Positions 1 through 64,000 of a DNA stretch of 64,000 bases are shown piece after piece (position 1 is the first letter of the stretch; the number at the start of each line of letters is the position of its first letter). The translations under genes and the position numbers were made by a program. Origin of the DNA: Octopus sinensis (Eukaryota); contig NC_043013.1 in NCBI RefSeq assembly GCF_006345805.1, forward strand, positions 44,392,001 through 44,456,000, written 5' to 3'. The notes below the pieces were generated by a model. The model saw nothing but the letters and a program-made list of their open reading frames with translations. It had not been told where the DNA came from and ran no database searches.

Positions 1-18
1 TCTGATTTTTATTTTTAT

Positions 19-110
19 TTTATGGTTTATTATTGTTTATATTTTATTGTTTTTATGGTTTATTATTGTTTATATTTTATTGTTTTTATGGTTTATTATT
101 GTTTATATTT
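19..110. repeat. 33-bp tandem repeat x ~2.8
   Basis: ATGG recurs at 22, 55 and 88. Confidence 0.9.
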
Positions 111-279
111 TGAATTACATAAATATGAGGGAACCAAAATCTTTTAAGCACTTAGGGTCTCTATGGGTCTTAATCTGGCCCTGCACACAGGGAAGACAAA
201 ATATACTAGGAATAATATATGAAGGGTTCATGAAACAGTAAAGACAATGCACAAACATACTAAGGAGACATTATTTTTT

Positions 280-591
280 ATTTATGCACCCTTTTCAAGC
301 CTAGCCAGGCTTATGGGCCCAGTTTCCCGGTTTCTATGGTATATGTCCCCCCCTCCCCCAGCTGGATGGGACACCAGTCCATCGCAGCATTACTCAAGAA
401 ACAGGAAGAAAGAGTGAGAGAAAGTTGGGGTGAAAGAGTACAACAGGGGCCGCCACCAACCCCTGCCAGAGCCTCATGGAACTTTAGGTGTTTTTGCTCA
501 ATAAACACACACAATGTCCGGTCTGGGAGTCGAAACCGCGATCCTCTGACTGCGCGTCTGCTGCCCTAACCACTGGGCCATTGCGCCTCCA
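280..591 (-). mobile_element. tRNA-derived SINE (related copy 11195-11445 on the plus strand)
   Basis: tRNA-like head GGAGGCGCAATGGCCCAGTGGTTAGG with a B-box-like GTTTCGACTCC; 3' end shared with 11195-11445. Confidence 0.8.
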
Positions 592-726
592 CTAAGAGAC
601 ATCACGACTACCATATTTGCCCAGACATAAGAAACAACAACAGTGAAATAAAAACAAAACATTAAACTCATCTTGAACTATGTCAGATCCATTATGGACC
701 ATCCTTCATACAAAGTGAAAGTCCTA

Positions 727-1137
727 GGATCTTTCCGGTTTGAATGGCAGTTTTTAACATAATTTCTAAGTAACTAAAAAATATTAAACTTCGTATACTG
801 GTAGAATGTGTTTATAAAACATTTTTTTCTTTTGGCTTTATTGAGAAAATTCTATAGTTTGTAAGATATTTGTTGTTTTTTTCTTCAATTTCTGCAATTT
901 CAACCAATCACTGACGTCTATAGAGGTAAAAAAACATTCTGTGCTGTCTGAATATGTCCCTCATTTAAGAAACAGATTGGGTTTATTTACATTTGTGAAG
1001 GAAAAAGATACCCTTCTCCTCACCCCTAACCCTAAAACAGATTGAAATGCAATAGATCGATACTAGGGTCATAATTATGGGTGACAATTTCATATGACAC
1101 CGCTAGAAAAAACTGCCGTTCAAACAGGAAAAGATCC
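727..1137. mobile_element. ~410-bp MITE (inverted second copy at ~9165-9557)
   Basis: TIR GGATCTTT..GTTTGAA.GGCAGTTTTT; the two copies are reverse complements along their length. Confidence 0.8.
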
Positions 1138-1439
1138 AAGTCCTATTGTTGTCATTTCTACCCATTACACCACCAGTGACGGTGGGATAGGGTGACAAAC
1201 ACACATATGATGAGCTTCTTTCAGTTTCCGTCAACCAAATCCATTCACAAGGCTTTGGTCGGCCCAAGGCTGTAGTAGAAGACACTTGCCCAATGTGCCA
1301 TGCAGTGGGACTGAACCCAGAACCATGTAGTTGGCAAGCAAGCTTCTTACCACACAGCCACTCCTGTATATATATATGTATATGTATATATGTATATGTA
1401 TGTATGTATGACATATGAGTGACAACCTGGCCACTGGTA

Positions 1440-1712
1440 GTGGTGTGACACACCATACTAATCATATCTGTCAGGCATGTAGAAGAGAGTGTAATTCGGT
1501 AGGAGGACTAAAACGACATGCAAAGGTACATGAAGCCCAGTGGCAACTACTTTACTATTACCGGTAAAGGTTTTAGTTGCCAATTCTGTACAAGACATTG
1601 TAGATCTTTAGCTGGGCTAAAAAGTCACATTCGATCACAGCACCAGTAACAGTTAAGCTTCGTGCAATGGCCATACTCGATAATGAGGGGGCAGCCATCA
1701 TATGAATGTATG
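1440..1712 (+). mobile_element. RTE-clade LINE 3' end with two degenerate C2H2 fingers
   Basis: HICQACRRECNSVGGLKRHAKVH and FSCQFCTRHCRSLAGLKSHIRSQH, followed by an RTE-like terminus (..GAGGGGGCAGCCATCAT). Confidence 0.7.
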
Positions 1713-3021
1713 TATCTTTTATCTTCTTTTCATCTTTTACTTGTTTGTGGGTCATGCCTCATCATTTGACTGAAAACATGTGTGCCATAGGACTGCTCAA
1801 CCGCAGTTGATCTGGGGTTATACATAAGCAATGGCATCAAACATGTTGAAGAGAGGGATATCACAACAATAAAGTACACACTGAAGAGATATCACAGCAA
1901 GCAAGACATGTTAAAGAGATATTACATTGATAAACATGTGGAGAAAATATCACAGTCATAAAGTAACATGTATTATGTTCTTAATTTTGTTCAGAGTCCA
2001 TGCTTTGCAACCATAAACTCTTCTTGCCCTCTGGAGTGATGAAAATCAAAGTTGACCTTGGCAGGATTTGAAACCAGTATGACAAGATATATAAACTCAA
2101 AGCATTTTGTCTCATGCAGCACTACCAATTTTGTTCTATTACTTGTCTGCTTCATTTGATAGAAGTATTAGCTAAACCTCTCTTAAATTATAACCTATAC
2201 TGGTTATCAAAGTTCTAGATAGTGTTCTTCATCATCATCATCATCATCATCATCCTCATCCTCATTATCATTATGTAATGTCCATTTTCTCTGCTGGCAT
2301 GCGTTAGACGGTTTGACCAGATCTGGCAAGCCAGAGAGCTGCATCAGGTTCCGGTCTGATTTGGCTTGGCTTCTATGGCTATGGCTGTATATACCCTTCC
2401 TCACACCAACCACTTTATGGTGTGTACTGGGTGCTTTTAACATGGCACCAACACAAGCTCTTTTATGTGGAACCAGCATGAATGCTTTTTACATGGCATC
2501 GGCACAGAACTCTTGCAGGTCAATCCTCTTCACCAGAGGATGTGGCCTTAACACTTCTACTGTGGAAGAAAAGTCTTCTTGAGTACAGCAAGGTGTCAGT
2601 ACAGCAAGGCGGCAAGCTGGCAGAAACGTTAGCACACCGGACGAACTGCTTAATGGTATTTCGTCTGCCGCTATGTTCTGAGTTCAAATTCCTCCAAGGT
2701 CAACTTTGCCTTTCATTCTTTCGGGGTCGATTAAATAAGTACCAGTTATGCACTGGGATCGATATAATCAACTTAATCCGTTTGTCTGTCCTTGTTTGTC
2801 CTCTCTGTGTTTAGCCCCTTGTGGGTAGTAAAGAAATAGGTATTTCGTCTGCCGCTACGTTCTGAGTTCAAATTCCACTGAGGTTGACTTTGCCTTTCAT
2901 CCTTTCGGGGTCGATTAAATAAGTACCAGTTACGCACTGGAGTTGATGTAATCAACTTAATCCGTTTGTCTGTCCTTGTTTGTCCCCTCTATGTTTAACC
3001 CCTTGTGGGCAATAAAGAAAT

Positions 3022-3232
3022 AAGATGCCATTTATTTTGGTCCTTCATCACCTTATCTGAAAGGTTCAGCATTATGAGGTTGCCCTTCAGTACATTGTCC
3101 CAGGTCTGCCTGAGTCTCTCTCTTCCACAAGTTCCATCCACTTTAGGTGAATGGCACTTCTTTATGGAGCTGTTGGCATCCATCCTCATCACATGATCAA
3201 ACCAGCGCAGTCTTCTCTCTTACGCACTGCAT
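3022..3232 (-). mobile_element. RTE LINE ORF C-terminal fragment
   Basis: VRKRRLRWFDHVMRMD..GTCGRERLRQTWDNVLKGNL..DQNKW, matching the RTE C-terminal consensus. Confidence 0.8.
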
Positions 3233-4255
3233 CTAATTCTGTTCAAAAAGTTGGAATGGTGAAACTACATAGGGTTGACCTGTGGGCAATTAGCGATGGC
3301 AACGACAATAAAACTGCACAAATGAATGAAAATTTTAAACTCAGTTATCTTCATTTAAATCACAAAAAAGAAAAACAACAGCAATGCTACAAAAACAAAA
3401 AAAAAAACATATAAAAAATAAATAAAAACAAGAAAACACAGAAAAAGAAAAGATTTAGAGAGTGTTTGGTGATACGGGTGGGAGGTGATGAGTCTGTGGT
3501 AGCGATGATGGCAGTGGTGGTGGTGGTGTTGGTGGTGGAAGGCCATTCTATGTGAAATGTTTTAAATAAAAGCCAGCTTTATGTGAGGATAGATTTATTT
3601 ACACACACACACATATGCATATATATATATGCATGTATCTATGTATATATATATGTGTGTGTGTGTGTGTGTGCGTTTTTGTGTATATGAACACATACAT
3701 ACACACTGGCACACATACGCACACATGAATACATACATACATATACATATACATATATATATATATATATATGTATGTATATATGCAATCATACATACAT
3801 ATATATATACACACACACATTTATGGTAGGTAATATCAGCTTCTCAGGGGGAACCCAGTGCAGTATTGGGAGAGAAACAAGGGTGCCAATAGACCTGGTG
3901 AGGGTATGTGGTGGCTGAGGTAGGGGGTAGGGGTGGGGCGAAGAGATGGAAAAAGAGAGAGAGAGAGAGAGAGAGAAGTGGGAGTGTAAGGATGAAGAGA
4001 AGTAAAGTCGTGAGAGATGGGGGCAGAGGAGAGGTAGGAGAAGGAGGAGGAGGAGGAGGGGGGGTCTAGAACAGAAGAGGAAGGCCTGAAGGTGGAAGTG
4101 GGGAGGAGGTGGGGGTGAAGTGATAGGGGCATGGGGGTGAAATTTGACACATTTCAGAAGGTTGCTGCTGATTTTGGCAGAAAATTTTTAGGGACACAGC
4201 ATCTAACATTCTCTTCAGCTTGCCTGCCACAGAAGAATGGTAATGCAATAAGTGT

Positions 4256-4287
<32 letters not shown>

Positions 4288-4618
4288 TTATGTATGTGTG
4301 TGTATGTTTATGCATGTGTGTGTGTGTGTGTGTGTGTCTGTGTATGTCTGTGTGTGTGTCTGTGTGTGTGTGTTTCTGTGTATCTTGGCTTTGCTTTTTT
4401 TTTTCTTTACTGTAGAATTTAGCCACAGGCACCACTCCCTAGGCTAGGTTTCCACATATTTAACGGTCTATATGGTTAAAGAATTATGATTCCAGTTTGG
4501 TAAAATGAGATTTGAACAGAAATGATGAAATCCCTGACAGATTTTTTTCTAGAAAATGCTTACTATTTTGTATTACACATCTGCCTGTCTGTCTATAAAT
4601 ACACACACACACACATAG

Positions 4619-4692
<74 letters not shown>

Positions 4693-4697
4693 GTCTA

Positions 4698-4737
<40 letters not shown>

Positions 4738-4760
4738 CATATATCTACATATCTATCTAT

Positions 4761-4797
<37 letters not shown>

Positions 4798-4810
4798 TAT
4801 ATTATATTAT
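4619..4810. repeat. Compound microsatellite (TATC)n-(CT)n-(TA)n-(TAT)n. Similar arrays at 3600-3820, 4250-4380, 21371-21462 (GA), 32990-33060 (CAT/CAC)
   Basis: Read directly; these arrays explain many spurious ORFs. Confidence 0.95.
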
Positions 4811-7800
4811 ATCATATTATATTGTGTATTGTCATAATAGTCAATGAGAATGCATCGTAGCTCTTAGCTCCGGCATTTGAAACTCTGAGTCCTATTATGA
4901 CAACTTACTGATTGTCCTAAACTACACATACATACATATATACATATACATACATACATATATATATATATATGTTAAAATACTGAGGGTAGAATTTGAT
5001 ATCAATCAATTAACATCAATTTAAACCAGTGGTCTAGCATATTCAAAAGAATCCAAAGATTTAGAAATTACAATTAATAAGAGGAATGACCACTAAAGTG
5101 GAATTCTATACACTAGAAATAGAAATCAAATTGCCTTACCACAAAAAGAGTGTTCTCAACAAAAAAATCAAGTAAATGCCAAAATGTAAAAAATAAGTAA
5201 AGCAAATGAAAATTTACAAAATAAAACGATTACCTTCGTATCATGATTTCATTATTAATACTTACAAAATGCAAAATGCAGTATCTGTAAATCCTCAGTG
5301 TAGTCTGTCATGTTTCGAAACGTGTTTGAAACACGACAAGTGCTGGTTCAGACCTCTCTCTAACTGTCATCCTGAATATTCTCTTGGGTCAAGACACACT
5401 TACCCTTAACATAGTTCTCAGGGAGATTCAGCATGACACAGAGTGTGACAAGGCTGGCCCTTTGAAATACAGGTACAACTCATATTTGTCACCTGAGAGG
5501 ACTGGAGCAATACATGAAATAAAGTGTCTTGCTGAAGGACACAAGGCACTGCCAAAAACCGAACTCATGACCTTGCAATCGCAAGCCAAATACCCTAACC
5601 ACTAAGCCATGCACCATCACTACACCTGAAACAATGAGTGAAAGTATGGTACGTACTATTAGGTCATGGTCACTCACTAAGAGACAGATTTTAAAGTTAC
5701 TTCATTGATTTCCAGCCTCCACTATTCCTAACAAGAATAAAACAATATTGGTCAGTCTCCAGTATTTTTATCAAGTTCTAACTTCAACTCACGCCTGCTT
5801 TGATATTGTCTTTCATCTTTCCCATGTCCACAATATAAATCTCAATCAAATCTGAAGATCGTAGGCGTAGGAGTGGCTGTGTGGTAAGTAGCTTGCTTAC
5901 CAACCACATGGTTCCGGGTTCAGTCCCACTGCGTGGCACCTTGGGCAAGTGTCTTCTGCTATAGCCTCGGGTTGACCAAAGCCTTGTGAGTGGATTTGGT
6001 AGACGGAAACTGAAAGAAGCCCGTCGTATATATGTATATATATATATGTGTGTGTGTGTGTATGTTTGTGTGTCTGTGTTTGTACCCTCAACATCGCTTG
6101 ACAACCGATGCTGGTGTGTTTACGTCCCTGTAACTTAGCGGTTCTGCAAAAGAGACCGATAGAATAAGTACTAGGCTTACAAAGAAGAAGTCCTGGGGTC
6201 GGTTTGCTCGACTGAAACAAGTAAAAGAAAGATTAATTTGACTTTTCCTGTTTTAACCTCAGTGAATATGGGGAACAACTTTGGATAGGTTCATTCCTTG
6301 CGTTGTTCTTTAGCCCCGGGCCTGCCTTAATCGAGCATGCCTTTTATCAAAGGCATTTCATCTTTGATTACTCCACAATGCAATATTTTTCTCATACACA
6401 GTGAATCTAGGATTACATCATCTAATTTGTCCGTTTTTTAAAAGATGGTTTAATGCGATTTGAGAGCGATTTGTCTACCATTTTTGGCATGTCAAACGTT
6501 CGCATAGAGACCCTCTTGTAGAGTCGAGGTTTCATTCTTATTTTAATTTAAAAAAAACCCAAAACAAAAAGAAAAACAAACCTCGCACGACTTCAGTATT
6601 TCATACAGTTGAGCTGGCAGAATCGTTAGCACGCCGGGAGGAATGCTTAGCAAATATTTCGTTTGCTGCTACGTTCTGAGTTCAAATTTCGACTTTGCCT
6701 TTCATATTTTCAGGGTCGATTAATTAAGTACCAGTTGCGTACTGAGGTCGATCTAATCGACTGGCCTCCTCCCTCAAAATTTCGGGCCCTGTGCCTAGAG
6801 TAGAAAAAAAACTATAAATGAACAGCTTCTGTTTTTCATATGATTTTAGCACAATAAAACATGTTCAGAGTTGTCTCCCTTCCACACTGAGGTTAAAATA
6901 ATATTTTCCAGCGTGATCCACGGATTAAGAGGTTCATTTGATTTAAACTTGATTGGTACTTTATTTTATCGATTCAAAAATATAAATTGATTTCGGTGAG
7001 ATTTGAACTCAGAATCTAAAGAGGCATTAAATAAAATTTGCAAGCCATTTAGTTGAGGGCGGTCTTATCCCCTGACAATATTTTTTTTACTATATAGCTT
7101 ATTCATTGAATCATACTTTATTTTATTGGCCAATAAAGGACGAAATGCAAAATAGATCGAACAAAATTTGAACTTAAAATGCTTGATATTTTGTCTACCG
7201 ATCGCCCGAGTCTGTTATTTCGGTGCGTATATTTTGGATGTTCTCGGCAAGCATCGCACGCTTAAAGATGTCTTTTTAACTTCTTTGATCATTTTTCTTG
7301 TTTCAGTCACAAGACCAGGGGCCAGGGAACTTTTTTTTCACCAATTGCCATCGTTAAAACTGCTAACTCCGACATTTTATATTATTGTGTACCTAATTAA
7401 TCTTAACCGTTACAATTGGTGACTACAATAATTAATCTTCATCCGTTACATATTTATCTACGCCAACGTTACCCCCTTGATTTGAAGAAAATCAGATTCT
7501 TTGAATTCAAAAGGTTTATTGCATCTATTTATATGGAGAATACAGTTATAAACATAAAAAATATAAAACAAATGTGATAAAATGAATTAATATCCTCATT
7601 ATGAAACAAAAGGATTTTTCTAGAAATTCTTTTCACTTCAGGTTTTGGAGAAATGATGTTTCATTTTTGTTACAGTTACATCAAAATTGGGACATTTTGA
7701 TTCCAGAACAATTTAGATTGTCTTCGGGGTCCAATCGATTACTCTACTTTGTTTTTATGTTCATACACACACACACACGTATGCGTAGCCGTATTTCGTC

Positions 7801-8056
7801 TGTCGTTACGTTCTGAGTTCAAATTCCGCCGAGGTCGACTTTGCCTCTCATCCTTTCGGGGTCGATAAATAAAGTACCAGTTTCGCACCGGGGTCGATGT
7901 AATCGACTTAATCCCTTTGTCTGTACTTGTTTGTCCCCTCTATGTTTAGCCCCTTGTGGGCAGTAATATATATATATATATCTTGATTGATTGATAAAAA
8001 TGGTAAGACAACAAAAGAATGAAAAAGACCTCGATATTATGTAAATAGAAGAATTT

Positions 8057-8466
8057 ATCTGTAAATGTAATATGTGACAATTATTCGGTAGCCATGATAA
8101 AACTCCGAGTTTCGGATGCCGCGGTGGTAATCCACGCCGCTATCTCTTCAGTTATCCGGCCATCGGAAAAAATGTGTACACCACTATTTTTCCCTAAGGG
8201 CTAATGCAGCTTATTTTTGGAAAATCGCCAGACATCGGTTAAGGACTCTGCCCCGCAGAAGAATTCAATATGGACGCATACTACATCGATTATTCTATGA
8301 AAAACATACATATACAATCAAACGTTGGGAGAAAATTACAGACCTTATTTAGCATGTTTTCCGATGGCCGGATAACTGAAGAGATGGCAGCGTGGATTTC
8401 CACCCCGACATCTGAAACTCGGAGTTTTATCATGGCTACCGAATAATTGCAACATTTTACATTTAC

Positions 8467-8470
<4 letters not shown>
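8057..8470. mobile_element. MITE with ~115-bp inverted repeats, abutting (TA)n
   Basis: 8057-8170 is the near reverse complement of 8355-8470. Confidence 0.8.
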
Positions 8471-8512
<42 letters not shown>

Positions 8513-10004
8513 GGCTTATTTCAGTTTTCATCAACCAAATCGGCGATCAAATCCACTCACAAAGCCTTAATCAGCCCGAGGCCATAGTAAGACTCTTACC
8601 CAAGGTGCCACGCCGTGAGACCGAACACAGGGCCACATATTGGGAAGCAAGCTTCTTATCATGCAGCAACTTTATTTGTAATAATTCTGTCTTTGTAATG
8701 TCATGACCTAATCCGACGATAAATTAAGTACCAGTTGCGTACTGGGGTCGATGTAATCAACTTAATCCATTTGTCTGTCCTTGTTTGTCCCCTCTATTTT
8801 TAGCCCCTTCTGGGCAATAAAGAAATAAGAAGGCTTTATATGTTATATTTATAGTTGTCACAAGTCTATTCCTTTAAAATTACAAAAGTATCTATCTCCA
8901 TCACTGAGACAAGGACACATTTTTCATCATTTCGAGGTCGATAAAATAAGTACCAGTTGATTACCGGAGTCGATGTAATCGACTTACTGCTCCTTTAAAT
9001 TGCTAGCCTTGTGTGTAAAATATGAATCCAATATCTAAAGCAATCACGCATATAGGACTTGGAATGATTTTTGGACATATTGATTCGGAAAAAGGTGCAT
9101 CTTAATGGCCATCAACTACGGAACATTAACAACAGCAACCTTAAGAAAAATATAAATAGAAACAAGTTTGACCGGCAGTTTTTTCTAGCGGTGTCATATG
9201 AAATTGTCACCCATAATTATGACCCTAGTATCGATTTATTGCATTTCAATCTGTTTTAGGGTTAGGGGGAAGGGTATCTTTTTTTCTTCAGAAATGTAAA
9301 TAAACCCAATCTGTTTCTTCAACGGGGGACATATTCATACGGCACAGAATATTTTCACCTCAATAGACGTCATTGATTGGTTGAAATTGCAGAAATTGAA
9401 GAAAAAAACCCAAATATCTTACAAACTGTAGAATTTTCTCAATAAAACCAAGAGAAAAAGATGTTTTATAAAAATATTCTACCAGTATACGAAGTTTAAA
9501 AGTGTTTAGTTACGTGGAAATTATTTTAAAAAACTGCCGTTCAAACCAAAAAGATCCCAAGAAAAGAGTACCGTCATATAAGATGCATGGCAATCAATTC
9601 ATTTTAATTTTTCTTTTTTGACACTGACCATTTTCCGTTGCCACATGTTTTAACATGTAGGGCCTTAAAATGTTTTCGAATTACAAATATTCTTTTACTC
9701 AACTTGACGAAAATAGATGTTTGAAGGAGATTTGACTGCTATTTCTAGCAGATAGCAATTACGTCGAGGCTCCGTGGTTGGCTCGAATGTCGTAATATTG
9801 GATGGAATTTTTATTGATTTATTTGTTTCAGTCATTTGACAGCGGACATGCTAGAGCACCGCCTTTAGTCGAACAAATCTTACGTTTTGTAAGCCTAGTA
9901 CTTATTCTGTCGGTACTTATTCTTAGTTACAGGGACGTAAACACACCAGCATCGGTTGTCAAGCGATGGTGGAGGGACAAACACAGACACAAATAGCAAA
10001 TACG

Positions 10005-10048
<44 letters not shown>

Positions 10049-10379
10049 GCACGACAGGCTTCTTTCAGTTTCCATCTACCAAATCCACTCACAAGGCTTT
10101 GGTCGGCTCGAGGCTATAGAAGACAGCCTAAGGTGCCACGCAGTGAGACTGAACCCGGAACTATGTGGTTGGTAAGCAAGCTACTTACCACACAGATACT
10201 CCTGCGCCATTTAGAATTGTAGAATGTTTAAGAATTCAGCTTCTGAGTCGAGCCAGTGTGCTAAGCTCCACGACAAGGTGTGACCACTACGCATATTAAT
10301 GTTTATCGCCAGATCGAGCAAATCTATAATCAAAGATATTACAGCTGGAATCATCCGTTTTCTTTTTTTTTTACACATA

Positions 10380-10750
10380 GTTGGTACTACTTAAAAAGAG
10401 TGGTCCCGATGCGCGCACTCGCGTACTCGTGCATCCGCGCTAGCTAGTCGTGACTAGTCGATCCTACAACGACTACCTAGCAAAGTAAATAAAACACAAA
10501 ATAAATACTTTTTTTTACACAAAAGAGACCGATAGAATAAGTACTGGGTTTACAAAAGAATAAGTCCCGGGGTTGAGTTGCTCGATTAAAGGTGGTGCTC
10601 CAGCATGGCCGCAGTCAAAATGACTGAAACAAGTAAAAGAGTAAAGCAAATAAAACAAAAACACAAAGTAAGGATCGACTAGTCACGTCTAGCTAGCGCG
10701 GATGCGCGAGTGCGTGCACTGGGACCACTCTTCTTAAGTAGTACCGACAT
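10380..10750. mobile_element. CG-rich MITE with ~85-bp inverted repeats, interrupted by a SINE 3' fragment (10518-10645)
   Basis: GGTACTACTTAA.AAGAGTGGTCCC..CATCCGCGCTAGCTAG.CGTGACTAGTCGATCCT, inverted at 10671-10750. Confidence 0.8.
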
Positions 10751-10899
10751 AGCTTAATTTAGGACTTCTTAATTCAATGTGTTTTCTTTTATTTTAAGGC
10801 ATGATTAGAGGGGGATGTAACTGTTATTTCTAGCAAAAAAAGTGACTCTGTAAAAGTCTCCTCCGTTGGACGCCAGATACTAAGGGAGATAACTACGGT

Positions 10900-11010
10900 T
10901 ATCTTTAGTCGTAGCTGTCGTCGAGTTTGACGTTCAGTTCATAGATTCCAGAGATTCCATTTCTAACGATAGGAGTCACAACATATATTATACAATTACG
11001 GAAGTCGGTA
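10900..11010 (+). promoter_or_regulatory. Putative promoter or first exon of a plus-strand transcript
   Basis: CpG-retaining non-repeat sequence, ETS-type CGGAAGT at 10999-11005, possible donor CG|GTAAAA at 11008. Confidence 0.35.
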
Positions 11011-12488
11011 AAACGTCTCTCATGTGCTAGCACCGAAAACTGAAGGAAAATAGTAAAATTAACAAAATAAATAAATAAACCAATAAAGAGATGGTTGCGA
11101 TTGCAAGAATTCTCTCCCTTACATTAGTAATAGATTTTTTTTTTTTCATTCGGTGACAGTTGATTTCTGTTCTAGTAAAAATAACTATTTGTGGAGGCGC
11201 GTGGCTTAGTGGTTAGGGTGTCAGCATCATGATCGTAAGATTGTGGTTTCAATTCCTGAACCGGGCGACGCGTTGTGTTCTTGAACAAAACACTTCATTT
11301 CTCGTTGCTCCAGATAAAAGTGGCAATAATGAGTAACGCTGTGATGGACTGTCGTCCCGTCCAGCTGGGGAACACATAAGCCATGGAAACTGGGAAACCG
11401 GGGCCATGAGCCTGGCTAGGCTTTAAAAGGGCGCATTTATTTTAATTTTAAATAACTATTTACTGTTCTTCATCAAATATAAGTTCCTTACTACATGATA
11501 CAAAAGCTAGTATTATAGTAGAGGAGATGGGAGGTTTTGATTTTCATGTATTTCCTAAAGATATCACAATTCTATCATTGCAGCTACACTCCATCTACCA
11601 TCAATGAAACGCTTTCTCTCCCTCTCACACATACAATGGATAGACGTCTACGAACTTCAGCAACATAAGCTTAGTTCACCCATGCGAGGTATTTATTCGC
11701 TGAAAATGCACTATTCGTCCCGTGGTTGGTGCTATGATTCTCATGTCTATGTGAATTAAACAAATCGGATGAATATACCTCAAATTTCCGCCCAGACGGA
11801 ACTTTAGAACAAGTTATCTCGCAGAGCATCGAGATATTTTTAGTGACTGAGTTTGAATTTAAAATGAGAAGTACATGTACAGTTTATCCGGTTATTTCAA
11901 GTGGTGACTTATTTTTGTTGGCGCACCAAGTTTCTTGGTGTGAAAAAGAGAAACGAGAAACTCATAATAGCGGCAGATACATTTCTCTGTGTGTGTGTAC
12001 GTACGTATATACAAATACACATCCACATACATACATACACACACACCAGAAAAAAAATTATAATGGGATTTGAATTTAGATCAGTAAAAAGACCAGATGA
12101 AATCACTTTAAAGCATTGTCTTATTTCAGTGTTTTTCGCATTTAAATTACTCAGACGTGTACGAAAGATGAAGCTTTTGATTGCAACCGGTAAACGCACA
12201 TGAAAACGAAAAGAAAGGCAAACTCACTTAACTATACACTAACACACTTATACGTACACAACGAGCTAAGCCAACCGTGTCCATGCAATGGGACTGAACC
12301 CTTAAACACATGGTTCTAAATAGAACTTCTTGGCCACTGGATTTGAAGAGTATTGATATTTTACATTAGCACAGTGATACAATTTTTTAGGAGAGAGGCG
12401 TATTTAATTGAATTTAGTCCCAGTGGAGCATTACTATATTGTGTTATGAGCCCTCCTGTTAGGTGAAATCCAGCCTACGGTTTTTCTT

Positions 12489-12671
12489 TCTTCGTTTCTG
12501 GTTCATATTCTCATGTCCGTATAGTTCTTGGTTTTCTGATTGATTTCTTGTCCTTAAAGCTTGCTGCCTGGTATATTCTAGGTGCCTGGAGATCTTTCTT
12601 GAGGCCTGAAGGTGCGTGAGACCTTCAACTTTCCCTTGAAGGAATTTAACCAGAGAACATCACATCTCTTA
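12489..12671 (+). ncRNA. Candidate structured intronic RNA (snoRNA-like), copy 1
   Basis: Paralog of 14001-14184 with three identical blocks of 33-36 nt; hairpins GAAGGT/ACCTTC and CTAGG/CCTGG; terminal TCTGGTT/AACCAGA pairing; AGAACA and ACA near the 3' end. Confidence 0.4.
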
Positions 12672-13524
12672 GGCAAGAAGCCTCCCTTACGAGGTAAAAG
12701 GGTTTATTTTGCTGTCAGTTGGTGTTTCGAGAAGTAAAAAGAAAAATATTTTTGTTTCACATGGGTGAGTTACTAATCTAATGAACAAACCCCAATCTGG
12801 GACTGTAGTATATTACTAGTTTTCATTTTAATCCTTTTGTTACCAACCCGGCCGAAACCGGCTCTGGCTCTGTTGTACAATGTCTTGTTTGCTTAAGGTT
12901 TCAATTAAAATCTTTCACCAAACCTTAGTCACAATTTATGTTCCTAATACAAGCTGAATGATAAGGAAGTTATTTTACTAAATTCTTTGTTATATTTAAA
13001 GTAATTGAAAGAAACAGAACATCTCAAAATAAGGGTTATGTAGTAGAATAGCTTGCCTGGTAGTTCATTCTGGGCTATGCTTTTATGAGAGCTACACTTT
13101 TGGGTTTACTGTATAGGCTAGGGTCCAGGGGTGGCAAATTCAAAAGCTGCCCCTGTTGGTACACACTCTTAGCTATGCCACTGGGGGACATGTATATGGC
13201 AAAGCCCTCAACCATTTCTGCTATCTCTTAAGAATTACAAAAATATTGGTTCGAAATTTTAGCACAAGGCCAGCAATTATGGGGGAGCGGGGAAAATCGA
13301 TTATAACAACCCCAGGGCTTGACTGGTACTTATTTTATCGACCCCAGAAGGATGGTAGGCAAAGTCAACCTCAGCAGAACTTGAACTCAGCACATAAAGA
13401 TGAACGAAATACTGCTAAGCATTTTGCTTGAAGAATTACAAAAAATATTAAAAACATGTAGAATATATCTGCTGAAGAATTAAGACTAACAAGAATCTAT
13501 GTAAACAGTAACCATGGTAGCAAA

Positions 13525-13860
13525 TGTATCATCATCATCATCGTTTAACGTCCGTTTTCCATGCTAGCATGGGTTGGACGGTTCAACCTGGGTCTAGGAA
13601 GCCAGGAGGCTGCACCAGGCTCCAGTCTGATCTGACAGTGTTTCTACAGCTGGATGCCCTTCCTAACGCCAACCACTCTGAGAGTGTAGTGGATGTTTTT
13701 TACGTGCCACTGGCACAAGTGCCAGGGGAGGCTGGCAACGGCCACGATCAGATGGTGCTTTTTATGTGCTACCGGCATGGAAGCCAGTCAAGGTGGCACT
13801 GGCATCGGCCATGTACAGATGATGCTTTTTACATGCCACCGGCACAGGTGCCAGGGAAGA
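13525..13860. mobile_element. Family-C interspersed repeat with (CAT)n end and internal GTGCCAC repeats. Other copies: 2230-2520, 15650-16085, 26570-26800, 33840-34445, 36245-36580, 48330-48890, 60840-61090, 61340-61630, 63770-64000
   Basis: Shared (CAT)nTTTAACGTCCGTTTTCCATGCTAGCATGGGTTGG..CAGCTGGATGCCCTTCCTAACGCCAACCAC. Confidence 0.88.
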
Positions 13861-14000
13861 CAAATTCATTTTTAATGTATTGTTTGTTGATAAATGTTGA
13901 AGTGTGTAGTCAAAGTATTCAATGTTGTTCCTTCCTCTTTCTCAAGGTTGTCAGTTAATGCTGCTTACTTTTTTTTTACTGCTTGTTGTATTCTTTTTCT

Positions 14001-14184
14001 TTCTTCATTTCTGGTTCATATTCTCATGTCCGTATAGTTCCTGGTTTTCTGATTGATCTCTTAGCCTTAAAGCCTTTCTGACTGGTATATTCCAGGTGCC
14101 TGGAGATTCTTCTTGAGGCCTGAAGGTGCGTGAGACCTTCAACTTTCCCTTAAAGGAATTTAACCAGAGAACATCACATCTCTT
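14001..14184 (+). ncRNA. Candidate structured intronic RNA (snoRNA-like), copy 2
   Basis: As for copy 1; TCCAG/CTGGA hairpin perfect in this copy. Confidence 0.4.
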
Positions 14185-16289
14185 ACACAAGAAGCCTCTT
14201 TTATGACCTTAAAAATTAATGTATCAGTAGCTATCTTATAATTGGAGGAAGCTTCAAACAAATAGATCTACGACTAGGTTTCTGTTTCTGATTGAAGCTC
14301 TTTCACTTCACTTGCTAGCACGTTAAGAAAACAAGTATTCTCATCTATAAATTTCAGACCTTATTTTCTTTTACTTGGACTGCAGTCATGCTAGGGCACC
14401 ATCTTTAATGACTTTTAGTCAATCATATTGACCTCAGGACATGTTTTGAAGTCTAGTACTTAAGATGTGGAGTCAACATCAAGACAGAGACAGAGACATA
14501 CAAGCACATACATATGGGATCCTACATTGTTCCCATCTACTGTTTTCACTCATAAAGCAATGGTCAACCAGTGATTATAATAGATGTCTAAAATTCCACG
14601 CAGTGGAGCAAACCTGAGACCATATGGTTGTGAAGCATACAGCAATGCCTGCACCCCTATCTACATATTAAAGCAAAAACCCCACAATTATTATCGCAAG
14701 AGTGGCTGTGTGGTAAGTAGCTTGCTTATCAACAACATGGTTCTGGGTTCAGTCCCACTGCATGGCACCTTGGGCAAGTGTCCTCTACTATAGCCTCGGG
14801 CCAACCAAAGCCTTGTGAGTGGATTTGGTAGACAGAAACTGAAAGAAGCCTGTCGTATATATGTATATGTATGTGTGTGTATTTGTTTGTGTGTCTGCAT
14901 TTGTTCCCCCAACATCGCTTGACAACCGATGCTGGTGTGTTTACATCCCCGTAACTTAGCGGTTCGGCCAGAGACTGATAGAATAAGTACTAGGCTTCCA
15001 AAGAATAAGTCCTGGGGTCGATTTCCTCGACTAAAGGCAGTGCCCCAGCCAGGCCGCAGTCAAATGACTGAAACAAGTAAAAGAGTAAAGAGAATAACAT
15101 GAATAATATTGTGTTTGATATTATCCATTGGGTATGATAGAAGACATTCTTTAGTCAACCCATGAAAGGAAGGTTGGCACCCCTTGAGGTAGCACCTTGA
15201 ATTAGTAGTAACAATCTCTATGGTCAATGTGAACTTCAAAGCTTAGTAGAGCTGGAAAAGTGTATTATTCCCTACAACTGCTATGGCAGATGATGTCTAA
15301 AACAATCTGATACTTTCAAATGCTTTTGTTACCTTTTTTTTTCCTCATTGCTATTCTTAGTTTCAAAAATCTTTTGAATTCTGATTCACACTTTGACAAC
15401 ATGAAACGGGTATCCAGCTTTTGCCAGTAGTAAAAAGTTTTCAGAAAATCAATATCAAAAAAAATATAGGAAACAAAATCTCCAAAAATTCACAGAGCTC
15501 AGCTACCATGTCAAATAAGGCTGGATACAGTAAATCAATTGTTTATGTAGTGAAATGACATGTTTTCATGAATGCACTGAAATTCTCATTTAAATATGAA
15601 TAAGTTATCTCTGACAGTTCTGGGTATATTGGTAACATTGAAATCAAATTCGATGACTGGCATCCATGCTAGTGGGGCACAAAGAGCACCATACGAGCCT
15701 GATCGTTGACAGAGCGGCTAACCGGCTTCCGTGCCAGTGGCACATAAAAGGCACCATTCAAGTGTGATCATTACCAGCATCGCCTTACTGTCACTTGTAA
15801 AAAACATTCGAGCAAGGTCGTTGCCAGTACTGCCTGACTGGTCCCCGTGCCAGTGGCATGTAAAAAGCACCATATAAGTGTGGCCGTTGCCAGTACTGCC
15901 TGACTGGCCCCCGTGCCGGTGGCACGTAAAAGCACTCACAACACTCTCGGAGTGGTTGGCGTTAGGAAGGGCATCCAGCTGTAGATTGGAGCTTGGTGCA
16001 GCCATCTGGTTCGCCAGCCCTCAGTCAAATCGTCCAAACCATGCTAGCATGGAAAGCGGACGTTAATCAAAGATGATGATGATGTCAGAAACATTCTTGA
16101 ACAATTGTGGGTGGGTTGGTAATGAAAGGGTTAAGAAGCGAGATATGAAGTTAAACTGCATCCAATTCCATTGTTGCAGAGTGGTCTTCTGGGTAAGTTT
16201 ATCTATATCAGGATAACACAAAATAGGAGTAGCAACAGCCTGTTGATGTTTATATTGGGGTCCCCTTGATGTCATGGGATTTTAGTGGG

Positions 16290-16578
16290 TCAACACTAAC
16301 ATTTTTTTTTACGCTAAGAGTTGCTGAAGCATGGAACAGACTGCCGGCATCAGTTGTCGGAGCACTGCATCCTTCAAAACTTCCATGCTTCCTGAGATTC
16401 GCCAACACTACACCTGATTTTCTCCCCTCCATACACATGCAAGCATGTATTTGACTCATACCCTGTTCACTTCCCAGACATTTGTACATTACTGCATATG
16501 TTTTATACGCACTTTTTGACAAGTTGTGGTGCACCTGAGCACTGGATACAATAATTTCATTATTATTATTATTATATA
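16290..16578 (+). mobile_element. CR1-clade LINE 3' end (same family as 31480-31968)
   Basis: FFTLRVAEAWNRLPASVV, shared 3' UTR and (TAT)n tail. Confidence 0.85.
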
Positions 16579-19500
16579 CCAAAATAAAAAGGTCAATATA
16601 TTTTTATTAAAACCTCATTTAAATTTTAATTGTATTGAAAATTAATTAAAACTCATAGGTAGTTTACTCATTAGACATAGGGCTACAAAATAGTTTCAGT
16701 AAGCAGATCTTCTGTATTCTTCAGCAATGATGAATAAAAACCAATTTAACAAAATAAAACAACACAAAAACACATTGTTCTTATACAAGTTGTTTATTTT
16801 TTTTTATTTATTTTCCCCATAGAAAAATGTTAAGCTAAATAAATTAATAAAAAGGAAAGAAAAAAAAAAGACCCCACTTATTCACACACCACACAGACAC
16901 TCTGTCTGTCTCTCTCATACACACAGACGTACATTTATATTTGTGTATATATATTTTCAAAATGTTGATTTCTGAATTAAAAAAAAAAAAAATGATGTTG
17001 TAGAAATCCCTAGTTGACTAGAGAGGGTTAAACACGCAGTCTGCTTTTTGTAATGTTTTAATTTTTTTTTTTTTTGTTTTAAAGGAAAATTCTATCTTGC
17101 TAATATTGCACACAAGAATATCAGTGGAAGAAAGTTGGGGAAACATGAAGTCACTTGGGACTGTCAGTGAAATTATAAAAAGAGAGGAGAGATATGTTGT
17201 AACCCCATATGGAATGTCAAGCATATTTGGTCCAAGAAAAGCTCTAAGAGCTATCAGTTTACAACAACAACAATAATAACAACAACCACAAATTATACTA
17301 GCTACTGAGAAGAAGTACAAAAAACAAAAACAAAAAAGAAAAAGAAAAAAAGGGAAGTATTTCTAGAAATATACATTTGCCAAAATCACAATGGCCGAAG
17401 AAGAGTTAGGGTGTTTTCGCCTTTCGGCTGAAGAGTTGTGAGTTTGTATCCTATCACAGGTTCATGAGTTTTGCTGGACAGTTCTGGGCAGAGCACTAGA
17501 TAGAAAAAAAAAAAAATCTCATCCCCTCTTCCTTTAGTGACCCTGGCAGGAGCTAATCAAATAAGGATGGGATATGAGGGAGAGAGAGACTCAATGGTGG
17601 AACACAAAGTTATCAATGGACAGTTGTCCTATGGTTGTGTAATTCTGAAGCAGTGTGGACAAATCCTTCTCTCAATAAGAGTCCAAGTCAACAAACTTTA
17701 AGAATTCTTGAGAAAAATCTAGAAAAATAAGTAATGAATGAATTAAAAAAAGGAAAAAACAAAACTCATTAACTTTGAATTTCTAAGTCTTATTAGGTTT
17801 GGCAATGCAAACAGAACTCAACGTGTGTGTGTGTGTATGATTTCTTTTGTGTGTTTCAGCCCTGAGGCTGTGGCCATATTGGAGCACCACCAGTAACAAA
17901 GTATGCAATATTTTAAAATTTGGGTGTAAACCTTGTAGTATTCTATTTAAATCCTGTTCACTGCATTCGGCTACCTGATGTCATTAACAGTATGGATTTA
18001 AATACCTGATATCGAAAACAGTATAGATTTACTTCAGGAATTCTTTTGTGTCTGCAGAGTTTATAACATACGAGAGAAAGAGACCTGCAAGGGACTGATG
18101 CATGACAGATCAAAATGATCAAAGTGATTAATAAAAAATCTTGTGAATTCCACTTTCCTTCTCTTTCTCTCATACACACATACACGAATCGAGTTTTGTG
18201 CAAGGCCTTTGAGTCACTTTGTAATTTTGGTCCATTAAAAATAATAACAATCCTTTCTACTATAGGTACAAGGCCGGGATTTTTGTGGCGAGGGAGACAA
18301 TCAACCCCAGTACTAGACTGGTACCTTAATTTATTGATCCCCAAAAGGATGGAAAGCTAAGTCGACCTTAGTGGAATTTGAACCTAGAATGAAGTGGCAT
18401 ACAAAATACTGCTAAGCATTTCACTCAGCATGCTAATGATTCTGCCAGCTCACCACCTTAAATAATAATAATAATAATAATTAAACTCTTATTATAGGGG
18501 TACTAATATTATGAAGATTATATGAGCAATAAAACTGTGAGTTCAAAATCTTGCTGCAAATACTGTAGTAGTCTTAAGCAAGGAAAAGTTAATATAGTTT
18601 ATGGTGCCCCTATCAGTCTAGTCTTGATAGAAAAGGTGATACCGTTTGTTAAGAAACACTTCAGCTTTTCATTGTCGTATTTGTTAAATTTCTGATTATA
18701 AAAAAAAAAAAAATTTTTAAATTTAAAAACACCTGAAAGCCACAGTATAAGTATTCATATATGATTAATATATAGATTCCCGGGAAAAATTTCCTGTAAA
18801 TGATGCAAAAACTATTTTCTGATTTTCAAGATTTTCATTTCAATCTTAAAAAATAATAGCCAGATTCCCAAAACACCTTATTTAGATGATTTTGAGAAAG
18901 ACACAGAATAATAATTATTTCTCACATAGGTGCAAGGGCTCAAATTTTGGAGAAGGGCACAGCTGATATCAAAAGGCAGAGTCAACCTTGGTGGGATTTG
19001 AACTCAGTATGTACAGAGCCTGAACTGAATACTGCAAGGTATTATGTCAGATGCTCTCAAGATTCTGCCAATCCTAATAAGTATTTCTAACGTGGGCACA
19101 AGGCCAGCGAATACTGAAGGGAAAGTTAGTAACTACCACTGACCCAAGTACTTAACTGGTATTTTATTTTACTAACCCTAGAGGAATGTAAAGCAAAACT
19201 GACCTTGGCAAGGATTGAACTCGGAATGTAAAAAAAATAAGAAATACTGCAAGGCATTTTATCCAATGCTATAATGATTCTGTCCATCCTTAATGACAAT
19301 TATTATCAATATGGTGCACAAAGCCACAAACTTTGGGTGGGGTGTTACTTAGTTCAAATTCCGCCGAGGTCGACTTTGCCTTTCATCCTTTCGGGGTCGA
19401 TAAATTAAGTACCAGTTATGCACTGGGGTCGATGTAATCGACTTAATACCTATGTCTATCCTTGTTTGTCCCCTCTATGTTTAGCCCCTTGTGGGTAATA

Positions 19501-20510
19501 AAGAGATAAGTATTTTATCTTATCCATCTCAGAAAAATGGAAGGTAATGTTGGCCCCAGCAGAATTTGAACTGAGAACATAGCAAGAAGCAAAACAATTA
19601 CTGCAAAGTAGTTTGTGTGATGCTCTAACAATTCTGCCAACCACATCAGATGACTTTGATCACAAGTCTCATTTTATGTAACTTACATTATTCTTGATGA
19701 AAGGATTGACTGGCAATTTTTACATCTTGCTGAATCAATAGATTTTGTAGTAAATTTTTAGACAGAGTGAAAGATTATTTTACATGTTTCTGTTTTACAA
19801 TTATAAATGAGACACTGGAGTGAAAATTTTTTTTTTCGATTTTCCAGTTTTACACTTATTTAGACTATTCTTATTCATGTTTGACAAGTTACTTAATTTT
19901 TCTTATAGAGGCCAGTCTCAAGCTATTTTGGTCACTATTCACTTTCCATAATAATGGCAAAAAAAAAAATGTCAGATCTGTTTTAGTTTCTCTTTCTATG
20001 CATATTATAAATGTCATACACCAATATTATTGTGATGATATCATCAATGTAATTTAAAATCAGAGATTAAAATATATGGAGAAAAAAAAAAAAAATTGAA
20101 GTAAAATGAACAGTATGGAATGCAGAGTATTTTTCTTTGTAGTTTTGTATCAAATCTACAACTAAGATGATGGTGAGAATGAAGGTGATGATGATGATGA
20201 TAATAATAATAAAGAATTGACCTTTACATAATGCTACAATCCTACCATTTAATGTGACATTTAGCCAATATCACTTGCAAAAAGTCTCAATTTAAAAAAA
20301 AAAGATATATTAGTCACCAATTCTTTTAAAATATGGGCAGCAAAAACTCTGTGTGAGTGTGTGAAAGAGAGAGAGAGAGAGAGAGAGGTGTATCTTGCTT
20401 GCTACTTAAGTGGTTTCTCATTGGCCATTTCTCACCCGATTGAACATCTGGTAAGAAATTTGCCACTAGTTACAGAATGATGGCATACCTTCCAGTAAAT
20501 TCATTCATTA

Positions 20511-20541
<31 letters not shown>

Positions 20542-20587
20542 TACACATTTTTATTAGAGCTGCAAAATTTTGCAGTATGTATGTATG

Positions 20588-20628
<41 letters not shown>

Positions 20629-21369
20629 TTTTATTAGAGCTGCAAAATTTTGCAGTATGTGTATGTGTGCGTATATATATATATATATATATAATAAATA
20701 TATGCCCACATGCTTTTATTAAAACTGCAAAATTTTGCAGCTTTAATAAAATCAAATTACTTTTGGTATTCAAGTGCTATTTTTTCCACCTTGTTTTACA
20801 CGTATATACTCACCTGTGAGTATGTATATGTGAATATATATAGTCCTGGCAACTTGAAAACTGAAGTTAAATTTGACTTGAAATTAACAAAAATACACTC
20901 TATAGATATATTATGATCTGACAGCATGTTCTGTTCAGCAAAATTCAGTTATTGATAATGCTGGTTTGTTGTACTTACAAATAATTCCACAATTACAAAG
21001 GGTTTTAAAAACAACCACTGTATATTCTAATCTCTCTTCTGACGTTACATATATATACATGTGTATATATATAGATGGGAGAAAAGAATCTGTAGAAAGA
21101 GAACAAAACAGAAACTATGCCTCATAATCCTGACATTTTAGATCAGGATAGATAGAACTACAATGATTGGGGAAAACCTCAATCACATTCACCATCATCA
21201 TCATCCAATCATCCATACCACATCTACTCCATTCTTCGTCATGTCCCCTGCCACCCAGTCAGACATCACCCCTCACTGCTATTTCATTCCATTGGCAGAT
21301 TATTGCTTTAAGAAAACATAATGAAGGTAATGGTGAGGCTGTGAGAAACGGAGAAGTAGCCCTGTTGAT

Positions 21370-21465
<96 letters not shown>

Positions 21466-23569
21466 TGGCTACTTAAGGAAAGAAGGCCATAGAGTAAAAG
21501 TACTGACTTGACATAGTCTGAAAGGAATAAGAGAACAACTAGGTGTCTCTGTCCCTTATGTGCAGGATAAAACAGGAAAATGTCTTGAAGAAGAAGAAGA
21601 AGAAGACGACTGATAATAATGTTCATCTAGCAATAACAATACCTCAGTCAAACTTCATTGGCTTTGTTATCACTTTATCACACTAAATAATAATAAAGAT
21701 AATAAAGATAATAATGATTAATGCTAATAAAAGCAGAAGGCCTGAAATCTTGGTGGGGAGGAGTAAGTTGATTAAATCAACCCCAGTATTTGACTGGTAC
21801 TTTTTTTTCTTTCAAACCCAGGAAGGATGAAAAGTAAAATAGTGCTCAGTAAGATCTGAACTCAAATAATACTGATTTCTAAAACTAGCACAAGGCCACA
21901 CTTTTGAGGGGAAATTGTAATCAGTTAGGTTGACCACTGAAGGACGAACGGTGAAGTGGATCCTCAAAGCATTTACTTTTTTTTTTCATTTGTCCCAGGG
22001 TCAATAAAATAATTACATACATAGGTATACAGAAAACTGGAGTAAGGTCAGTTGATTCTATTGATCTGAAGAGGGAAGAAGGGCAAAATGAATTCAGGTG
22101 GGATTTGAATTCAAAATGTAGAGCTGTGAGAAAAACTGCAAGTCCAATCCACTGCCCTAAAAATAATAACAACAGTTATGATAATTTCTATCAGTTGGCG
22201 GGTGGGGGGGAAGAGAGAATGGGACAGGATACAATAGTTGATTACATTGACCTAAATACTTGACTTATTCTCTATTTTACAGACCCTTGGGAAGATGAAG
22301 GGCAAAAAAACAGCCAGTTATAACAACGATACTGAATTTTAATACAAGCCAGAACCAGAAATTTATTGAGAAGAGTATTAGCTGACTAAATCAACCTCAA
22401 AGAATACTACAACTACTAATACTACCAGTAATAAATTACTAAAAAAAATTTCAGGGTATTTTTTTGTTGTCGTTTTCATAAAAATTTAAAATGGAAAACA
22501 TAGAGATAATGCTTTAAATTTTCACACCTAACTTTTGTTTGCTTATTCATAATGATTTATTGTTTTGATATAAGGTTACCTACCCAGGGTGGTGGTTTGT
22601 TGGAGCTTCAGATGGGACGCCTTGCAGTATCTATTCTGGTTCTTTGCATTCTGACCACAACAACACAAGTATGAAAATGTATCATCTGTGTCTCTTTCCC
22701 TTGGATAACTATGCAAGTATGGAGAAGGTAAACTGCATGCAAGGGCAACAGTTAGTCTTCAAAAAAAATAAAGACATTATCTTGGCCTCCACCTTGTGGA
22801 AGATCTTTTTAGGTGCAGACCCCATGACCCCCACCTCTGAGTATAAGCTGTAGTCGAGCATAGTTATAGATGCACTACAAAGCTGACCTCTACAGTGAAT
22901 GGATATAGTTAAAGAAAACCCTGAAAGTACTTAATGCTACTTCAATTGTGTGTATAGGAAACATCAATACAGTTAAACTACTGATTATATATGTATTAAT
23001 TACATAAATTGGTAATTGACTATTGTTTTTTAAAACTAGAAAATACTGAAGTAAGGTTAAAATCACCACTTATATTTTTTCTCCTCAAATCCCATTTTAA
23101 CACACGTATGTACATACTATACACGAAACTGATCTAAGTCAACAGTGATACCTCAATACTTATGTAAAAACAATGTAGGATAATAACCACAATACTTTTA
23201 TAAACCACAATACTTATATAAAAGCAATATAGGATAATATAACCACAAGCTCACGCATTCATACAAAGTCAAGCAAATGTAATAACTACATACAAATACA
23301 CACAGAAAACAAAATCACCGTAACAAGACACATATACATGCTCATACATTCAAATACAGAACCAACACACAGCAACAGGGAGGGGAATTCATATAGGAGT
23401 TGTTTGTATTCTCTATCAATATGTTTGTTATCAACAAATAACAGGTGGAAAATGTTTTGCGAAAACAATTTGAAGCACCTGTCAAAACTGCCTCTGTCGT
23501 ATAGATACAACCAAACTATATAGGAGACATTTAATGTAGACTCTTAGACTTCATTTTGTTTCAGTTGAA

Positions 23570-23600
<31 letters not shown>

Positions 23601-23858
23601 CCCAAATACAGTATCAAAACTGTGTGTATACAGTATGTGTGATGTTATATCCTCATTGATTTTTATGTTGTTATTATTGTTGTTGCTAATAGTCTCCACA
23701 CCAGGAAAATGTAGAGAATATTGCTGGGAGAAAGAAGAAATTGACGAGGAAATGTTTAAAAAAATGAGAAAGAAATATAAAATAAAGAAGAAAAAAAACT
23801 GAGAGGAGGAAGAAAGGGAGACAGAGTAATGTTCAAAGTAACATTTAACATTCCATGG

Positions 23859-23933
23859 CTATAGGAATGCACTTGGATTTGCCCTCGGATCTTTCTGGTT
23901 CCGATATCGCAGTGCCAACCAAACACCAATAAT
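23859..23933 (-). CDS. TSPAN13/31: Tetraspanin-13/31 terminal coding exon, distal copy ([24 protein letters not shown])
   Basis: Acceptor tctttattctcttacag (CAG at 23934-23936), phase 0; stop TAG at 23859-23861. Family C-terminal motif intact. Confidence 0.95.
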
Positions 23934-25422
23934 CTGTAAGAGAATAAAGAAAGAATTAAATTATAATCTATGTGTGTGTTTGAATGTCCAAACAAGAAGG
24001 AAAAAGTACTCAATATAAGCAATGTATATAAATAAAATGTGATATAAACAGTAAATACAAAACCGTGTGTGTGGCTTGGCCTTACTTCATTGCCATTTTG
24101 AGTTTCCCATTACTCACCATAACCATCGTTTATAAAGAGCAGGCATAGGAAACCTTTTCTTTTTTGAGAAGTAGGCTACATGAGGCATGGCTCATCTATT
24201 TCTTTATTACCCACAAGGGGCTAAACACAGAGGGGACAAACAAGGACAGACATAGTTATTAAGTCGATTATATCGACCCCAGTGCGTAACTGGTATTTAT
24301 TCAATCGACCCTGAAAGGATGAAAGGCAAAGTCGACCTCGGCGGAATTTGAACTCAGAACGTAGCGGCAGACGAAATACGGCTACGCATTTTGCACGTCT
24401 CTGCCAGCTCGCCGCCTGGCATGGCTCATTATCAGACAGACTTCTCTACTAAAAAAAACTTTCAGAGTAATTTTTCATTGGGCGAGTCATTCAGAAAGTC
24501 CTGCTGGTTGCAGTTTGTCCATGACTGGTGTAGAGAAATAGTTTCCAACTTAAGGAAATACATTAGTGAAGGAAGTCTTAAGGAGTCACTGGGGATTATT
24601 ATTTTTCTGAGCAAAATAATAGGAGCTCAGGGTAACAACAAGGTGAAACTTCAGTTTTGAAAAAATGAACCCCCACCACTAGCACCACCACACACTCTCT
24701 ATATTTAATGTTTTTATGACATTTTATGTCAACTTGCTACTTTGTTTTTACTTGTCAATGACACTGAAAGTAAATCCCAGAACAATGACCGGACAGAAAT
24801 CACCGACGGAGGCCATCAGCATGGAAAACAAATAGTTTATGCATTGCTAACATAATACGCAAAAAATTGCGAACGTAATTAGCAAAAACAATTTTTTCAT
24901 TAATCAACATTCCTCCTGCAACATTAACCCGAGGGCTAAAATTAATTAAATCTACCTTTGGCAGTCATAATGACAATTCTGGACATGCAGTCACCATATG
25001 CACGTAAAATAAACAATTAAGTCAGTGCCAACATAACGTAGTAACAAGACAATGTTTAATTAATCAAAATTAATTAAGATTGCAGCAAGAAAAACATATA
25101 TCAGACAGGGGAGACAACTCTGAAAAGCCAAAATTAGAATTACGTATTTAATAGAAGAAAAGTATGGACACATTGGTAGTCGTAAAAATGCAGGATTATT
25201 AGAGATGTGATACAGAATTCTATGTAGCTAGGATATATATTTGGCAAAGCTGGTAATAAGACCATGGCCAAATGTGAAGTGTAGTCCCTCATTTTAATTG
25301 TTAATAGACCAGGATTAAAGTGAAATCTAGGACCCAACTACACAAATATTTCAGTAACCAGTCCTGACTACATTATTAGATTAAGGGTGTGTGTGTTTGT
25401 ATTCTTCTTCTTCTTTTGATGA

Positions 25423-25461
<39 letters not shown>

Positions 25462-28400
25462 TTATCTATCCAACCACAGACGTGGCTGTGTGGTTAAAGA
25501 GCTTACTTCCCGTCCATGTGGTCTTGGGTTCAGTCCCAGGGCACGACACATTTCACAAATCTCTTCTACTATAATCTCGGGTCAGCCAGAGCTTCGTTAG
25601 TGGATTTGGTAGACGAAAACTGAAATAAGCCTATCACACACATACAAACTAATGTATGTGTGTCTTTGGTGTGTATTCTTATCTTAACATCACATGATGG
25701 TTGAAAGCAAACATTTTCTTCATTTCCAGTCTTCTGTGAAAAATGTTTGGCCATGAGAAATCTTACCTTACTTGAAGGGTTGCTAACAAGACGGACGCCC
25801 AACTGGTGAGAAATCTGTCTCAACAAATTCCGTCCGACCCATGCAAGCACTGAGAATAGCAAAGAATTCTCCCATTACCTCTGACCAATGACAGCTGATC
25901 CCCTCAAAATTGAAGGTTCATGCTTACTGGCCAATGTGGAGACACCCCTCAGCCAGAGCTTTCATAACATATACAACTAATTGTTGTAAGGATATAATAC
26001 ACAAGCATACGACTGTAGTCATGTGTGTATGAATTTAGGAAAAAAAAAAAAGAAAAAAGCTGTGTAGTAAGAAGTTTGCTTAGTCCCACTGCGTGGCACC
26101 TTGGGTAAATGTCTTCTATAGTCTTGGGCTGACCAAAGCCTTGTGAGTGAGTTTGGTAGACAAAATCTTAAAGAAGTCCATCATATATGTGGTGTGTGTG
26201 TGTGTGTATGTGTTAGCTTGCCACCCACCACCACTTGAAAACCATTATTGGTGTGTTTACATCCCCGTAATTTAGTGGTTTAGCAAAAGAGACCGATAGA
26301 ATAAGTACCAAGCTTTAAAACAAAACAGAACTGGGGTCAATTCGTTCAGCTAAAATTCTTCAGGGCGGTGTTCCAGCATGGCCAGTCTAATGGCATGAAA
26401 CATGTAAATGATAAAAGATAAATGAAAGAATAATAAATCTGTCACCATTAACCTCATCACTATAATTCCCCTTCTACCAGGTTGCTTTAACTCATTTGTG
26501 GGGCCAAACATGCAGGGAGTTACTCTATAAACATATCCCCAAATACTCCTTGATGTGCTTCTAGCTTCTACCATCATCATCATCATTTAACGTCCGTTTT
26601 CCTATGCTAGCATGGGTTGGACGGTTTTGACTGAGGGCTGGCGAACCAGATGGCTGCACCAGGCTCCAGTCTTGATCTGGCAGAGTTTCTACAGCTGGAT
26701 ACAATTCCTAACGCCAACTACTCCTAGAGTGTAGTGGGTGCTTTTTTACGTGCCACCTGCACGGGGGCCAGTCAGGCGGTACTGGCAATGACCTCGCTCA
26801 ATAAACATTACTTCAGAAGGATTAATAAGAACGCTAAAGGGTTAAGGGTGAGTAGTAATAACTTGGAATAAAATGAAAATAAAGATATTAGTGAGGAGGG
26901 TGGGGGCAAAACAAACTCTCAAAGTATAAGGTGAGCATAAGAGAAGATATGATGAGTGGATCGGGGGAGATGTTTCGATGTTCTTTCTCTGGTGTGAAGG
27001 ATTAATCAAACATGATTATTCAATTTCTTTAACCATCTGTAGCTATGTGTTGCAATCACACAGGTCCTAGCTTCCTTTGCTACTTGTTGTCACAAAACCT
27101 GCTAAAAATAGTAGCCAAATCTTCTTCAAATCACACCTTACCATTAAAAACTGGCAAGGATGCCTTAAATAACATAATCCCAGAGATCTCTGAAAAAAAC
27201 AGGATAGCCATGGATGGAATGCCTTTCATCAGATCAGCTCAATCAGGGTTGAATTGGGACTAAACAATAATAATTTTTACCTCTTTATTATGAGAATATA
27301 TTACTCTTTTACTTGTTTCAGTCACTTTACTACAGCCATGCTGGAGCACCGCCTTTAGTCGAGCAAATCGAACCCAAGACTTATTCTTTGTAAGCCCAGT
27401 ACTTATTCTATCCGTCTCCCCTCAACACATTAACTAATAAGGGAACCCTTGTAAGATACAAGGGGCTGCTGAAAAGTCCCTGACTTTAAGGGTATTGTAA
27501 AAGGCCTGGTTGGAGGCCTAACCTTCTGAATTCTTTTACAGGGCTTAGAAAACTGAAGGTCTGCTGCAACAAGTGTGTGAATCTGAGAGGGGAAAATGTT
27601 GAATAAAAACCTCTATTTTCTTTTATCTAAAGCTAGGAACTTTCCAGCAATACTTCGTACATTGTTAACCAACTATTCGCCTTTTAGTTTTCAAACCAGC
27701 CAAATCTGGTCCCTCACACCTACTCTACATTGCTATTTTAAAAATAAAATAAACAGCCATATCATAGAAATCAAAACAATGTGAATAAATAAATATTACA
27801 TTTGACAAAATAATCTGAATGCTAAAGGGTTAAAACAACACTTGATATTATTGTTGGTTGAGGGAGACAGTTAATATTTCTCACTCCTGTTACTTTCTTT
27901 ATATTCTGTCGTGAACCCCTCATTCCAAACTGTTTTCATCCTACAGTTACTGAAAGACTTCTATGTGAGATGAACAAATATTGGTTTCAAATTTTGGCAC
28001 AAGGCCAGTAACTTCAAGGGCAGGGTTAGTCAATTAAATCGACCCCAGTGCACAACTGGTACTTATTTTATCGACTCCGAAAGGACAAAAGCAAAAGTGA
28101 ACCTTCACTGGCATTCAAACTCAGACGAAATGCCGCTAAGCATTTTGCCCAGCATGGTAACAATTCTGCTGGCTTGCAGCCTTAGAGATTAACAAAAATT
28201 ATTGCTAGGATTGTAGCACACATAAATCCGAAGACCAAATCCAAAGATAACAACAACAACGATAATGTAATGTTAGCTGGAAAACTGAATCTGAATGAGA
28301 AATCATGTTAGGAAAAACATTTCAATAGAAAACAACTTGACCTTTTCTCGACAATCCAATGACAGTTTTTTTTATTTTATTCCATAAACAAATCAGTGCA

Positions 28401-28896
28401 TGCATGCATGCGCACGCACAACCTATGTTCAATGTATTTCTAAACATCTAATGATAACATTTAAACATTTCTTATATTGAACAAAAAATGGAACATTGCC
28501 CTTATAGATTGAGGGATGATAAGTGGGTGAGATTGATGTCGTTAACATTCCATTAGAATCTTTGTAGATGAACACACATGTATCCATGTATGTATGTATG
28601 CATGGATGGATGGATGAATGAGTATGTGTGCATGTATGCTTAATGGATATAATAAAGGAAAATTCATTGTTGTAATAAGCTTTTCCCTTTATCATCTTAG
28701 AGAGCGATGGGAGAAAGATTAGCAATGATACAGACAAAAGGAAAGATATTTCAAGAACTTTCAATATCTTAATATGTGTGTGTGTGTGTAAAGGTAAGAT
28801 CCAAGGATCAAGGTGTAGGAAGCTAGTATGTTTCAAGCAGTTTGTCCAAGGCATAAAAACAACTTTCAGGAACAATAGTGGTTTATTGGTGTAGAA

Positions 28897-29094
28897 CAGT
28901 GGTTGCCAAACTTTTTAGAGTCGCGACCCACTATTTATCACGCCAGTTTATGACGACCCACTTAACTCTACTGAACTAGCTCAATAGACAGCAGTTAATC
29001 AAAGCTAATGTGTAATTTTATAACTTTTTGCGACCCACTAAGATTCCGTTCGCAACCCATCTGTGGGTCACGACTCATAGTTTGGGAACCACTG
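28897..29094. mobile_element. hAT-type MITE, 198 bp
   Basis: TIR CAGTGGTTGCCAAAC / GTTTGGGAACCACTG; perfect 8-bp TSD GTGTAGAA at 28889-28896 and 29095-29102. Confidence 0.92.
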
Positions 29095-29522
29095 GTGTAG
29101 AAGGTTGTAAATTTTTTCCCATATCGAAGTTTGATAAGCTGAAAAAATGTTATTTTGTAGTTCACAGTTAGCAGCTGGGGTTGCTGTGTGTGTGAATCTA
29201 CTCCATTCCCTAATTTTGGATATAAATATATACACATATATACACACATGAGTAAGCAGATAAATGCAAAACAAGGTGGAGAAAAATAGTACTTGAATAC
29301 CAGTGGTAGAGTAATGTCCTCTTTTTTTATTATTAAGGACTGCAAGAAGATCACAAGAAACTGTTACTCAGAGTTTCACGTTCCTGTTCATTGAGCTGTT
29401 GTGACCAAGAAAATACTGATCACAACTGCCTAACAAACGGGAACATGAAACTCTGAGTAGTAGTTCTTTTGCGATCTTCTTGCAGCTTTAATAATAATAA
29501 AAAAAGTATATATAATAATAAA

Positions 29523-29933
29523 AAGGCGCAAGAGTGGCTGCGTGGTAAGTAGCATGTTTACCAACCACATGGTTCCAGGTTCAGTCCCACTGCGTGGCAC
29601 CTTGGGCAAGTGTCTTCTACTATAGCCTCGGGCCGACCAAAGCCTTGTGAGTGGATTTGGTAGACGGAAACTGAAAGAAGCCTGTCGTATATATGTATAT
29701 ATATATATATATGTGTGTGTGTGTATGTGTTTGTGTGTCTGTGTTTGTCCCCCTAGTATTGCTTGACAACCGATGCTGGTGTGTTTATGTCCCCGTTACT
29801 TAGCGGTTCAGCAAAAGAGACCGATAGAATAAGTACTGGGCTTACAAAAGAATAAGACCCGGGGTCGAGTTGCTCGATTAAAGGCGGTGCTCCAGCATGG
29901 CCGCAGTCAAATGACTGAAACAAGTAAAAGAGT
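29523..29933 (+). mobile_element. Family-A SINE with central (TA)n/(TG)n. Other copies: 5864-6228+, 9825-10205-, 14700-15090+, 30340-30628+, 35605-35990-, 36615-37032-, 43270-43650-, plus fragments
   Basis: Shared tRNA-like head GGCGCAGGAGTGGCTGTGTGGTAAG..GGTTCAGTCCC and tail GACTGAAACAAGTAAAAGAG in many copies. Confidence 0.9.
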
Positions 29934-30347
29934 ATATATGAAAATGAATTTTGGAAGTGTCAAATGGGTTGGTATTTACAGACAAGAAATTAAATTTTGA
30001 ATACGCTAAAGCAGTGAAAACAGCAGAAAGATTAGGTATTCACTCATATAAGATGGAATAAAGTCGCCAGTAGGTGACTATGTGCTCTACCATTAAGCTA
30101 AATGGACCCCGACAACAATTACCATCAATTTTAATGCTAAATAATAGCTTTTCAAATACAAAAGTGTTTTATTAACAAATATAGACAATTGGTGTCTGAG
30201 GAGTACAGGGTTCGATTCCCATAGTCACCTGTTGGCAACTTTGTTTCTGTCTTATAAGGGTAAATGCCCAATATTTCTCTGCTGTTTTCACAGTTATACT
30301 ACATTCAAAATTTACTTTCTTGTCTCTAATATATATAGAAGCCTGTC

Positions 30348-30402
<55 letters not shown>

Positions 30403-31479
30403 TGTGTGTGTGTATGTGTGTGTGTATATGTTTGTGTGTGTGTATATGCTTGACAACCGATGCTGGTGTGTTTACATCCCCGTCACTTAGCGGTTCGGCA
30501 AAAGAGACCGATAAAATAAGTACTGGGCTTACAAAGAATAAGTCCCGGGGTCGATTTGCTCGACTAAAGGCGGTGCTCCAGCATGGCCGCAGTCAAATGA
30601 CTGAAACAAGTAAAAGAGTAAAGAGAGTATAAAGTGTGTGAGTGTGTGTGTGAGAGAGAGTGGGTATGTGGGTGTGTGTTCAATTAAACCCTGTAGAGAG
30701 CAATGTCACAATATCTATAGCTGAATATGACCTAAAGATCCTGAAGACAAGTCAAATATTTCAGTAGTTTAGTTATTGTACTTTTCAACCACAACAATGT
30801 ACAATATTGATAACAAGTACGACAACAGCAATAAAATTATTTCTTAATTAAGCACAAAATTTTAGGCAAGTAAAGTCAAGTGTCTTGCCCAACACTTGCA
30901 GTGGCTAAGGAATTCATGACTCTGAAGAAGCCAAAATTCTTCATTTTTACTTTTCTGGTGCAGAGAGAAATAATAAAAAGCTAGGTGGCCATGCAATGGA
31001 AGAGCAGCAGCAGTAGCAGCATTAGAGTTGAAGAACTGACAGAAATTGTAAAGTGGAGGTTTATAAAACCAAATTGATGAAATAGAGAAATGTTGGGGGA
31101 TCCAGGAAAATGAAAAAGTGAATGGAATATTAACAAGCAATTTTAATTTTTATTGGACGCATGAAATACATAAAGCAAAAATAAACCAAAAAGAAAGAAA
31201 AACAAACAAAAAAACATAAAATATGGCAAATAAATATAAAAGCGATAATCAAGCGTAAACAGAAAAGAAAAAAAAAAAAGAGCTGAAAACATTTCAAGAT
31301 GCAATTATGTTCAAGAAAGATAAAAATCTGATACATGTGACCTCCACCACAATAATAAGTTAAGATTAACAGTTTAGATATCTGAGATAATGAGTTGTTA
31401 TTACTAAGATGAGATTATTTTATTAGCCTCATTATTAAAATATATTTATTATCTACACTATGTTTTGATCTCTTATTAT

Positions 31480-31968
31480 TGTCATCAGGTGTTTTATTCT
31501 TGAATGCCTTACTTCTCTGGGCATGGACACATTAAAACTCCGATGTCTGGCAGCTGACTTGGCAGACACCCATAAAATTATTAACCATCTTACAAACAAT
31601 AACTCTGAGCACATTTTCAAACTCCACCCGTCTAACACCCGTGGACATGTTTACAAAGTCAGAAAACAGCACAGGTCCCATGACTTTAGGAAACATTTTT
31701 TCATGCTGAGAGTTGCTGAAGCATGGAACAAACTGCCGGCATCAGTTGTTAGTTGTCGGAGCACTGCATCCTTCAAAACTTCCATGCTTCCTGAGATTCG
31801 CCAACACTACACCTGATTTTCTCCCCTCCATACACACGCAAGCATGTATCTGACTCATACACTGTTCACTTCCCAAACATTTGTACATTACTACATATGC
31901 TTTACACACACTTTTGACAAGTTGTGGTACACCTGAGCACTGGATACAATAATTTCATTATTATTATA
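31480..31968 (+). mobile_element. CR1-clade LINE 3' fragment with (ATT)n tail
   Basis: DTLKLRCLAADL..NTRGH..FRKHFF..RVAEAWNKLP, followed by a 3' UTR shared with 16290-16578. Confidence 0.88.
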
Positions 31969-32299
31969 ATGTAAATGTGTATGACCTGGTGGTTAGGGTG
32001 TTGCAATCACAAACAAAAGATTGCAGTTTTGATTTCCATATTGGGTGGTATGTTGTGATCTTGAACAAAGCATTTCATTTCATGTCGCTCCAGTTCACTC
32101 AGCCATAAATGAGTAACCTTGTGACAAACTGGGGCAATGTTTTGATCTCTTTCACATATATATAATAATGAACTTATTGTAAACAGGACTCAGGTGTGCT
32201 ACAATTCATCAGAAAAAGTAACCAAAAATGTAAGAACAGTACATAGAATGCACAGAAGGTGGACAGAGAATGAGTTGTTTCAAAAATTTAAAAGACAAA

Positions 32300-32650
32300 A
32301 AAAAGAGGGGACATCAGGTGTATTGTTGATGAATTTCAGGAAGCATGGGAGTTTTGAAGGATGTGGTGTCCTGATAGCTAACAACTGATGCAGATAGTTT
32401 ATTCCATGCTTCAGCAATTCTGAGTGTGCAAAATTGTTTCCGAAAGTCATGGGCGCTGTGTTTTTCTTTTTGATTTTGTAAGCATGTCCACGAGTGTTAG
32501 ACATATGGAATTTGAAAAGGTGCCCCAGGTTGTTGTTAGAAAGATGGTGGATAATCTTGTGGGTGTCTGCGCTGTCAGCTGTCAGACGTTGGAGTTTTAA
32601 TGTGCCTATGTCCAGGGAAACAAAATGTTCAGAGTATGGTGGATGCCCTA
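32300..32650 (-). mobile_element. Older CR1 fragment of the same family, inverted
   Basis: LDIGTLKLQRLTADSADTHKII..NTRGHAYK on the minus strand. Confidence 0.8.
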
Positions 32651-33649
32651 TGGTGGGTATTTGTCTAGCTGTGGTATTCGTCAAACTGAGTAGCCAGTTC
32701 TATGAGTCCTTGAACCCAAGACAGCAACGTCCAGGAGACTTGCAATGCCTAGAGTCCAAGACTAAATTCAAATACCAATATTTATTTCTAAAGCTAGTAA
32801 TAGCTTTATCTTAGAAGTTACTGCTGTCTGTGTTATCCTTAGTTTAGACATAAAACTCTATTTTATCATCCCCAAAAGGACAAAAGACAAAGTTGACCTT
32901 TGCAGAGTTTGAACTCAGAACACAGTGAGAGGTAAAATGCTGCTAAGTATTTTGCCCAGTGTGCTAATGATTTTGCCAGCTCACAGCAATAATAATGATG
33001 ATGATGATGATGGTGATGATGATGGTGGTGGTGGTGATGGTGATGATGATGATGGTGGCAGCGGCAATCAATTTCAACATTAGCATATGCCACAAATTTG
33101 ATGGAAGAGTATTGTCAACTTAATCAATCCCAGTTTCTAACTTAATAATATAATTATTAATCCCGCTGAAGGATTAAAAAATAAAAAAAATTTTCTACCA
33201 TAGCCTTGGGTCAATATTAAGCCTTGTTTAGTGAGATCATTAGAGAGAAACTAGGGAAAAAGCTTGTCAGATGTACTGTACTTGTGACTCAAAGAGCACG
33301 ACCTTGTCATACACTGATTCTGTATGACCATTAATTAAATTAAGAGTAGAATTGTCTGTGGAATACTCAGTCATTTATTACATAATTCAATGAATAGATA
33401 GTCCTATTGACTGAACAACTGGGATGCTAATTTGTCAGATTCAACAAAACAGTCCATCTGATATCTATTAAATAATAATATCATAATTAGAAATTAATGA
33501 CTAAGAGATTAATATAAATGGCATTAGATTTTATAAGCACCAATTTCAGACTGTAGTGTTTATCAGTTAACATAGTCACCCAGTAACATAAGAGATAACA
33601 CGATTTAAGCCCCCGTCAGTGAAACAATTAAACAAGGTTTTCTTTTACA

Positions 33650-33835
33650 ACCTCAAACAAATTGGTGCTTGCCACACCCTAGCGGTTGAGGGAACCTGTG
33701 GAAGAGGCAGACCCAGGAAAACCTGGGACGAGGTGGTGAAGCACGACCTTCGAACTTTAGGTCTCACTGAGGAAATGACTAGAGACTGAGACCTCTGGAA
33801 GTGTGCTGTGCGCGAGAAGACCCGGCAGGACAAGT
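33650..33835 (+). mobile_element. RTE LINE 3' fragment
   Basis: VEGTCGRGRPRKTWDEVVKHDLRTLGL..DLWK. Confidence 0.85.
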
Positions 33836-34504
33836 GAGTCCACAACCGTGGCCTTCTACATGGGATGGAGCCAGCCTACGTATGCATACCTTCCCTTCTT
33901 GGACACAAAACTCTACTTGTGAAGACGTGTTGAGGCAAGTGAGGATCAGAATCGAAATCGATCAATGGAAATTGCGGATGTGCTACCAGTGCCGGTGGCA
34001 TGTCGAAACTCTGCTTGTGAAGACCCATTGAGGCAAGTGAGGATCAGAATCGAAATCGATCAATGGAAATCGATCAATGGAAATTGCAGATGTGTTACCA
34101 GTGCCGGTGGCATGTAAGAGAACTTTCCGTTTCGCGACCGTTGCCAGCACCGCCCCGTTTCGTGTCCGTTGCCAGCCTCGCCTGGCCCTCGTGCCGGTGG
34201 CACATAAAAAGCACCATCCGTTCGTGGCCGTTTGCCAGCTCTGTCTGGCACCAGTGCGGGTGGCACGTAAAAAGCACCCACTACACTCACGGAGTGGTTG
34301 GCGTTAGGAAGGGCATCCAGCCGTAGAAACACTGCCAGATTTGACTGGGCCTGATGAAGCCTTCTGGCTTCACAGACCCCAGTAGAACCGTCCAACCCAT
34401 GCTAGCATGGAAAACGGACGCTAAATGATGATGATGATGATGATGAATGTGTAAAAAAAACTATATGTGTGTGTATATACTTTATGTGGTCTTATTTAAA
34501 AGCA

Positions 34505-34640
34505 AAAAAAGAGGCGGGGCATCAGGTGTATTGTTAATGAATTTCAGGAAGCATGGAATTTTTGAAGGATGTAGTGTCCTGATAGCTAACAACTGATGCA
34601 GAGAGTTTATTCCATGCTTCAGCAATTCTGTTGCATTTAC
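34505..34640 (-). mobile_element. Short CR1 3' fragment
   Basis: Homologous to 32310-32425. Confidence 0.7.
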
Positions 34641-35809
34641 AACACTAAAATTGTGGTTTTGATTCTCAGAACACTTCATTTCCCATTGCCCCAGTCTATT
34701 CAGCAGGGAGTTAACCCTATTAGGAGCTGATGTGCCATCCAAGGATAGGAGCATTATATATGCTTGGACTCTTCTATGCCATGGAAGCTGGGAGAAGCTC
34801 CAGCCCAATAAGCCTGTAGGCTTGTGACAGACCTAAATCCTAAGATATATATATAAGATAAAGATGGGATAATTTAATCAGTGTAGTTCATTTATTCATA
34901 CTTAGATTCTAAGCCAAAAACTAAGTTGGCAATAATCTACAGTAGTTAAACCCAACTGCACTCTTGTCTCCAATTAGTTTACTCTATTCAATGATCGTTT
35001 CCTTTTCAACTATACATGGAGTAACTTGAGCAAGGATATATAGGGTAACTAGAGATAACAACCAAATCTCCTTAAAATCACACTTACCATCTTCAAAAAG
35101 AGAAGGATACATTGGATAATGTATTCGTAAATGAAATAATAAAAAAAGGAGAGCTGCTAAGAATGTGGAGAGGAAAGTTGAATAATTTTTATACATTTCA
35201 AGCACAAAGGTCCATCATTGGAAGTATATGGTTTAGAAATGTGTGTTTATGTTGAACCTACCATCTTGCAGTACACAAGAAAACCTGTCCTCTACTGCAG
35301 AAGTGTTCATACCATTCCCCAATGAAGAGGGTTGGCTTGCAAGAGCCCTGTGCCGGTGCCACATAAAAAGCATTCATGTTGGCACCACATTAAAAGCACC
35401 TAGCATACACTGTAAAGTGGCTGGCATTAGGAAGGATATCCAGCTGTAGAAACCAAACCAAATCAGACTGGAAGCTGGTGCAGCTCTCTTGCTTGCCAGC
35501 TCTGGTCAAACTGTTCAAATAATGTCAACATAGAAAATGGACATTAAAGGATGATGACGAGGACAATGATGATACCTCTAATGATGGGCTTGAAGTATAC
35601 TCTTTTATTCTTTTACTGGTTTCAGTCATTTGACTGCGGCCATGCTGGAGTACCACCTTTAGTCGAGCAAATCAACCCCAGGACTTATTCTTTGGAAGCC
35701 TAGTACTTATTCTATTGATCTCTTTTACCGAACCACTAAGTGATGAGGACGTAAACACACCACCATTGGTTGTCAAGTGATGTTGGGGGACAAAGACACA
35801 CAAACATAT

Positions 35810-35856
<47 letters not shown>

Positions 35857-36829
35857 TACAACGGGGTTCTTTCAGTTTCCGTCTGCCAAATCCACTCACA
35901 AGGCTTTGGTTGGCCTGAGGCTACAGTAGAAGATACTTGCCCAAGGTGCCATGCAGTAGGAATGAACCTGGAACCATGTGGTTGGTAACTTTCCTCTTTT
36001 CATTGTTGGAAGCTCATCTTTTTTGTTATTTTACTTCTGTATCACAATATTCCGAATAACCCACAATACACTTATTCCCAAATACTCGTTAAGAAAGCAA
36101 AATAAAACAAGAGGGTCCTAATTGGAAACAATTATAGACCTGCTCAATCCAGTACTGATTGATATCAAACTAAATAACAACAGTTCGGTGTTTTTCTTAA
36201 AAGGGGTACTGCTAATAGCAGTAGAGATCAATACATCACTAAATCACTATTTTCCATGCTAGCATGGGTTGGATGGTTTGACCAGGGTCTGGGAAGCCAG
36301 GAGGCTGCACCAGGCTCCAGTCTGATTTGGCAGTGTTTCTACAGCTGATGCCCTTCCTAACGCCAACCACTCAGTGAGTGTAGTGGGTGCTTTTTATGTG
36401 CCACTGGCACAGGTGCCAAGCGAGGCTGGCAACGGCCATGATCGGTTGGTGCTTTTTACGTGCCACCGGCACGGAAGCCAGTCAAGGCGGCGCTGGCATC
36501 GGCCACGTTCGGATGGTTCTTTTATGTGCCACTGGCACAGGTATCACAACTACAATTTCCATTTGATTTTTTGATGTTGATATACTTGACTCAATAGGTC
36601 TCCCCAAGCACAGTGTGTTTTACTCTTTTACTTGTTTCAGTCATTTGACTGCGGTCATGCTGGAGCACCGCCTTTAGTCGAGCAAATCGACCCCGGGACT
36701 TATTCCTTGTAAGCCCAGTACTTATTCTATCGGTCTCTTTTGCCGAACCGCTAAGTAATGGGGACGTAAACACACCAGCATCGGTTGTCAAGCAATGCTA
36801 GGGGGACAAACACACAGACACACAAACAT

Positions 36830-36870
<41 letters not shown>

Positions 36871-37559
36871 CGACAGGCTTCTTTCTGTTTCCGTCTACCA
36901 AATCCACTCACAAGGCATTGGTCGGCCCGGGGCTATAGCAGAAGACACTTACCCAAGATGCCACACAGTGGGACTGAACCCAGAACCATGTGGTTGGTTA
37001 GCAAGCTACTTACCACACAGCCACTCCTGCGCCTCTGTGTGTATATATATATTATATATATTACAACTATCACTATATCAATGAGGTTATCATAACTACA
37101 GTTTCCTACCAACATATACCATTGTGTTGCTAGTGGAATGAGGAAGTGAAGAAGTTTGTGGTTTTTATTCTGGACATAGAGTACGAGCTTCAACTTTTCA
37201 ACTAAAAAAAAACCAACAAAAAATACCTTATCCACTAGGTCACTTCAACTGCTAAATTAAGATAAACAGTAGTCTGTTAACATTAGTCCATTAACAGATT
37301 GTTGATACTATATTATTCCTCTCTCCCAGACTTTATAATAAACCTTTCATTGAATATTTTTTTACCCCCAAACTGAATTCCCTGTTTCCATCAAAAAGCC
37401 CTCCAAAAGGTCAAAAAAGTTTCAGGGTACACACAATATCTTTCTTCCCAAGAAATGTACAAAAAAAAAAAAAATTTAAATGTATAAAATGTCTGTTTAA
37501 AATTAAATCTTTTTAGTTGCATTAAAATAGGGTTTATATAAAATACAAGGAAGTATATA

Positions 37560-37626
37560 AAATATGGGAAGAACATGAAATATGGGAAGAACATGAAATA
37601 TGGGAAGAACATGAAATATGGGAAGT
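37560..37626. repeat. 18-bp tandem repeat AAATATGGGAAGAACATG x ~3.5 (probably in the 3' UTR of the proximal TSPAN exon)
   Basis: Read directly. Confidence 0.85.
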
Positions 37627-37914
37627 ATTTAAAATATGAAGGGTTTATGAAATATGCAAAGTAATAAAGTATGGAATGTTTGTATAAAATAAGCAAAATA
37701 AAATAAAATAAAATATGCAAAGTATAAAAAATACGTGAATAAGCAGAAATGGGTCAGAAAAAAGAAATGGTTGACTTGGTAACACAATAGCAATAGGAAA
37801 ATAAAGAAAGGATGAGGCAGAGTGGGAGAGAGAGAGAAAGAGAGATACATAGAGCTGAGGCAGATAAAATTCAGGGGGCTTTACTGTACCTAATGATAAC
37901 ACAAGTGGTAACCA

Positions 37915-37989
37915 TTAAAGAAACGCATTGGGGTTTGCTCTAGGGTCTTTCTGGTTACGGTATCGCACCGTAATCCAAACACCCAGTAT
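37915..37989 (-). CDS. TSPAN13/31: Tetraspanin-13/31 terminal coding exon, proximal copy ([24 protein letters not shown])
   Basis: Acceptor ttcttttttctag at 37990-38002, phase 0 matching the upstream exon ending in GAG; stop TAA at 37915-37917. Near-identical to the vertebrate TSPAN13/31 C-terminus (..[15 protein letters not shown]). Confidence 0.95.
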   Translation of the reverse strand: MLGVWITVRYRNQKDPRANPNAFL

Positions 37990-38895
37990 CTAGAAAAAAG
38001 AAACGACTAGATTGGTTAGTAGTGTAGCTAGCAAGAAGATACAAACAAATCATTCAATTTGATTTCATAGCTGATAACAAGACAGACGAGTGCTGATTAC
38101 AAATGGTATTTCAAAGGGAATGTTAAATAATTACTGCATTTTACCCCATAAAGGAACTGCAGGGAATTATGTTAAATTGTAGAATTAGTTGTGTTAGTGT
38201 TAGAAGAGTTAATGTGGTTAACTAAAAATAATTATGCAGTGAGATAAAAAGCAATGGTAATCAATAATTAGAAACAATTATTTTTGGTAAAAGGTGGAGA
38301 CAATTCTGGGCATATTTTGGCCATATTCTAACTTCATCAGCAAAGCATAATAATCATTGTGTTTGCTTAAGTAAAAATGAGATAATCAACAAGCATATGT
38401 ACAAGTCTGCACATTGGTTAGTATTGGAACTGTTTAGAAATTAAATAATTCTAGAATATTAGTCTGTTGGCTCATACTCTTCTCTTCAATACTGCGACCA
38501 TCTGTTAGATAGGACAAACTAAGAAAGAATCCTCACAGAGCCCTCTGATGCCAGAGAGCTGGCAGAAACTTTAGCATGCTGGACGAAATGTTTAGTGGTA
38601 TTTCGTCCACCACTGCGTTCTGAGTTAAAATTCCGCCAAGGTCGACTTTGCCTTTCATCCTTCGGGGTCGATAAATTAAGTACCATTTACATACTGGGGT
38701 CAATGTAATCAACTTAATCCCATTGCCTGTCCTTGTTTGTCCCCTCCCTGTTTAGCCCCATGTGGGCAATAAAGAAATAAGAAGGCTTTATGTTATATTT
38801 ATAGTTGTCACAAGTCTATTCCTTTAAAATTACAAAAGTATCTATCTCCATCACTGAGACAAGGACACATTTTTAAGGAGAGTATCATCAGTTAA

Positions 38896-39126
38896 CCCTT
38901 TAGCATTTAAACTGGGCACATCAGGCCCAAGTATTCTACCTGTTTTATGCTCAAACCAACTAAATCTACCCTACACTGTCCCTCTCACACCTACCCTACA
39001 CTGTCATTCTAAAAATTAGCAATCACATCAACAAAATCCCAAAGCTACAAGATAATGCATGATTAATTTAAAATAATATGAATAAATGAACAACACATTT
39101 GACAGAGTAATCTGATTGCTAAAGGG
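38896..39126. mobile_element. piggyBac-type MITE (related copies near 27660-27830, 39960-40165, 57050-57268)
   Basis: TTAA|CCCTTTAGCA ... TGCTAAAGGG|TTAA. Confidence 0.8.
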
Positions 39127-40601
39127 TTAAATCAAGTCCAATACTTGACTACTATTTTAGTTTACCAACACCATGAAGGATGAAATGCAAAGTTGATTTC
39201 GGCAGGTTTTGAACTTGGACCATATGAGGCCAATAGATAAATACAAGCTATTTTGTTCAACACCACTAAATTCTGTTCATCCACTACCCTTAACAAAATG
39301 CAAAAATATTACCATTTTTTTTTGGTTTTGCTTTCAGTTATAGTAGCCTAATCCAGTCTGATTAAACCAGTATTATTGTCTTTTGTTCTGGCAGTGTTTG
39401 TTTAAAAAGAAAATTGTAATACTATTAACACATTGACATAAAAACTGTTAAATGCTTAGTTCTTAAGTCTTTTTTACAATAAATACTTGCTTTCCTTTCC
39501 TCATCCACCCTGCACTGCCCCTCCCTTCCACTTCTCTGTATTTCCTGTTTGTGTTTGTCTTTTCACACACAATCTACATAAAAATATATTTCTTTGAACA
39601 ATCAAGTGGTGCTACTGAGTTAGTCATAGCTCGAGCCACTATGACCCGAAACCTATATGTTTGTGCATTGTATGTGTGTATGTGTGTGATTGTATACATT
39701 ATGCTGAAGTGTAAATGTTTAGAATTTGAAGTCCCATTACAACATGCTGACAATTTATTATGACCCCCTTCTGTCAGGATTCACCACACTAGTATTTTTG
39801 TCCTTTACAATTTGTTTATGCTACCAATGACAAGACAACTGTCAAGGTGTGACATGATAAGATAAGCTCATAAGCCAAGCTGCACTGCAACCTGAAGATA
39901 GCAGTAAAACTTGGTCAGCTTTTTTTTTTTTATCCTTAAATCTTTAGTATTCAGATTATTCTGTCAAATGTAATGTTTGTTTATTTAGATTGTTTTAAAT
40001 TAATCATGCATTATCTTGTAGTTTAGAGACGTCGATGATGTGATTGCTTAGTTTTAGGATGACATTTTAGGGATGAGGCAAGAGGCCAGTTGCGGTCAGT
40101 TTCAATATAAAACAGGTTAAATATTTAGGCTGGACATGGGGTTGGTTTGAATGCTAAAGAGTTAAGAAGAGCTACTAAACACTTAGGGCAAAGTATAGCA
40201 CCAATATTTGCTCTAAGTGAGTTTTCAACATGTAAATATACTGTTACAAACAGTATATAGAAGAATGATGAGCTGGCGAAAGAGCCTCAACATGTTTGCT
40301 CGACATGCAAGAAACAACAGTCAAACCTCTCTCAGATCACATATTTGATGAATCTCAGAGTGAAACCCAAGAGACTGAATGATGATAATTTGTTTGTTAA
40401 ATACATGTTTTTTCCTTCTGAGACTTTCAATCTCTAAACTGTATCAGAGAGCACAACTTGAAATATATTCTTATATAAAATTAATAAAGAATATATAATA
40501 ATCCCTTTCAGTGGTATAAATGTAAAGAATCGTTATATTATCTAAAATGTATAATTTGGAAATGCAGTTCATTAAATTGACCTCAGTAGTAAATATCTGA
40601 T

Positions 40602-41340
40602 AGTTAGTTAGTTAGTTAGTTAATTTGGCTCAAAAGCAAATAGCAAGGCCATGTAGGGGGACATGGAGTTAAGTACAGGGTGGTGTTCATGTAAAGAGTT
40701 CAGGCCACTTGTGGTCCAGGGAGGCTTTGAACAAAGTGGTCGTCGGCATCTTCACCATCTCGTCTGGCAGCTTGTTCCACGGATCCGCAACCCGGATGGA
40801 GAAAGCTCCTCTCCTTCGATTGAGATGAAATCGTCGCAGGTAGAGCTTTTCGGAATGACCCCGCAGCCGACGCTCTGGAGCAGGAGTGAAGAACAGCTCT
40901 TTCGAGAGGTTACACTTTCCGCTTATGATGTTGTGGGCGAGAATGAGATCACCACGGCGGCGGCGTTTTTCTAGAGAATAAAGGTCGAGCGTCCTCAGCC
41001 TTTCTTCATAGGACAAATTTTTGAGACCATGAACCATGCGGGTAGCCAGCTTCTGGACTCTTTCGAGATGCTGTATGTCTTTGAGGAGATAAGGAGAAGA
41101 GGCTTGAATCCCATACTCCAATATGGGTCTCACCAGCGTGACATAGAGTGGTAGGAATATGGCTGCTGTGAGCATTCTGAATGACCGTCGAATCAAGAAC
41201 AGAATCCCGCGTGCTTTGTTGGCAGCATGGACGCACTGGGCCGAAGGCGAAAAGGAGGAATCCACCAAGATACCCAGGTCCTTTACCTGATCGGTCCTCT
41301 CCAGCAGCAGACGACCCGGCTCGAAATCAAGTTGAGTTGC
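40602..41340 (-). mobile_element. CR1-clade LINE, 5'-truncated, intact ORF2 C-terminus with (TAAC)n tail
   Basis: ORF 40687-41268: LYVTLVRPILEY..LERVQKLATRMV..YEERL..LEKRRRRGDLI..RGH..WNKLP..FKASLD, the typical CR1 ORF2 C-terminus. Confidence 0.92.
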
Positions 41341-41758
41341 AGGAGTAGAGCCGACAGGCAGAGAAAAAGGGAGGATTCCAATGGAATTTTGATAACAAAA
41401 TATAGATTGATGAAGCCAAGCACTTCAAAGTATTTAATTTGGTATGCTGCTAACTCTGACACACACACACACACACACACACCACCGTCACTGTCTCATC
41501 CTCATTTAATGTCCATCTTCCATACCAGCATGGGTATTGGTTGAGCTGCAGGACTACATTGAGCTTCAGTGTCAGCTTTGGCATGGTTGCCACAACTGGA
41601 TGGCCTTCCTAATGCCAAACACAGTAGTGTGTATCATATCTAACAATAATTTCCAACAATAGTGTATTCAAATGAGCATGCATTTGAAAGCCTCCCTTTT
41701 GTTGCTTATTGGCTGAATCTTAAACATAAAACTGGGGGTAAATTAAGTTGCTTATATA

Positions 41759-42634
41759 CAAGATCTGATCAATAAGTATCCGGACTGTTGCCATAGCAAC
41801 AAAGCTGCTTGATAAAGACTGAGCTTGAATTCTGCTGTGCAGGCACTTTAAGTTTTAACGTTCTAGCTCACTTCCGCTGTTTACAGCAGTGCTTGGAAGG
41901 AAGATGTGTAGCATGTGATCATTGCATTGACCATGACAGAGAAAGTTGTCATGGCGATACCTACTCAGAGGCCTGCACAAAGTTGCAGAAAGTGCATGGA
42001 GAGGTCTGTATGAGCCACACACAAGTGTACGAGTGGTTCAGATGTTTCCAAGATGGGTGGAAACATGTCGATATTGATGAATGTTCTGGGACATCTGCAA
42101 CCAGCAGAACTGAGAAAAATATCATAGATGTGCATGCAGCTGTGAGGGAAAATCATTGAATCACCATCCGTGAATTATCAGAGTATGTGCAAAGTAGTTA
42201 TGGCTCAGTTCAGTCCATTATCACTGAAGATTTGGGTATGAGACGCTTGTCTGCCAAGTTTGTGCCAAATCTGCTTTCAGCTGACCCAAAAGACACTTGG
42301 GTTTCAGTTGCACAAGATCTCCTTGATTGTATCAAGAACGATGAAAACATTTTGAAAACTTTTGCATAGGCCTCTAAGTAGGTATCACCAAGGTTTTGGC
42401 AAAATTTGATGCAGACTCTTTGCTCAACTCTCTCTGTCATGGTCAATGCAACGATCACACGCTACACACCTTCCTTCTAAGCACTGCTGTAAACAGTAGA
42501 AGTGAGCTAGAATGTTAAAACTTAGTGCACATGTACAGCAGAGTTGAAGGTGAATCTGTACCAAGTGGTTTTGCGCTGTGTGCTTTAGCTTCGTTACTAT
42601 GGCAACAGTCTGGATACTTATTGATCAGACCACG
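41759..42634. mobile_element. Non-autonomous mariner derivative with an inverted duplicate 5' end
   Basis: TIR TCTGATCAATAAGTATCC(G/A)GACTGTTGCCATAG at both ends, flanked by TA. Plus-strand transposase N-terminus (..QVYEWFRCFQDG..ITIREL..LGMRRLSAKFVP) and a minus-strand copy of MTERVEQRVCIKFC. Confidence 0.9.
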
Positions 42635-43917
42635 TATACAATATAAACTAGATATATGTGTGCGATATTATACACATGAAGAAAAACCAACCCATTACAC
42701 TGTGCTCCCAATGGCAAAACTTGGGCTAAGAAGGAAGTCTCTATGTGGTCACATGACCTGCTAGGAATAATAGTCAAATCTCCCTCAAATCAAAATCACA
42801 CCATTCTAAGCAATGAAGAACACACTGATCAGCATGATTTTAGATAATCCTAAAAAGATGGAATGACTAGCAGGAATGCTTTTGATGATAGGTGTGGTTT
42901 ATTGAAGTCAACCAAGGGTTAAACAACAATGGTACAATGAAGTTGGGTATTAATTCATCAATTAGAATTACACAGTAAAACTATTTCAGATTTAGCTGTA
43001 GTTATTATATGACATACATAATGTAGTTTATATATGCCAGTGCCATGTAAAAAGTACCTAGAACACTCTGTAAAGTGGTTGGCATTAGGAAGGGCACCAA
43101 GCCATAGAAACCCTGCCAAAACAGACAACCAAAGCCTGGTGCAGCTCTCCAGCTCCCATCAAAATCATCCAACTCATGCCAGCATGGAAAACAGATGTTA
43201 AATGATGATGATGATAGCATATACATATACATACATACACATACATACATACACATACATACATATATCTTTTTACTCATTTACTTGTTTCAGTCATGTG
43301 ACTGTGGCCATGCTGGAGTACCGCATTTAGTTGAGCAAATCGACCCCAGGACTTATTCTTTGTAAGCCTGGTACTTATTCTATCGATCTCTTTTGCCGAA
43401 CCGCTAAGGTACGGGGACGCAAACACACCAGCATTAGTTGTCAAGCGATGGTGGGGGGGCAACCACAGACACACAAATATACATATATATGACGGGCTTC
43501 TTTCAGTTTCTATCTACCAAATCCACTCACAAGGCTTCGATCAGCCTGAGTCTATATCAGAAGACACTTGTCTATGGTGCCACGCAGTGGCTCTGAACCC
43601 AGGACCATGTGGTTGGTAAGCAAGCTATTTACTACACAGCCACTCCTGCATCAACTGTCATATATTTAATCTGAGCAAGCTTGAACTGACGATGATTGTT
43701 ATGTTTATATTACACTTAAAATTTTCATGTCAGACTTAGCAACGCTAATTTACTTCTTTCACACATGCTAATCTGCTAGGCATTTATATTCAACTCAAGC
43801 ACACAAGTAGAGCATATCAAAACTATTTCATAGTTTAACTCCTAGCTTTTTGCTTTTAAATTTTCCTCTGTCACCCTTTGTCATATATTACAATATCTTA
43901 CTACAGTATTTCTCGAC

Positions 43918-44246
43918 TGAATTTGTCCTTTACTTGGATGAATTTGTCTCTCTCTCAAATGAATTTGTCCCTTTCTCAAATGAATTCGTCCTTTACTTGG
44001 ATGAATTTGTTCTTTTCTCAAATGAATTTGTCCCTTTCTCAAATGAATTCGTCCTTTACTTGGATGAATTTGTTCTTTTCTCAAATGAATTTGTCTCTTT
44101 CTCAAATGAATGTCTCTCTCTCAAATGAATTTGTCCCTTTCTCAAATGAATTCATCCTTTACTTGGATGAATTTGTCCTTTTCTCGAATGAATTTGTCTC
44201 CTTCTCGAATGAATTTGTCCCCTTCTTAAATGAATTCATCCCTTTG
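43918..44246. repeat. 21-bp tandem array (TGAATTTGTCCCTTTCTCAAA) x ~16 inside the transposon left end
   Basis: Units counted directly: 15 complete (one is 19 bp) and one partial, with 63-bp higher-order periodicity (a ...TTTACTTGGA variant recurs). Confidence 0.95.
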
Positions 44247-44468
44247 ATATCAAAGTCAATTTAGAACTTAAATATTTAAAAATGAGACACCTATATGTTT
44301 AAACAAACATACAAAATAGTATCTTAGCACGAGAATAGTGAAAATAAACAAAAAAAAAACTAAGCTTAAAACAATTTATAAACTTATTTTAAAATGCTTA
44401 TAATCATAACTATTTCACAAATCCTTCATATGCAATAGTTGTGGGATGAAAAATGTTTGATGTTGATC

Positions 44469-45585
44469 CTATCTTGCACAATTTACAGCAGATATTGAAT
44501 TCATTGCAAGATGCACTGCTGTTTTTAAAATATTCATTCTATGATTCATCACGGGCAAATTTTCTGGTCTGTTGTAGAGATCATTTTTATGATTCTGTAA
44601 ATGCTGCTTCACAAAAGATTTCAATTCGTTGAACGTTTCCTCAATGAGATTAAACATTGGAGAATAAGGAGGTAGATATTTAACCATCTTTTGTGGTGCG
44701 AAACCGATTTCATCGACATGTTTATGGATGCGTGCATTGTCCATAATAAATATGACAGGATCTGATGTAGTCGTAGTGATCTTTAGCGAACTCTGATGTA
44801 AAAAGCTGTCAAATTCAGAAGTTGTGATCTTCGTAAATGTTTTGAATTGGACAAGACCCGACATATCTCTAGCAGCAATAATGTTCAAAATTTGCCCCTT
44901 TAGTAGAAGGATGATCGGTAATTGCCTGAACTCGAGGGTAAGCTCTACCCATTGACCTTCAAACAAATAGGTCATAAAATTATTTCATAAGCAAAAATTT
45001 TATATAAGTATTTAGTAAATTTAATAATCATTTACCTTGAAATTCAAATGTAATTTGTTTCATCAATATATACACGATAGTTGAACCGTCCAACCCATGC
45101 TAGCATGGAAAACGGACACTAAATGAATGATGATGATGATGATGAATGGCCAATCCATTATCTTGAATCCATTTTGCATAATAACATTGCCCCTTATTTT
45201 GTGTTTTCGTTATTTTGTTCTTGAGGGTGAATTATTAGTTTTTTCAGAGTGTATCCAAAGCCATCAAGATAGAGATCAATACTTGATAATGAAACAGTCA
45301 AATCGAATTTCTTTTGTAAAAGTTCTCTCGTTCTTTTCAAAGTTAAAGTTGGATCCTCGTTAATCGATTCTTGTAAAAATTGTTGATGATTTTAATTGAT
45401 TTTTTGCTGTCGGTGCCCACAATTTTTCTTTAGAGAATAATTTTTTTGTGCAATTATCTTGACTGTGCTGTGGTTAATATCAAGGAAGCGGGACAACAAT
45501 TTCAAATTTTTAATGTTTCTGGAAGCGGACAATATTCTTTTTTTTTATCCTGCTCAGATACTTTCATGTACGTCTTGTTTGGCAT
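44469..45585 (-). pseudogene. DDE_3 (IS630/Tc1-like) transposase, two exons, disrupted
   Basis: ATG at 45585. Motifs: HTH-like EDPTLTLKRTRELLQKKFDLTVSLSSI; D1 in VYIDET; D2 in IMDNARIH; E in YLPPYSPMFNLIE. Disrupted by in-frame stops, frameshifts and a SINE remnant at ~45080-45140. Intron at 44957-45035. Confidence 0.88.
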
Positions 45586-46624
45586 GTTAAAAATGTTTAA
45601 ACTATTATGTTTTTAAACGGACTTTAATACTGAAAGGATGAATTCATTTGGGAAATACTGTAGTTTTTCATAATGTTACTTACTCAAGGAGTGTCATGTG
45701 CATACTGCTGGTATAAATGTATAATTAGAGTGTAATAACTAAGAAATGACGGAGAATTGTTATTTGTGAAACTCTATCAAGGATAAATGTGATAAATCAT
45801 TTCGCAATTGTTACAAGAAATTACTATATTTACAGATTTCTCAGTGCTGGAGCTGACTTTATAAAGAATGCTTTATTGTACTCAGTAGTTCAATAGCTCA
45901 ATGTTGTGAGTTCAACACTCACCTTTCCTAAAGACTTTCATACCAGTAACACACTGGTATTAATTCACCTCCAAACACATTCCCTAAAAATTGCTGCACC
46001 AGTAAAATAAAGGCAAATAAATAAATGGACTTCTGTTCATTTCAACATGATCAACTGAACAACCTGCTTGTTAAATTTGCATGTAAGTGACTGAATATTC
46101 CATGGATGTTTGTGCTCTTAGTGTAATCTTCAATCAGAGTCAGCATGGCACAGCAAGTGACAAGGACAGACCTTTGAATTACAGTTGCAACACATATGAA
46201 GGGCTTCCACTCACTTTCAGTCCACTCACAAAGTTTGAGTTCGCTCAAGGCTACTGTAAGAGAAACTTGCCTAAGGTGTCATACAGTCAGGGATTGAACC
46301 CAGGGCTTCATGACTGGAATGCTAACTTCTTAATAACTAATCATCCATGCAGCATCCACTCTACATTAATCTGATTTTAATCTACATCGAAACACTTATC
46401 CATCCAGGTTTTAAAGGTAGAGAATAAAGGTAAATGCCAAGACAACAGTAAGTTTATATTTGTATTTTAATTTTAATTTAGAGGTTTACTGTTCAAGGTT
46501 CAAATCTTGCTTAGGTTGATTTAGTTATTGATGTCATCAAGGTCAATAAAAATAAGTTTTAGTATTATATACTGAGACCAATTCAATTAATAGTATCCTT
46601 TTCACCTAAATATATATATATTGT

Positions 46625-46826
46625 GATTGTGTGTGTACCGTTGGCGATTTTTCCCCTCCGTCTTCCCTTCTCTGGATCTTTCCTTTTCCTATGTTTCTGA
46701 CGAAGAGCTCCGCTCGAAACGTTAAACCCTCCTTCTTCCCTTCCTTCCTGAGCGTCCAATAATACTATATTTGTTCCACGTCCTCGCGTTGTTGTGTTTT
46801 TTCTTTGTGTTTTCATGTTTGGATTA

Positions 46827-46830
<4 letters not shown>
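46625..46830 (+). mobile_element. Penelope-like element terminus (pLTR) between (TA)n tracts
   Basis: Contains a hammerhead core; a homologous copy lies at 62205-62400 on the minus strand. Confidence 0.7.
46693..46727 (+). ncRNA. Minimal type I hammerhead ribozyme (dimer-type)
   Basis: GTTT-CTGACGA-a-GAGC/tcc/GCTC-GAAA-CG-TT^AAAC: stem I GTTT/AAAC, intact core, palindromic ACGT stem III. Confidence 0.7.
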
Positions 46831-46863
<33 letters not shown>

Positions 46864-47516
46864 CTGGTGGAAAGTGGGGGTTGTATTTAATTAATGGAAT
46901 GTCAGTTCTATTGAAGAGAAGCATGTTTTATATTCAATCCCCATTCAGTTAAGCTGAATGAACACAATATGAAATACCTTACAATGAAACACAAGCTGTG
47001 TGACAAAAAAGAACTGGTGAAGCATAAGCTGGTAGTACAACATCTGATTTGACCTAGCTATCTCATTTCCATCAACGATAGCTAATTAGAAAGTCACTTG
47101 CACCAATAAAGAAACCTCTATGTGATGATTGTTCAACATACTACATACAGCACCCAAATTTTCCACAAATTACACCCTACTTTGAATCATGTTTCCCTAA
47201 ATATATCATGATGTCTGGGGAAGTTTAAAAAAATGAGAGGGATAAATGCAGTTGGAACATCTTTGACCACTGGTCTTCTGGATCAGGACTGACCTGGCAC
47301 TGAAGAACAACGATACATCTTAATTAGGGAGGTTACAGTAACGAAATAATAATCTAGAGATAAAGAATGAAAAAAAAAACAAAAAACTACTGCAACCCTC
47401 CCCTTCCAGCACTGTCTGTTCAGTACACAGCAGCAAGTAATACCATATCAAAGCAGACAACATGGCCTGGTAGGCCAAAAATAGTCTGTGCCTGGATTAT
47501 GAAAACTGTAACTTAC

Positions 47517-47667
47517 CTCAGTAAAGCTAAAGAACAATCCTATTGCACCGGTCACAGTGAAGGCTTGATGTATACGGTCTTTTAGTTTAGGTAGACATGG
47601 CTGGCACGGACATGTTAAGTTTGAAGATTTTCCAGTGCAGCATTCACTGTTATTTTCACAACAGGGA
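47517..47667 (-). CDS. TSPAN13/31: Tetraspanin-13/31 penultimate coding exon (EC2 C-terminal half plus start of TM4)
   Basis: Minus strand: ctcattcttacag|A TTC CCT ... ACT GAG|gtaagt; 151 nt = 1 nt + 50 codons, FPVENNSECCTGKSSNLTCPCQPCLPKLKDRIHQAFTVTGAIGLFFSFTE. The CC..C.C.PC cysteine pattern and GLFFSFTE motif are diagnostic of TSPAN13/31. Confidence 0.96.
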
Positions 47668-47734
47668 ATCTGTAAGAATGAGAAATAGGTTAAGATAAAT
47701 TAATAATTCAATAATACTAATTGGGTTAATTGTG

Positions 47735-47765
<31 letters not shown>

Positions 47766-50566
47766 TGTGTGTGTTGTGTGTGTGTGTGCATGTCCGTATG
47801 TTGAAAGAAAGAAAATGGAGAAAAATGGATATATGAAAAATTTATTTGTATGATATAAAGATGACGAAATTTTTTAAAAACATAACAATACAAATAAATT
47901 ATAAGTTATTGAATAAGCTCAAAAAATGTGAAAAAACTTACATATAAGTTTTTGTTCTAGACCCTAGTTGATATGCAATTCTAAGTATTTGGTTATATGC
48001 TAAGAAAGGTATCATTTTTCAACTATATGGGACAGAACTTCTTCAGGGTTATTATGAGCTTACAGAACTAAGGTTAACATTTTTCTTTGAAGGATGCACT
48101 CTTTGCCTTGACATAATGAGATAACTGTAAATGAGCATTGTCAGTCAAATGGTGTTGTTTCCAATATTCTATGAAAACATATCCAGCTATGGGGAAAAAA
48201 ATTACCTTGCTAGGAAACACATGAAGAAAGGTGACATCTGGTCATGGAAAAATTTGCCTCACTGATTTTTCACTTGATTTTATGCAAGCAAGGCAATGTG
48301 TGTATGATGATGATATACATAAACACGTGGGGTGTAACTGGCCCACTTATGAGTAACCCTCATTCACTGGACAATGAACTTTGCTTGCAAAGACCTATTG
48401 AGGCAAGTGTAAACAAATAAAAATTGCCGACGTGGCCGATGATAGTACAGTGGAACGTTAAAAGCACATCTGAGCATGATTGTTGCCAGGGCCACAGATT
48501 GGCTCCTGTGCTGGTGACACGTGAAAAGCACCATTCGATCGTGATTGTTGCCAGTGTCGCTTTACCAGCACATGTGCTGGTGGCACATGAAAAACAACAT
48601 TTGAGCATGGTTGTTGCCAGTGCCACCGGACTGGCTCCCATGCAGGTAGTATTTTAAAATACCTCTTGAGCGTGGTTGTTGCCAGAACCGCCTGATTGGC
48701 CCTCGTGCTGGTGTCACTTAAAAGCACCCACTACACTCTCGGAGTGGTTGGCATTAGGAAGGGCATCTAAGCTGTAGAAACTTTGCCAGATCAGACTGAA
48801 CCTAGTGCAGCCTCTGGCTCACCAGTCCTCAGTCAAACCATCCAACCCATGCCAGCATGGAAAGCAGAAGTAAAACAATGATGATGATGACTGCATTAAA
48901 TTAAATTAAACATGAATCCAAGATGAAAAAAAAAAAAACTGTACACAGAACCACACTCAGGAGTCAAGCCATGCATCTGTCATAATCCAGATGACCATGT
49001 AGGGTTCAAGGTTCAAAGCCAGCAATTTTTGAGAAGAGGGGGACAAGTCATTTACACTGACCCCAATTTTTACCTCTGGACCCCATTGGTTACTATTTTA
49101 TTCTGGTGAACCCCTAAGCCATTCAATGCTTAAAAACTACTTATAAAGATACTTCTTTCAAAATTCCTGTTTTGCTTTTCATGCATTCACTTGTGTAGCT
49201 TTGCAAAAGCTCTCACTGAGAGAATATTTCAGTGGTCAGAAACATGATGCATGTGGAGGATGACATCTGCATAAAGTGTAGGACATGTGAAGTGGACGGA
49301 ACCATGGAAGAGGGAGACTTGGGAAAATAAGGCACAAAGTGAAGATTGATTTAAAATGTTGATCCTCATGGTGGAGATGATATCACAATAATTGATAACA
49401 TGCAGCAGTGTAGAGGACCTGTCCAGTTTTGCAACTATGGTGAAATTAATGTTAAAATGGAGGTAGTGATAGAGGCTGAGAGATATAATATAACTGTATT
49501 TGGTCCCCTCTCCCAATAGGTTCCTGCTGAGCCTACACCTGCCACCTTCCTCACTTCCTGATACCCTTTCGCTTCTCTATTATCTTCGCTTCTATTAACT
49601 GTACCATGGCTGCTCATGTAGGAATATCATTGGACCAGCCTGACAACTCTCATCTCTCTGATACTCACTATCCTTTCACTGGGCCATGTCACTCATGCAA
49701 CAAGTTATGGCACTAGATTTACCTGTATGCACCATCCACCATCATCCTGTATTCAATACTGACCAACACTCTTTCTATACTAACAATCAATGTTCTCTCT
49801 TTCCTTCTCCCCTACCCCTCCACATCATCCCTATTGCCAATTGATCTGTCCCTAACATCATACATTTCTTCCCTTCATTCATATTAGTTTTTCCCATCCT
49901 AACAATCTGCTGTTCACCCTCTTGGTCATGTTGTATTAAAAAATCAAACAAGACATAAAACAGCGAGGACTTTTTTAGTCTTACAGGGCAAAAGTCAAAC
50001 ACACTAGTGTTAGTGGGTGGCCATGATAAAACGAACCCAGTACACTGTGTAAAGTGGCTGACGACAATAAGAAGGATATCTTGCCATAAAGACAAAACCA
50101 AAAATGTACAAGGAAGACAGAGCTCTCCAACTCATTTAGGGGGGCAATAACTCTGAATCAGATCTCACTTGAACCTCGACAACACATCCAAACTATGCCA
50201 GCATGGAAAGTGGACATAAAAATGATACATATAAACAGATATATACATTTTTTTCTTTGTGTCTTAGGATTTGTGAAGCCAGTTGCCCAGTTTTTATGGC
50301 ATGTAAATGATTGAAACCACAACACTGTCCCAGAACAGGATGTCTGTCTGTTATAAGGTTCAAGATTCAAAGCCAGCAATTTTTGAGAAGAGGGGACAAG
50401 CCATTTACACTGACCCCAGTACTTGACTGGTGCTTTATTTTATCAACCCCCAAAGGGATGAACAGCCAATAAAGTTGACCATGGGGAGATTTAAACTCAA
50501 TATGTAAAGATCTAGAAAAAAACCCAAAAAACTGCTAAGAATTTTGATTAATGTGCTCATGATTCA

Positions 50567-50615
<49 letters not shown>

Positions 50616-51214
50616 AGGTTTCTTTATTCTATTTTTTTGAGCTTTAGAACTTGTAATCAATTTATTTGTACTGCTATGTTTTTTAAAAGAGATTTTCATC
50701 ATTTTATAACAAACAAATAAACTATTCATACATCCATTATTTCTCCATTTTCTTTTTTCCCTCCTCAATATTGATAATATATAATTTCAATAATTACTAA
50801 CATGCACCAGTGACTTTTTGCATAATATGATATGGATTAACCAGTGGAACAGTGGAATACCTTGGATTATATAATCCCTAATGAGGATATAGCTTCTTCG
50901 ATTTAACCATATATATATGAGAGGGAGGGAGGGAGGGAGGGAGAGAGAGAGAGAAAGATTAAGGATGAAATTAATATTTTTATATAACAGTTGATAGAAA
51001 AGCTTTTCTTTTTTGGTATAAAAATATAGAAGGTACTAGTGTTGGTACCACATAAAAAGTACCCAGTACATTCTGTAAAGTAGTTGGTGTTAGGAAGGGC
51101 ATCCAGCCATAGAAACCATGCCAATGCAGACAATGGAGCAAGTGCAGCTCTCTGGCTTGCCAAGTTTCTGTCAAAGTGTGCAACCCATGCCAACATGGAA
51201 GATGGATGTTAAGG

Positions 51215-51445
51215 CGGCGATCTGGCAGAACGGTTAGCACGCCGGGCGAAATACGTAGCCATATTTCGTCTGCCGTTACGTTCAGAGTTCAAATTCCGCT
51301 GAGGTCGACTTTGCCTTTCATCCTTTCAGGGTCAATTAAATAAGCACCAGTTATGCACTGGGGTTAATGTAATCGACTTAATTCGTGTATCTGTCCTTGT
51401 TTGTCCCCTCTGTGTTTAGCCCCTTGTGGGTAGTAAAGAAATAGG
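51215..51445 (+). mobile_element. Family-B SINE. Other copies: 2609-3022 (tandem), 6611-6810, 7780-7965, 8715-8830, 19350-19510, 24205-24420-, 38555-38782
   Basis: Shared GGCGGCGAGCTGGCAGAA..GTTCAAATTCCGCCGAGGTCGAC..GTCCCCTCT..AAAGAAATAAG. Confidence 0.9.
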
Positions 51446-51774
51446 AAGATGGATGCTAAATAATGATGATGATAGATTAAACTGACTGACCTGCACTAGA
51501 AGGGTTACCGTCTAGTGCAGGTCAGATTTAAGAGTGAATAGCAGAGAGAATAATAATAGATGAATGAAGGGTGTGCAGGTATGAGTTTGCTTGTAGAAAC
51601 AGTGAAAAGATAGTAAGGGAAGAAGTAAAAGAAGAGAGACAGTGATAGTTACATGATAGCTCGTTAAGGAGACTGAATAAAAATATAGCTGCGTAAGCAT
51701 TGTGATGGAATAACATTAAAAATGTATAATGGTAACAGAGTGCAAGTGATGGCAAGCCATAGAGATCAGTATCA

Positions 51775-51818
<44 letters not shown>

Positions 51819-52275
51819 TGATAGAGGATACTGAATTTTGGTATATTTGATGTCTACCTTTCTTACACAGAAATAATTATAGAAACAAGATAGAGTAATT
51901 GAAGGGATGAAAATGGAAGAAAGGTAGAATGATAACAGTGGGGATAGTGTAGAGATTGAATACAGAAACTTCAAATAGGATTCCCAGTGCCACAGTGAAG
52001 AGAGAGAAGAGAGGCTAATCAGTGTGTGAGTGTACATATGTATGTGTGTATTTATATATATACATATATATAGAACCAATGTCATTCCATTGTTGTACTT
52101 TATAATTTCCATTCATTGACTAACCTAAATTGATTTCCTAACATCTGTTTTTCTCAATGATAAAACTACTACTAACAACAACAACAACAATAATTTTATC
52201 TAACAACATTATTTGTTTATAACATATTTTTCCCAACTGATTTAGCTGCTAAAAAATGATAAAAGAGGTGTGTAT

Positions 52276-52331
<56 letters not shown>

Positions 52332-52804
52332 TTACATTGAGACAAGGTGGTAGTAATTAAATATAAGGTGAAAGGTCATTTTAATTAGTAGCAGGGAAAG
52401 GAGTTGAAAGAATGCATAAACCAATACAATAATGAACTACTATTGTTCTATTTGTAACATTTAGTCATTTGTTGATGGCACAAATTAGGTGAGCGAGAGA
52501 GAATATTCTAGTTCAGACATTTGCAGTTGATATCTGGAGGATGTTGACTGAGATTAGTTTCAGCTCTCTAGATTATGGTGTCTGGACATACGGTAACATG
52601 TGGTGAGGAGACTTTGTAGTAACAGTCTTCAAGACCAAAATGCAATACTAGTGTTCAAGGAAACTCAAAAAGTTCCGCAGAGCCTGTCTCTAACCAAGCT
52701 ATTCCAAAAGAGGAAATATGAGTGAATGAAGGAGTTCCTAAGTGGTGATCCAACTGCTAGAAGTAGCAGTTAAATCTCCGTTCAATCCAACATTCAGTCT
52801 TTAA

Positions 52805-53025
52805 CCCTTTCCTTACCAACCCGGCCAAAACTGGCTCTGGCACTGTAGTACAAATGTTTTGTTCTCATAAGTTTTGCATTAAAATATACCACCAAACCTT
52901 AGTTGCAATTTATGTTCCTAACACTAGCTTAATGATAACTAAGTTATTTTACTAAATTCTTTGTTATATTTAAAGCAATTGAAAGAAACACAGAGCATCT
53001 CAAAATAAATACAGTAACAAAAGGG
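52805..53025. mobile_element. piggyBac-type MITE (a second copy is at ~12830-13038)
   Basis: TTAA|CCCTTT ... AAAGGG|TTAA; internal sequence shared with 12830-13038. Confidence 0.8.
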
Positions 53026-53354
53026 TTAAGACAAGGACACACTGGACTACTTGAAAAAAAGAGTGGAGCTCTTTGATCAAAGGTCAGTTTGATCAGGGTT
53101 GATGCGAGTATGACAGCAGCACCAAAAGAAGTTAAACTCAGGACTATAAGTTAATAAAACACCCTTTAATGTTGCAATGTTATTGCTGTTTGTAGCAAAG
53201 AGTTGGTTATTGCTATGCTTCAGTATCTATTTATAATATGTTCAGAGTTCAAATCCCATTCAGGTAAACTTTGCCCTTCATCTTTCTGCAACTGATGACA
53301 TAATTACCATAGAGCTGAGTTAAATGTCTAGCAGCATTTACTGCAAATCTGGGT

Positions 53355-53620
53355 GTCACCACCCGTAACATGGAGGAGAGAAAAAACAATAAACACAAGG
53401 GCCTGCGCCGGGCTGCTATCAGTTTGTACTGGTCGCAATCGAGATATCAGGTGTTCTAGGACTCTGTACTACCGATTTCCTCCGCAAAACAGGGATAACA
53501 ATGGCTCTCCAGAGAAACGAGCCTGCAGGGTGGAGTGGCTGTGGCAGCAAGTGCCACTGGCCATTCTCTGCAGCAATGTCCTCACGGTCATTACTGTGGG
53601 GCGCAGCTGAGCAACCCGTT
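53355..53620 (+). mobile_element. CRE-like (restriction-like endonuclease) non-LTR retroelement 3' fragment
   Basis: Frameshifted translation EERKNNKHKG..YQFVLVAIEISGVLG..TDFLRK.G..EWLWQQVPLAI..N resembles the CRE C-terminal consensus K..Y.F.P.A.ET.G..G..FL..QR.S.A.QRGNA. Confidence 0.6.
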
Positions 53621-54574
53621 TGTTCTGGGATATGTGACCCATTGCCCCCTTCCATTTCATCATCTGCTGCTTTATCCTCACCCAACTTTTTTTTATTTTC
53701 TTACCTCTCCCTTCTCCCCTGTTTCTTTGTATTTAAATCTTCCAAACATGAGGCCTGGTGCCTGTCTCAGAAACAAATCATTTATAGTCAGATGATGTGG
53801 GAATTAACTGTCTTGGCTAAGTGGTAACAGAATGTGAACTGTCAATCTCTTAGTTGGCAGTTAGGATGGAACCTATCTACACAATCCAATCAACCATCCA
53901 TGCTCTGAGTTGTTTACCGTTGCTTAGGTTCAAATTAGCCTTGACTGACCAAACATAAATAATGGCCTATCAGCTATGACAATCGTTTCCTCTTGTGTGT
54001 ATGTGTATGTAGAAGATAAAAATACACAAGTAAAATGACTAAAGATAAATAAAGAAGGAGACTGATAAACAATATATAAAGTTAGACAAACAAAACATAA
54101 TAGAAAAACAAAAAAAACACAAAATGGTACAATAACAAACAGTGGGTACAATGAAAATGAACAAGTCAAAAAAAACAATGGAAAGGACATATTAAATAAT
54201 TTGGTGCTGAGTGCAGTGTGCCAAAGAAAAAGGTTTGTAACAGGATGAGAAGTACCCGCACTGGATGGGTGCAGCTCGCATCCTATACATTAAATATTAA
54301 TCGAAGGAAAGAGTCAAGACTTCCGATTAATTTCAACAGCATAAATATTTTTATTTCTGGATTCGCAATAAATACATTCTTCTTTCAGGGTGAATCGGCA
54401 GCCTAGGAGCTCATCGCAGAAGTCAAGTGGAGTGAGCCAAATCCTGTCTGTTCAAGCATAGCGGAGAAACGCCACAAGGTAGCAGCTTGAGAGAGCGGCT
54501 AAAACACGACTGTCCTCTTCGGCTGCCAGTGTTCGAGAGGATGATATGAGGGAAATTTCCCTGCAGCTAGTTTT

Positions 54575-54665
54575 CTGCACATGCGCATGAGGGAACTTCC
54601 GGCAGGCCTCCCGCAAGAATCCAACTCTGCGCATGCGTGCTGGAGATTTCCCAAGATGGCGTCAC
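54575..54665 (+). promoter_or_regulatory. Cluster of NRF1, ETS and YY1 motifs
   Basis: ATGCGCATG 54581, ACTTCCGG 54595-54602, TGCGCATGCG 54628-54637, CAAGATGGCG 54652-54661. Confidence 0.4.
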
Positions 54666-55446
54666 TACAGGTTGGATGGTCCTGGCTAGGATACATTTGA
54701 TGATTGGTCAGTTCAGTGAGGGCTAACCTGAGGCTAATTAAATGATGAAGATATGCTAACCCAAATATATTGCACATGCCAGGATGTTGCTTAAAACAAG
54801 TTAACTCTGACTAGCCTTTCTTTCATTTTGGAATTGTGTATCTTGGATCATATTATCTAATGTGTTCTGTATTTTTTTTAAGGGAGATGAAACTGTTATT
54901 GCCAGCAGATCAACTGGTCATGTAGACGCTCACTCACAAGCATGTGCAGCAGGATGTCAGTAGTGATGGATAAACTAAGACATCACTACCTACAGTAGAC
55001 AGGTAGGCAGGTGAGTAAGATGGTTAAGACCAACTAAAGAGAACTGCACCCATATGGTGTGTCCCGCTTAAATTTAGACAGTTACTCTGTTGCTTACATA
55101 ATTATATAAAGTGGAATGAAGTGTCAGTTAGTTGGGTTGTGGCACCTACATTATAGTATACTCTATAGTCTATCTGGAACAATGAAAGACCAAATAGACT
55201 TGATGCATATCATTGTTGATTCCTTAATCATTGTTGATTCTAAACAAGAGAGAAAGAGGGCATGTGTGCATTTTAGATTTAATTAGGTCAAGAGAATGAG
55301 ATAAATTGATTTAGGAAGTGGGTTGTTACTGGTGCCCGGATGTTTGCATGTGGTCGATACACACATACGTGCGTGCGTGCGTGCGTGCGTGTGTGTGAAT
55401 TATGCATTAGAAACAGTTCTAGAATAAAATTTTTATGACGCACTTA

Positions 55447-56097
55447 TACTTCAGAGCTTGGTGAAATGAAATCTTCCTGAAAGTGACTGGGAGAACAACA
55501 GATGCACATTATGCAATTTTTCAAGTTTACCAATGTCACGTACTCATACCACTTCTAAGACAAGGCCAAATTGGCCAGTCTGAAGTATACAGAGACAGTG
55601 GATAAACAACACACTGGTTTGCAATGACACCACTAAGACAGAATAAAATTCGAATTACAGAATAAAAGTAGCTCTAGAATCAAATCTTTATCTAAATGAT
55701 ATAGTTAATGTATGTGTATCACTGAAAAGCCAGAAGCTGTAGTTTACATCTGGGGGAAAATATCCCTTTACAGATGAATTGTGTTAAAGAAAAAACACCC
55801 TACACTTCAGAGCTAAGCTTTTTAAAGATACATATAGAGTAAGTATGTCATATAAAGATTCTTTTCTAGAGCTGGTTACATTGCACTATTCAGATTTTAT
55901 AGAGTCGCAGTGGCATCATTGCAAACCAGTGCATTGTTTGTATACTGTTCCTATAGATTTCAGATAGGCTGATCTGACCTTCTTTCAGAAGTGACCCATG
56001 TATGTGACACTGACAAGCCACAAAAATGGCAAAATGCATATCTGTTGTTCTTGCGGTCACTTCTCGGGTGATTTTGTCTCATCTAGCTCTGAAGTCT
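55447..56097. mobile_element. Old fold-back element (~650-bp degenerate palindrome)
   Basis: Arms align in reverse from CTTCAGAGCT/AGCTCTGAAG inward, e.g. AAACAACACACTGGTTTGCAATGACACCAC versus GTGGCATCATTGCAAACCAGTGCATTGTTT. Confidence 0.75.
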
Positions 56098-56387
56098 ATT
56101 GTGTTTTTTTTTTACCACGATATATCTTTAATATTTCTTTCTGAATCATACTTTGTGTGTTATTAGTTTCTTCAAAATAAGTCGACTTCCTTTCTACCTT
56201 ATTGTTGTAAACCAATTCAAAAGAAGGCTTTTATTCAAATTTTATTCTACTTGCCGTCTAATCTGTTAATCACGGCTGTCCAACAATTAAGATGCATTAT
56301 TTTATATTAGGTGAAAACAGTATCCATCTATTAACGTCATTCAACACTATATTGCATTTTTGTACTCAATACAAAATATAATATCTA

Positions 56388-56760
56388 TCCTCTGTGTGAA
56401 AAGTCTGGCTGCATACACGTTAGCATATGTCAGGTGCATACAATTGACAACACAGTTAATTAAGATTTATTCAGTGAGTTCTATTCAACACATGTTTACG
56501 CGTGGAATTAGCAGAATCATTATTAACTTTAGATGGCTTGCAGGCGAGGTGAACAAATTAGTGAGAGAGATAGACTGGCAATACTTGCAGTCTTGGGAAG
56601 AGTTATCTGAGCGGAAAATTCATGGATGTATTCAACATCAAACTCGTGTTCGGCGTCAAATAGTTGACTGTCGTGGTGGTAACAGATTTGTGTAATAAAT
56701 TTTGTGTTTATTTTTGTTTCATATATATTTTTTCGGATGCAGCCAGACTTTTCACACAGG
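56388..56760 (+). mobile_element. Internally deleted Tc1-like element
   Basis: TIR CTGTGTGAAAAGTCTGGCTGCAT / ATGCAGCCAGACTTTTCACACAG; internal WEELSERKIHGCIQHQTRVRRQIVDCRGG resembles a Tc1 transposase C-terminus. Confidence 0.75.
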
Positions 56761-58222
56761 TATGCTTTTATCTATTATTTACTATTGTAGAAAGGAATTA
56801 ATGATAGAATATTATAATTCATAACACTTACACTGTAGGTTTACTATTCAGTTCCAATACACCATTCACTTACAAATTATTGTTTTACACCACTTACTGT
56901 TTTATACTGAGCTTTAGTTACAAATTATTGTTTGCTACACTACCCTGTTAACTCACAATCTACTCATTTACTAGATTTTACAGAAGGTCCACAAATTACT
57001 GTTTTACACTGTTGACTTACAAATTACTGATTTTCTATATTAACTTTTCAGAATTTAAACCAGCCATATCCAACCCAAATCTGCTACACATTTTATATTC
57101 AAACTAACCACATCCAGCCTCTCACAACTATTCTATAATGTCGCTCTAAAAATAAACATTCACATCATCAAAATTTCAAAGCGATGAGATAACACATGAT
57201 TAACTGAAAATAATGTGAATAAATAGGTATTACATTTGACAGAGTTATCTGAATGCTAAAGAGTTAAATTACTGACATACAAATTACTATTGCACTACGG
57301 TGCACAGTTGACTTATAATTTACTATTTAACTACATTACTTTGTTCATTTACAAATTAAAGTTTCACTACACTAGACTGTTCACTAACTGCAGCAGTAAA
57401 CTGTCAAACACAGTAGGGTATTGGATAAAATCGTTTATGGTATTTTATTCTGACCGTCTACATTACTTTTCTGTATAAAGCTCACTCAGGCTAATTTTGT
57501 CGCTCATCCTTTTAGAGTTGATAAGTACAGTACCAGTCAAGTACTGGGGTGGGGAGTTGATTCCCTGCCCCACCTGTTTCTTAGGATCAGATATGTGGAG
57601 AGATCAAGAAAGAATTGGTTCTACTGTAGCTCCCACCCCTGAGTCAATCTTTTTACCCCTACTGAAAGAAAAGGACTACTTAATTACCGATTTACCACAT
57701 TACACTGTTAATTTACAAATTACTCAAATACTCTGAGTATTTACTGATGACAATGATATTAATAATAATAATAATGATAATAATAAAATGTTCTGATGCA
57801 ATACCAAACACTGGCTCTCGTGACTTCTGATCTTAACTGATTGGAAGTGTTATTGTGTACATGTTTTGTCTTGGTATAAAAGATAGGCTACAGCAAATAT
57901 TCTGCTCAGTATCACAGATTTGCTTGTCAGTTGTTTGACCATAACCAGTTGAGCATGTCCCTTAGTGGCTGATGATATGGGCATCTCTGATCATGTAATG
58001 CAAAACAGTCATTTGTGGACCATCTGTAAAAATTCTGTAATCAACTGATTACATTGACTCCAGTGTTCAACTGGTACTTATTTTATTGACCCCGAAAGAT
58101 GAATGGCAAAGTTGACCTCAGCAGAATTTGAACTCAGAATGTAAAGACGGATGACATGCTGCTAAGCATTTCACCCGGCATGCTAATAATTCTGCCAACT
58201 CACAGCCTTGATGATGATGATG

Positions 58223-58259
<37 letters not shown>

Positions 58260-59051
58260 TGATGATTATGATTCTAAATTTGGTACAAAGTGAAAATTTG
58301 CAGAGATGGGAGAAAGTTACAGCCAATTATATCCACCTTGGTACTTGACTGGTATATTCTTATATTAATTGTAAAGGGATGTATGACAAAGTGAAACTTA
58401 GTAATGAGAAGAAAAAAAATCCTCCAATCAACAAAATGGTTTGTTTGTTTGTCTGTGTGTGTGTGTGTATGTATGTATGTAATGATGTAGATTATTTACC
58501 AGAGACTCTTTCTGATCTTAGGCACAGATCAAAAGAGATTAAAGTAAACATAAATTTAACTAATGATGACAGTAGCAATGACAGCTTTGAAGCACTGAAG
58601 ACAAAGGAGTTCATTAACCCTCCATTCCCTATGATCTACACTCTCGTGCAATCACTCCTCTATGTTGTCCTTCTCACCATTAACACGTCCATCATTTGAA
58701 AAGCAAATTAAACATTGATTTCTTATGATCAGACACAAGATCAATGATTGTAGCAGAAGATCAAAGTTCATTGAATAATCACCAATATATTGCTGTCTCA
58801 CTTTTATTTATTAAAAAAAATTTTTTTTTTTTTACTCCTAAAGGCTGAACAGTAAGGCCAGCCTGCACAGGATTTGAACCTCACAAGTAAGATTATATGT
58901 ATTTTGCCCAGTGCTGTACTGTTTGAAGTCATCTGCACAACCACGTGTAGCCGTGCACCAATTTTGGTAGGAAGGTCAAAAAAGATTAAACTCAAATATT
59001 TTTAATACACTATATTATGTAATATAAAGCACACGCATATATATTATAAAC

Positions 59052-59092
<41 letters not shown>

Positions 59093-62000
59093 ATTTCAAA
59101 CATCAATAACAATTCAAATTAAACCTTGCTATCTTCCAATCATCATAGTCTCTTGACTAGAAAAAGCATAAATGTGATTCACCCCTTCCCTCCTCAGATT
59201 AACAACACTCAAACATGCATACATACACACATACACACACACAAACCTAGTTATTACGTTGTAATCAAATATGCTAAAGCTGAACTGCAGAAGGATTAAA
59301 GGATTAGTCAGTTATTACAGAAGACTTAATACCAACTGTATTGACTACTGACAAATGTTTACTATCTTTCTAGAGATAATCTAGAAACATCAATAAGACT
59401 TCCTTGTGGCTTCTACACGTGTCTTTATATGATATAAAATGGCAAGCCGTAATCACCATCTAGATTGCCCATTTGTGCTGACGAGGAAGCCTCTGTGTGG
59501 TTCCTCAAATTGCTTCATTGTTTTATGATTTTCTCTTTAATAGTTTAGTTAGAAGAGAAAGAGTAGTACTCGTGATATTTTTGCAGGACCACCAAGGCTA
59601 GAGAGATGGCGGAAGTTACCTCTAAACTCCAGAGGTAAAAATGGATTTTTGTGGGGACAACACCCCTACCTAGAAAAAAAGAAGTTACAGAAGCATTGAG
59701 AACAATTCAAAACTAACAGGACCTGGGAAAGGGGCAGAAAAGAGAACCCAGAGAACAATACAGTTAGGTCATGAAAGGTCTATGCTCTATAGGGGAAAAA
59801 AAGGGTCAAGTATCTTCAAACTGGAAAGTTGGTCTTAATGCTTGCAACAAAGTGAACTCAAAAGTATTCAAAGGCCAGATGATGGTATCAAATTAGGAAA
59901 GGGGAGCAGCTCCTCCAATGAACTTCCACATAGTTTCTGGCTATCAAGTTCTAATAAGGTTTTGGTCAATTGATGCCTAATGTAGAAGGCACTGGCCTAA
60001 AGTGCCAAACAGTATGATTGAACCAGGAACCCTGGAATGTAAAGCAAACCTCTTAACCACAGGATTGTATATCCAATGCCTCCATCAGTGAAGGTTGATC
60101 ATGTCTCTGCACCTGTATGCGCAGACCTGGGAAAGGTTTTCTGTAGAAAATTAGCAGTTGCCCTTGCATGCTAGTCTCTCCCTTTTATGTTATAGATGTT
60201 GTCTGAGGGAAAGGCAAGGCCAGTGCAGTTTGGTACCAGTGTCATGGTAGGTATTGCTGTCACAATGAAAAAAAGAGCCAGAAATAGGCATGACAAAACA
60301 TCCTGTCCGATGCCCTCACACTTTTGTCAATCCACTGCCCTGGATTGGTCAGTAAAAAACAAAGTAGCAATTCAGGGTGAAGAATGAGCACTTCTTTTAT
60401 TGATCATGAAAGAATGAAAGACAAAGTTGACCTGGGCAGGAATTGAACAAAAAGCACAGAGACTCAGAGAAAATACTACGAGACATTCAATACTCTAATG
60501 ATTGCTAATTTTCTGCTTTCTGTGTATGTGTGTATGTGAAGGCGCATGGCTTAGTGGTTAGAGTGTTGCACTCACAATTGCAATGTTGTGGGTTTGATTC
60601 TATACTATATATATATAGTATAGAGTAGGCATATATCGGCCTTGAGAGATCATGGATCTGTGCCTGAAGAAACTGCTGACAGTGGTGCAGCATCTGCTGT
60701 GGCTGTAGAGGCCCACATCAGAGTGGTAGTCATGCATACAGCAACAGCATTTAAAGGAGCTTCTGATTTTTCCTTCCGTCAAGCATGCTTTTCTTTGGTG
60801 GCAAGGCCATGTTTTTCTTCCCTTTGCTCATATATATTTATCATCATCATCATTTAACATCTGTTTTTCATACTGGCATGGGTTGGATGGTTTGACAGGA
60901 GCTGACAAGCCAGAAGATTGCATCAGACTTCATTGTCTGTTTTGACATGGTTTTTACAGCTGGATACCCTTCCTAATGGCAACCACTTCACAGAGTGTAC
61001 TGGGTGCTTTTTTTTTATGTAGCACCAACACCAGTGCTTTATATGTGGCATCAGCATGGGTGCTTTTTACATGGCATCAGCATGGGGTCTGCCTGTCTGT
61101 CTGTCATAACGTATATGTAGAAGCAGGAAAGAAGAGGACGAATCAAAGGGATAACCCCTGTCAGAATGTATATTTATGAAAATGGAAGGTGAGGAGAGAA
61201 AGTTGTTTTTGAGAGAGAAATATGGTGAGAGTGTGCATGAAAGATAAATAGATAGGTAGTGTTGACACCATAGTAACTAACATGGAGAATTCATGAGATC
61301 ACCTCCTCCAATGCTCTCTCCCCTCTCAAAATTCCTTGTCTTGCAAGTTATTTGGTGATCCTGCCAGTGCCACGTAAAAAGCATCCAGTCCACACAGTAA
61401 AGTGCTTGGCATTTGGAAGGGCACCCAGCTGTAAAACCATGCCAAAACTGACCTTGCCTGTGCTGGTCTCAAGTAAAAAGCACTCAGTTGACTCTACAGA
61501 GTGGTTGGTGTTAGAAAGGTAAAAAAACCAGCTGTAAAAACCCTGCCAAAATGGACACAGTAGCCCGAGGCAGTCTCCTACCTGGTCGACTCCTGTCAAG
61601 CCATCCAACCCATTAAATGATTATGATGAAGGTCGATAATTGGTTGGAAGTAATTTAAAATTTTTAATTGGCGTGGTGGATTGTGGGTAGTGGTGGTAGT
61701 AGCTGAGAGCACATTAACTGCTGCCACCTCATTTAACATAGTTACCTGCTGAAAATAGAAGCCGAATATCATTAAAACTACATTCTACCATGTTAAAAAA
61801 ATGAACTCATTGGATAAAGTGGTTCTGATTCTCCCTGTGTGAAAAAGAAAAACAAAATGGTCACAGCTTGAATGCTGTCTGTATGAACAGGGGATGGTCT
61901 GAGGCTAAACGACAAAAAAACTTAGAAAAGCCTCATTAGTTCAGGTAAACATCTATATGTATTACTTTCAAAAATTATACTCAATCACCCTGTAAGTGGT

Positions 62001-62204
62001 AATACAGTGATATGTTAGGCAAGTGTGTAACAAATCCACCCCACACCCCAATACAAGATAGGTATGACTGCTGCTACTACTCTATGCCTGTATGTGTGAG
62101 TGCTTCTCTCTCTCTTTCTCTCTATCTACTTACCTATCTGTCTGGCTGTCTGTGTATATGTGTGTAATATAATCACAAAAACACAAACAGGGAATATATA
62201 TATA

Positions 62205-62472
62205 TAAAGTTAATCCAAACAAGAAAACACAAAAAAACACAACAACGCGAGGACGTGGAACAAATATAGTATTATTGGACGCTCAGGAAAGAAGGAGGGT
62301 TTAATGTTTCGAAGGGAGCTCTTCGTCGGAAACATAGGAGAAGGAAAGATCCAGAGAAGGGAAGACAGAGGAAAAAAAAATCGCCAACGGTACACACGAG
62401 GTCATCATATATATATATGAGCGTCCAATAATACTATATTTGTTCCACGTCCCCTTGTTGTGTTTTTTTGTG
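62205..62472 (-). mobile_element. Penelope-like terminus with degenerate hammerhead and an inverted partial repeat
   Basis: Reverse complement of 62299-62333 reads CCGACGA..GAAACATT (core mutated); 62418-62472 is an inverted partial copy. Confidence 0.65.
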
Positions 62473-64000
62473 CTTTCTTGTTTGGATTAACTTTATATAT
62501 ATATATGTATACTTGAGTGTTTAGCTGTGGATATCTATCTATATGTAACATATGCACATTGACATACTTATGGTCGTTCATTGATGTGTAACACTGAAAT
62601 CCAACCTTCACACAACAAATATACACACACACACACACACGCACAAAGCTGATATGAAAATGTATGAGTAAAAACCTTTTGTACATTAATCATCCACCAA
62701 CGTAGAAACGTATGAGTATTAAACCGATGTAACAGCTGCAAAATCAGTCACATCTGTTACTCAGTTGTAATATTTTGTCGTTAATGACTAGAATCATTAG
62801 GTGGCGAGTTTGAAGCAATGCTTGAATGCCAGGTTAAATTCTGTAGTGTATTTTATGTCATTCTAAAGAGATTTTCAGTTCAAATACTTTGCCAAGGTTG
62901 ACTTAGGCACTTGTACCGTCTGAGATTGATGAAATAACTGCCAGTCATATACAAAGATCAATTCATATGAAAATTTTTACCTTACACTAACAGTGCTACG
63001 TAAAAAGCGCTGGTGCTGGTACCACATAAAAGCACTGGTGATAATGCCAAACTAAAAGCATTGGTGCCATGTAAAACGCACTAGTGATGGTACCACATAA
63101 AAGCACTGGCGATAGTTTTCAACTAGCAACAATCACGCCTCGGATTTACCTCATTGGCCATGGTACCGCCTCTGTCAAATAAAACGCACCAGTGTCATAT
63201 AAAACACACCGGAGCTAATAGTTGATATAAACAACTATTATAACTACCCATTAAAATTGTTGTGGCCTTGTGCCTGTGTTAGACAACATTAGTGATTGGC
63301 TATGTGGTAAAAAAGTTGGCTTCTAAACTATATGGTTTTGTGTTTGTTCATGTTGCATAGCACCATGGGCAAGTGTCTTCTTCACTAGTGCCAGACTTAT
63401 TAATGATTTGTGAGTTAAGTTGGTAGACGGAAAGTGAAAACTGGTTTTTGGGTTCATTCCATTGCATGCATATGTGCAGGTGAGTGATCATAAATGAGTG
63501 AGTGTGTGTGTGTTTCTTCACACCTGTGTCCTGATATTGTTGATACACTTAACACATGAATCAATAACACTGGTCAGATGGTACCATTGTTTATACCTGC
63601 TTTAAAAACATGCCAGGTCATTTTATGGCTTGTCATATAAAAAACCAAGGGAGTAAATATCTTATTTGGAATCAAACTGGTAAAGCATCTAGAACAGAGA
63701 AATCTGCCTCAATAAATCTCATCTAACCCATGATGCATGGGAAAAACAGGTATAAAGATAAGATAATGACCATTGTCATTGTTTAATATCTGCTTTCCAT
63801 GCAGGCATGGGTTGGACGGTTTGACAGGAGCTGGTCAGCTGCAGAGCTGTCCAGACTTCAATTACCTGTTGTAACATGGTTTCTATAGTTAGATGCCCTT
63901 CCTAATGCCAACCACTTTACAGAGTGTGCTGGGGGCCTTTTATGTGCCACTGGCATGGGTGTGTTTATGTAGCACTGAAAAAGTGAATTTTATATAGTAC

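Follow-up and report, generated by a model that had tools for sequence, protein, structure and literature searches.

The window, by which we mean the whole 64,000-nt stretch of Octopus sinensis DNA that was analyzed, contains on its minus strand one exon ending in FSFTE and then two homologous exons of 24 codons (Table 1; a slash marks the boundary between exon and intron in all splice sites given here). The first of the three, coding exon 4 (IPCCENNSECC...GAIGLFFSFTE), lies between the acceptor ...cttacag/ATT and the donor GAG/GTAAGT, and encodes the last portion of the large extracellular loop, followed by the first half of the fourth transmembrane helix (TM4), as far as the conserved intramembrane Glu. 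It corresponds to residues 151-201 of XP_029646715.1 and XP_029646714.1, and is 84% identical over 176 nt to its counterpart in Argonauta (L001:34214-34389). The proximal of the two homologous exons, designated the T-type or T exon, begins after ...cttttttctag, encodes ILGVWITV...NAFL before its stop and has a predicted 3' boundary at the end of an extension that terminates in ...CATTAG. The distal or A exon begins after ...ctcttacag, part of the strong acceptor ...ttctttattctcttacag, and encodes IIGVWLAL...SAFL before its stop; candidate poly(A) signals follow that stop at ~323 nt (ATTAAA) and ~1297 nt (AATAAA). A sequence-only reading of this DNA had proposed a penultimate exon and two homologous phase-0 exons, an arrangement that was borne out by the sequence, the exon boundaries, tblastn and the match to RefSeq. 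The donor at 47517 and the phase 0 that it gave for the penultimate exon also stand, but the exon starts at 47669 rather than 47667, and the coding exons upstream of the pair number four and not five, three of them being outside the window.

Table 1. Features of the TSPAN13/31 locus in the window
Feature	Position	Strand	Description
Coding exon 4 (penultimate)	47517..47669	-	153 nt, 51 codons, phase 0 at both ends
Intron from exon 4 to T exon	37990..47516	-	9,527 nt; transposon fragments and SINE-like repeats
Conserved 3' end of intron 4	37990..38020	-	branch-point-like ACTAAC, polypyrimidine tract, acceptor ...TTTCTTTTTTCTAG
T-type exon (proximal)	37890..37989	-	72 nt coding, TAA at 37917..37915, predicted 25 nt 3' extension
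Predicted weak 5' splice site TAG/GTACAGTAAAG and conserved downstream intronic block	37837..37889	-	
Predicted intron from T cassette to A exon	23934..37889	-	13,956 nt; dispersed repeats only
A-type exon (distal, terminal coding)	23859..23933	-	72 nt coding, TAG at 23861..23859
Start of shared 3' UTR	23150..23858	-	patchy conserved blocks with Argonauta for ~700 nt

Gene identity and the two protein isoforms

Octopus has a single orthologue of TSPAN13/TSPAN31, known in the fly as Tsp97E, and the locus covers its 3' part. In tblastn comparisons with TSPAN13/31 proteins, each tail exon was matched at E values of 1e-10 to 1e-14 and exon 4 at 1e-5 to 1e-7. The whole protein (P0113), for which the window supplies the C-terminal 75 residues, matched the Pfam tetraspanin family (PF00335) with E = 1.1e-21 and had TSPAN31/TSPAN13 as its best named matches. 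Supporting this identification was the conserved TSPAN13-like C-terminus, which is present in both window exons and also in more than 100 homologues from vertebrates to insects. The TSPAN13-like group is characterized by introns 1, 2, 4a and 6, all in phase 0 (PMC2650405), and this pattern was found, with five coding exons, in Argonauta, chiton, scallop and nemertean; in the window, the last intron lies within TM4, introns 1 and 2 being outside it. Intron 2 is of the U12 type in both fly Tsp97E and human TSPAN13 (PMC2831892), and the end of exon 2 carries the 5' splice site GTATCCTTT in all five loci that were fetched. The Octopus gene spans ~112 kb and its exons 1-3, including exon 2, thus lie beyond position 64000.

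One gene carries both tail exons. With tblastn, nothing else in the two introns or in the rest of the 64 kb matched a tetraspanin exon better than E ~0.2, in agreement with the sequence-only reading, which had found no second set of exons. The same layout of single-copy upstream coding exons followed by two tail exons was present in five other species. We practically discount the notion that each tail exon belongs to a different gene copy, whether through tandem TSPAN13/31 genes or through a duplication made by faulty assembly: no point in its favor was found, a second copy of exon 4 or of the upstream exons is absent both from 23.9-47.5 kb and from the remainder of the window, and single upstream exons with two tail exons recur in five independent assemblies. 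The tail exons themselves are not an assembly duplicate because 19 of their 75 nt differ.

The two exons account for a pair of isoforms, with a slightly different TM4 and a common AFL end as had been proposed, that is already annotated in RefSeq for O. sinensis and O. bimaculoides. Translated together, exon 4 and the T exon reproduce the C-terminal end of XP_029646715.1 (O. sinensis X2) without a mismatch; exon 4 and the A exon do the same for XP_029646714.1 (O. sinensis X1) and for CAI9735017.1 from O. vulgaris. In O. bimaculoides the numbering is the other way round, X1 ending in the T exon and X2 in the A exon (XP_014787634.1/XP_014787636.1). In both RefSeq pairs the differences are confined to the last 24 residues. 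The two exons are equal in length and phase and share 19 of 24 residues; the A/T differences are I/L203, L/I207, A/T208 and L/V209 in the cytoplasmic half of TM4 and S/N222 in the tail, whose conserved sequence is retained by both isoforms. The counts proposed earlier for the tail, i.e. ten synonymous codons, a different stop and a single residue (N/S), proved exact, with four residues differing in the helix. The position that is T in one exon and A in the other sits seven residues past the intramembrane Glu, on the same face of the helix, and in an AlphaFold model of moderate confidence (pLDDT 67) one helix, residues 175-215, covers the swapped residues.

Probable cassette use of the proximal exon

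Most likely, the proximal exon is a stop-bearing cassette of the KRAS 4A/4B kind rather than a terminal exon, because in another cephalopod an mRNA joins the T exon to the A exon and because the motif TAG/GTACAG is conserved. In that cephalopod, mRNA contig L002 consists of exon 4, the T exon, 27 nt, the A exon and a 3' UTR, while contigs L003 and L004 run from exon 4 into the A exon and then the same 3' UTR; from precisely the first A-exon base onward, L002 and L003 have the same sequence. Use of each exon in mature transcripts is thus indicated both by these assembled mRNAs of the two kinds and by the RefSeq X1/X2 models. The motif TAG/GTACAGTAAA, 25 nt past the T stop, does not differ between Octopus and Argonauta, and conservation extends beyond it for ~55 nt, to ~37837, before it decays. 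No unique segment is better conserved between the Octopus and Argonauta loci than the T block, with 88.8% identity over 187 nt, of which only 75 nt are coding; the 3' end of intron 4 has one mismatch in 31 nt between them. Judged from this conservation, the sequence just downstream of the T exon (37837..37889) is probably a splicing-regulatory region. We consider it likely, taking these observations together, that the T exon, an old tandem copy of the A exon, is included as a stop-carrying 100-nt cassette, with the A exon and then the 3' UTR following it.

The principal alternative, which we regard as unlikely, is that the two are true alternative last exons, the proximal one having a separate 3' UTR with a poly(A) site and the choice being made by competition between splicing and polyadenylation. 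The RefSeq protein isoforms fit such an arrangement as well as they fit a cassette, Octopus has an AATAAA 745 nt past the proximal stop, and the predicted T donor is weak, with a crude consensus score of -0.7 versus +7.8 for the donor of exon 4. Past the T stop, no donor was evident in scallop and nemertean, and plausible ones lay at position +31 in chiton and +53 in sawfly. However, in L002 the T exon is followed by the A exon and the common UTR, and Argonauta keeps both GTACAGTAAA, at exactly 25 nt past the stop, and the ~55 nt downstream. In addition, a hexamer scan detected no AATAAA or ATTAAA closer than 745 nt to the T stop in Octopus and none within 2.5 kb of it in Argonauta. On these three grounds, i.e. 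an internal proximal exon in L002, a conserved donor and no nearby conserved poly(A) signal, the earlier suggestion that the isoforms have unrelated 3' UTRs and form a UTR switch is probably wrong. A cassette and a separate proximal 3' end could coexist in Octopus. It should also be noted that the extensions of 25-27 nt in Octopus and the other cephalopod are alike in length and ends only; in the latter, it is conceivable that 27 nt of genomic sequence separate T from A, which would mean an alternative 3' splice site and not a splice.

Under the cassette model, skipping would splice exon 4 directly to the A exon at 23933, and inclusion would take in the T exon (37989..37890), whose stop ends the protein and whose predicted donor (TAG/GTACAG, 37890) would then be spliced to the A exon. 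On inclusion, the coding part of the latter would become 3' UTR, and both mRNAs would have one poly(A) region. The T mRNA would be expected to escape nonsense-mediated decay because fewer than 50 nt separate its stop from the final junction. The choice would be regulated through the conserved flanking intron sequence, and putative effects of the swap are a change in TM4 packing, in lipid contact or in the choice of lateral partner. In the other cephalopod, the two exons are not strictly mutually exclusive in RNA, L002 holding T and then A in one mRNA; exclusivity is at the protein level only, through the stop of the T exon.

Selection on the exon pair and its age

Comparison of the T with the A exon shows saturation at synonymous sites and an almost constant protein, and both copies are under purifying selection. 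In Octopus, differences between the two exons affect 12.5 of the 17.5 sites that are synonymous and 6.5 of the 54.5 that are non-synonymous (p = 5e-6, Fisher test), and in the tail alone 10 of 11 and 1 of 37, respectively (p = 2e-8); the synonymous excess was also found in five other species. Between Octopus and Argonauta the A exon has four synonymous and no non-synonymous differences. The T exon differs between these two genera at 3 of 75 nt, one synonymous and two non-synonymous, a comparison that by itself does not demonstrate coding constraint and would suit a dead relic of a partial duplication, i.e. a pseudo-exon beside a single isoform in use. That one of the tail exons is such a relic is nevertheless highly improbable: the open frame, length, phase and strong acceptors are kept in six genomes from three phyla, the proteins remain 75-88% identical between copies whose synonymous sites are saturated, and both forms are seen as assembled mRNAs and as RefSeq models in many species. 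Moreover, across the deeper split between Octopus and the other cephalopod the ratio of synonymous to non-synonymous differences is 6.5:2.5 for the T exon (p = 0.002) and 9:1 for the A exon.

The order T then A also occurs in Argonauta, Liolophura (chiton), Argopecten (scallop) and Tubulanus (nemertean), and in the sawfly Neodiprion a T exon is followed by a diverged distal exon. Paired isoforms were identified in 20 sampled species from five phyla, including annelid, brachiopod and crustaceans, and residue 7 of the exon was T in all 19 T exons and A in all 16 A exons. The duplication took place before molluscs, annelids, nemerteans and brachiopods separated, and probably before their split from arthropods as well. 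The sequence-only reading of an old duplication under purifying selection holds, given the synonymous excess, with the amendment that the event is far older than had been thought and reaches beyond cephalopods and molluscs.

Comparison with known systems

The closest parallel to the cassette model is KRAS 4A/4B of vertebrates, in which exon 4A bears its own stop and exon 4B then serves as 3' UTR in the 4A mRNAs. As in the octopus gene, a homologous last coding exon is duplicated and the isoforms differ in a C-terminal membrane-associated segment alone. The KRAS pair, which has been conserved for >450 My, is viewed as an exon duplication followed by alternative splicing (PMC9882654). The systems differ in that KRAS belongs to another protein family and varies a lipidated hypervariable region, in contrast to half a transmembrane helix and a near-identical tail here. 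The TSPAN13/31 pair is also older and protostome-wide, and its mRNA with both exons comes only from a related cephalopod. A broader class is that of tandem-duplicated homologous exons (Kondrashov & Koonin 2001; Letunic et al. 2002; Abascal et al. 2015, as cited in PMC9882654), which the octopus pair resembles in being adjacent, equal in length and phase, alternative in coding use and ancient; if the cassette model is true, it departs from that class in not being strictly mutually exclusive in RNA.

In arthropods, the same gene is concerned, Tsp97E being the orthologue of TSPAN13 with a shared U12-type intron 2 (PMC2831892, Table 2). It is likewise split after FSFTE with the T-type exon first, as judged from the Neodiprion locus and from isoforms of Oratosquilla and Agrilus, but the arthropod distal exon is longer and strongly diverged (e.g. 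VIAAFLARRYRNQLDPDEKAARAVFPRQNYLY), whereas the lophotrochozoan pair differs mainly at 3-4 helix residues. The sequence-only reading had mentioned alternative C-termini for insect Tsp97E, and both the RefSeq entries named tetraspanin 97E isoform X1/X2 and the sawfly locus fit this.

Vertebrate TSPAN13 and TSPAN31 have the same last-exon sequence, with T at the diagnostic position in TSPAN13 and A in TSPAN31, and share the TSPAN13-like intron pattern, to which vertebrates add intron 3a (PMC2650405). They differ from the octopus gene in being two genes with one terminal exon each, and human RefSeq contains no tail-swap isoform for either (PMC6773723, isoform table). We tentatively raise the possibility, doubtful as it is, that the T/A pair was present in the bilaterian ancestor of the gene and that, after the vertebrate genome duplications, its two functions were divided between paralogues, the T-type TM4 (LTY) being retained by TSPAN13 and the A-type (LAM) by TSPAN31. 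This proposal is built on one diagnostic residue, and the three hemichordate sequences seen were all A-type. If it were true, a protostome splicing switch of >550 My would be the equivalent of a pair of genes in vertebrates.

Two tail exons in a single TSPAN13/31 gene

Two versions of the last coding segment of a TSPAN13/31 gene follow a single exon 4 on the minus strand of the window, which confirms the sequence-only observation. Each has an extended pyrimidine tract with an AG directly ahead of it. They were named T-type (proximal) and A-type (distal) based on residue 7 of the tail exon, which is Thr or Ala, respectively. Four amino-acid changes separate them in the helix part. For the remainder, the counts in the sequence-only reading were exact (10 synonymous codon differences plus the stop, and one N/S tail change); its start of exon 4, at 47667, has been moved two bases upstream to 47669 based on the acceptor. 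A long (CA)n microsatellite lies at about 47730-47800 (-), ~60 nt upstream of that acceptor.

Features in the window (slash, splice junction)
Feature	Position	Strand	Details
Exon 4	47669..47517	-	153 nt; phase 0 at both ends; end ...GAIGLFFSFTE; acceptor ...cattcttacag/ATT; donor GAG/GTAAGT
T-type exon (proximal), frame	37989..37915	-	75 nt; 24 residues; stop TAA
A-type exon (distal), frame	23933..23859	-	75 nt; 24 residues; stop TAG
Transposon fragment, exon 4-T intron	44469-44975	-	
Transposon fragment, exon 4-T intron	41809-42159	+	
Transposon fragment, exon 4-T intron	40687-41268	-	
SINE-like repeat family	13528-13689, 34292-34446, 48731-48890, 60830-60984, 26572-26733, 43063-43215		~150 nt
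SINE-like repeat family	29575-29687, 5914-6026, 14755-14855, 1208-1308, 10052-10142, 35861-35951, 43490-43597		~100 nt

Across the 64 kb, TSPAN13/31 matches were obtained for the tail exons (E 1e-10 to 1e-14) and exon 4 (E 1e-5 to 1e-7), and anything beyond these three exons scored E ~0.2 or worse. Exons 1-3 were not found in the window using vertebrate TSPAN13/31 queries (tblastn, and phmmer on all open-frame pieces); since the annotated gene spans ~112 kb in O. sinensis, O. bimaculoides and O. vulgaris, they lie beyond position 64000. The same homology searches bore out the earlier claim that there is no second upstream exon set between the tail exons, and the alternative of two tandem genes was rejected on that ground. 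A possible third tail copy at 9505-9561 (+), FSYVEII..NQKDPK, was matched by 75 queries at E > 0.1 and was dismissed as a chance NQKDP match without an open exon context.

As a protein query, a 74-residue fragment matched only short proteins (<130 residues), none of them from cephalopods. The isoform records were reached with a chimeric full-length query, which matched tetraspanin-13 isoform X2 of Octopus sinensis. The 90% cluster of this protein includes X1 and X2 from both O. sinensis and O. bimaculoides, plus a single protein each from O. vulgaris and Argonauta hians. Within each of the former two species, X1 and X2 are the same up to FSFTE, after which one has the T tail and the other the A tail. 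Exon 4 plus the T exon corresponds to the C-terminal end of XP_029646715.1, and exon 4 plus the A exon to the ends of XP_029646714.1 and the O. vulgaris protein, with an L/I difference from the window in exon 4 of the O. bimaculoides proteins. These comparisons place the window in O. sinensis or O. vulgaris. RefSeq already has public models of both octopus isoforms, and its pipeline is not known to model alternative variants without transcript support. The gene feature itself is not new and, given this annotation, its novelty is low.

The octopus gene is the TSPAN13-like tetraspanin, a type with phase-0 introns 1, 2, 4a and 6 (PMC2650405). In the five invertebrate loci that were fetched, all outside the window, intron 2 opens with a GTATCCTTT U12-type 5' splice site: Argonauta hians (L001:24941), the chiton Liolophura (L005:7685), the scallop Argopecten (L006:7631), the nemertean Tubulanus (L007:6891) and the sawfly Neodiprion (L008:5430). 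TCCTTAAC branch sites were identified in intron 2 of Argonauta and the sawfly. These loci agree with fly Tsp97E, which is listed as the TSPAN13 orthologue, and with human TSPAN13, which have a U12-type intron 2 in common (PMC2831892).

Among the ORFs of the exon 4-T intron are a DDE_3 transposase fragment (Pfam E = 4e-13), a Mos1-type HTH_48 fragment (E = 1e-5) and a 193-aa ORF with no Pfam match that resembles a non-LTR reverse transcriptase tail. Both SINE-like families are dispersed in many copies in the window and throughout the Argonauta locus, at 70-90% identity. Comparison of window 1-23 kb with the Argonauta flank revealed no downstream neighbour gene, only repeats in common.

Age of the exon pair and selection on it

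The exon pair is far more widespread than the octopuses. The Argonauta locus has five coding exons, with T followed by A 8.6 kb apart, and exon 4 (FSFTE) is likewise followed by T and then A in Liolophura (T-A 1.7 kb), Argopecten (6.5 kb) and Tubulanus (1.7 kb). In the sawfly the T exon also comes first, and the second is a diverged, longer exon (VIAAFLARRYRNQLDP...). Isoform pairs that differ only after FSFTE were identified in RefSeq/GenBank for gastropods (Pomacea, Aplysia, Haliotis, Gigantopelta), bivalves (Ostrea, Dreissena, Mercenaria), a second nemertean (Lineus), the annelid Owenia, the brachiopod Lingula, a beetle and a mantis shrimp. All T exons (19/19) have Thr at residue 7 and all A exons (16/16) have Ala; at residue 8, T exons have V/I, and L/M predominates in A exons. 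Of the 24 residues, 19.8 and 21.3 are identical within the two classes across phyla, versus 18.0 between T and A within species. This likeness of each class across phyla, together with the conserved T-A order, points to a single duplication that predated the lophotrochozoan radiation and probably also the split from arthropods. Its age had thus been underestimated in the sequence-only reading, given that molluscs, annelids, nemerteans, brachiopods and arthropods all have the pair.

Several variants were also observed. The vent snail Gigantopelta aegis has a third ending, IIGVWLTLRYRKQTKHHVP, in isoform X5 (protein record P0358), and the T tail of Lingula X1 (P0342) is one residue longer. On the upstream side, Argonauta, the chiton and the scallop all have a mitochondrial-carrier gene (Mito_carr) on the opposite strand, and microsynteny has therefore been kept across mollusc classes.

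Substitution patterns indicate constraint on both exons. Between Octopus T and A, 12.5 of 17.5 synonymous sites (saturated) and 6.5 of 54.5 non-synonymous sites differ (Nei-Gojobori; one-sided Fisher, p = 5e-6), and over the 16 tail codons the values are 10/11 and 1/37 (p = 2e-8). A similar T-versus-A pattern was found in Argonauta, another cephalopod, the chiton, the scallop and the nemertean. Among orthologues, the A exon has four synonymous and no non-synonymous differences between Octopus and Argonauta, and the ratios of synonymous to non-synonymous differences between Octopus and the other cephalopod are 6.5:2.5 for T (p = 0.002) and 9:1 for A (p = 5e-6). Judged from these patterns, neither tail exon is a relic. 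The proposal of a duplication kept under purifying selection and giving two isoforms was largely right, based on the synonymous excess both between T and A and between orthologues and on RefSeq X1 and X2.

The switch in TM4 and the vertebrate paralogues

An AlphaFold model built on 45 homologues (moderate confidence, pLDDT 67) was used only for helix extent and has a single helix over residues 175-215. The exon boundary falls directly after Glu201, in the middle of TM4, and the swapped residues 203, 207, 208 and 209 are at the cytoplasmic end of the helix, immediately ahead of the RYR anchor. Residue 208 (T/A) follows Glu201 by seven positions and is thus on the same helix face. No close solved structure was found by single-sequence search; a profile search of solved structures reached only TSPAN7, TSPAN15, CD9 and CD53, and aligned Glu201 with the polar TM4 Gln of TSPAN7 and TSPAN15. 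From this placement we infer that the isoforms may differ in TM4 packing, lipid contact or choice of lateral partner. The exon pair draws attention to one face of the TM4 helix as functionally important in a tetraspanin that is poorly understood. The literature searched yielded no paper on the exon pair, and a protostome-wide switch that swaps only the cytoplasmic part (half) of TM4, with Thr versus Ala as an invariant difference, appears to be undescribed in it. Few alternative-splicing events are known to be conserved between phyla.

At the diagnostic position, vertebrate TSPAN13 has ...LTY... and TSPAN31 has ...LAM/LAV...; speculatively, an ancestral exon pair may have been split between these two paralogues. 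If so, splice isoforms in one lineage might correspond to gene duplicates in another. The deuterostome sample outside vertebrates was three hemichordate proteins, all A-type (3/3). Human TSPAN13 has one RefSeq isoform and human TSPAN31 has three, with no tail swap among them (PMC6773723). In the hemichordate Glandiceps talaboti, two RefSeq isoforms (P0300 and P0339) have a common tail and are distinguished by a homologous stretch within the large extracellular loop (about residues 102-160), which suggests another duplicated alternative exon pair in the TSPAN13/31 family.

Is the proximal exon terminal?

Three assembled, fully spliced mRNA contigs (L002-L004) were examined from one or more cephalopods with 80% protein identity to Octopus. 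In L003 and L004, exon 4 is joined straight to the A exon. L002 runs from exon 4 into the T exon, continues for 27 nt past the TAA (...CACTTCTTAG), and then enters the A exon at its first base, followed by the 3' UTR common to L003 and L004. The T and A exons of this cephalopod could instead lie 27 nt apart in its genome without being spliced, and the extensions of 25-27 nt in Octopus and the other cephalopod are alike only in length and at their ends. In Octopus, where the two exons are 14 kb apart, the 25 nt after the T stop end in ...CATTAG, followed by GTACAGTAAAG, and Argonauta has ...AATTAG/GTACAGTAAAT at an equal distance from its T stop. A conserved GT is thereby present after the T stop, and, together with the passage of L002 from T into A, it leaves the sequence-only description of the proximal exon as "terminal", with "unrelated UTRs", wrong or unproven.

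Between Octopus and Argonauta, the conserved stretch starts at a branch-point-like ACTAAC that lies 31 nt before the T acceptor and continues to ~55 nt past the GT, after which similarity decays. The whole-locus comparison gave only three unique syntenic matches, namely this T block, exon 4 and the A exon, and the T block (187 nt, 88.8% identity) was the strongest. RNA structure was rejected as the cause of this conservation, the fold z-scores of -1.6 (Octopus) and -0.26 (Argonauta) not being significant. A 7-bp hairpin, UUACGGU...ACCGUAA, with G-U wobbles, is located in the T exon at 37940-37968 (-) and is kept in Octopus, Argonauta and the other cephalopod; the block does not fold more stably than shuffled sequences. 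No AATAAA or ATTAAA occurs within 2.5 kb of the T stop in Argonauta, or before +745 in Octopus. The predicted Octopus donor scores poorly on a crude matrix.

The cephalopod proximal exon is probably a stop-carrying cassette, and not one of two terminal exons, with the junction in Octopus being predicted. On the simplest reading, the T exon would be a cassette of 100 nt (37989..37890) whose donor is weak and regulated; when included, it would end translation 25 nt ahead of the last exon junction and leave the A exon as 3' UTR. Such a design in cephalopods appears to be undescribed in the literature searched, and the moderate interest of the locus comes from deep conservation combined with this probable cassette. 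In genome annotation, cephalopod genes can contain genuine short last-exon duplicates at distances of 10-20 kb, and masking these as pseudo-exons should be avoided.

In KRAS 4A/4B, the upstream duplicate has its own stop and the downstream exon then becomes 3' UTR. Read as a cassette, the octopus T/A pair would resemble KRAS 4A/4B in this respect. The KRAS pair has been described as duplicated last exons that are used alternatively (PMC9882654).

What the first reader, a model, noticed from the sequence alone, without database searches (positions are those of the whole stretch)
44957..45035. Spliceosomal intron inside a Tc1/IS630-like transposase gene
Seen on the minus strand: TCAAG|GTAAATGA...79 nt, AT-rich...TTTGTTTGAAG|GTCAATG. 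Removing it joins VYIDETNYI*IS-R-SMGRAYPRVQAITDHPSTKG in frame, which fits the post-D1 pattern (W..R..GRA..G.RA....P..RG.N). Retaining it shifts the frame. Introns are known in a few Tc1/mariner elements, but an intron just after the first catalytic Asp may define an undescribed family. It could also allow splicing-regulated transposition.
Basis: partly seen in the sequence, partly recalled or inferred. Interest (0 to 1): 0.7.

Follow-up and report, generated by a model that had tools for sequence, protein, structure and literature searches.

The report
Intron-shaped insert in dead octopus transposon
A long-dead copy of a Tc1/IS630-type jumping gene in an octopus genome carries a 79-base piece that looks exactly like a short intron. 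It also has the duplicated flanks of a later insertion, and no relative has it, so it is an ordinary decayed transposon with one ambiguous feature.

Summary
Window 44957-45035 (minus strand) is a 79-nt, 16.5% GC, GT...AG segment. Removing it restores the frame and gives gap-free colinearity with intact relatives (ISR|SMGR vs CSRSFGR).

The gene is an IS630/Tc1-like transposase (DD32E). It sits in a 1757-bp element with TIRs and a TA duplication, in an Octopus genome.

This copy is dead. It has three nonsense codons, three small frameshifts, and a 65-nt SINE fragment 35 nt upstream of the segment.

The segment is flanked in register by a 14-nt direct repeat (12/14, p about 0.01-0.02) that spans AG|GT. 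A target-duplicating insertion would therefore produce GT...AG ends by itself.

None of more than 150 closest relatives is interrupted at this site. These include single-exon genomic copies in ticks and the nearest relative (45% identity).

In favour of an intron: the segment is far more AT-rich than host DNA. A sister subclade also carries a genuine, position-conserved GT-AG intron, but at a different site.

No copy from the same lineage could be reached, so the family-consensus test could not be run. My estimate is about 0.5 private insertion and about 0.4 real intron of the parental element.

The claims of an undescribed family and of splicing-regulated transposition are not supported. Interest is low to moderate.

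The parts
43904..45660 (-). Complete Tc1/IS630-like DNA transposon copy (1757 bp), flanked by the TA target duplication (45661-45662 and 43902-43903)
   Evidence: Sequence read. The ends are TA|CAGTATTTCCCAAATGAATTCATCC... and ...GGACAAATTCAGTCGAGAAATACTG|TA, imperfect terminal inverted repeats of about 27-30 nt. There is only one copy in the window.
44415..45585 (-). Transposase pseudogene, from ATG 45583-45585 to the ancestral stop 44415-44417. Catalytic residues: D1 45062-45064, D2 44739-44741, E 44640-44642 (32 residues between D2 and E)
   Evidence: Three-frame translation, tblastn with P0001 and P0165, alignment A1, Pfam DDE_3 and HTH_33. Lesions: a frameshift in the A-run at about 45538-45546; TAA at 45392-45394; a frameshift at about 45190-45200; a SINE insert; a one-codon deletion plus TGA at 45044-45046; the 79-nt segment; a frameshift in the G-run at 44895-44898; TAG at 44469-44471.
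44957..45035 (-). The 79-nt GT...AG, AT-rich segment (the finding)
   Evidence: Its GC content is 16.5%, and only 0.8% of 79-nt windows of the host sequence are this AT-rich. No similar sequence occurs elsewhere in the window (p=0.54).
45029..45042 (-). Upstream copy of the flanking direct repeat, TTTCAAG|GTAAATG, spanning the 5' junction
   Evidence: 12/14 identical to the downstream copy at a spacing of exactly 79 nt. In-register matches over 18 nt are 14/18, a level reached by only 1 of 162 AGGT...AGGT pairs in the window. The anchored alignment gives p=0.007-0.02.
44950..44963 (-). Downstream copy of the flanking direct repeat, TTTGAAG|GTCAATG, spanning the 3' junction
   Evidence: Same evidence as the upstream copy. 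The four genuine introns in relatives show only 5-8/18 junction matches.
45080..45144 (+). 65-nt 3'-terminal fragment of an abundant octopus SINE (with an (ATG)n tail), inserted antisense into the ORF 15 nt upstream of the D1 codon and 35 nt (one 44-nt exon stretch) upstream of the 79-nt segment. No target duplication is visible
   Evidence: The window holds at least 10 other copies of the same SINE end. Colinearity with relatives (DNGL-AI|YR-VYIDE against DNGM-QTQR-IYIDE) shows a blunt insertion.
43909..44245 (-). 3' subterminal tandem array inside the element: 16 copies of a 21-bp unit (TTTCTCAAATGAATTTGTCCC on the + strand) that resembles the inner part of the TIR
   Evidence: Tandem Repeats Finder. 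The same 13-mer, TTTCTCAAATGAA, ends the contig of the closest relative, L001.

Best explanation
The 79 nt is a secondary gain in an ancestrally uninterrupted IS630/Tc1-like transposase gene, and it sits in a long-dead transposon copy in an Octopus genome. It most likely arose when about 65 nt of AT-rich DNA was inserted at the sequence TTTCAAGGTCAATG (codons Ile-Ser-Arg-Ser-Met) and about 14 nt of that target was duplicated. The duplicated target contains AG|GT, so the insert plus one repeat copy automatically begins with GT, ends with AG, and can be removed without disturbing a single codon. On this reading it is one more private lesion of this pseudogene, like the SINE fragment 35 nt upstream, and not a functional or family-wide intron.

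Shown here: the segment and its exact removability; the dead state of the gene; the flanking repeat; the absence of any interruption at this site in all relatives found.

Inferred: that the event happened in this copy after it died, and not in the active parental element.
For: (1) The copy is a pseudogene with three nonsense codons, three small frameshifts and a 65-nt SINE insertion, so lesions of this kind have struck this ORF.
(2) An in-register direct repeat flanks the segment, 12/14 (14/18). It was found independently by the repeat finder at spacing 79. It is reached by only 1 of 162 AGGT-AGGT pairs, and the anchored alignment gives p=0.007-0.02. The four genuine introns in related elements show only 5-8/18.
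(3) The repeat spans AG|GT, which accounts for the GT...AG ends.
(4) None of the 150 best representatives, the sequences inspected, or the alignment A1 is split or gapped at this site.
(5) Genomic copies on Dermacentor silvarum chromosomes are single-exon: 1110 nt for 369 aa.
(6) The nearest relatives, P0001/L001 and P0165/L006, read straight through the site.
(7) The acceptor is AAG, the least favoured of the YAG/AAG acceptor forms (established knowledge).
(8) The segment lies only 35 nt from the other large insertion in a 1.76-kb element, which fits a locally messy repair history.
Against: (1) The segment is 16.5% GC, the lowest 0.8% of host 79-mers. That is nearer the element's own UTRs (23-25%) and typical of the introns seen in relatives. 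A random piece of host DNA would rarely be this AT-rich.
(2) No source or second copy of the insert exists in the 64-kb window.
(3) The donor AAG|GTAAAT is a good 5' splice site. Both differences between the two repeat copies lie in the intronic halves, and one of them (C to A at +3) improves the donor.
(4) A sister subclade of the same family carries a genuine conserved intron, so introns are tolerated in this clade.
(5) It is not known whether the intronless contigs of the nearest relatives (L001, L006) are genomic DNA or spliced RNA.
Confidence: 0.5

Rival explanations
1. The segment is a genuine short U2-type spliceosomal intron that the once-active parental element carried. It was gained in this lineage at an AG|G proto-splice site just after the first catalytic Asp. 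The flanking repeat is then either the scar of that gain or a coincidence. The window copy is a fossil of that intron-bearing element.
For: The GT...AG ends are exact. Removal restores gap-free colinearity with relatives. The donor AAG|GTAAAT is good, and a T-rich tract precedes the AG. The length suits a short intron. GC is 16.5% against 32-36% in the exons, the same direction and size of drop as in the verified introns of relatives. Six related lineages, 57-67% identical to one another, keep a phase-0 GT-AG intron of 38-84 nt at one position, after FSKFK[QKH]. This shows that the clade can carry and maintain introns. Both repeat differences lie in the intronic halves, and one improves the donor. 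Intron-bearing Tc1-like elements are documented in bivalves and in Sclerotinia (10.1101/656579; PMC4188875).
Against: No relative has an intron at this site. The window element lacks the intron that the sister subclade does have. The junction repeat is not a feature of the real family introns. The acceptor AAG is weak. There is only one dead copy and no transcript evidence.
Confidence: 0.4
2. The segment is a decayed local tandem duplication of the preceding exon (the AGGT-duplication route), or an assembly artefact.
For: The last roughly 20 nt of the segment weakly resemble the exon just upstream (ATTTGAATTTCAAGG against ATTTG--TTTGAAGG). In the downstream frame this stretch reads YDLFV*RS, against the family's YNIWVSRS.
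Against: Outside the 14-nt junction repeat, the interior shows no significant similarity to the upstream or downstream 120 nt (p=0.76 and 0.66). Nothing suggests misassembly: there are no Ns, and the sequence is continuous.
Confidence: 0.07

Closest known systems
Eukaryotic IS630-like / Tc1-like (ITm superfamily, Pfam DDE_3) transposons. Examples are the uncharacterised 'Tc1-like transposase DDE domain' genes abundant in hard-tick genomes (Dermacentor, Rhipicephalus, Hyalomma, Ixodes), plus many unnamed metagenomic and Logan contigs
   Same: They share the HTH + DDE_3 architecture, the motifs YIDETN(Y/F)NIW.SR.FGR, DNAP.H and LPPYSP.FNPIEE, a size of about 340-370 aa, TIRs and a TA duplication. 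The closest relative, P0001, passes the NCBIfam IS630 cut-off.
   Different: The window copy is only 45% identical to the nearest member and is dead. It has 32 residues between D2 and E, where the tick copies have 33. It carries the 79-nt segment, which no other member has.
Intron-bearing subclade of the same family (P0168-P0171, P0175, P0176; loci L002, L007, L008, L009)
   Same: These belong to the same transposase family and have a short (38-84 nt), AT-enriched GT-AG intron inside the transposase ORF.
   Different: Their intron lies after FSKFK[QKH], downstream of the catalytic Glu, in phase 0. It is conserved across lineages that are 57-67% identical, and its junctions do not repeat each other (5-8/18). 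The window element has no intron at that site. Its own segment lies after D1, in phase 2, is unique, and has repeated junctions.
TLEWI (Tc1-like elements with introns) of pteriomorph bivalves (Puzakov et al., bioRxiv 10.1101/656579)
   Same: These are mollusc Tc1-like transposase genes interrupted by spliceosomal introns.
   Different: TLEWI have a DD36E signature, a YQDNDSKH motif, 3-6 exons and no TIRs or target duplication. They look domesticated and were reported absent from cephalopods. The window element is DD32E, has TIRs and a TA duplication, has at most one interruption, and is a pseudogene.
New introns flanked by short direct repeats (intron gain through break repair or insertion, as described for Daphnia and for 'introner' elements; from my own knowledge, not checked here)
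   Same: These are extra segments whose ends lie in a short duplicated target containing AG|GT, so that the splice sites are supplied by the duplication.
   Different: Those cases are in expressed host genes and have population or transcript evidence. Here the host 'gene' is a dead transposon copy, and no splicing evidence exists.

Membership tests
IS630/Tc1/mariner (ITm) DNA transposon | DDE catalytic triad in a DDE_3-type transposase domain | tested here: met
   D at 45062-64, D at 44739-41 and E at 44640-42 align with the invariant D/D/E of relatives. Pfam DDE_3 matches at E=1.2e-14, 54.8 bits against a cut-off of 28.6.
IS630/Tc1/mariner (ITm) DNA transposon | N-terminal helix-turn-helix DNA-binding region | tested here: met
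   Pfam HTH_33 scores 27.9 bits against a cut-off of 25. The region aligns to the HTH regions of relatives.
IS630/Tc1/mariner (ITm) DNA transposon | Terminal inverted repeats and a TA target-site duplication | tested here: met
   The ends read TA|CAGTATTTC...GAAATACTG|TA at 45662/45660 and 43904/43902.
IS630 family (NCBIfam NF033545) | Score above the curated cut-off | tested here: inconclusive
   The closest intact relative, P0001, scores 123.2 against a cut-off of 100. The tick protein P0152 scores 99.4, just below it. The broken window protein itself was not scored against this model.
U2-type spliceosomal intron | GT...AG boundaries whose removal restores the reading frame and colinearity with uninterrupted homologues | tested here: met
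U2-type spliceosomal intron | Splice-signal context (donor consensus, pyrimidine tract, YAG acceptor) | tested here: inconclusive
   The donor AAG|GTAAAT is good. The tract CCTATTTGTTTG is T-rich, but the acceptor is AAG, which is weak. Such motifs are common in DNA of 16% GC (consensus from established knowledge).
U2-type spliceosomal intron | Same position and conserved splice sites in other copies or relatives | tested here: not met
   No relative is interrupted at this site. Copies of the same lineage could not be obtained, so the test is incomplete for the lineage that matters.
U2-type spliceosomal intron | Spliced transcripts | not testable with these tools
   No octopus RNA-seq or transcript collection can be searched by DNA here.
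TLEWI (intron-bearing Tc1-like elements of bivalves) | DD36E signature, no TIRs or target duplication, 3-6 exons | tested here: not met
   The element has 32 residues between D2 and E, has TIRs and a TA duplication, and has at most two exons. The definition comes from 10.1101/656579.
Insertion with target-site duplication | Direct repeat of the target flanking the insert, in register | tested here: met
   The repeat is 12/14 at spacing 79, with p=0.007-0.02.
Insertion with target-site duplication | Insert recognisable as a copy of a repeat or a nearby template | tested here: not met
   The best match elsewhere in the window is no better than for shuffled queries (p=0.54). The segment has no terminal inverted repeats.
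Insertion with target-site duplication | Empty site in paralogous or orthologous copies | not testable with these tools
   No searchable octopus genome is available. Only loci next to an identical annotated protein can be fetched.

The most novel reading that the evidence does not exclude
An octopus lineage of IS630/Tc1-like transposons gained a working intron immediately after the first catalytic Asp. The gain came from an insertion that duplicated an AG|GT-containing target, and this fossil copy still shows the birth scar. That would be a second, independent intron acquisition in a transposase clade in which another sublineage already keeps a conserved intron. It would make the clade a natural system for studying how cut-and-paste transposons acquire and tolerate introns.
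Probability: 0.35. Interest if true: 0.5.

Novelty: new member of a known kind. Interest (0 to 1): 0.25.

Why it matters
If the segment is private to this copy, it is only one more lesion in a decayed transposon and has no wider meaning. It does illustrate a trap: an insertion that duplicates a target containing AGGT mimics an intron perfectly.

If it was present in the active element, it would be a rare case of intron gain in a DNA transposon with the gain mechanism still visible. It would also add cephalopods to the short list of hosts with intron-bearing Tc1-like elements.

The more solid by-product is the conserved intron seen in six related lineages. It shows that this IS630-like clade can maintain introns over long divergence.

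Tried and rejected
(1) Other copies in the window: none. tblastn and blastn found only the element itself.

(2) Same-lineage copies in public collections:
- A protein search gave only P0001 (45%) and a microsporidian protein at 29%.
- The window ORF is not on record.
- The exhaustive representative search found nothing closer than P0001.
- Metagenome, GTDB-genome and viral scans gave only relatives of at most 34% identity, haloarchaeal IS630 elements, or nothing.

(3) Reaching the Octopus vulgaris assembly through a neighbouring repeat protein (P0257): the locus fetched is another LINE copy and is not syntenic, so it holds no orthologous element.

(4) Extended tandem duplication as the origin of the segment: rejected. 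Outside the junction repeat there is no significant similarity to the flanking exons.

(5) Templated insertion from elsewhere in the window: rejected. The best hit (30831-30872) is no better than hits to shuffled queries.

(6) A miniature inverted-repeat element inserted at TA: no terminal inverted repeats.

(7) Deciding whether the intronless contigs L001 and L006 come from DNA or RNA: the accession numbers appear in no paper, and the contig ends are uninformative.

(8) Naming the clade by its DDE spacing (DD32E/DD33E): the literature search gave nothing useful.

(9) Determining typical SINE target-duplication lengths in this genome: abandoned, because the SINE 5' ends are too variable to place.

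Full report
**What is at the coordinates**

On the minus strand the sequence reads ...GAT GAA ACA AAT TAC ATT TGA ATT TCA AG|GTAAATGATT...CCTATTTGTTTGAAG|G TCA ATG GGT AGA GCT.... The segment 44957-45035 is exactly 79 nt. It starts with GT, ends with AG, and is 16.5% GC. If it is retained, it places a TAA in frame at once and shifts the frame. If it is removed, the product reads VYIDETNYI*ISRSMGRAYPRVQAITDHPSTKG.

**The element around it**

The segment lies in a complete Tc1/IS630-like DNA transposon at 43904-45660 on the minus strand, 1757 bp long.
- The ends are TA|CAGTATTTC... and ...GAAATACTG|TA, that is, imperfect terminal inverted repeats flanked by the TA duplication typical of the superfamily.
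- Inside the 3' end is an array of 16 copies of a 21-bp unit that resembles the inner part of the inverted repeat.
- The conceptual protein matches Pfam DDE_3 (E=1.2e-14) and HTH_33.
- The catalytic residues are D at 45062-45064, D at 44739-44741 and E at 44640-44642, with 32 residues between the second D and the E.
- It is the only copy in the window.

**The host**

The host is an octopus. A LINE fragment 3 kb away is 93% identical in protein and 97% identical in DNA to a copy on an Octopus vulgaris chromosome. The window is full of one SINE family with an (ATG)n tail.

**The gene is dead**

Comparison with the two nearest intact relatives and alignment A1 show these lesions:
- a frameshift in an A-run near codon 15;
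- a TAA at 45392-45394;
- a frameshift near 45190-45200;
- a 65-nt 3' fragment of the SINE inserted bluntly at 45080-45144, 15 nt before the first catalytic Asp;
- a one-codon deletion and a TGA at the invariant Trp (45044-45046);
- the 79-nt segment itself;
- a frameshift in the G-run at 44895-44898;
- a premature TAG at 44469-44471, with the ancestral stop at 44415-44417.

Whatever the 79 nt is, this copy cannot make a transposase. The idea of splicing-regulated transposition has no support here.

**Relatives**

A word-indexed search found only two proteins. The nearer is P0001: 340 aa, 45% identical, on the 1671-bp Logan contig L001. An exhaustive HMMER search with P0001 found 5212 relatives, 116 of them at E<=1e-30. 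Nearly all of the best 150 match as one uninterrupted stretch across the whole protein, and none is closer to the window than P0001.

A profile search shows that the clade is abundant in hard ticks. On Dermacentor silvarum chromosomes the gene spans 1110 nt for 369 aa, so it is a single exon in genomic DNA. P0001 passes the NCBIfam IS630 cut-off, and the best solved-structure match is a weak one to Sleeping Beauty.

In every sequence inspected, the site of the 79 nt reads straight through (YIDETN[YF]NIWCSRSFGRS). After the 79 nt is removed, the window aligns there without a gap. The segment is therefore an exact extra piece in an ancestrally uninterrupted gene, and the clade is not an undescribed family defined by this feature.

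**No same-lineage copy could be reached**

- The window's own ORF is not on record.
- Scans of metagenomes, GTDB genomes and viral contigs returned only distant relatives or nothing.
- The one octopus locus I could fetch is not syntenic.

**Evidence that it is an insertion**

The two junctions repeat each other in register: TTTCAAG|GTAAATG at the 5' end and TTTGAAG|GTCAATG at the 3' end. That is 12 of 14 positions, or 14 of 18 when extended.
- The repeat finder reports the pair independently, at a spacing of exactly 79.
- Among 162 AGGT...AGGT pairs 40-150 nt apart in the window, only this one reaches 14/18.
- An alignment anchored at the junction scores 11. Random pairs of AGGT-centred sites average 2.9 to 3.8 depending on the null set. 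This gives p=0.007, or p=0.02 when only AT-rich sites are used as the null.
- The four genuine introns found in relatives show only 5-8 of 18, so this is not a general property of introns.

A repeat of this kind is what a target-site duplication looks like. Because it spans AG|GT, the insert plus one repeat copy necessarily begins with GT, ends with AG, and can be excised without disturbing a codon. The second large insertion in this ORF, the SINE fragment, lies only 35 nt away. The acceptor is AAG, which is weak.

**Evidence that it is an intron**

- Only 0.8% of 79-nt windows of the host sequence are as AT-rich as the segment. The element's own untranslated regions are 23-25% GC and its exons 32-36%, so a random piece of host DNA is an unlikely source.
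- No source or second copy exists in the window. The interior is not a decayed duplicate of the neighbouring exon, and there are no terminal inverted repeats.
- The donor AAG|GTAAAT is good.
- Both differences between the two repeat copies lie in the intronic halves, and one of them turns GTC into GTA, which improves the donor.
- The clade demonstrably tolerates introns. Six lineages (P0168-P0171, P0175, P0176), 57-67% identical to one another, break off right after FSKFK[QKH]. In the four contigs I read, a GT-AG intron of 40, 47, 84 and 38 nt follows, after which the reading frame resumes with [VI]IK.WF... and runs to the normal C-terminus. These introns are 7-23 GC points below their exons.
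- That intron lies downstream of the catalytic Glu. The window element has no intron there, and those lineages have none after the first Asp.

**Weighing**

Both readings share a core that I regard as likely: the segment was gained by an insertion that duplicated an AG|GT-containing target. They differ only in when that happened. One places it in this copy after it died. The other places it in the active parental element, where it would have had to be spliced.
- The dead state of the copy, the neighbouring insertion, the still-visible repeat and the absence of the feature from every relative favour the first.
- The composition, the donor quality, the placement of the repeat differences and the family precedent favour the second.

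My rough likelihood estimates swing either way depending on priors I cannot fix. I put the private insertion at about 0.5, a real intron of the parental element at about 0.4, and other origins at under 0.1.

**Comparison with what is known**

Introns in Tc1-like elements are rare but documented. TLEWI in pteriomorph bivalves are DD36E, lack inverted repeats, have 3-6 exons and were reported absent from cephalopods (10.1101/656579). A second case is in Sclerotinia sclerotiorum (PMC4188875, listed). The window element fails the defining features of TLEWI. New introns flanked by short direct repeats are known from host genes (my own knowledge, not checked here). The present case would resemble them only if the segment proves to be shared among copies.

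**Verdict**

This is a confirmed sequence observation inside an ordinary, decayed octopus transposon. The intron interpretation is plausible but unproven. The claims of a new family and of regulated transposition are not supported. Interest is low to moderate. One BLAST of the element against octopus genomes would settle it.

Noticed in passing
L002 2034-2073; L007 1959-2005; L008 about 1237-1320; L009 about 1407-1444: Six related transposase lineages (P0168-P0171, P0175, P0176; 57-67% identical to one another) break off after FSKFK[QKH], downstream of the catalytic Glu. In the four contigs read, a phase-0 GT-AG intron of 38-84 nt sits there, with intact exons on both sides. This appears to be a conserved intron in an IS630-like transposon clade. 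The host organisms are unknown (ENA ERZ17098432, SRA SRR11430612).
   Followed up: partly
window 43909-44245: Inside the 3' end of the element lies an array of sixteen tandem 21-bp units (higher-order period 63) that resemble the inner part of the terminal inverted repeat. The 5' end has no such array. The same 13-mer, TTTCTCAAATGAA, ends the contig of the closest relative (L001 1655-1667), although the proteins are only 45% identical. The array may be an amplified transposase-binding site.
   Followed up: partly
window 45080-45144: A 65-nt 3' fragment of the abundant SINE, with its (ATG)n tail, is inserted antisense into the transposase ORF. It has no visible target duplication and causes no loss of codons. 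That is unusual for a retroposon insertion.
   Followed up: partly
window 63057-63183 (-): A full-length match to U4 spliceosomal snRNA (Rfam RF00015, 54.2 bits against a gathering score of 46). I did not determine whether it is a gene or a pseudogene.
   Followed up: no
window 40607-41268 (-) and 41809-42159 (+): The first is a 193-aa ORF from the C-terminal part of a LINE-type protein, 97% identical in DNA to a copy on O. vulgaris chromosome OX597823.1. The second, next to it, is a mariner remnant with a Mos1-type HTH_48 domain. The window looks like repeat-rich non-coding octopus DNA, and I saw no host exon.
   Followed up: partly
L003-L005 (Dermacentor silvarum CM023479.1 and CM023480.1), 180-1289 (-) and 2001-3110 (+): In the tick genome, identical 369-aa transposase genes occur as head-to-head inverted pairs about 700 bp apart, at several loci. 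In L006 the first 26 nt are the reverse complement of the bases at about 1331-1356, just before its last six bases. This hints at a similar inverted arrangement or at an assembly artefact.
   Followed up: no
window 13524-13958, 34060-34449, 16028-16084, 26572-26626, 48836-48890, 60840-60892 and others: At least ten copies of one SINE family are present, with internal repeated modules (GTGCCGGTGGCACGTAAAAAGCACC...) and an (ATG)n tail. Their translations give the recurring 'HHHH..SVFHA.MGW' pseudo-ORFs seen throughout the window.
   Followed up: partly
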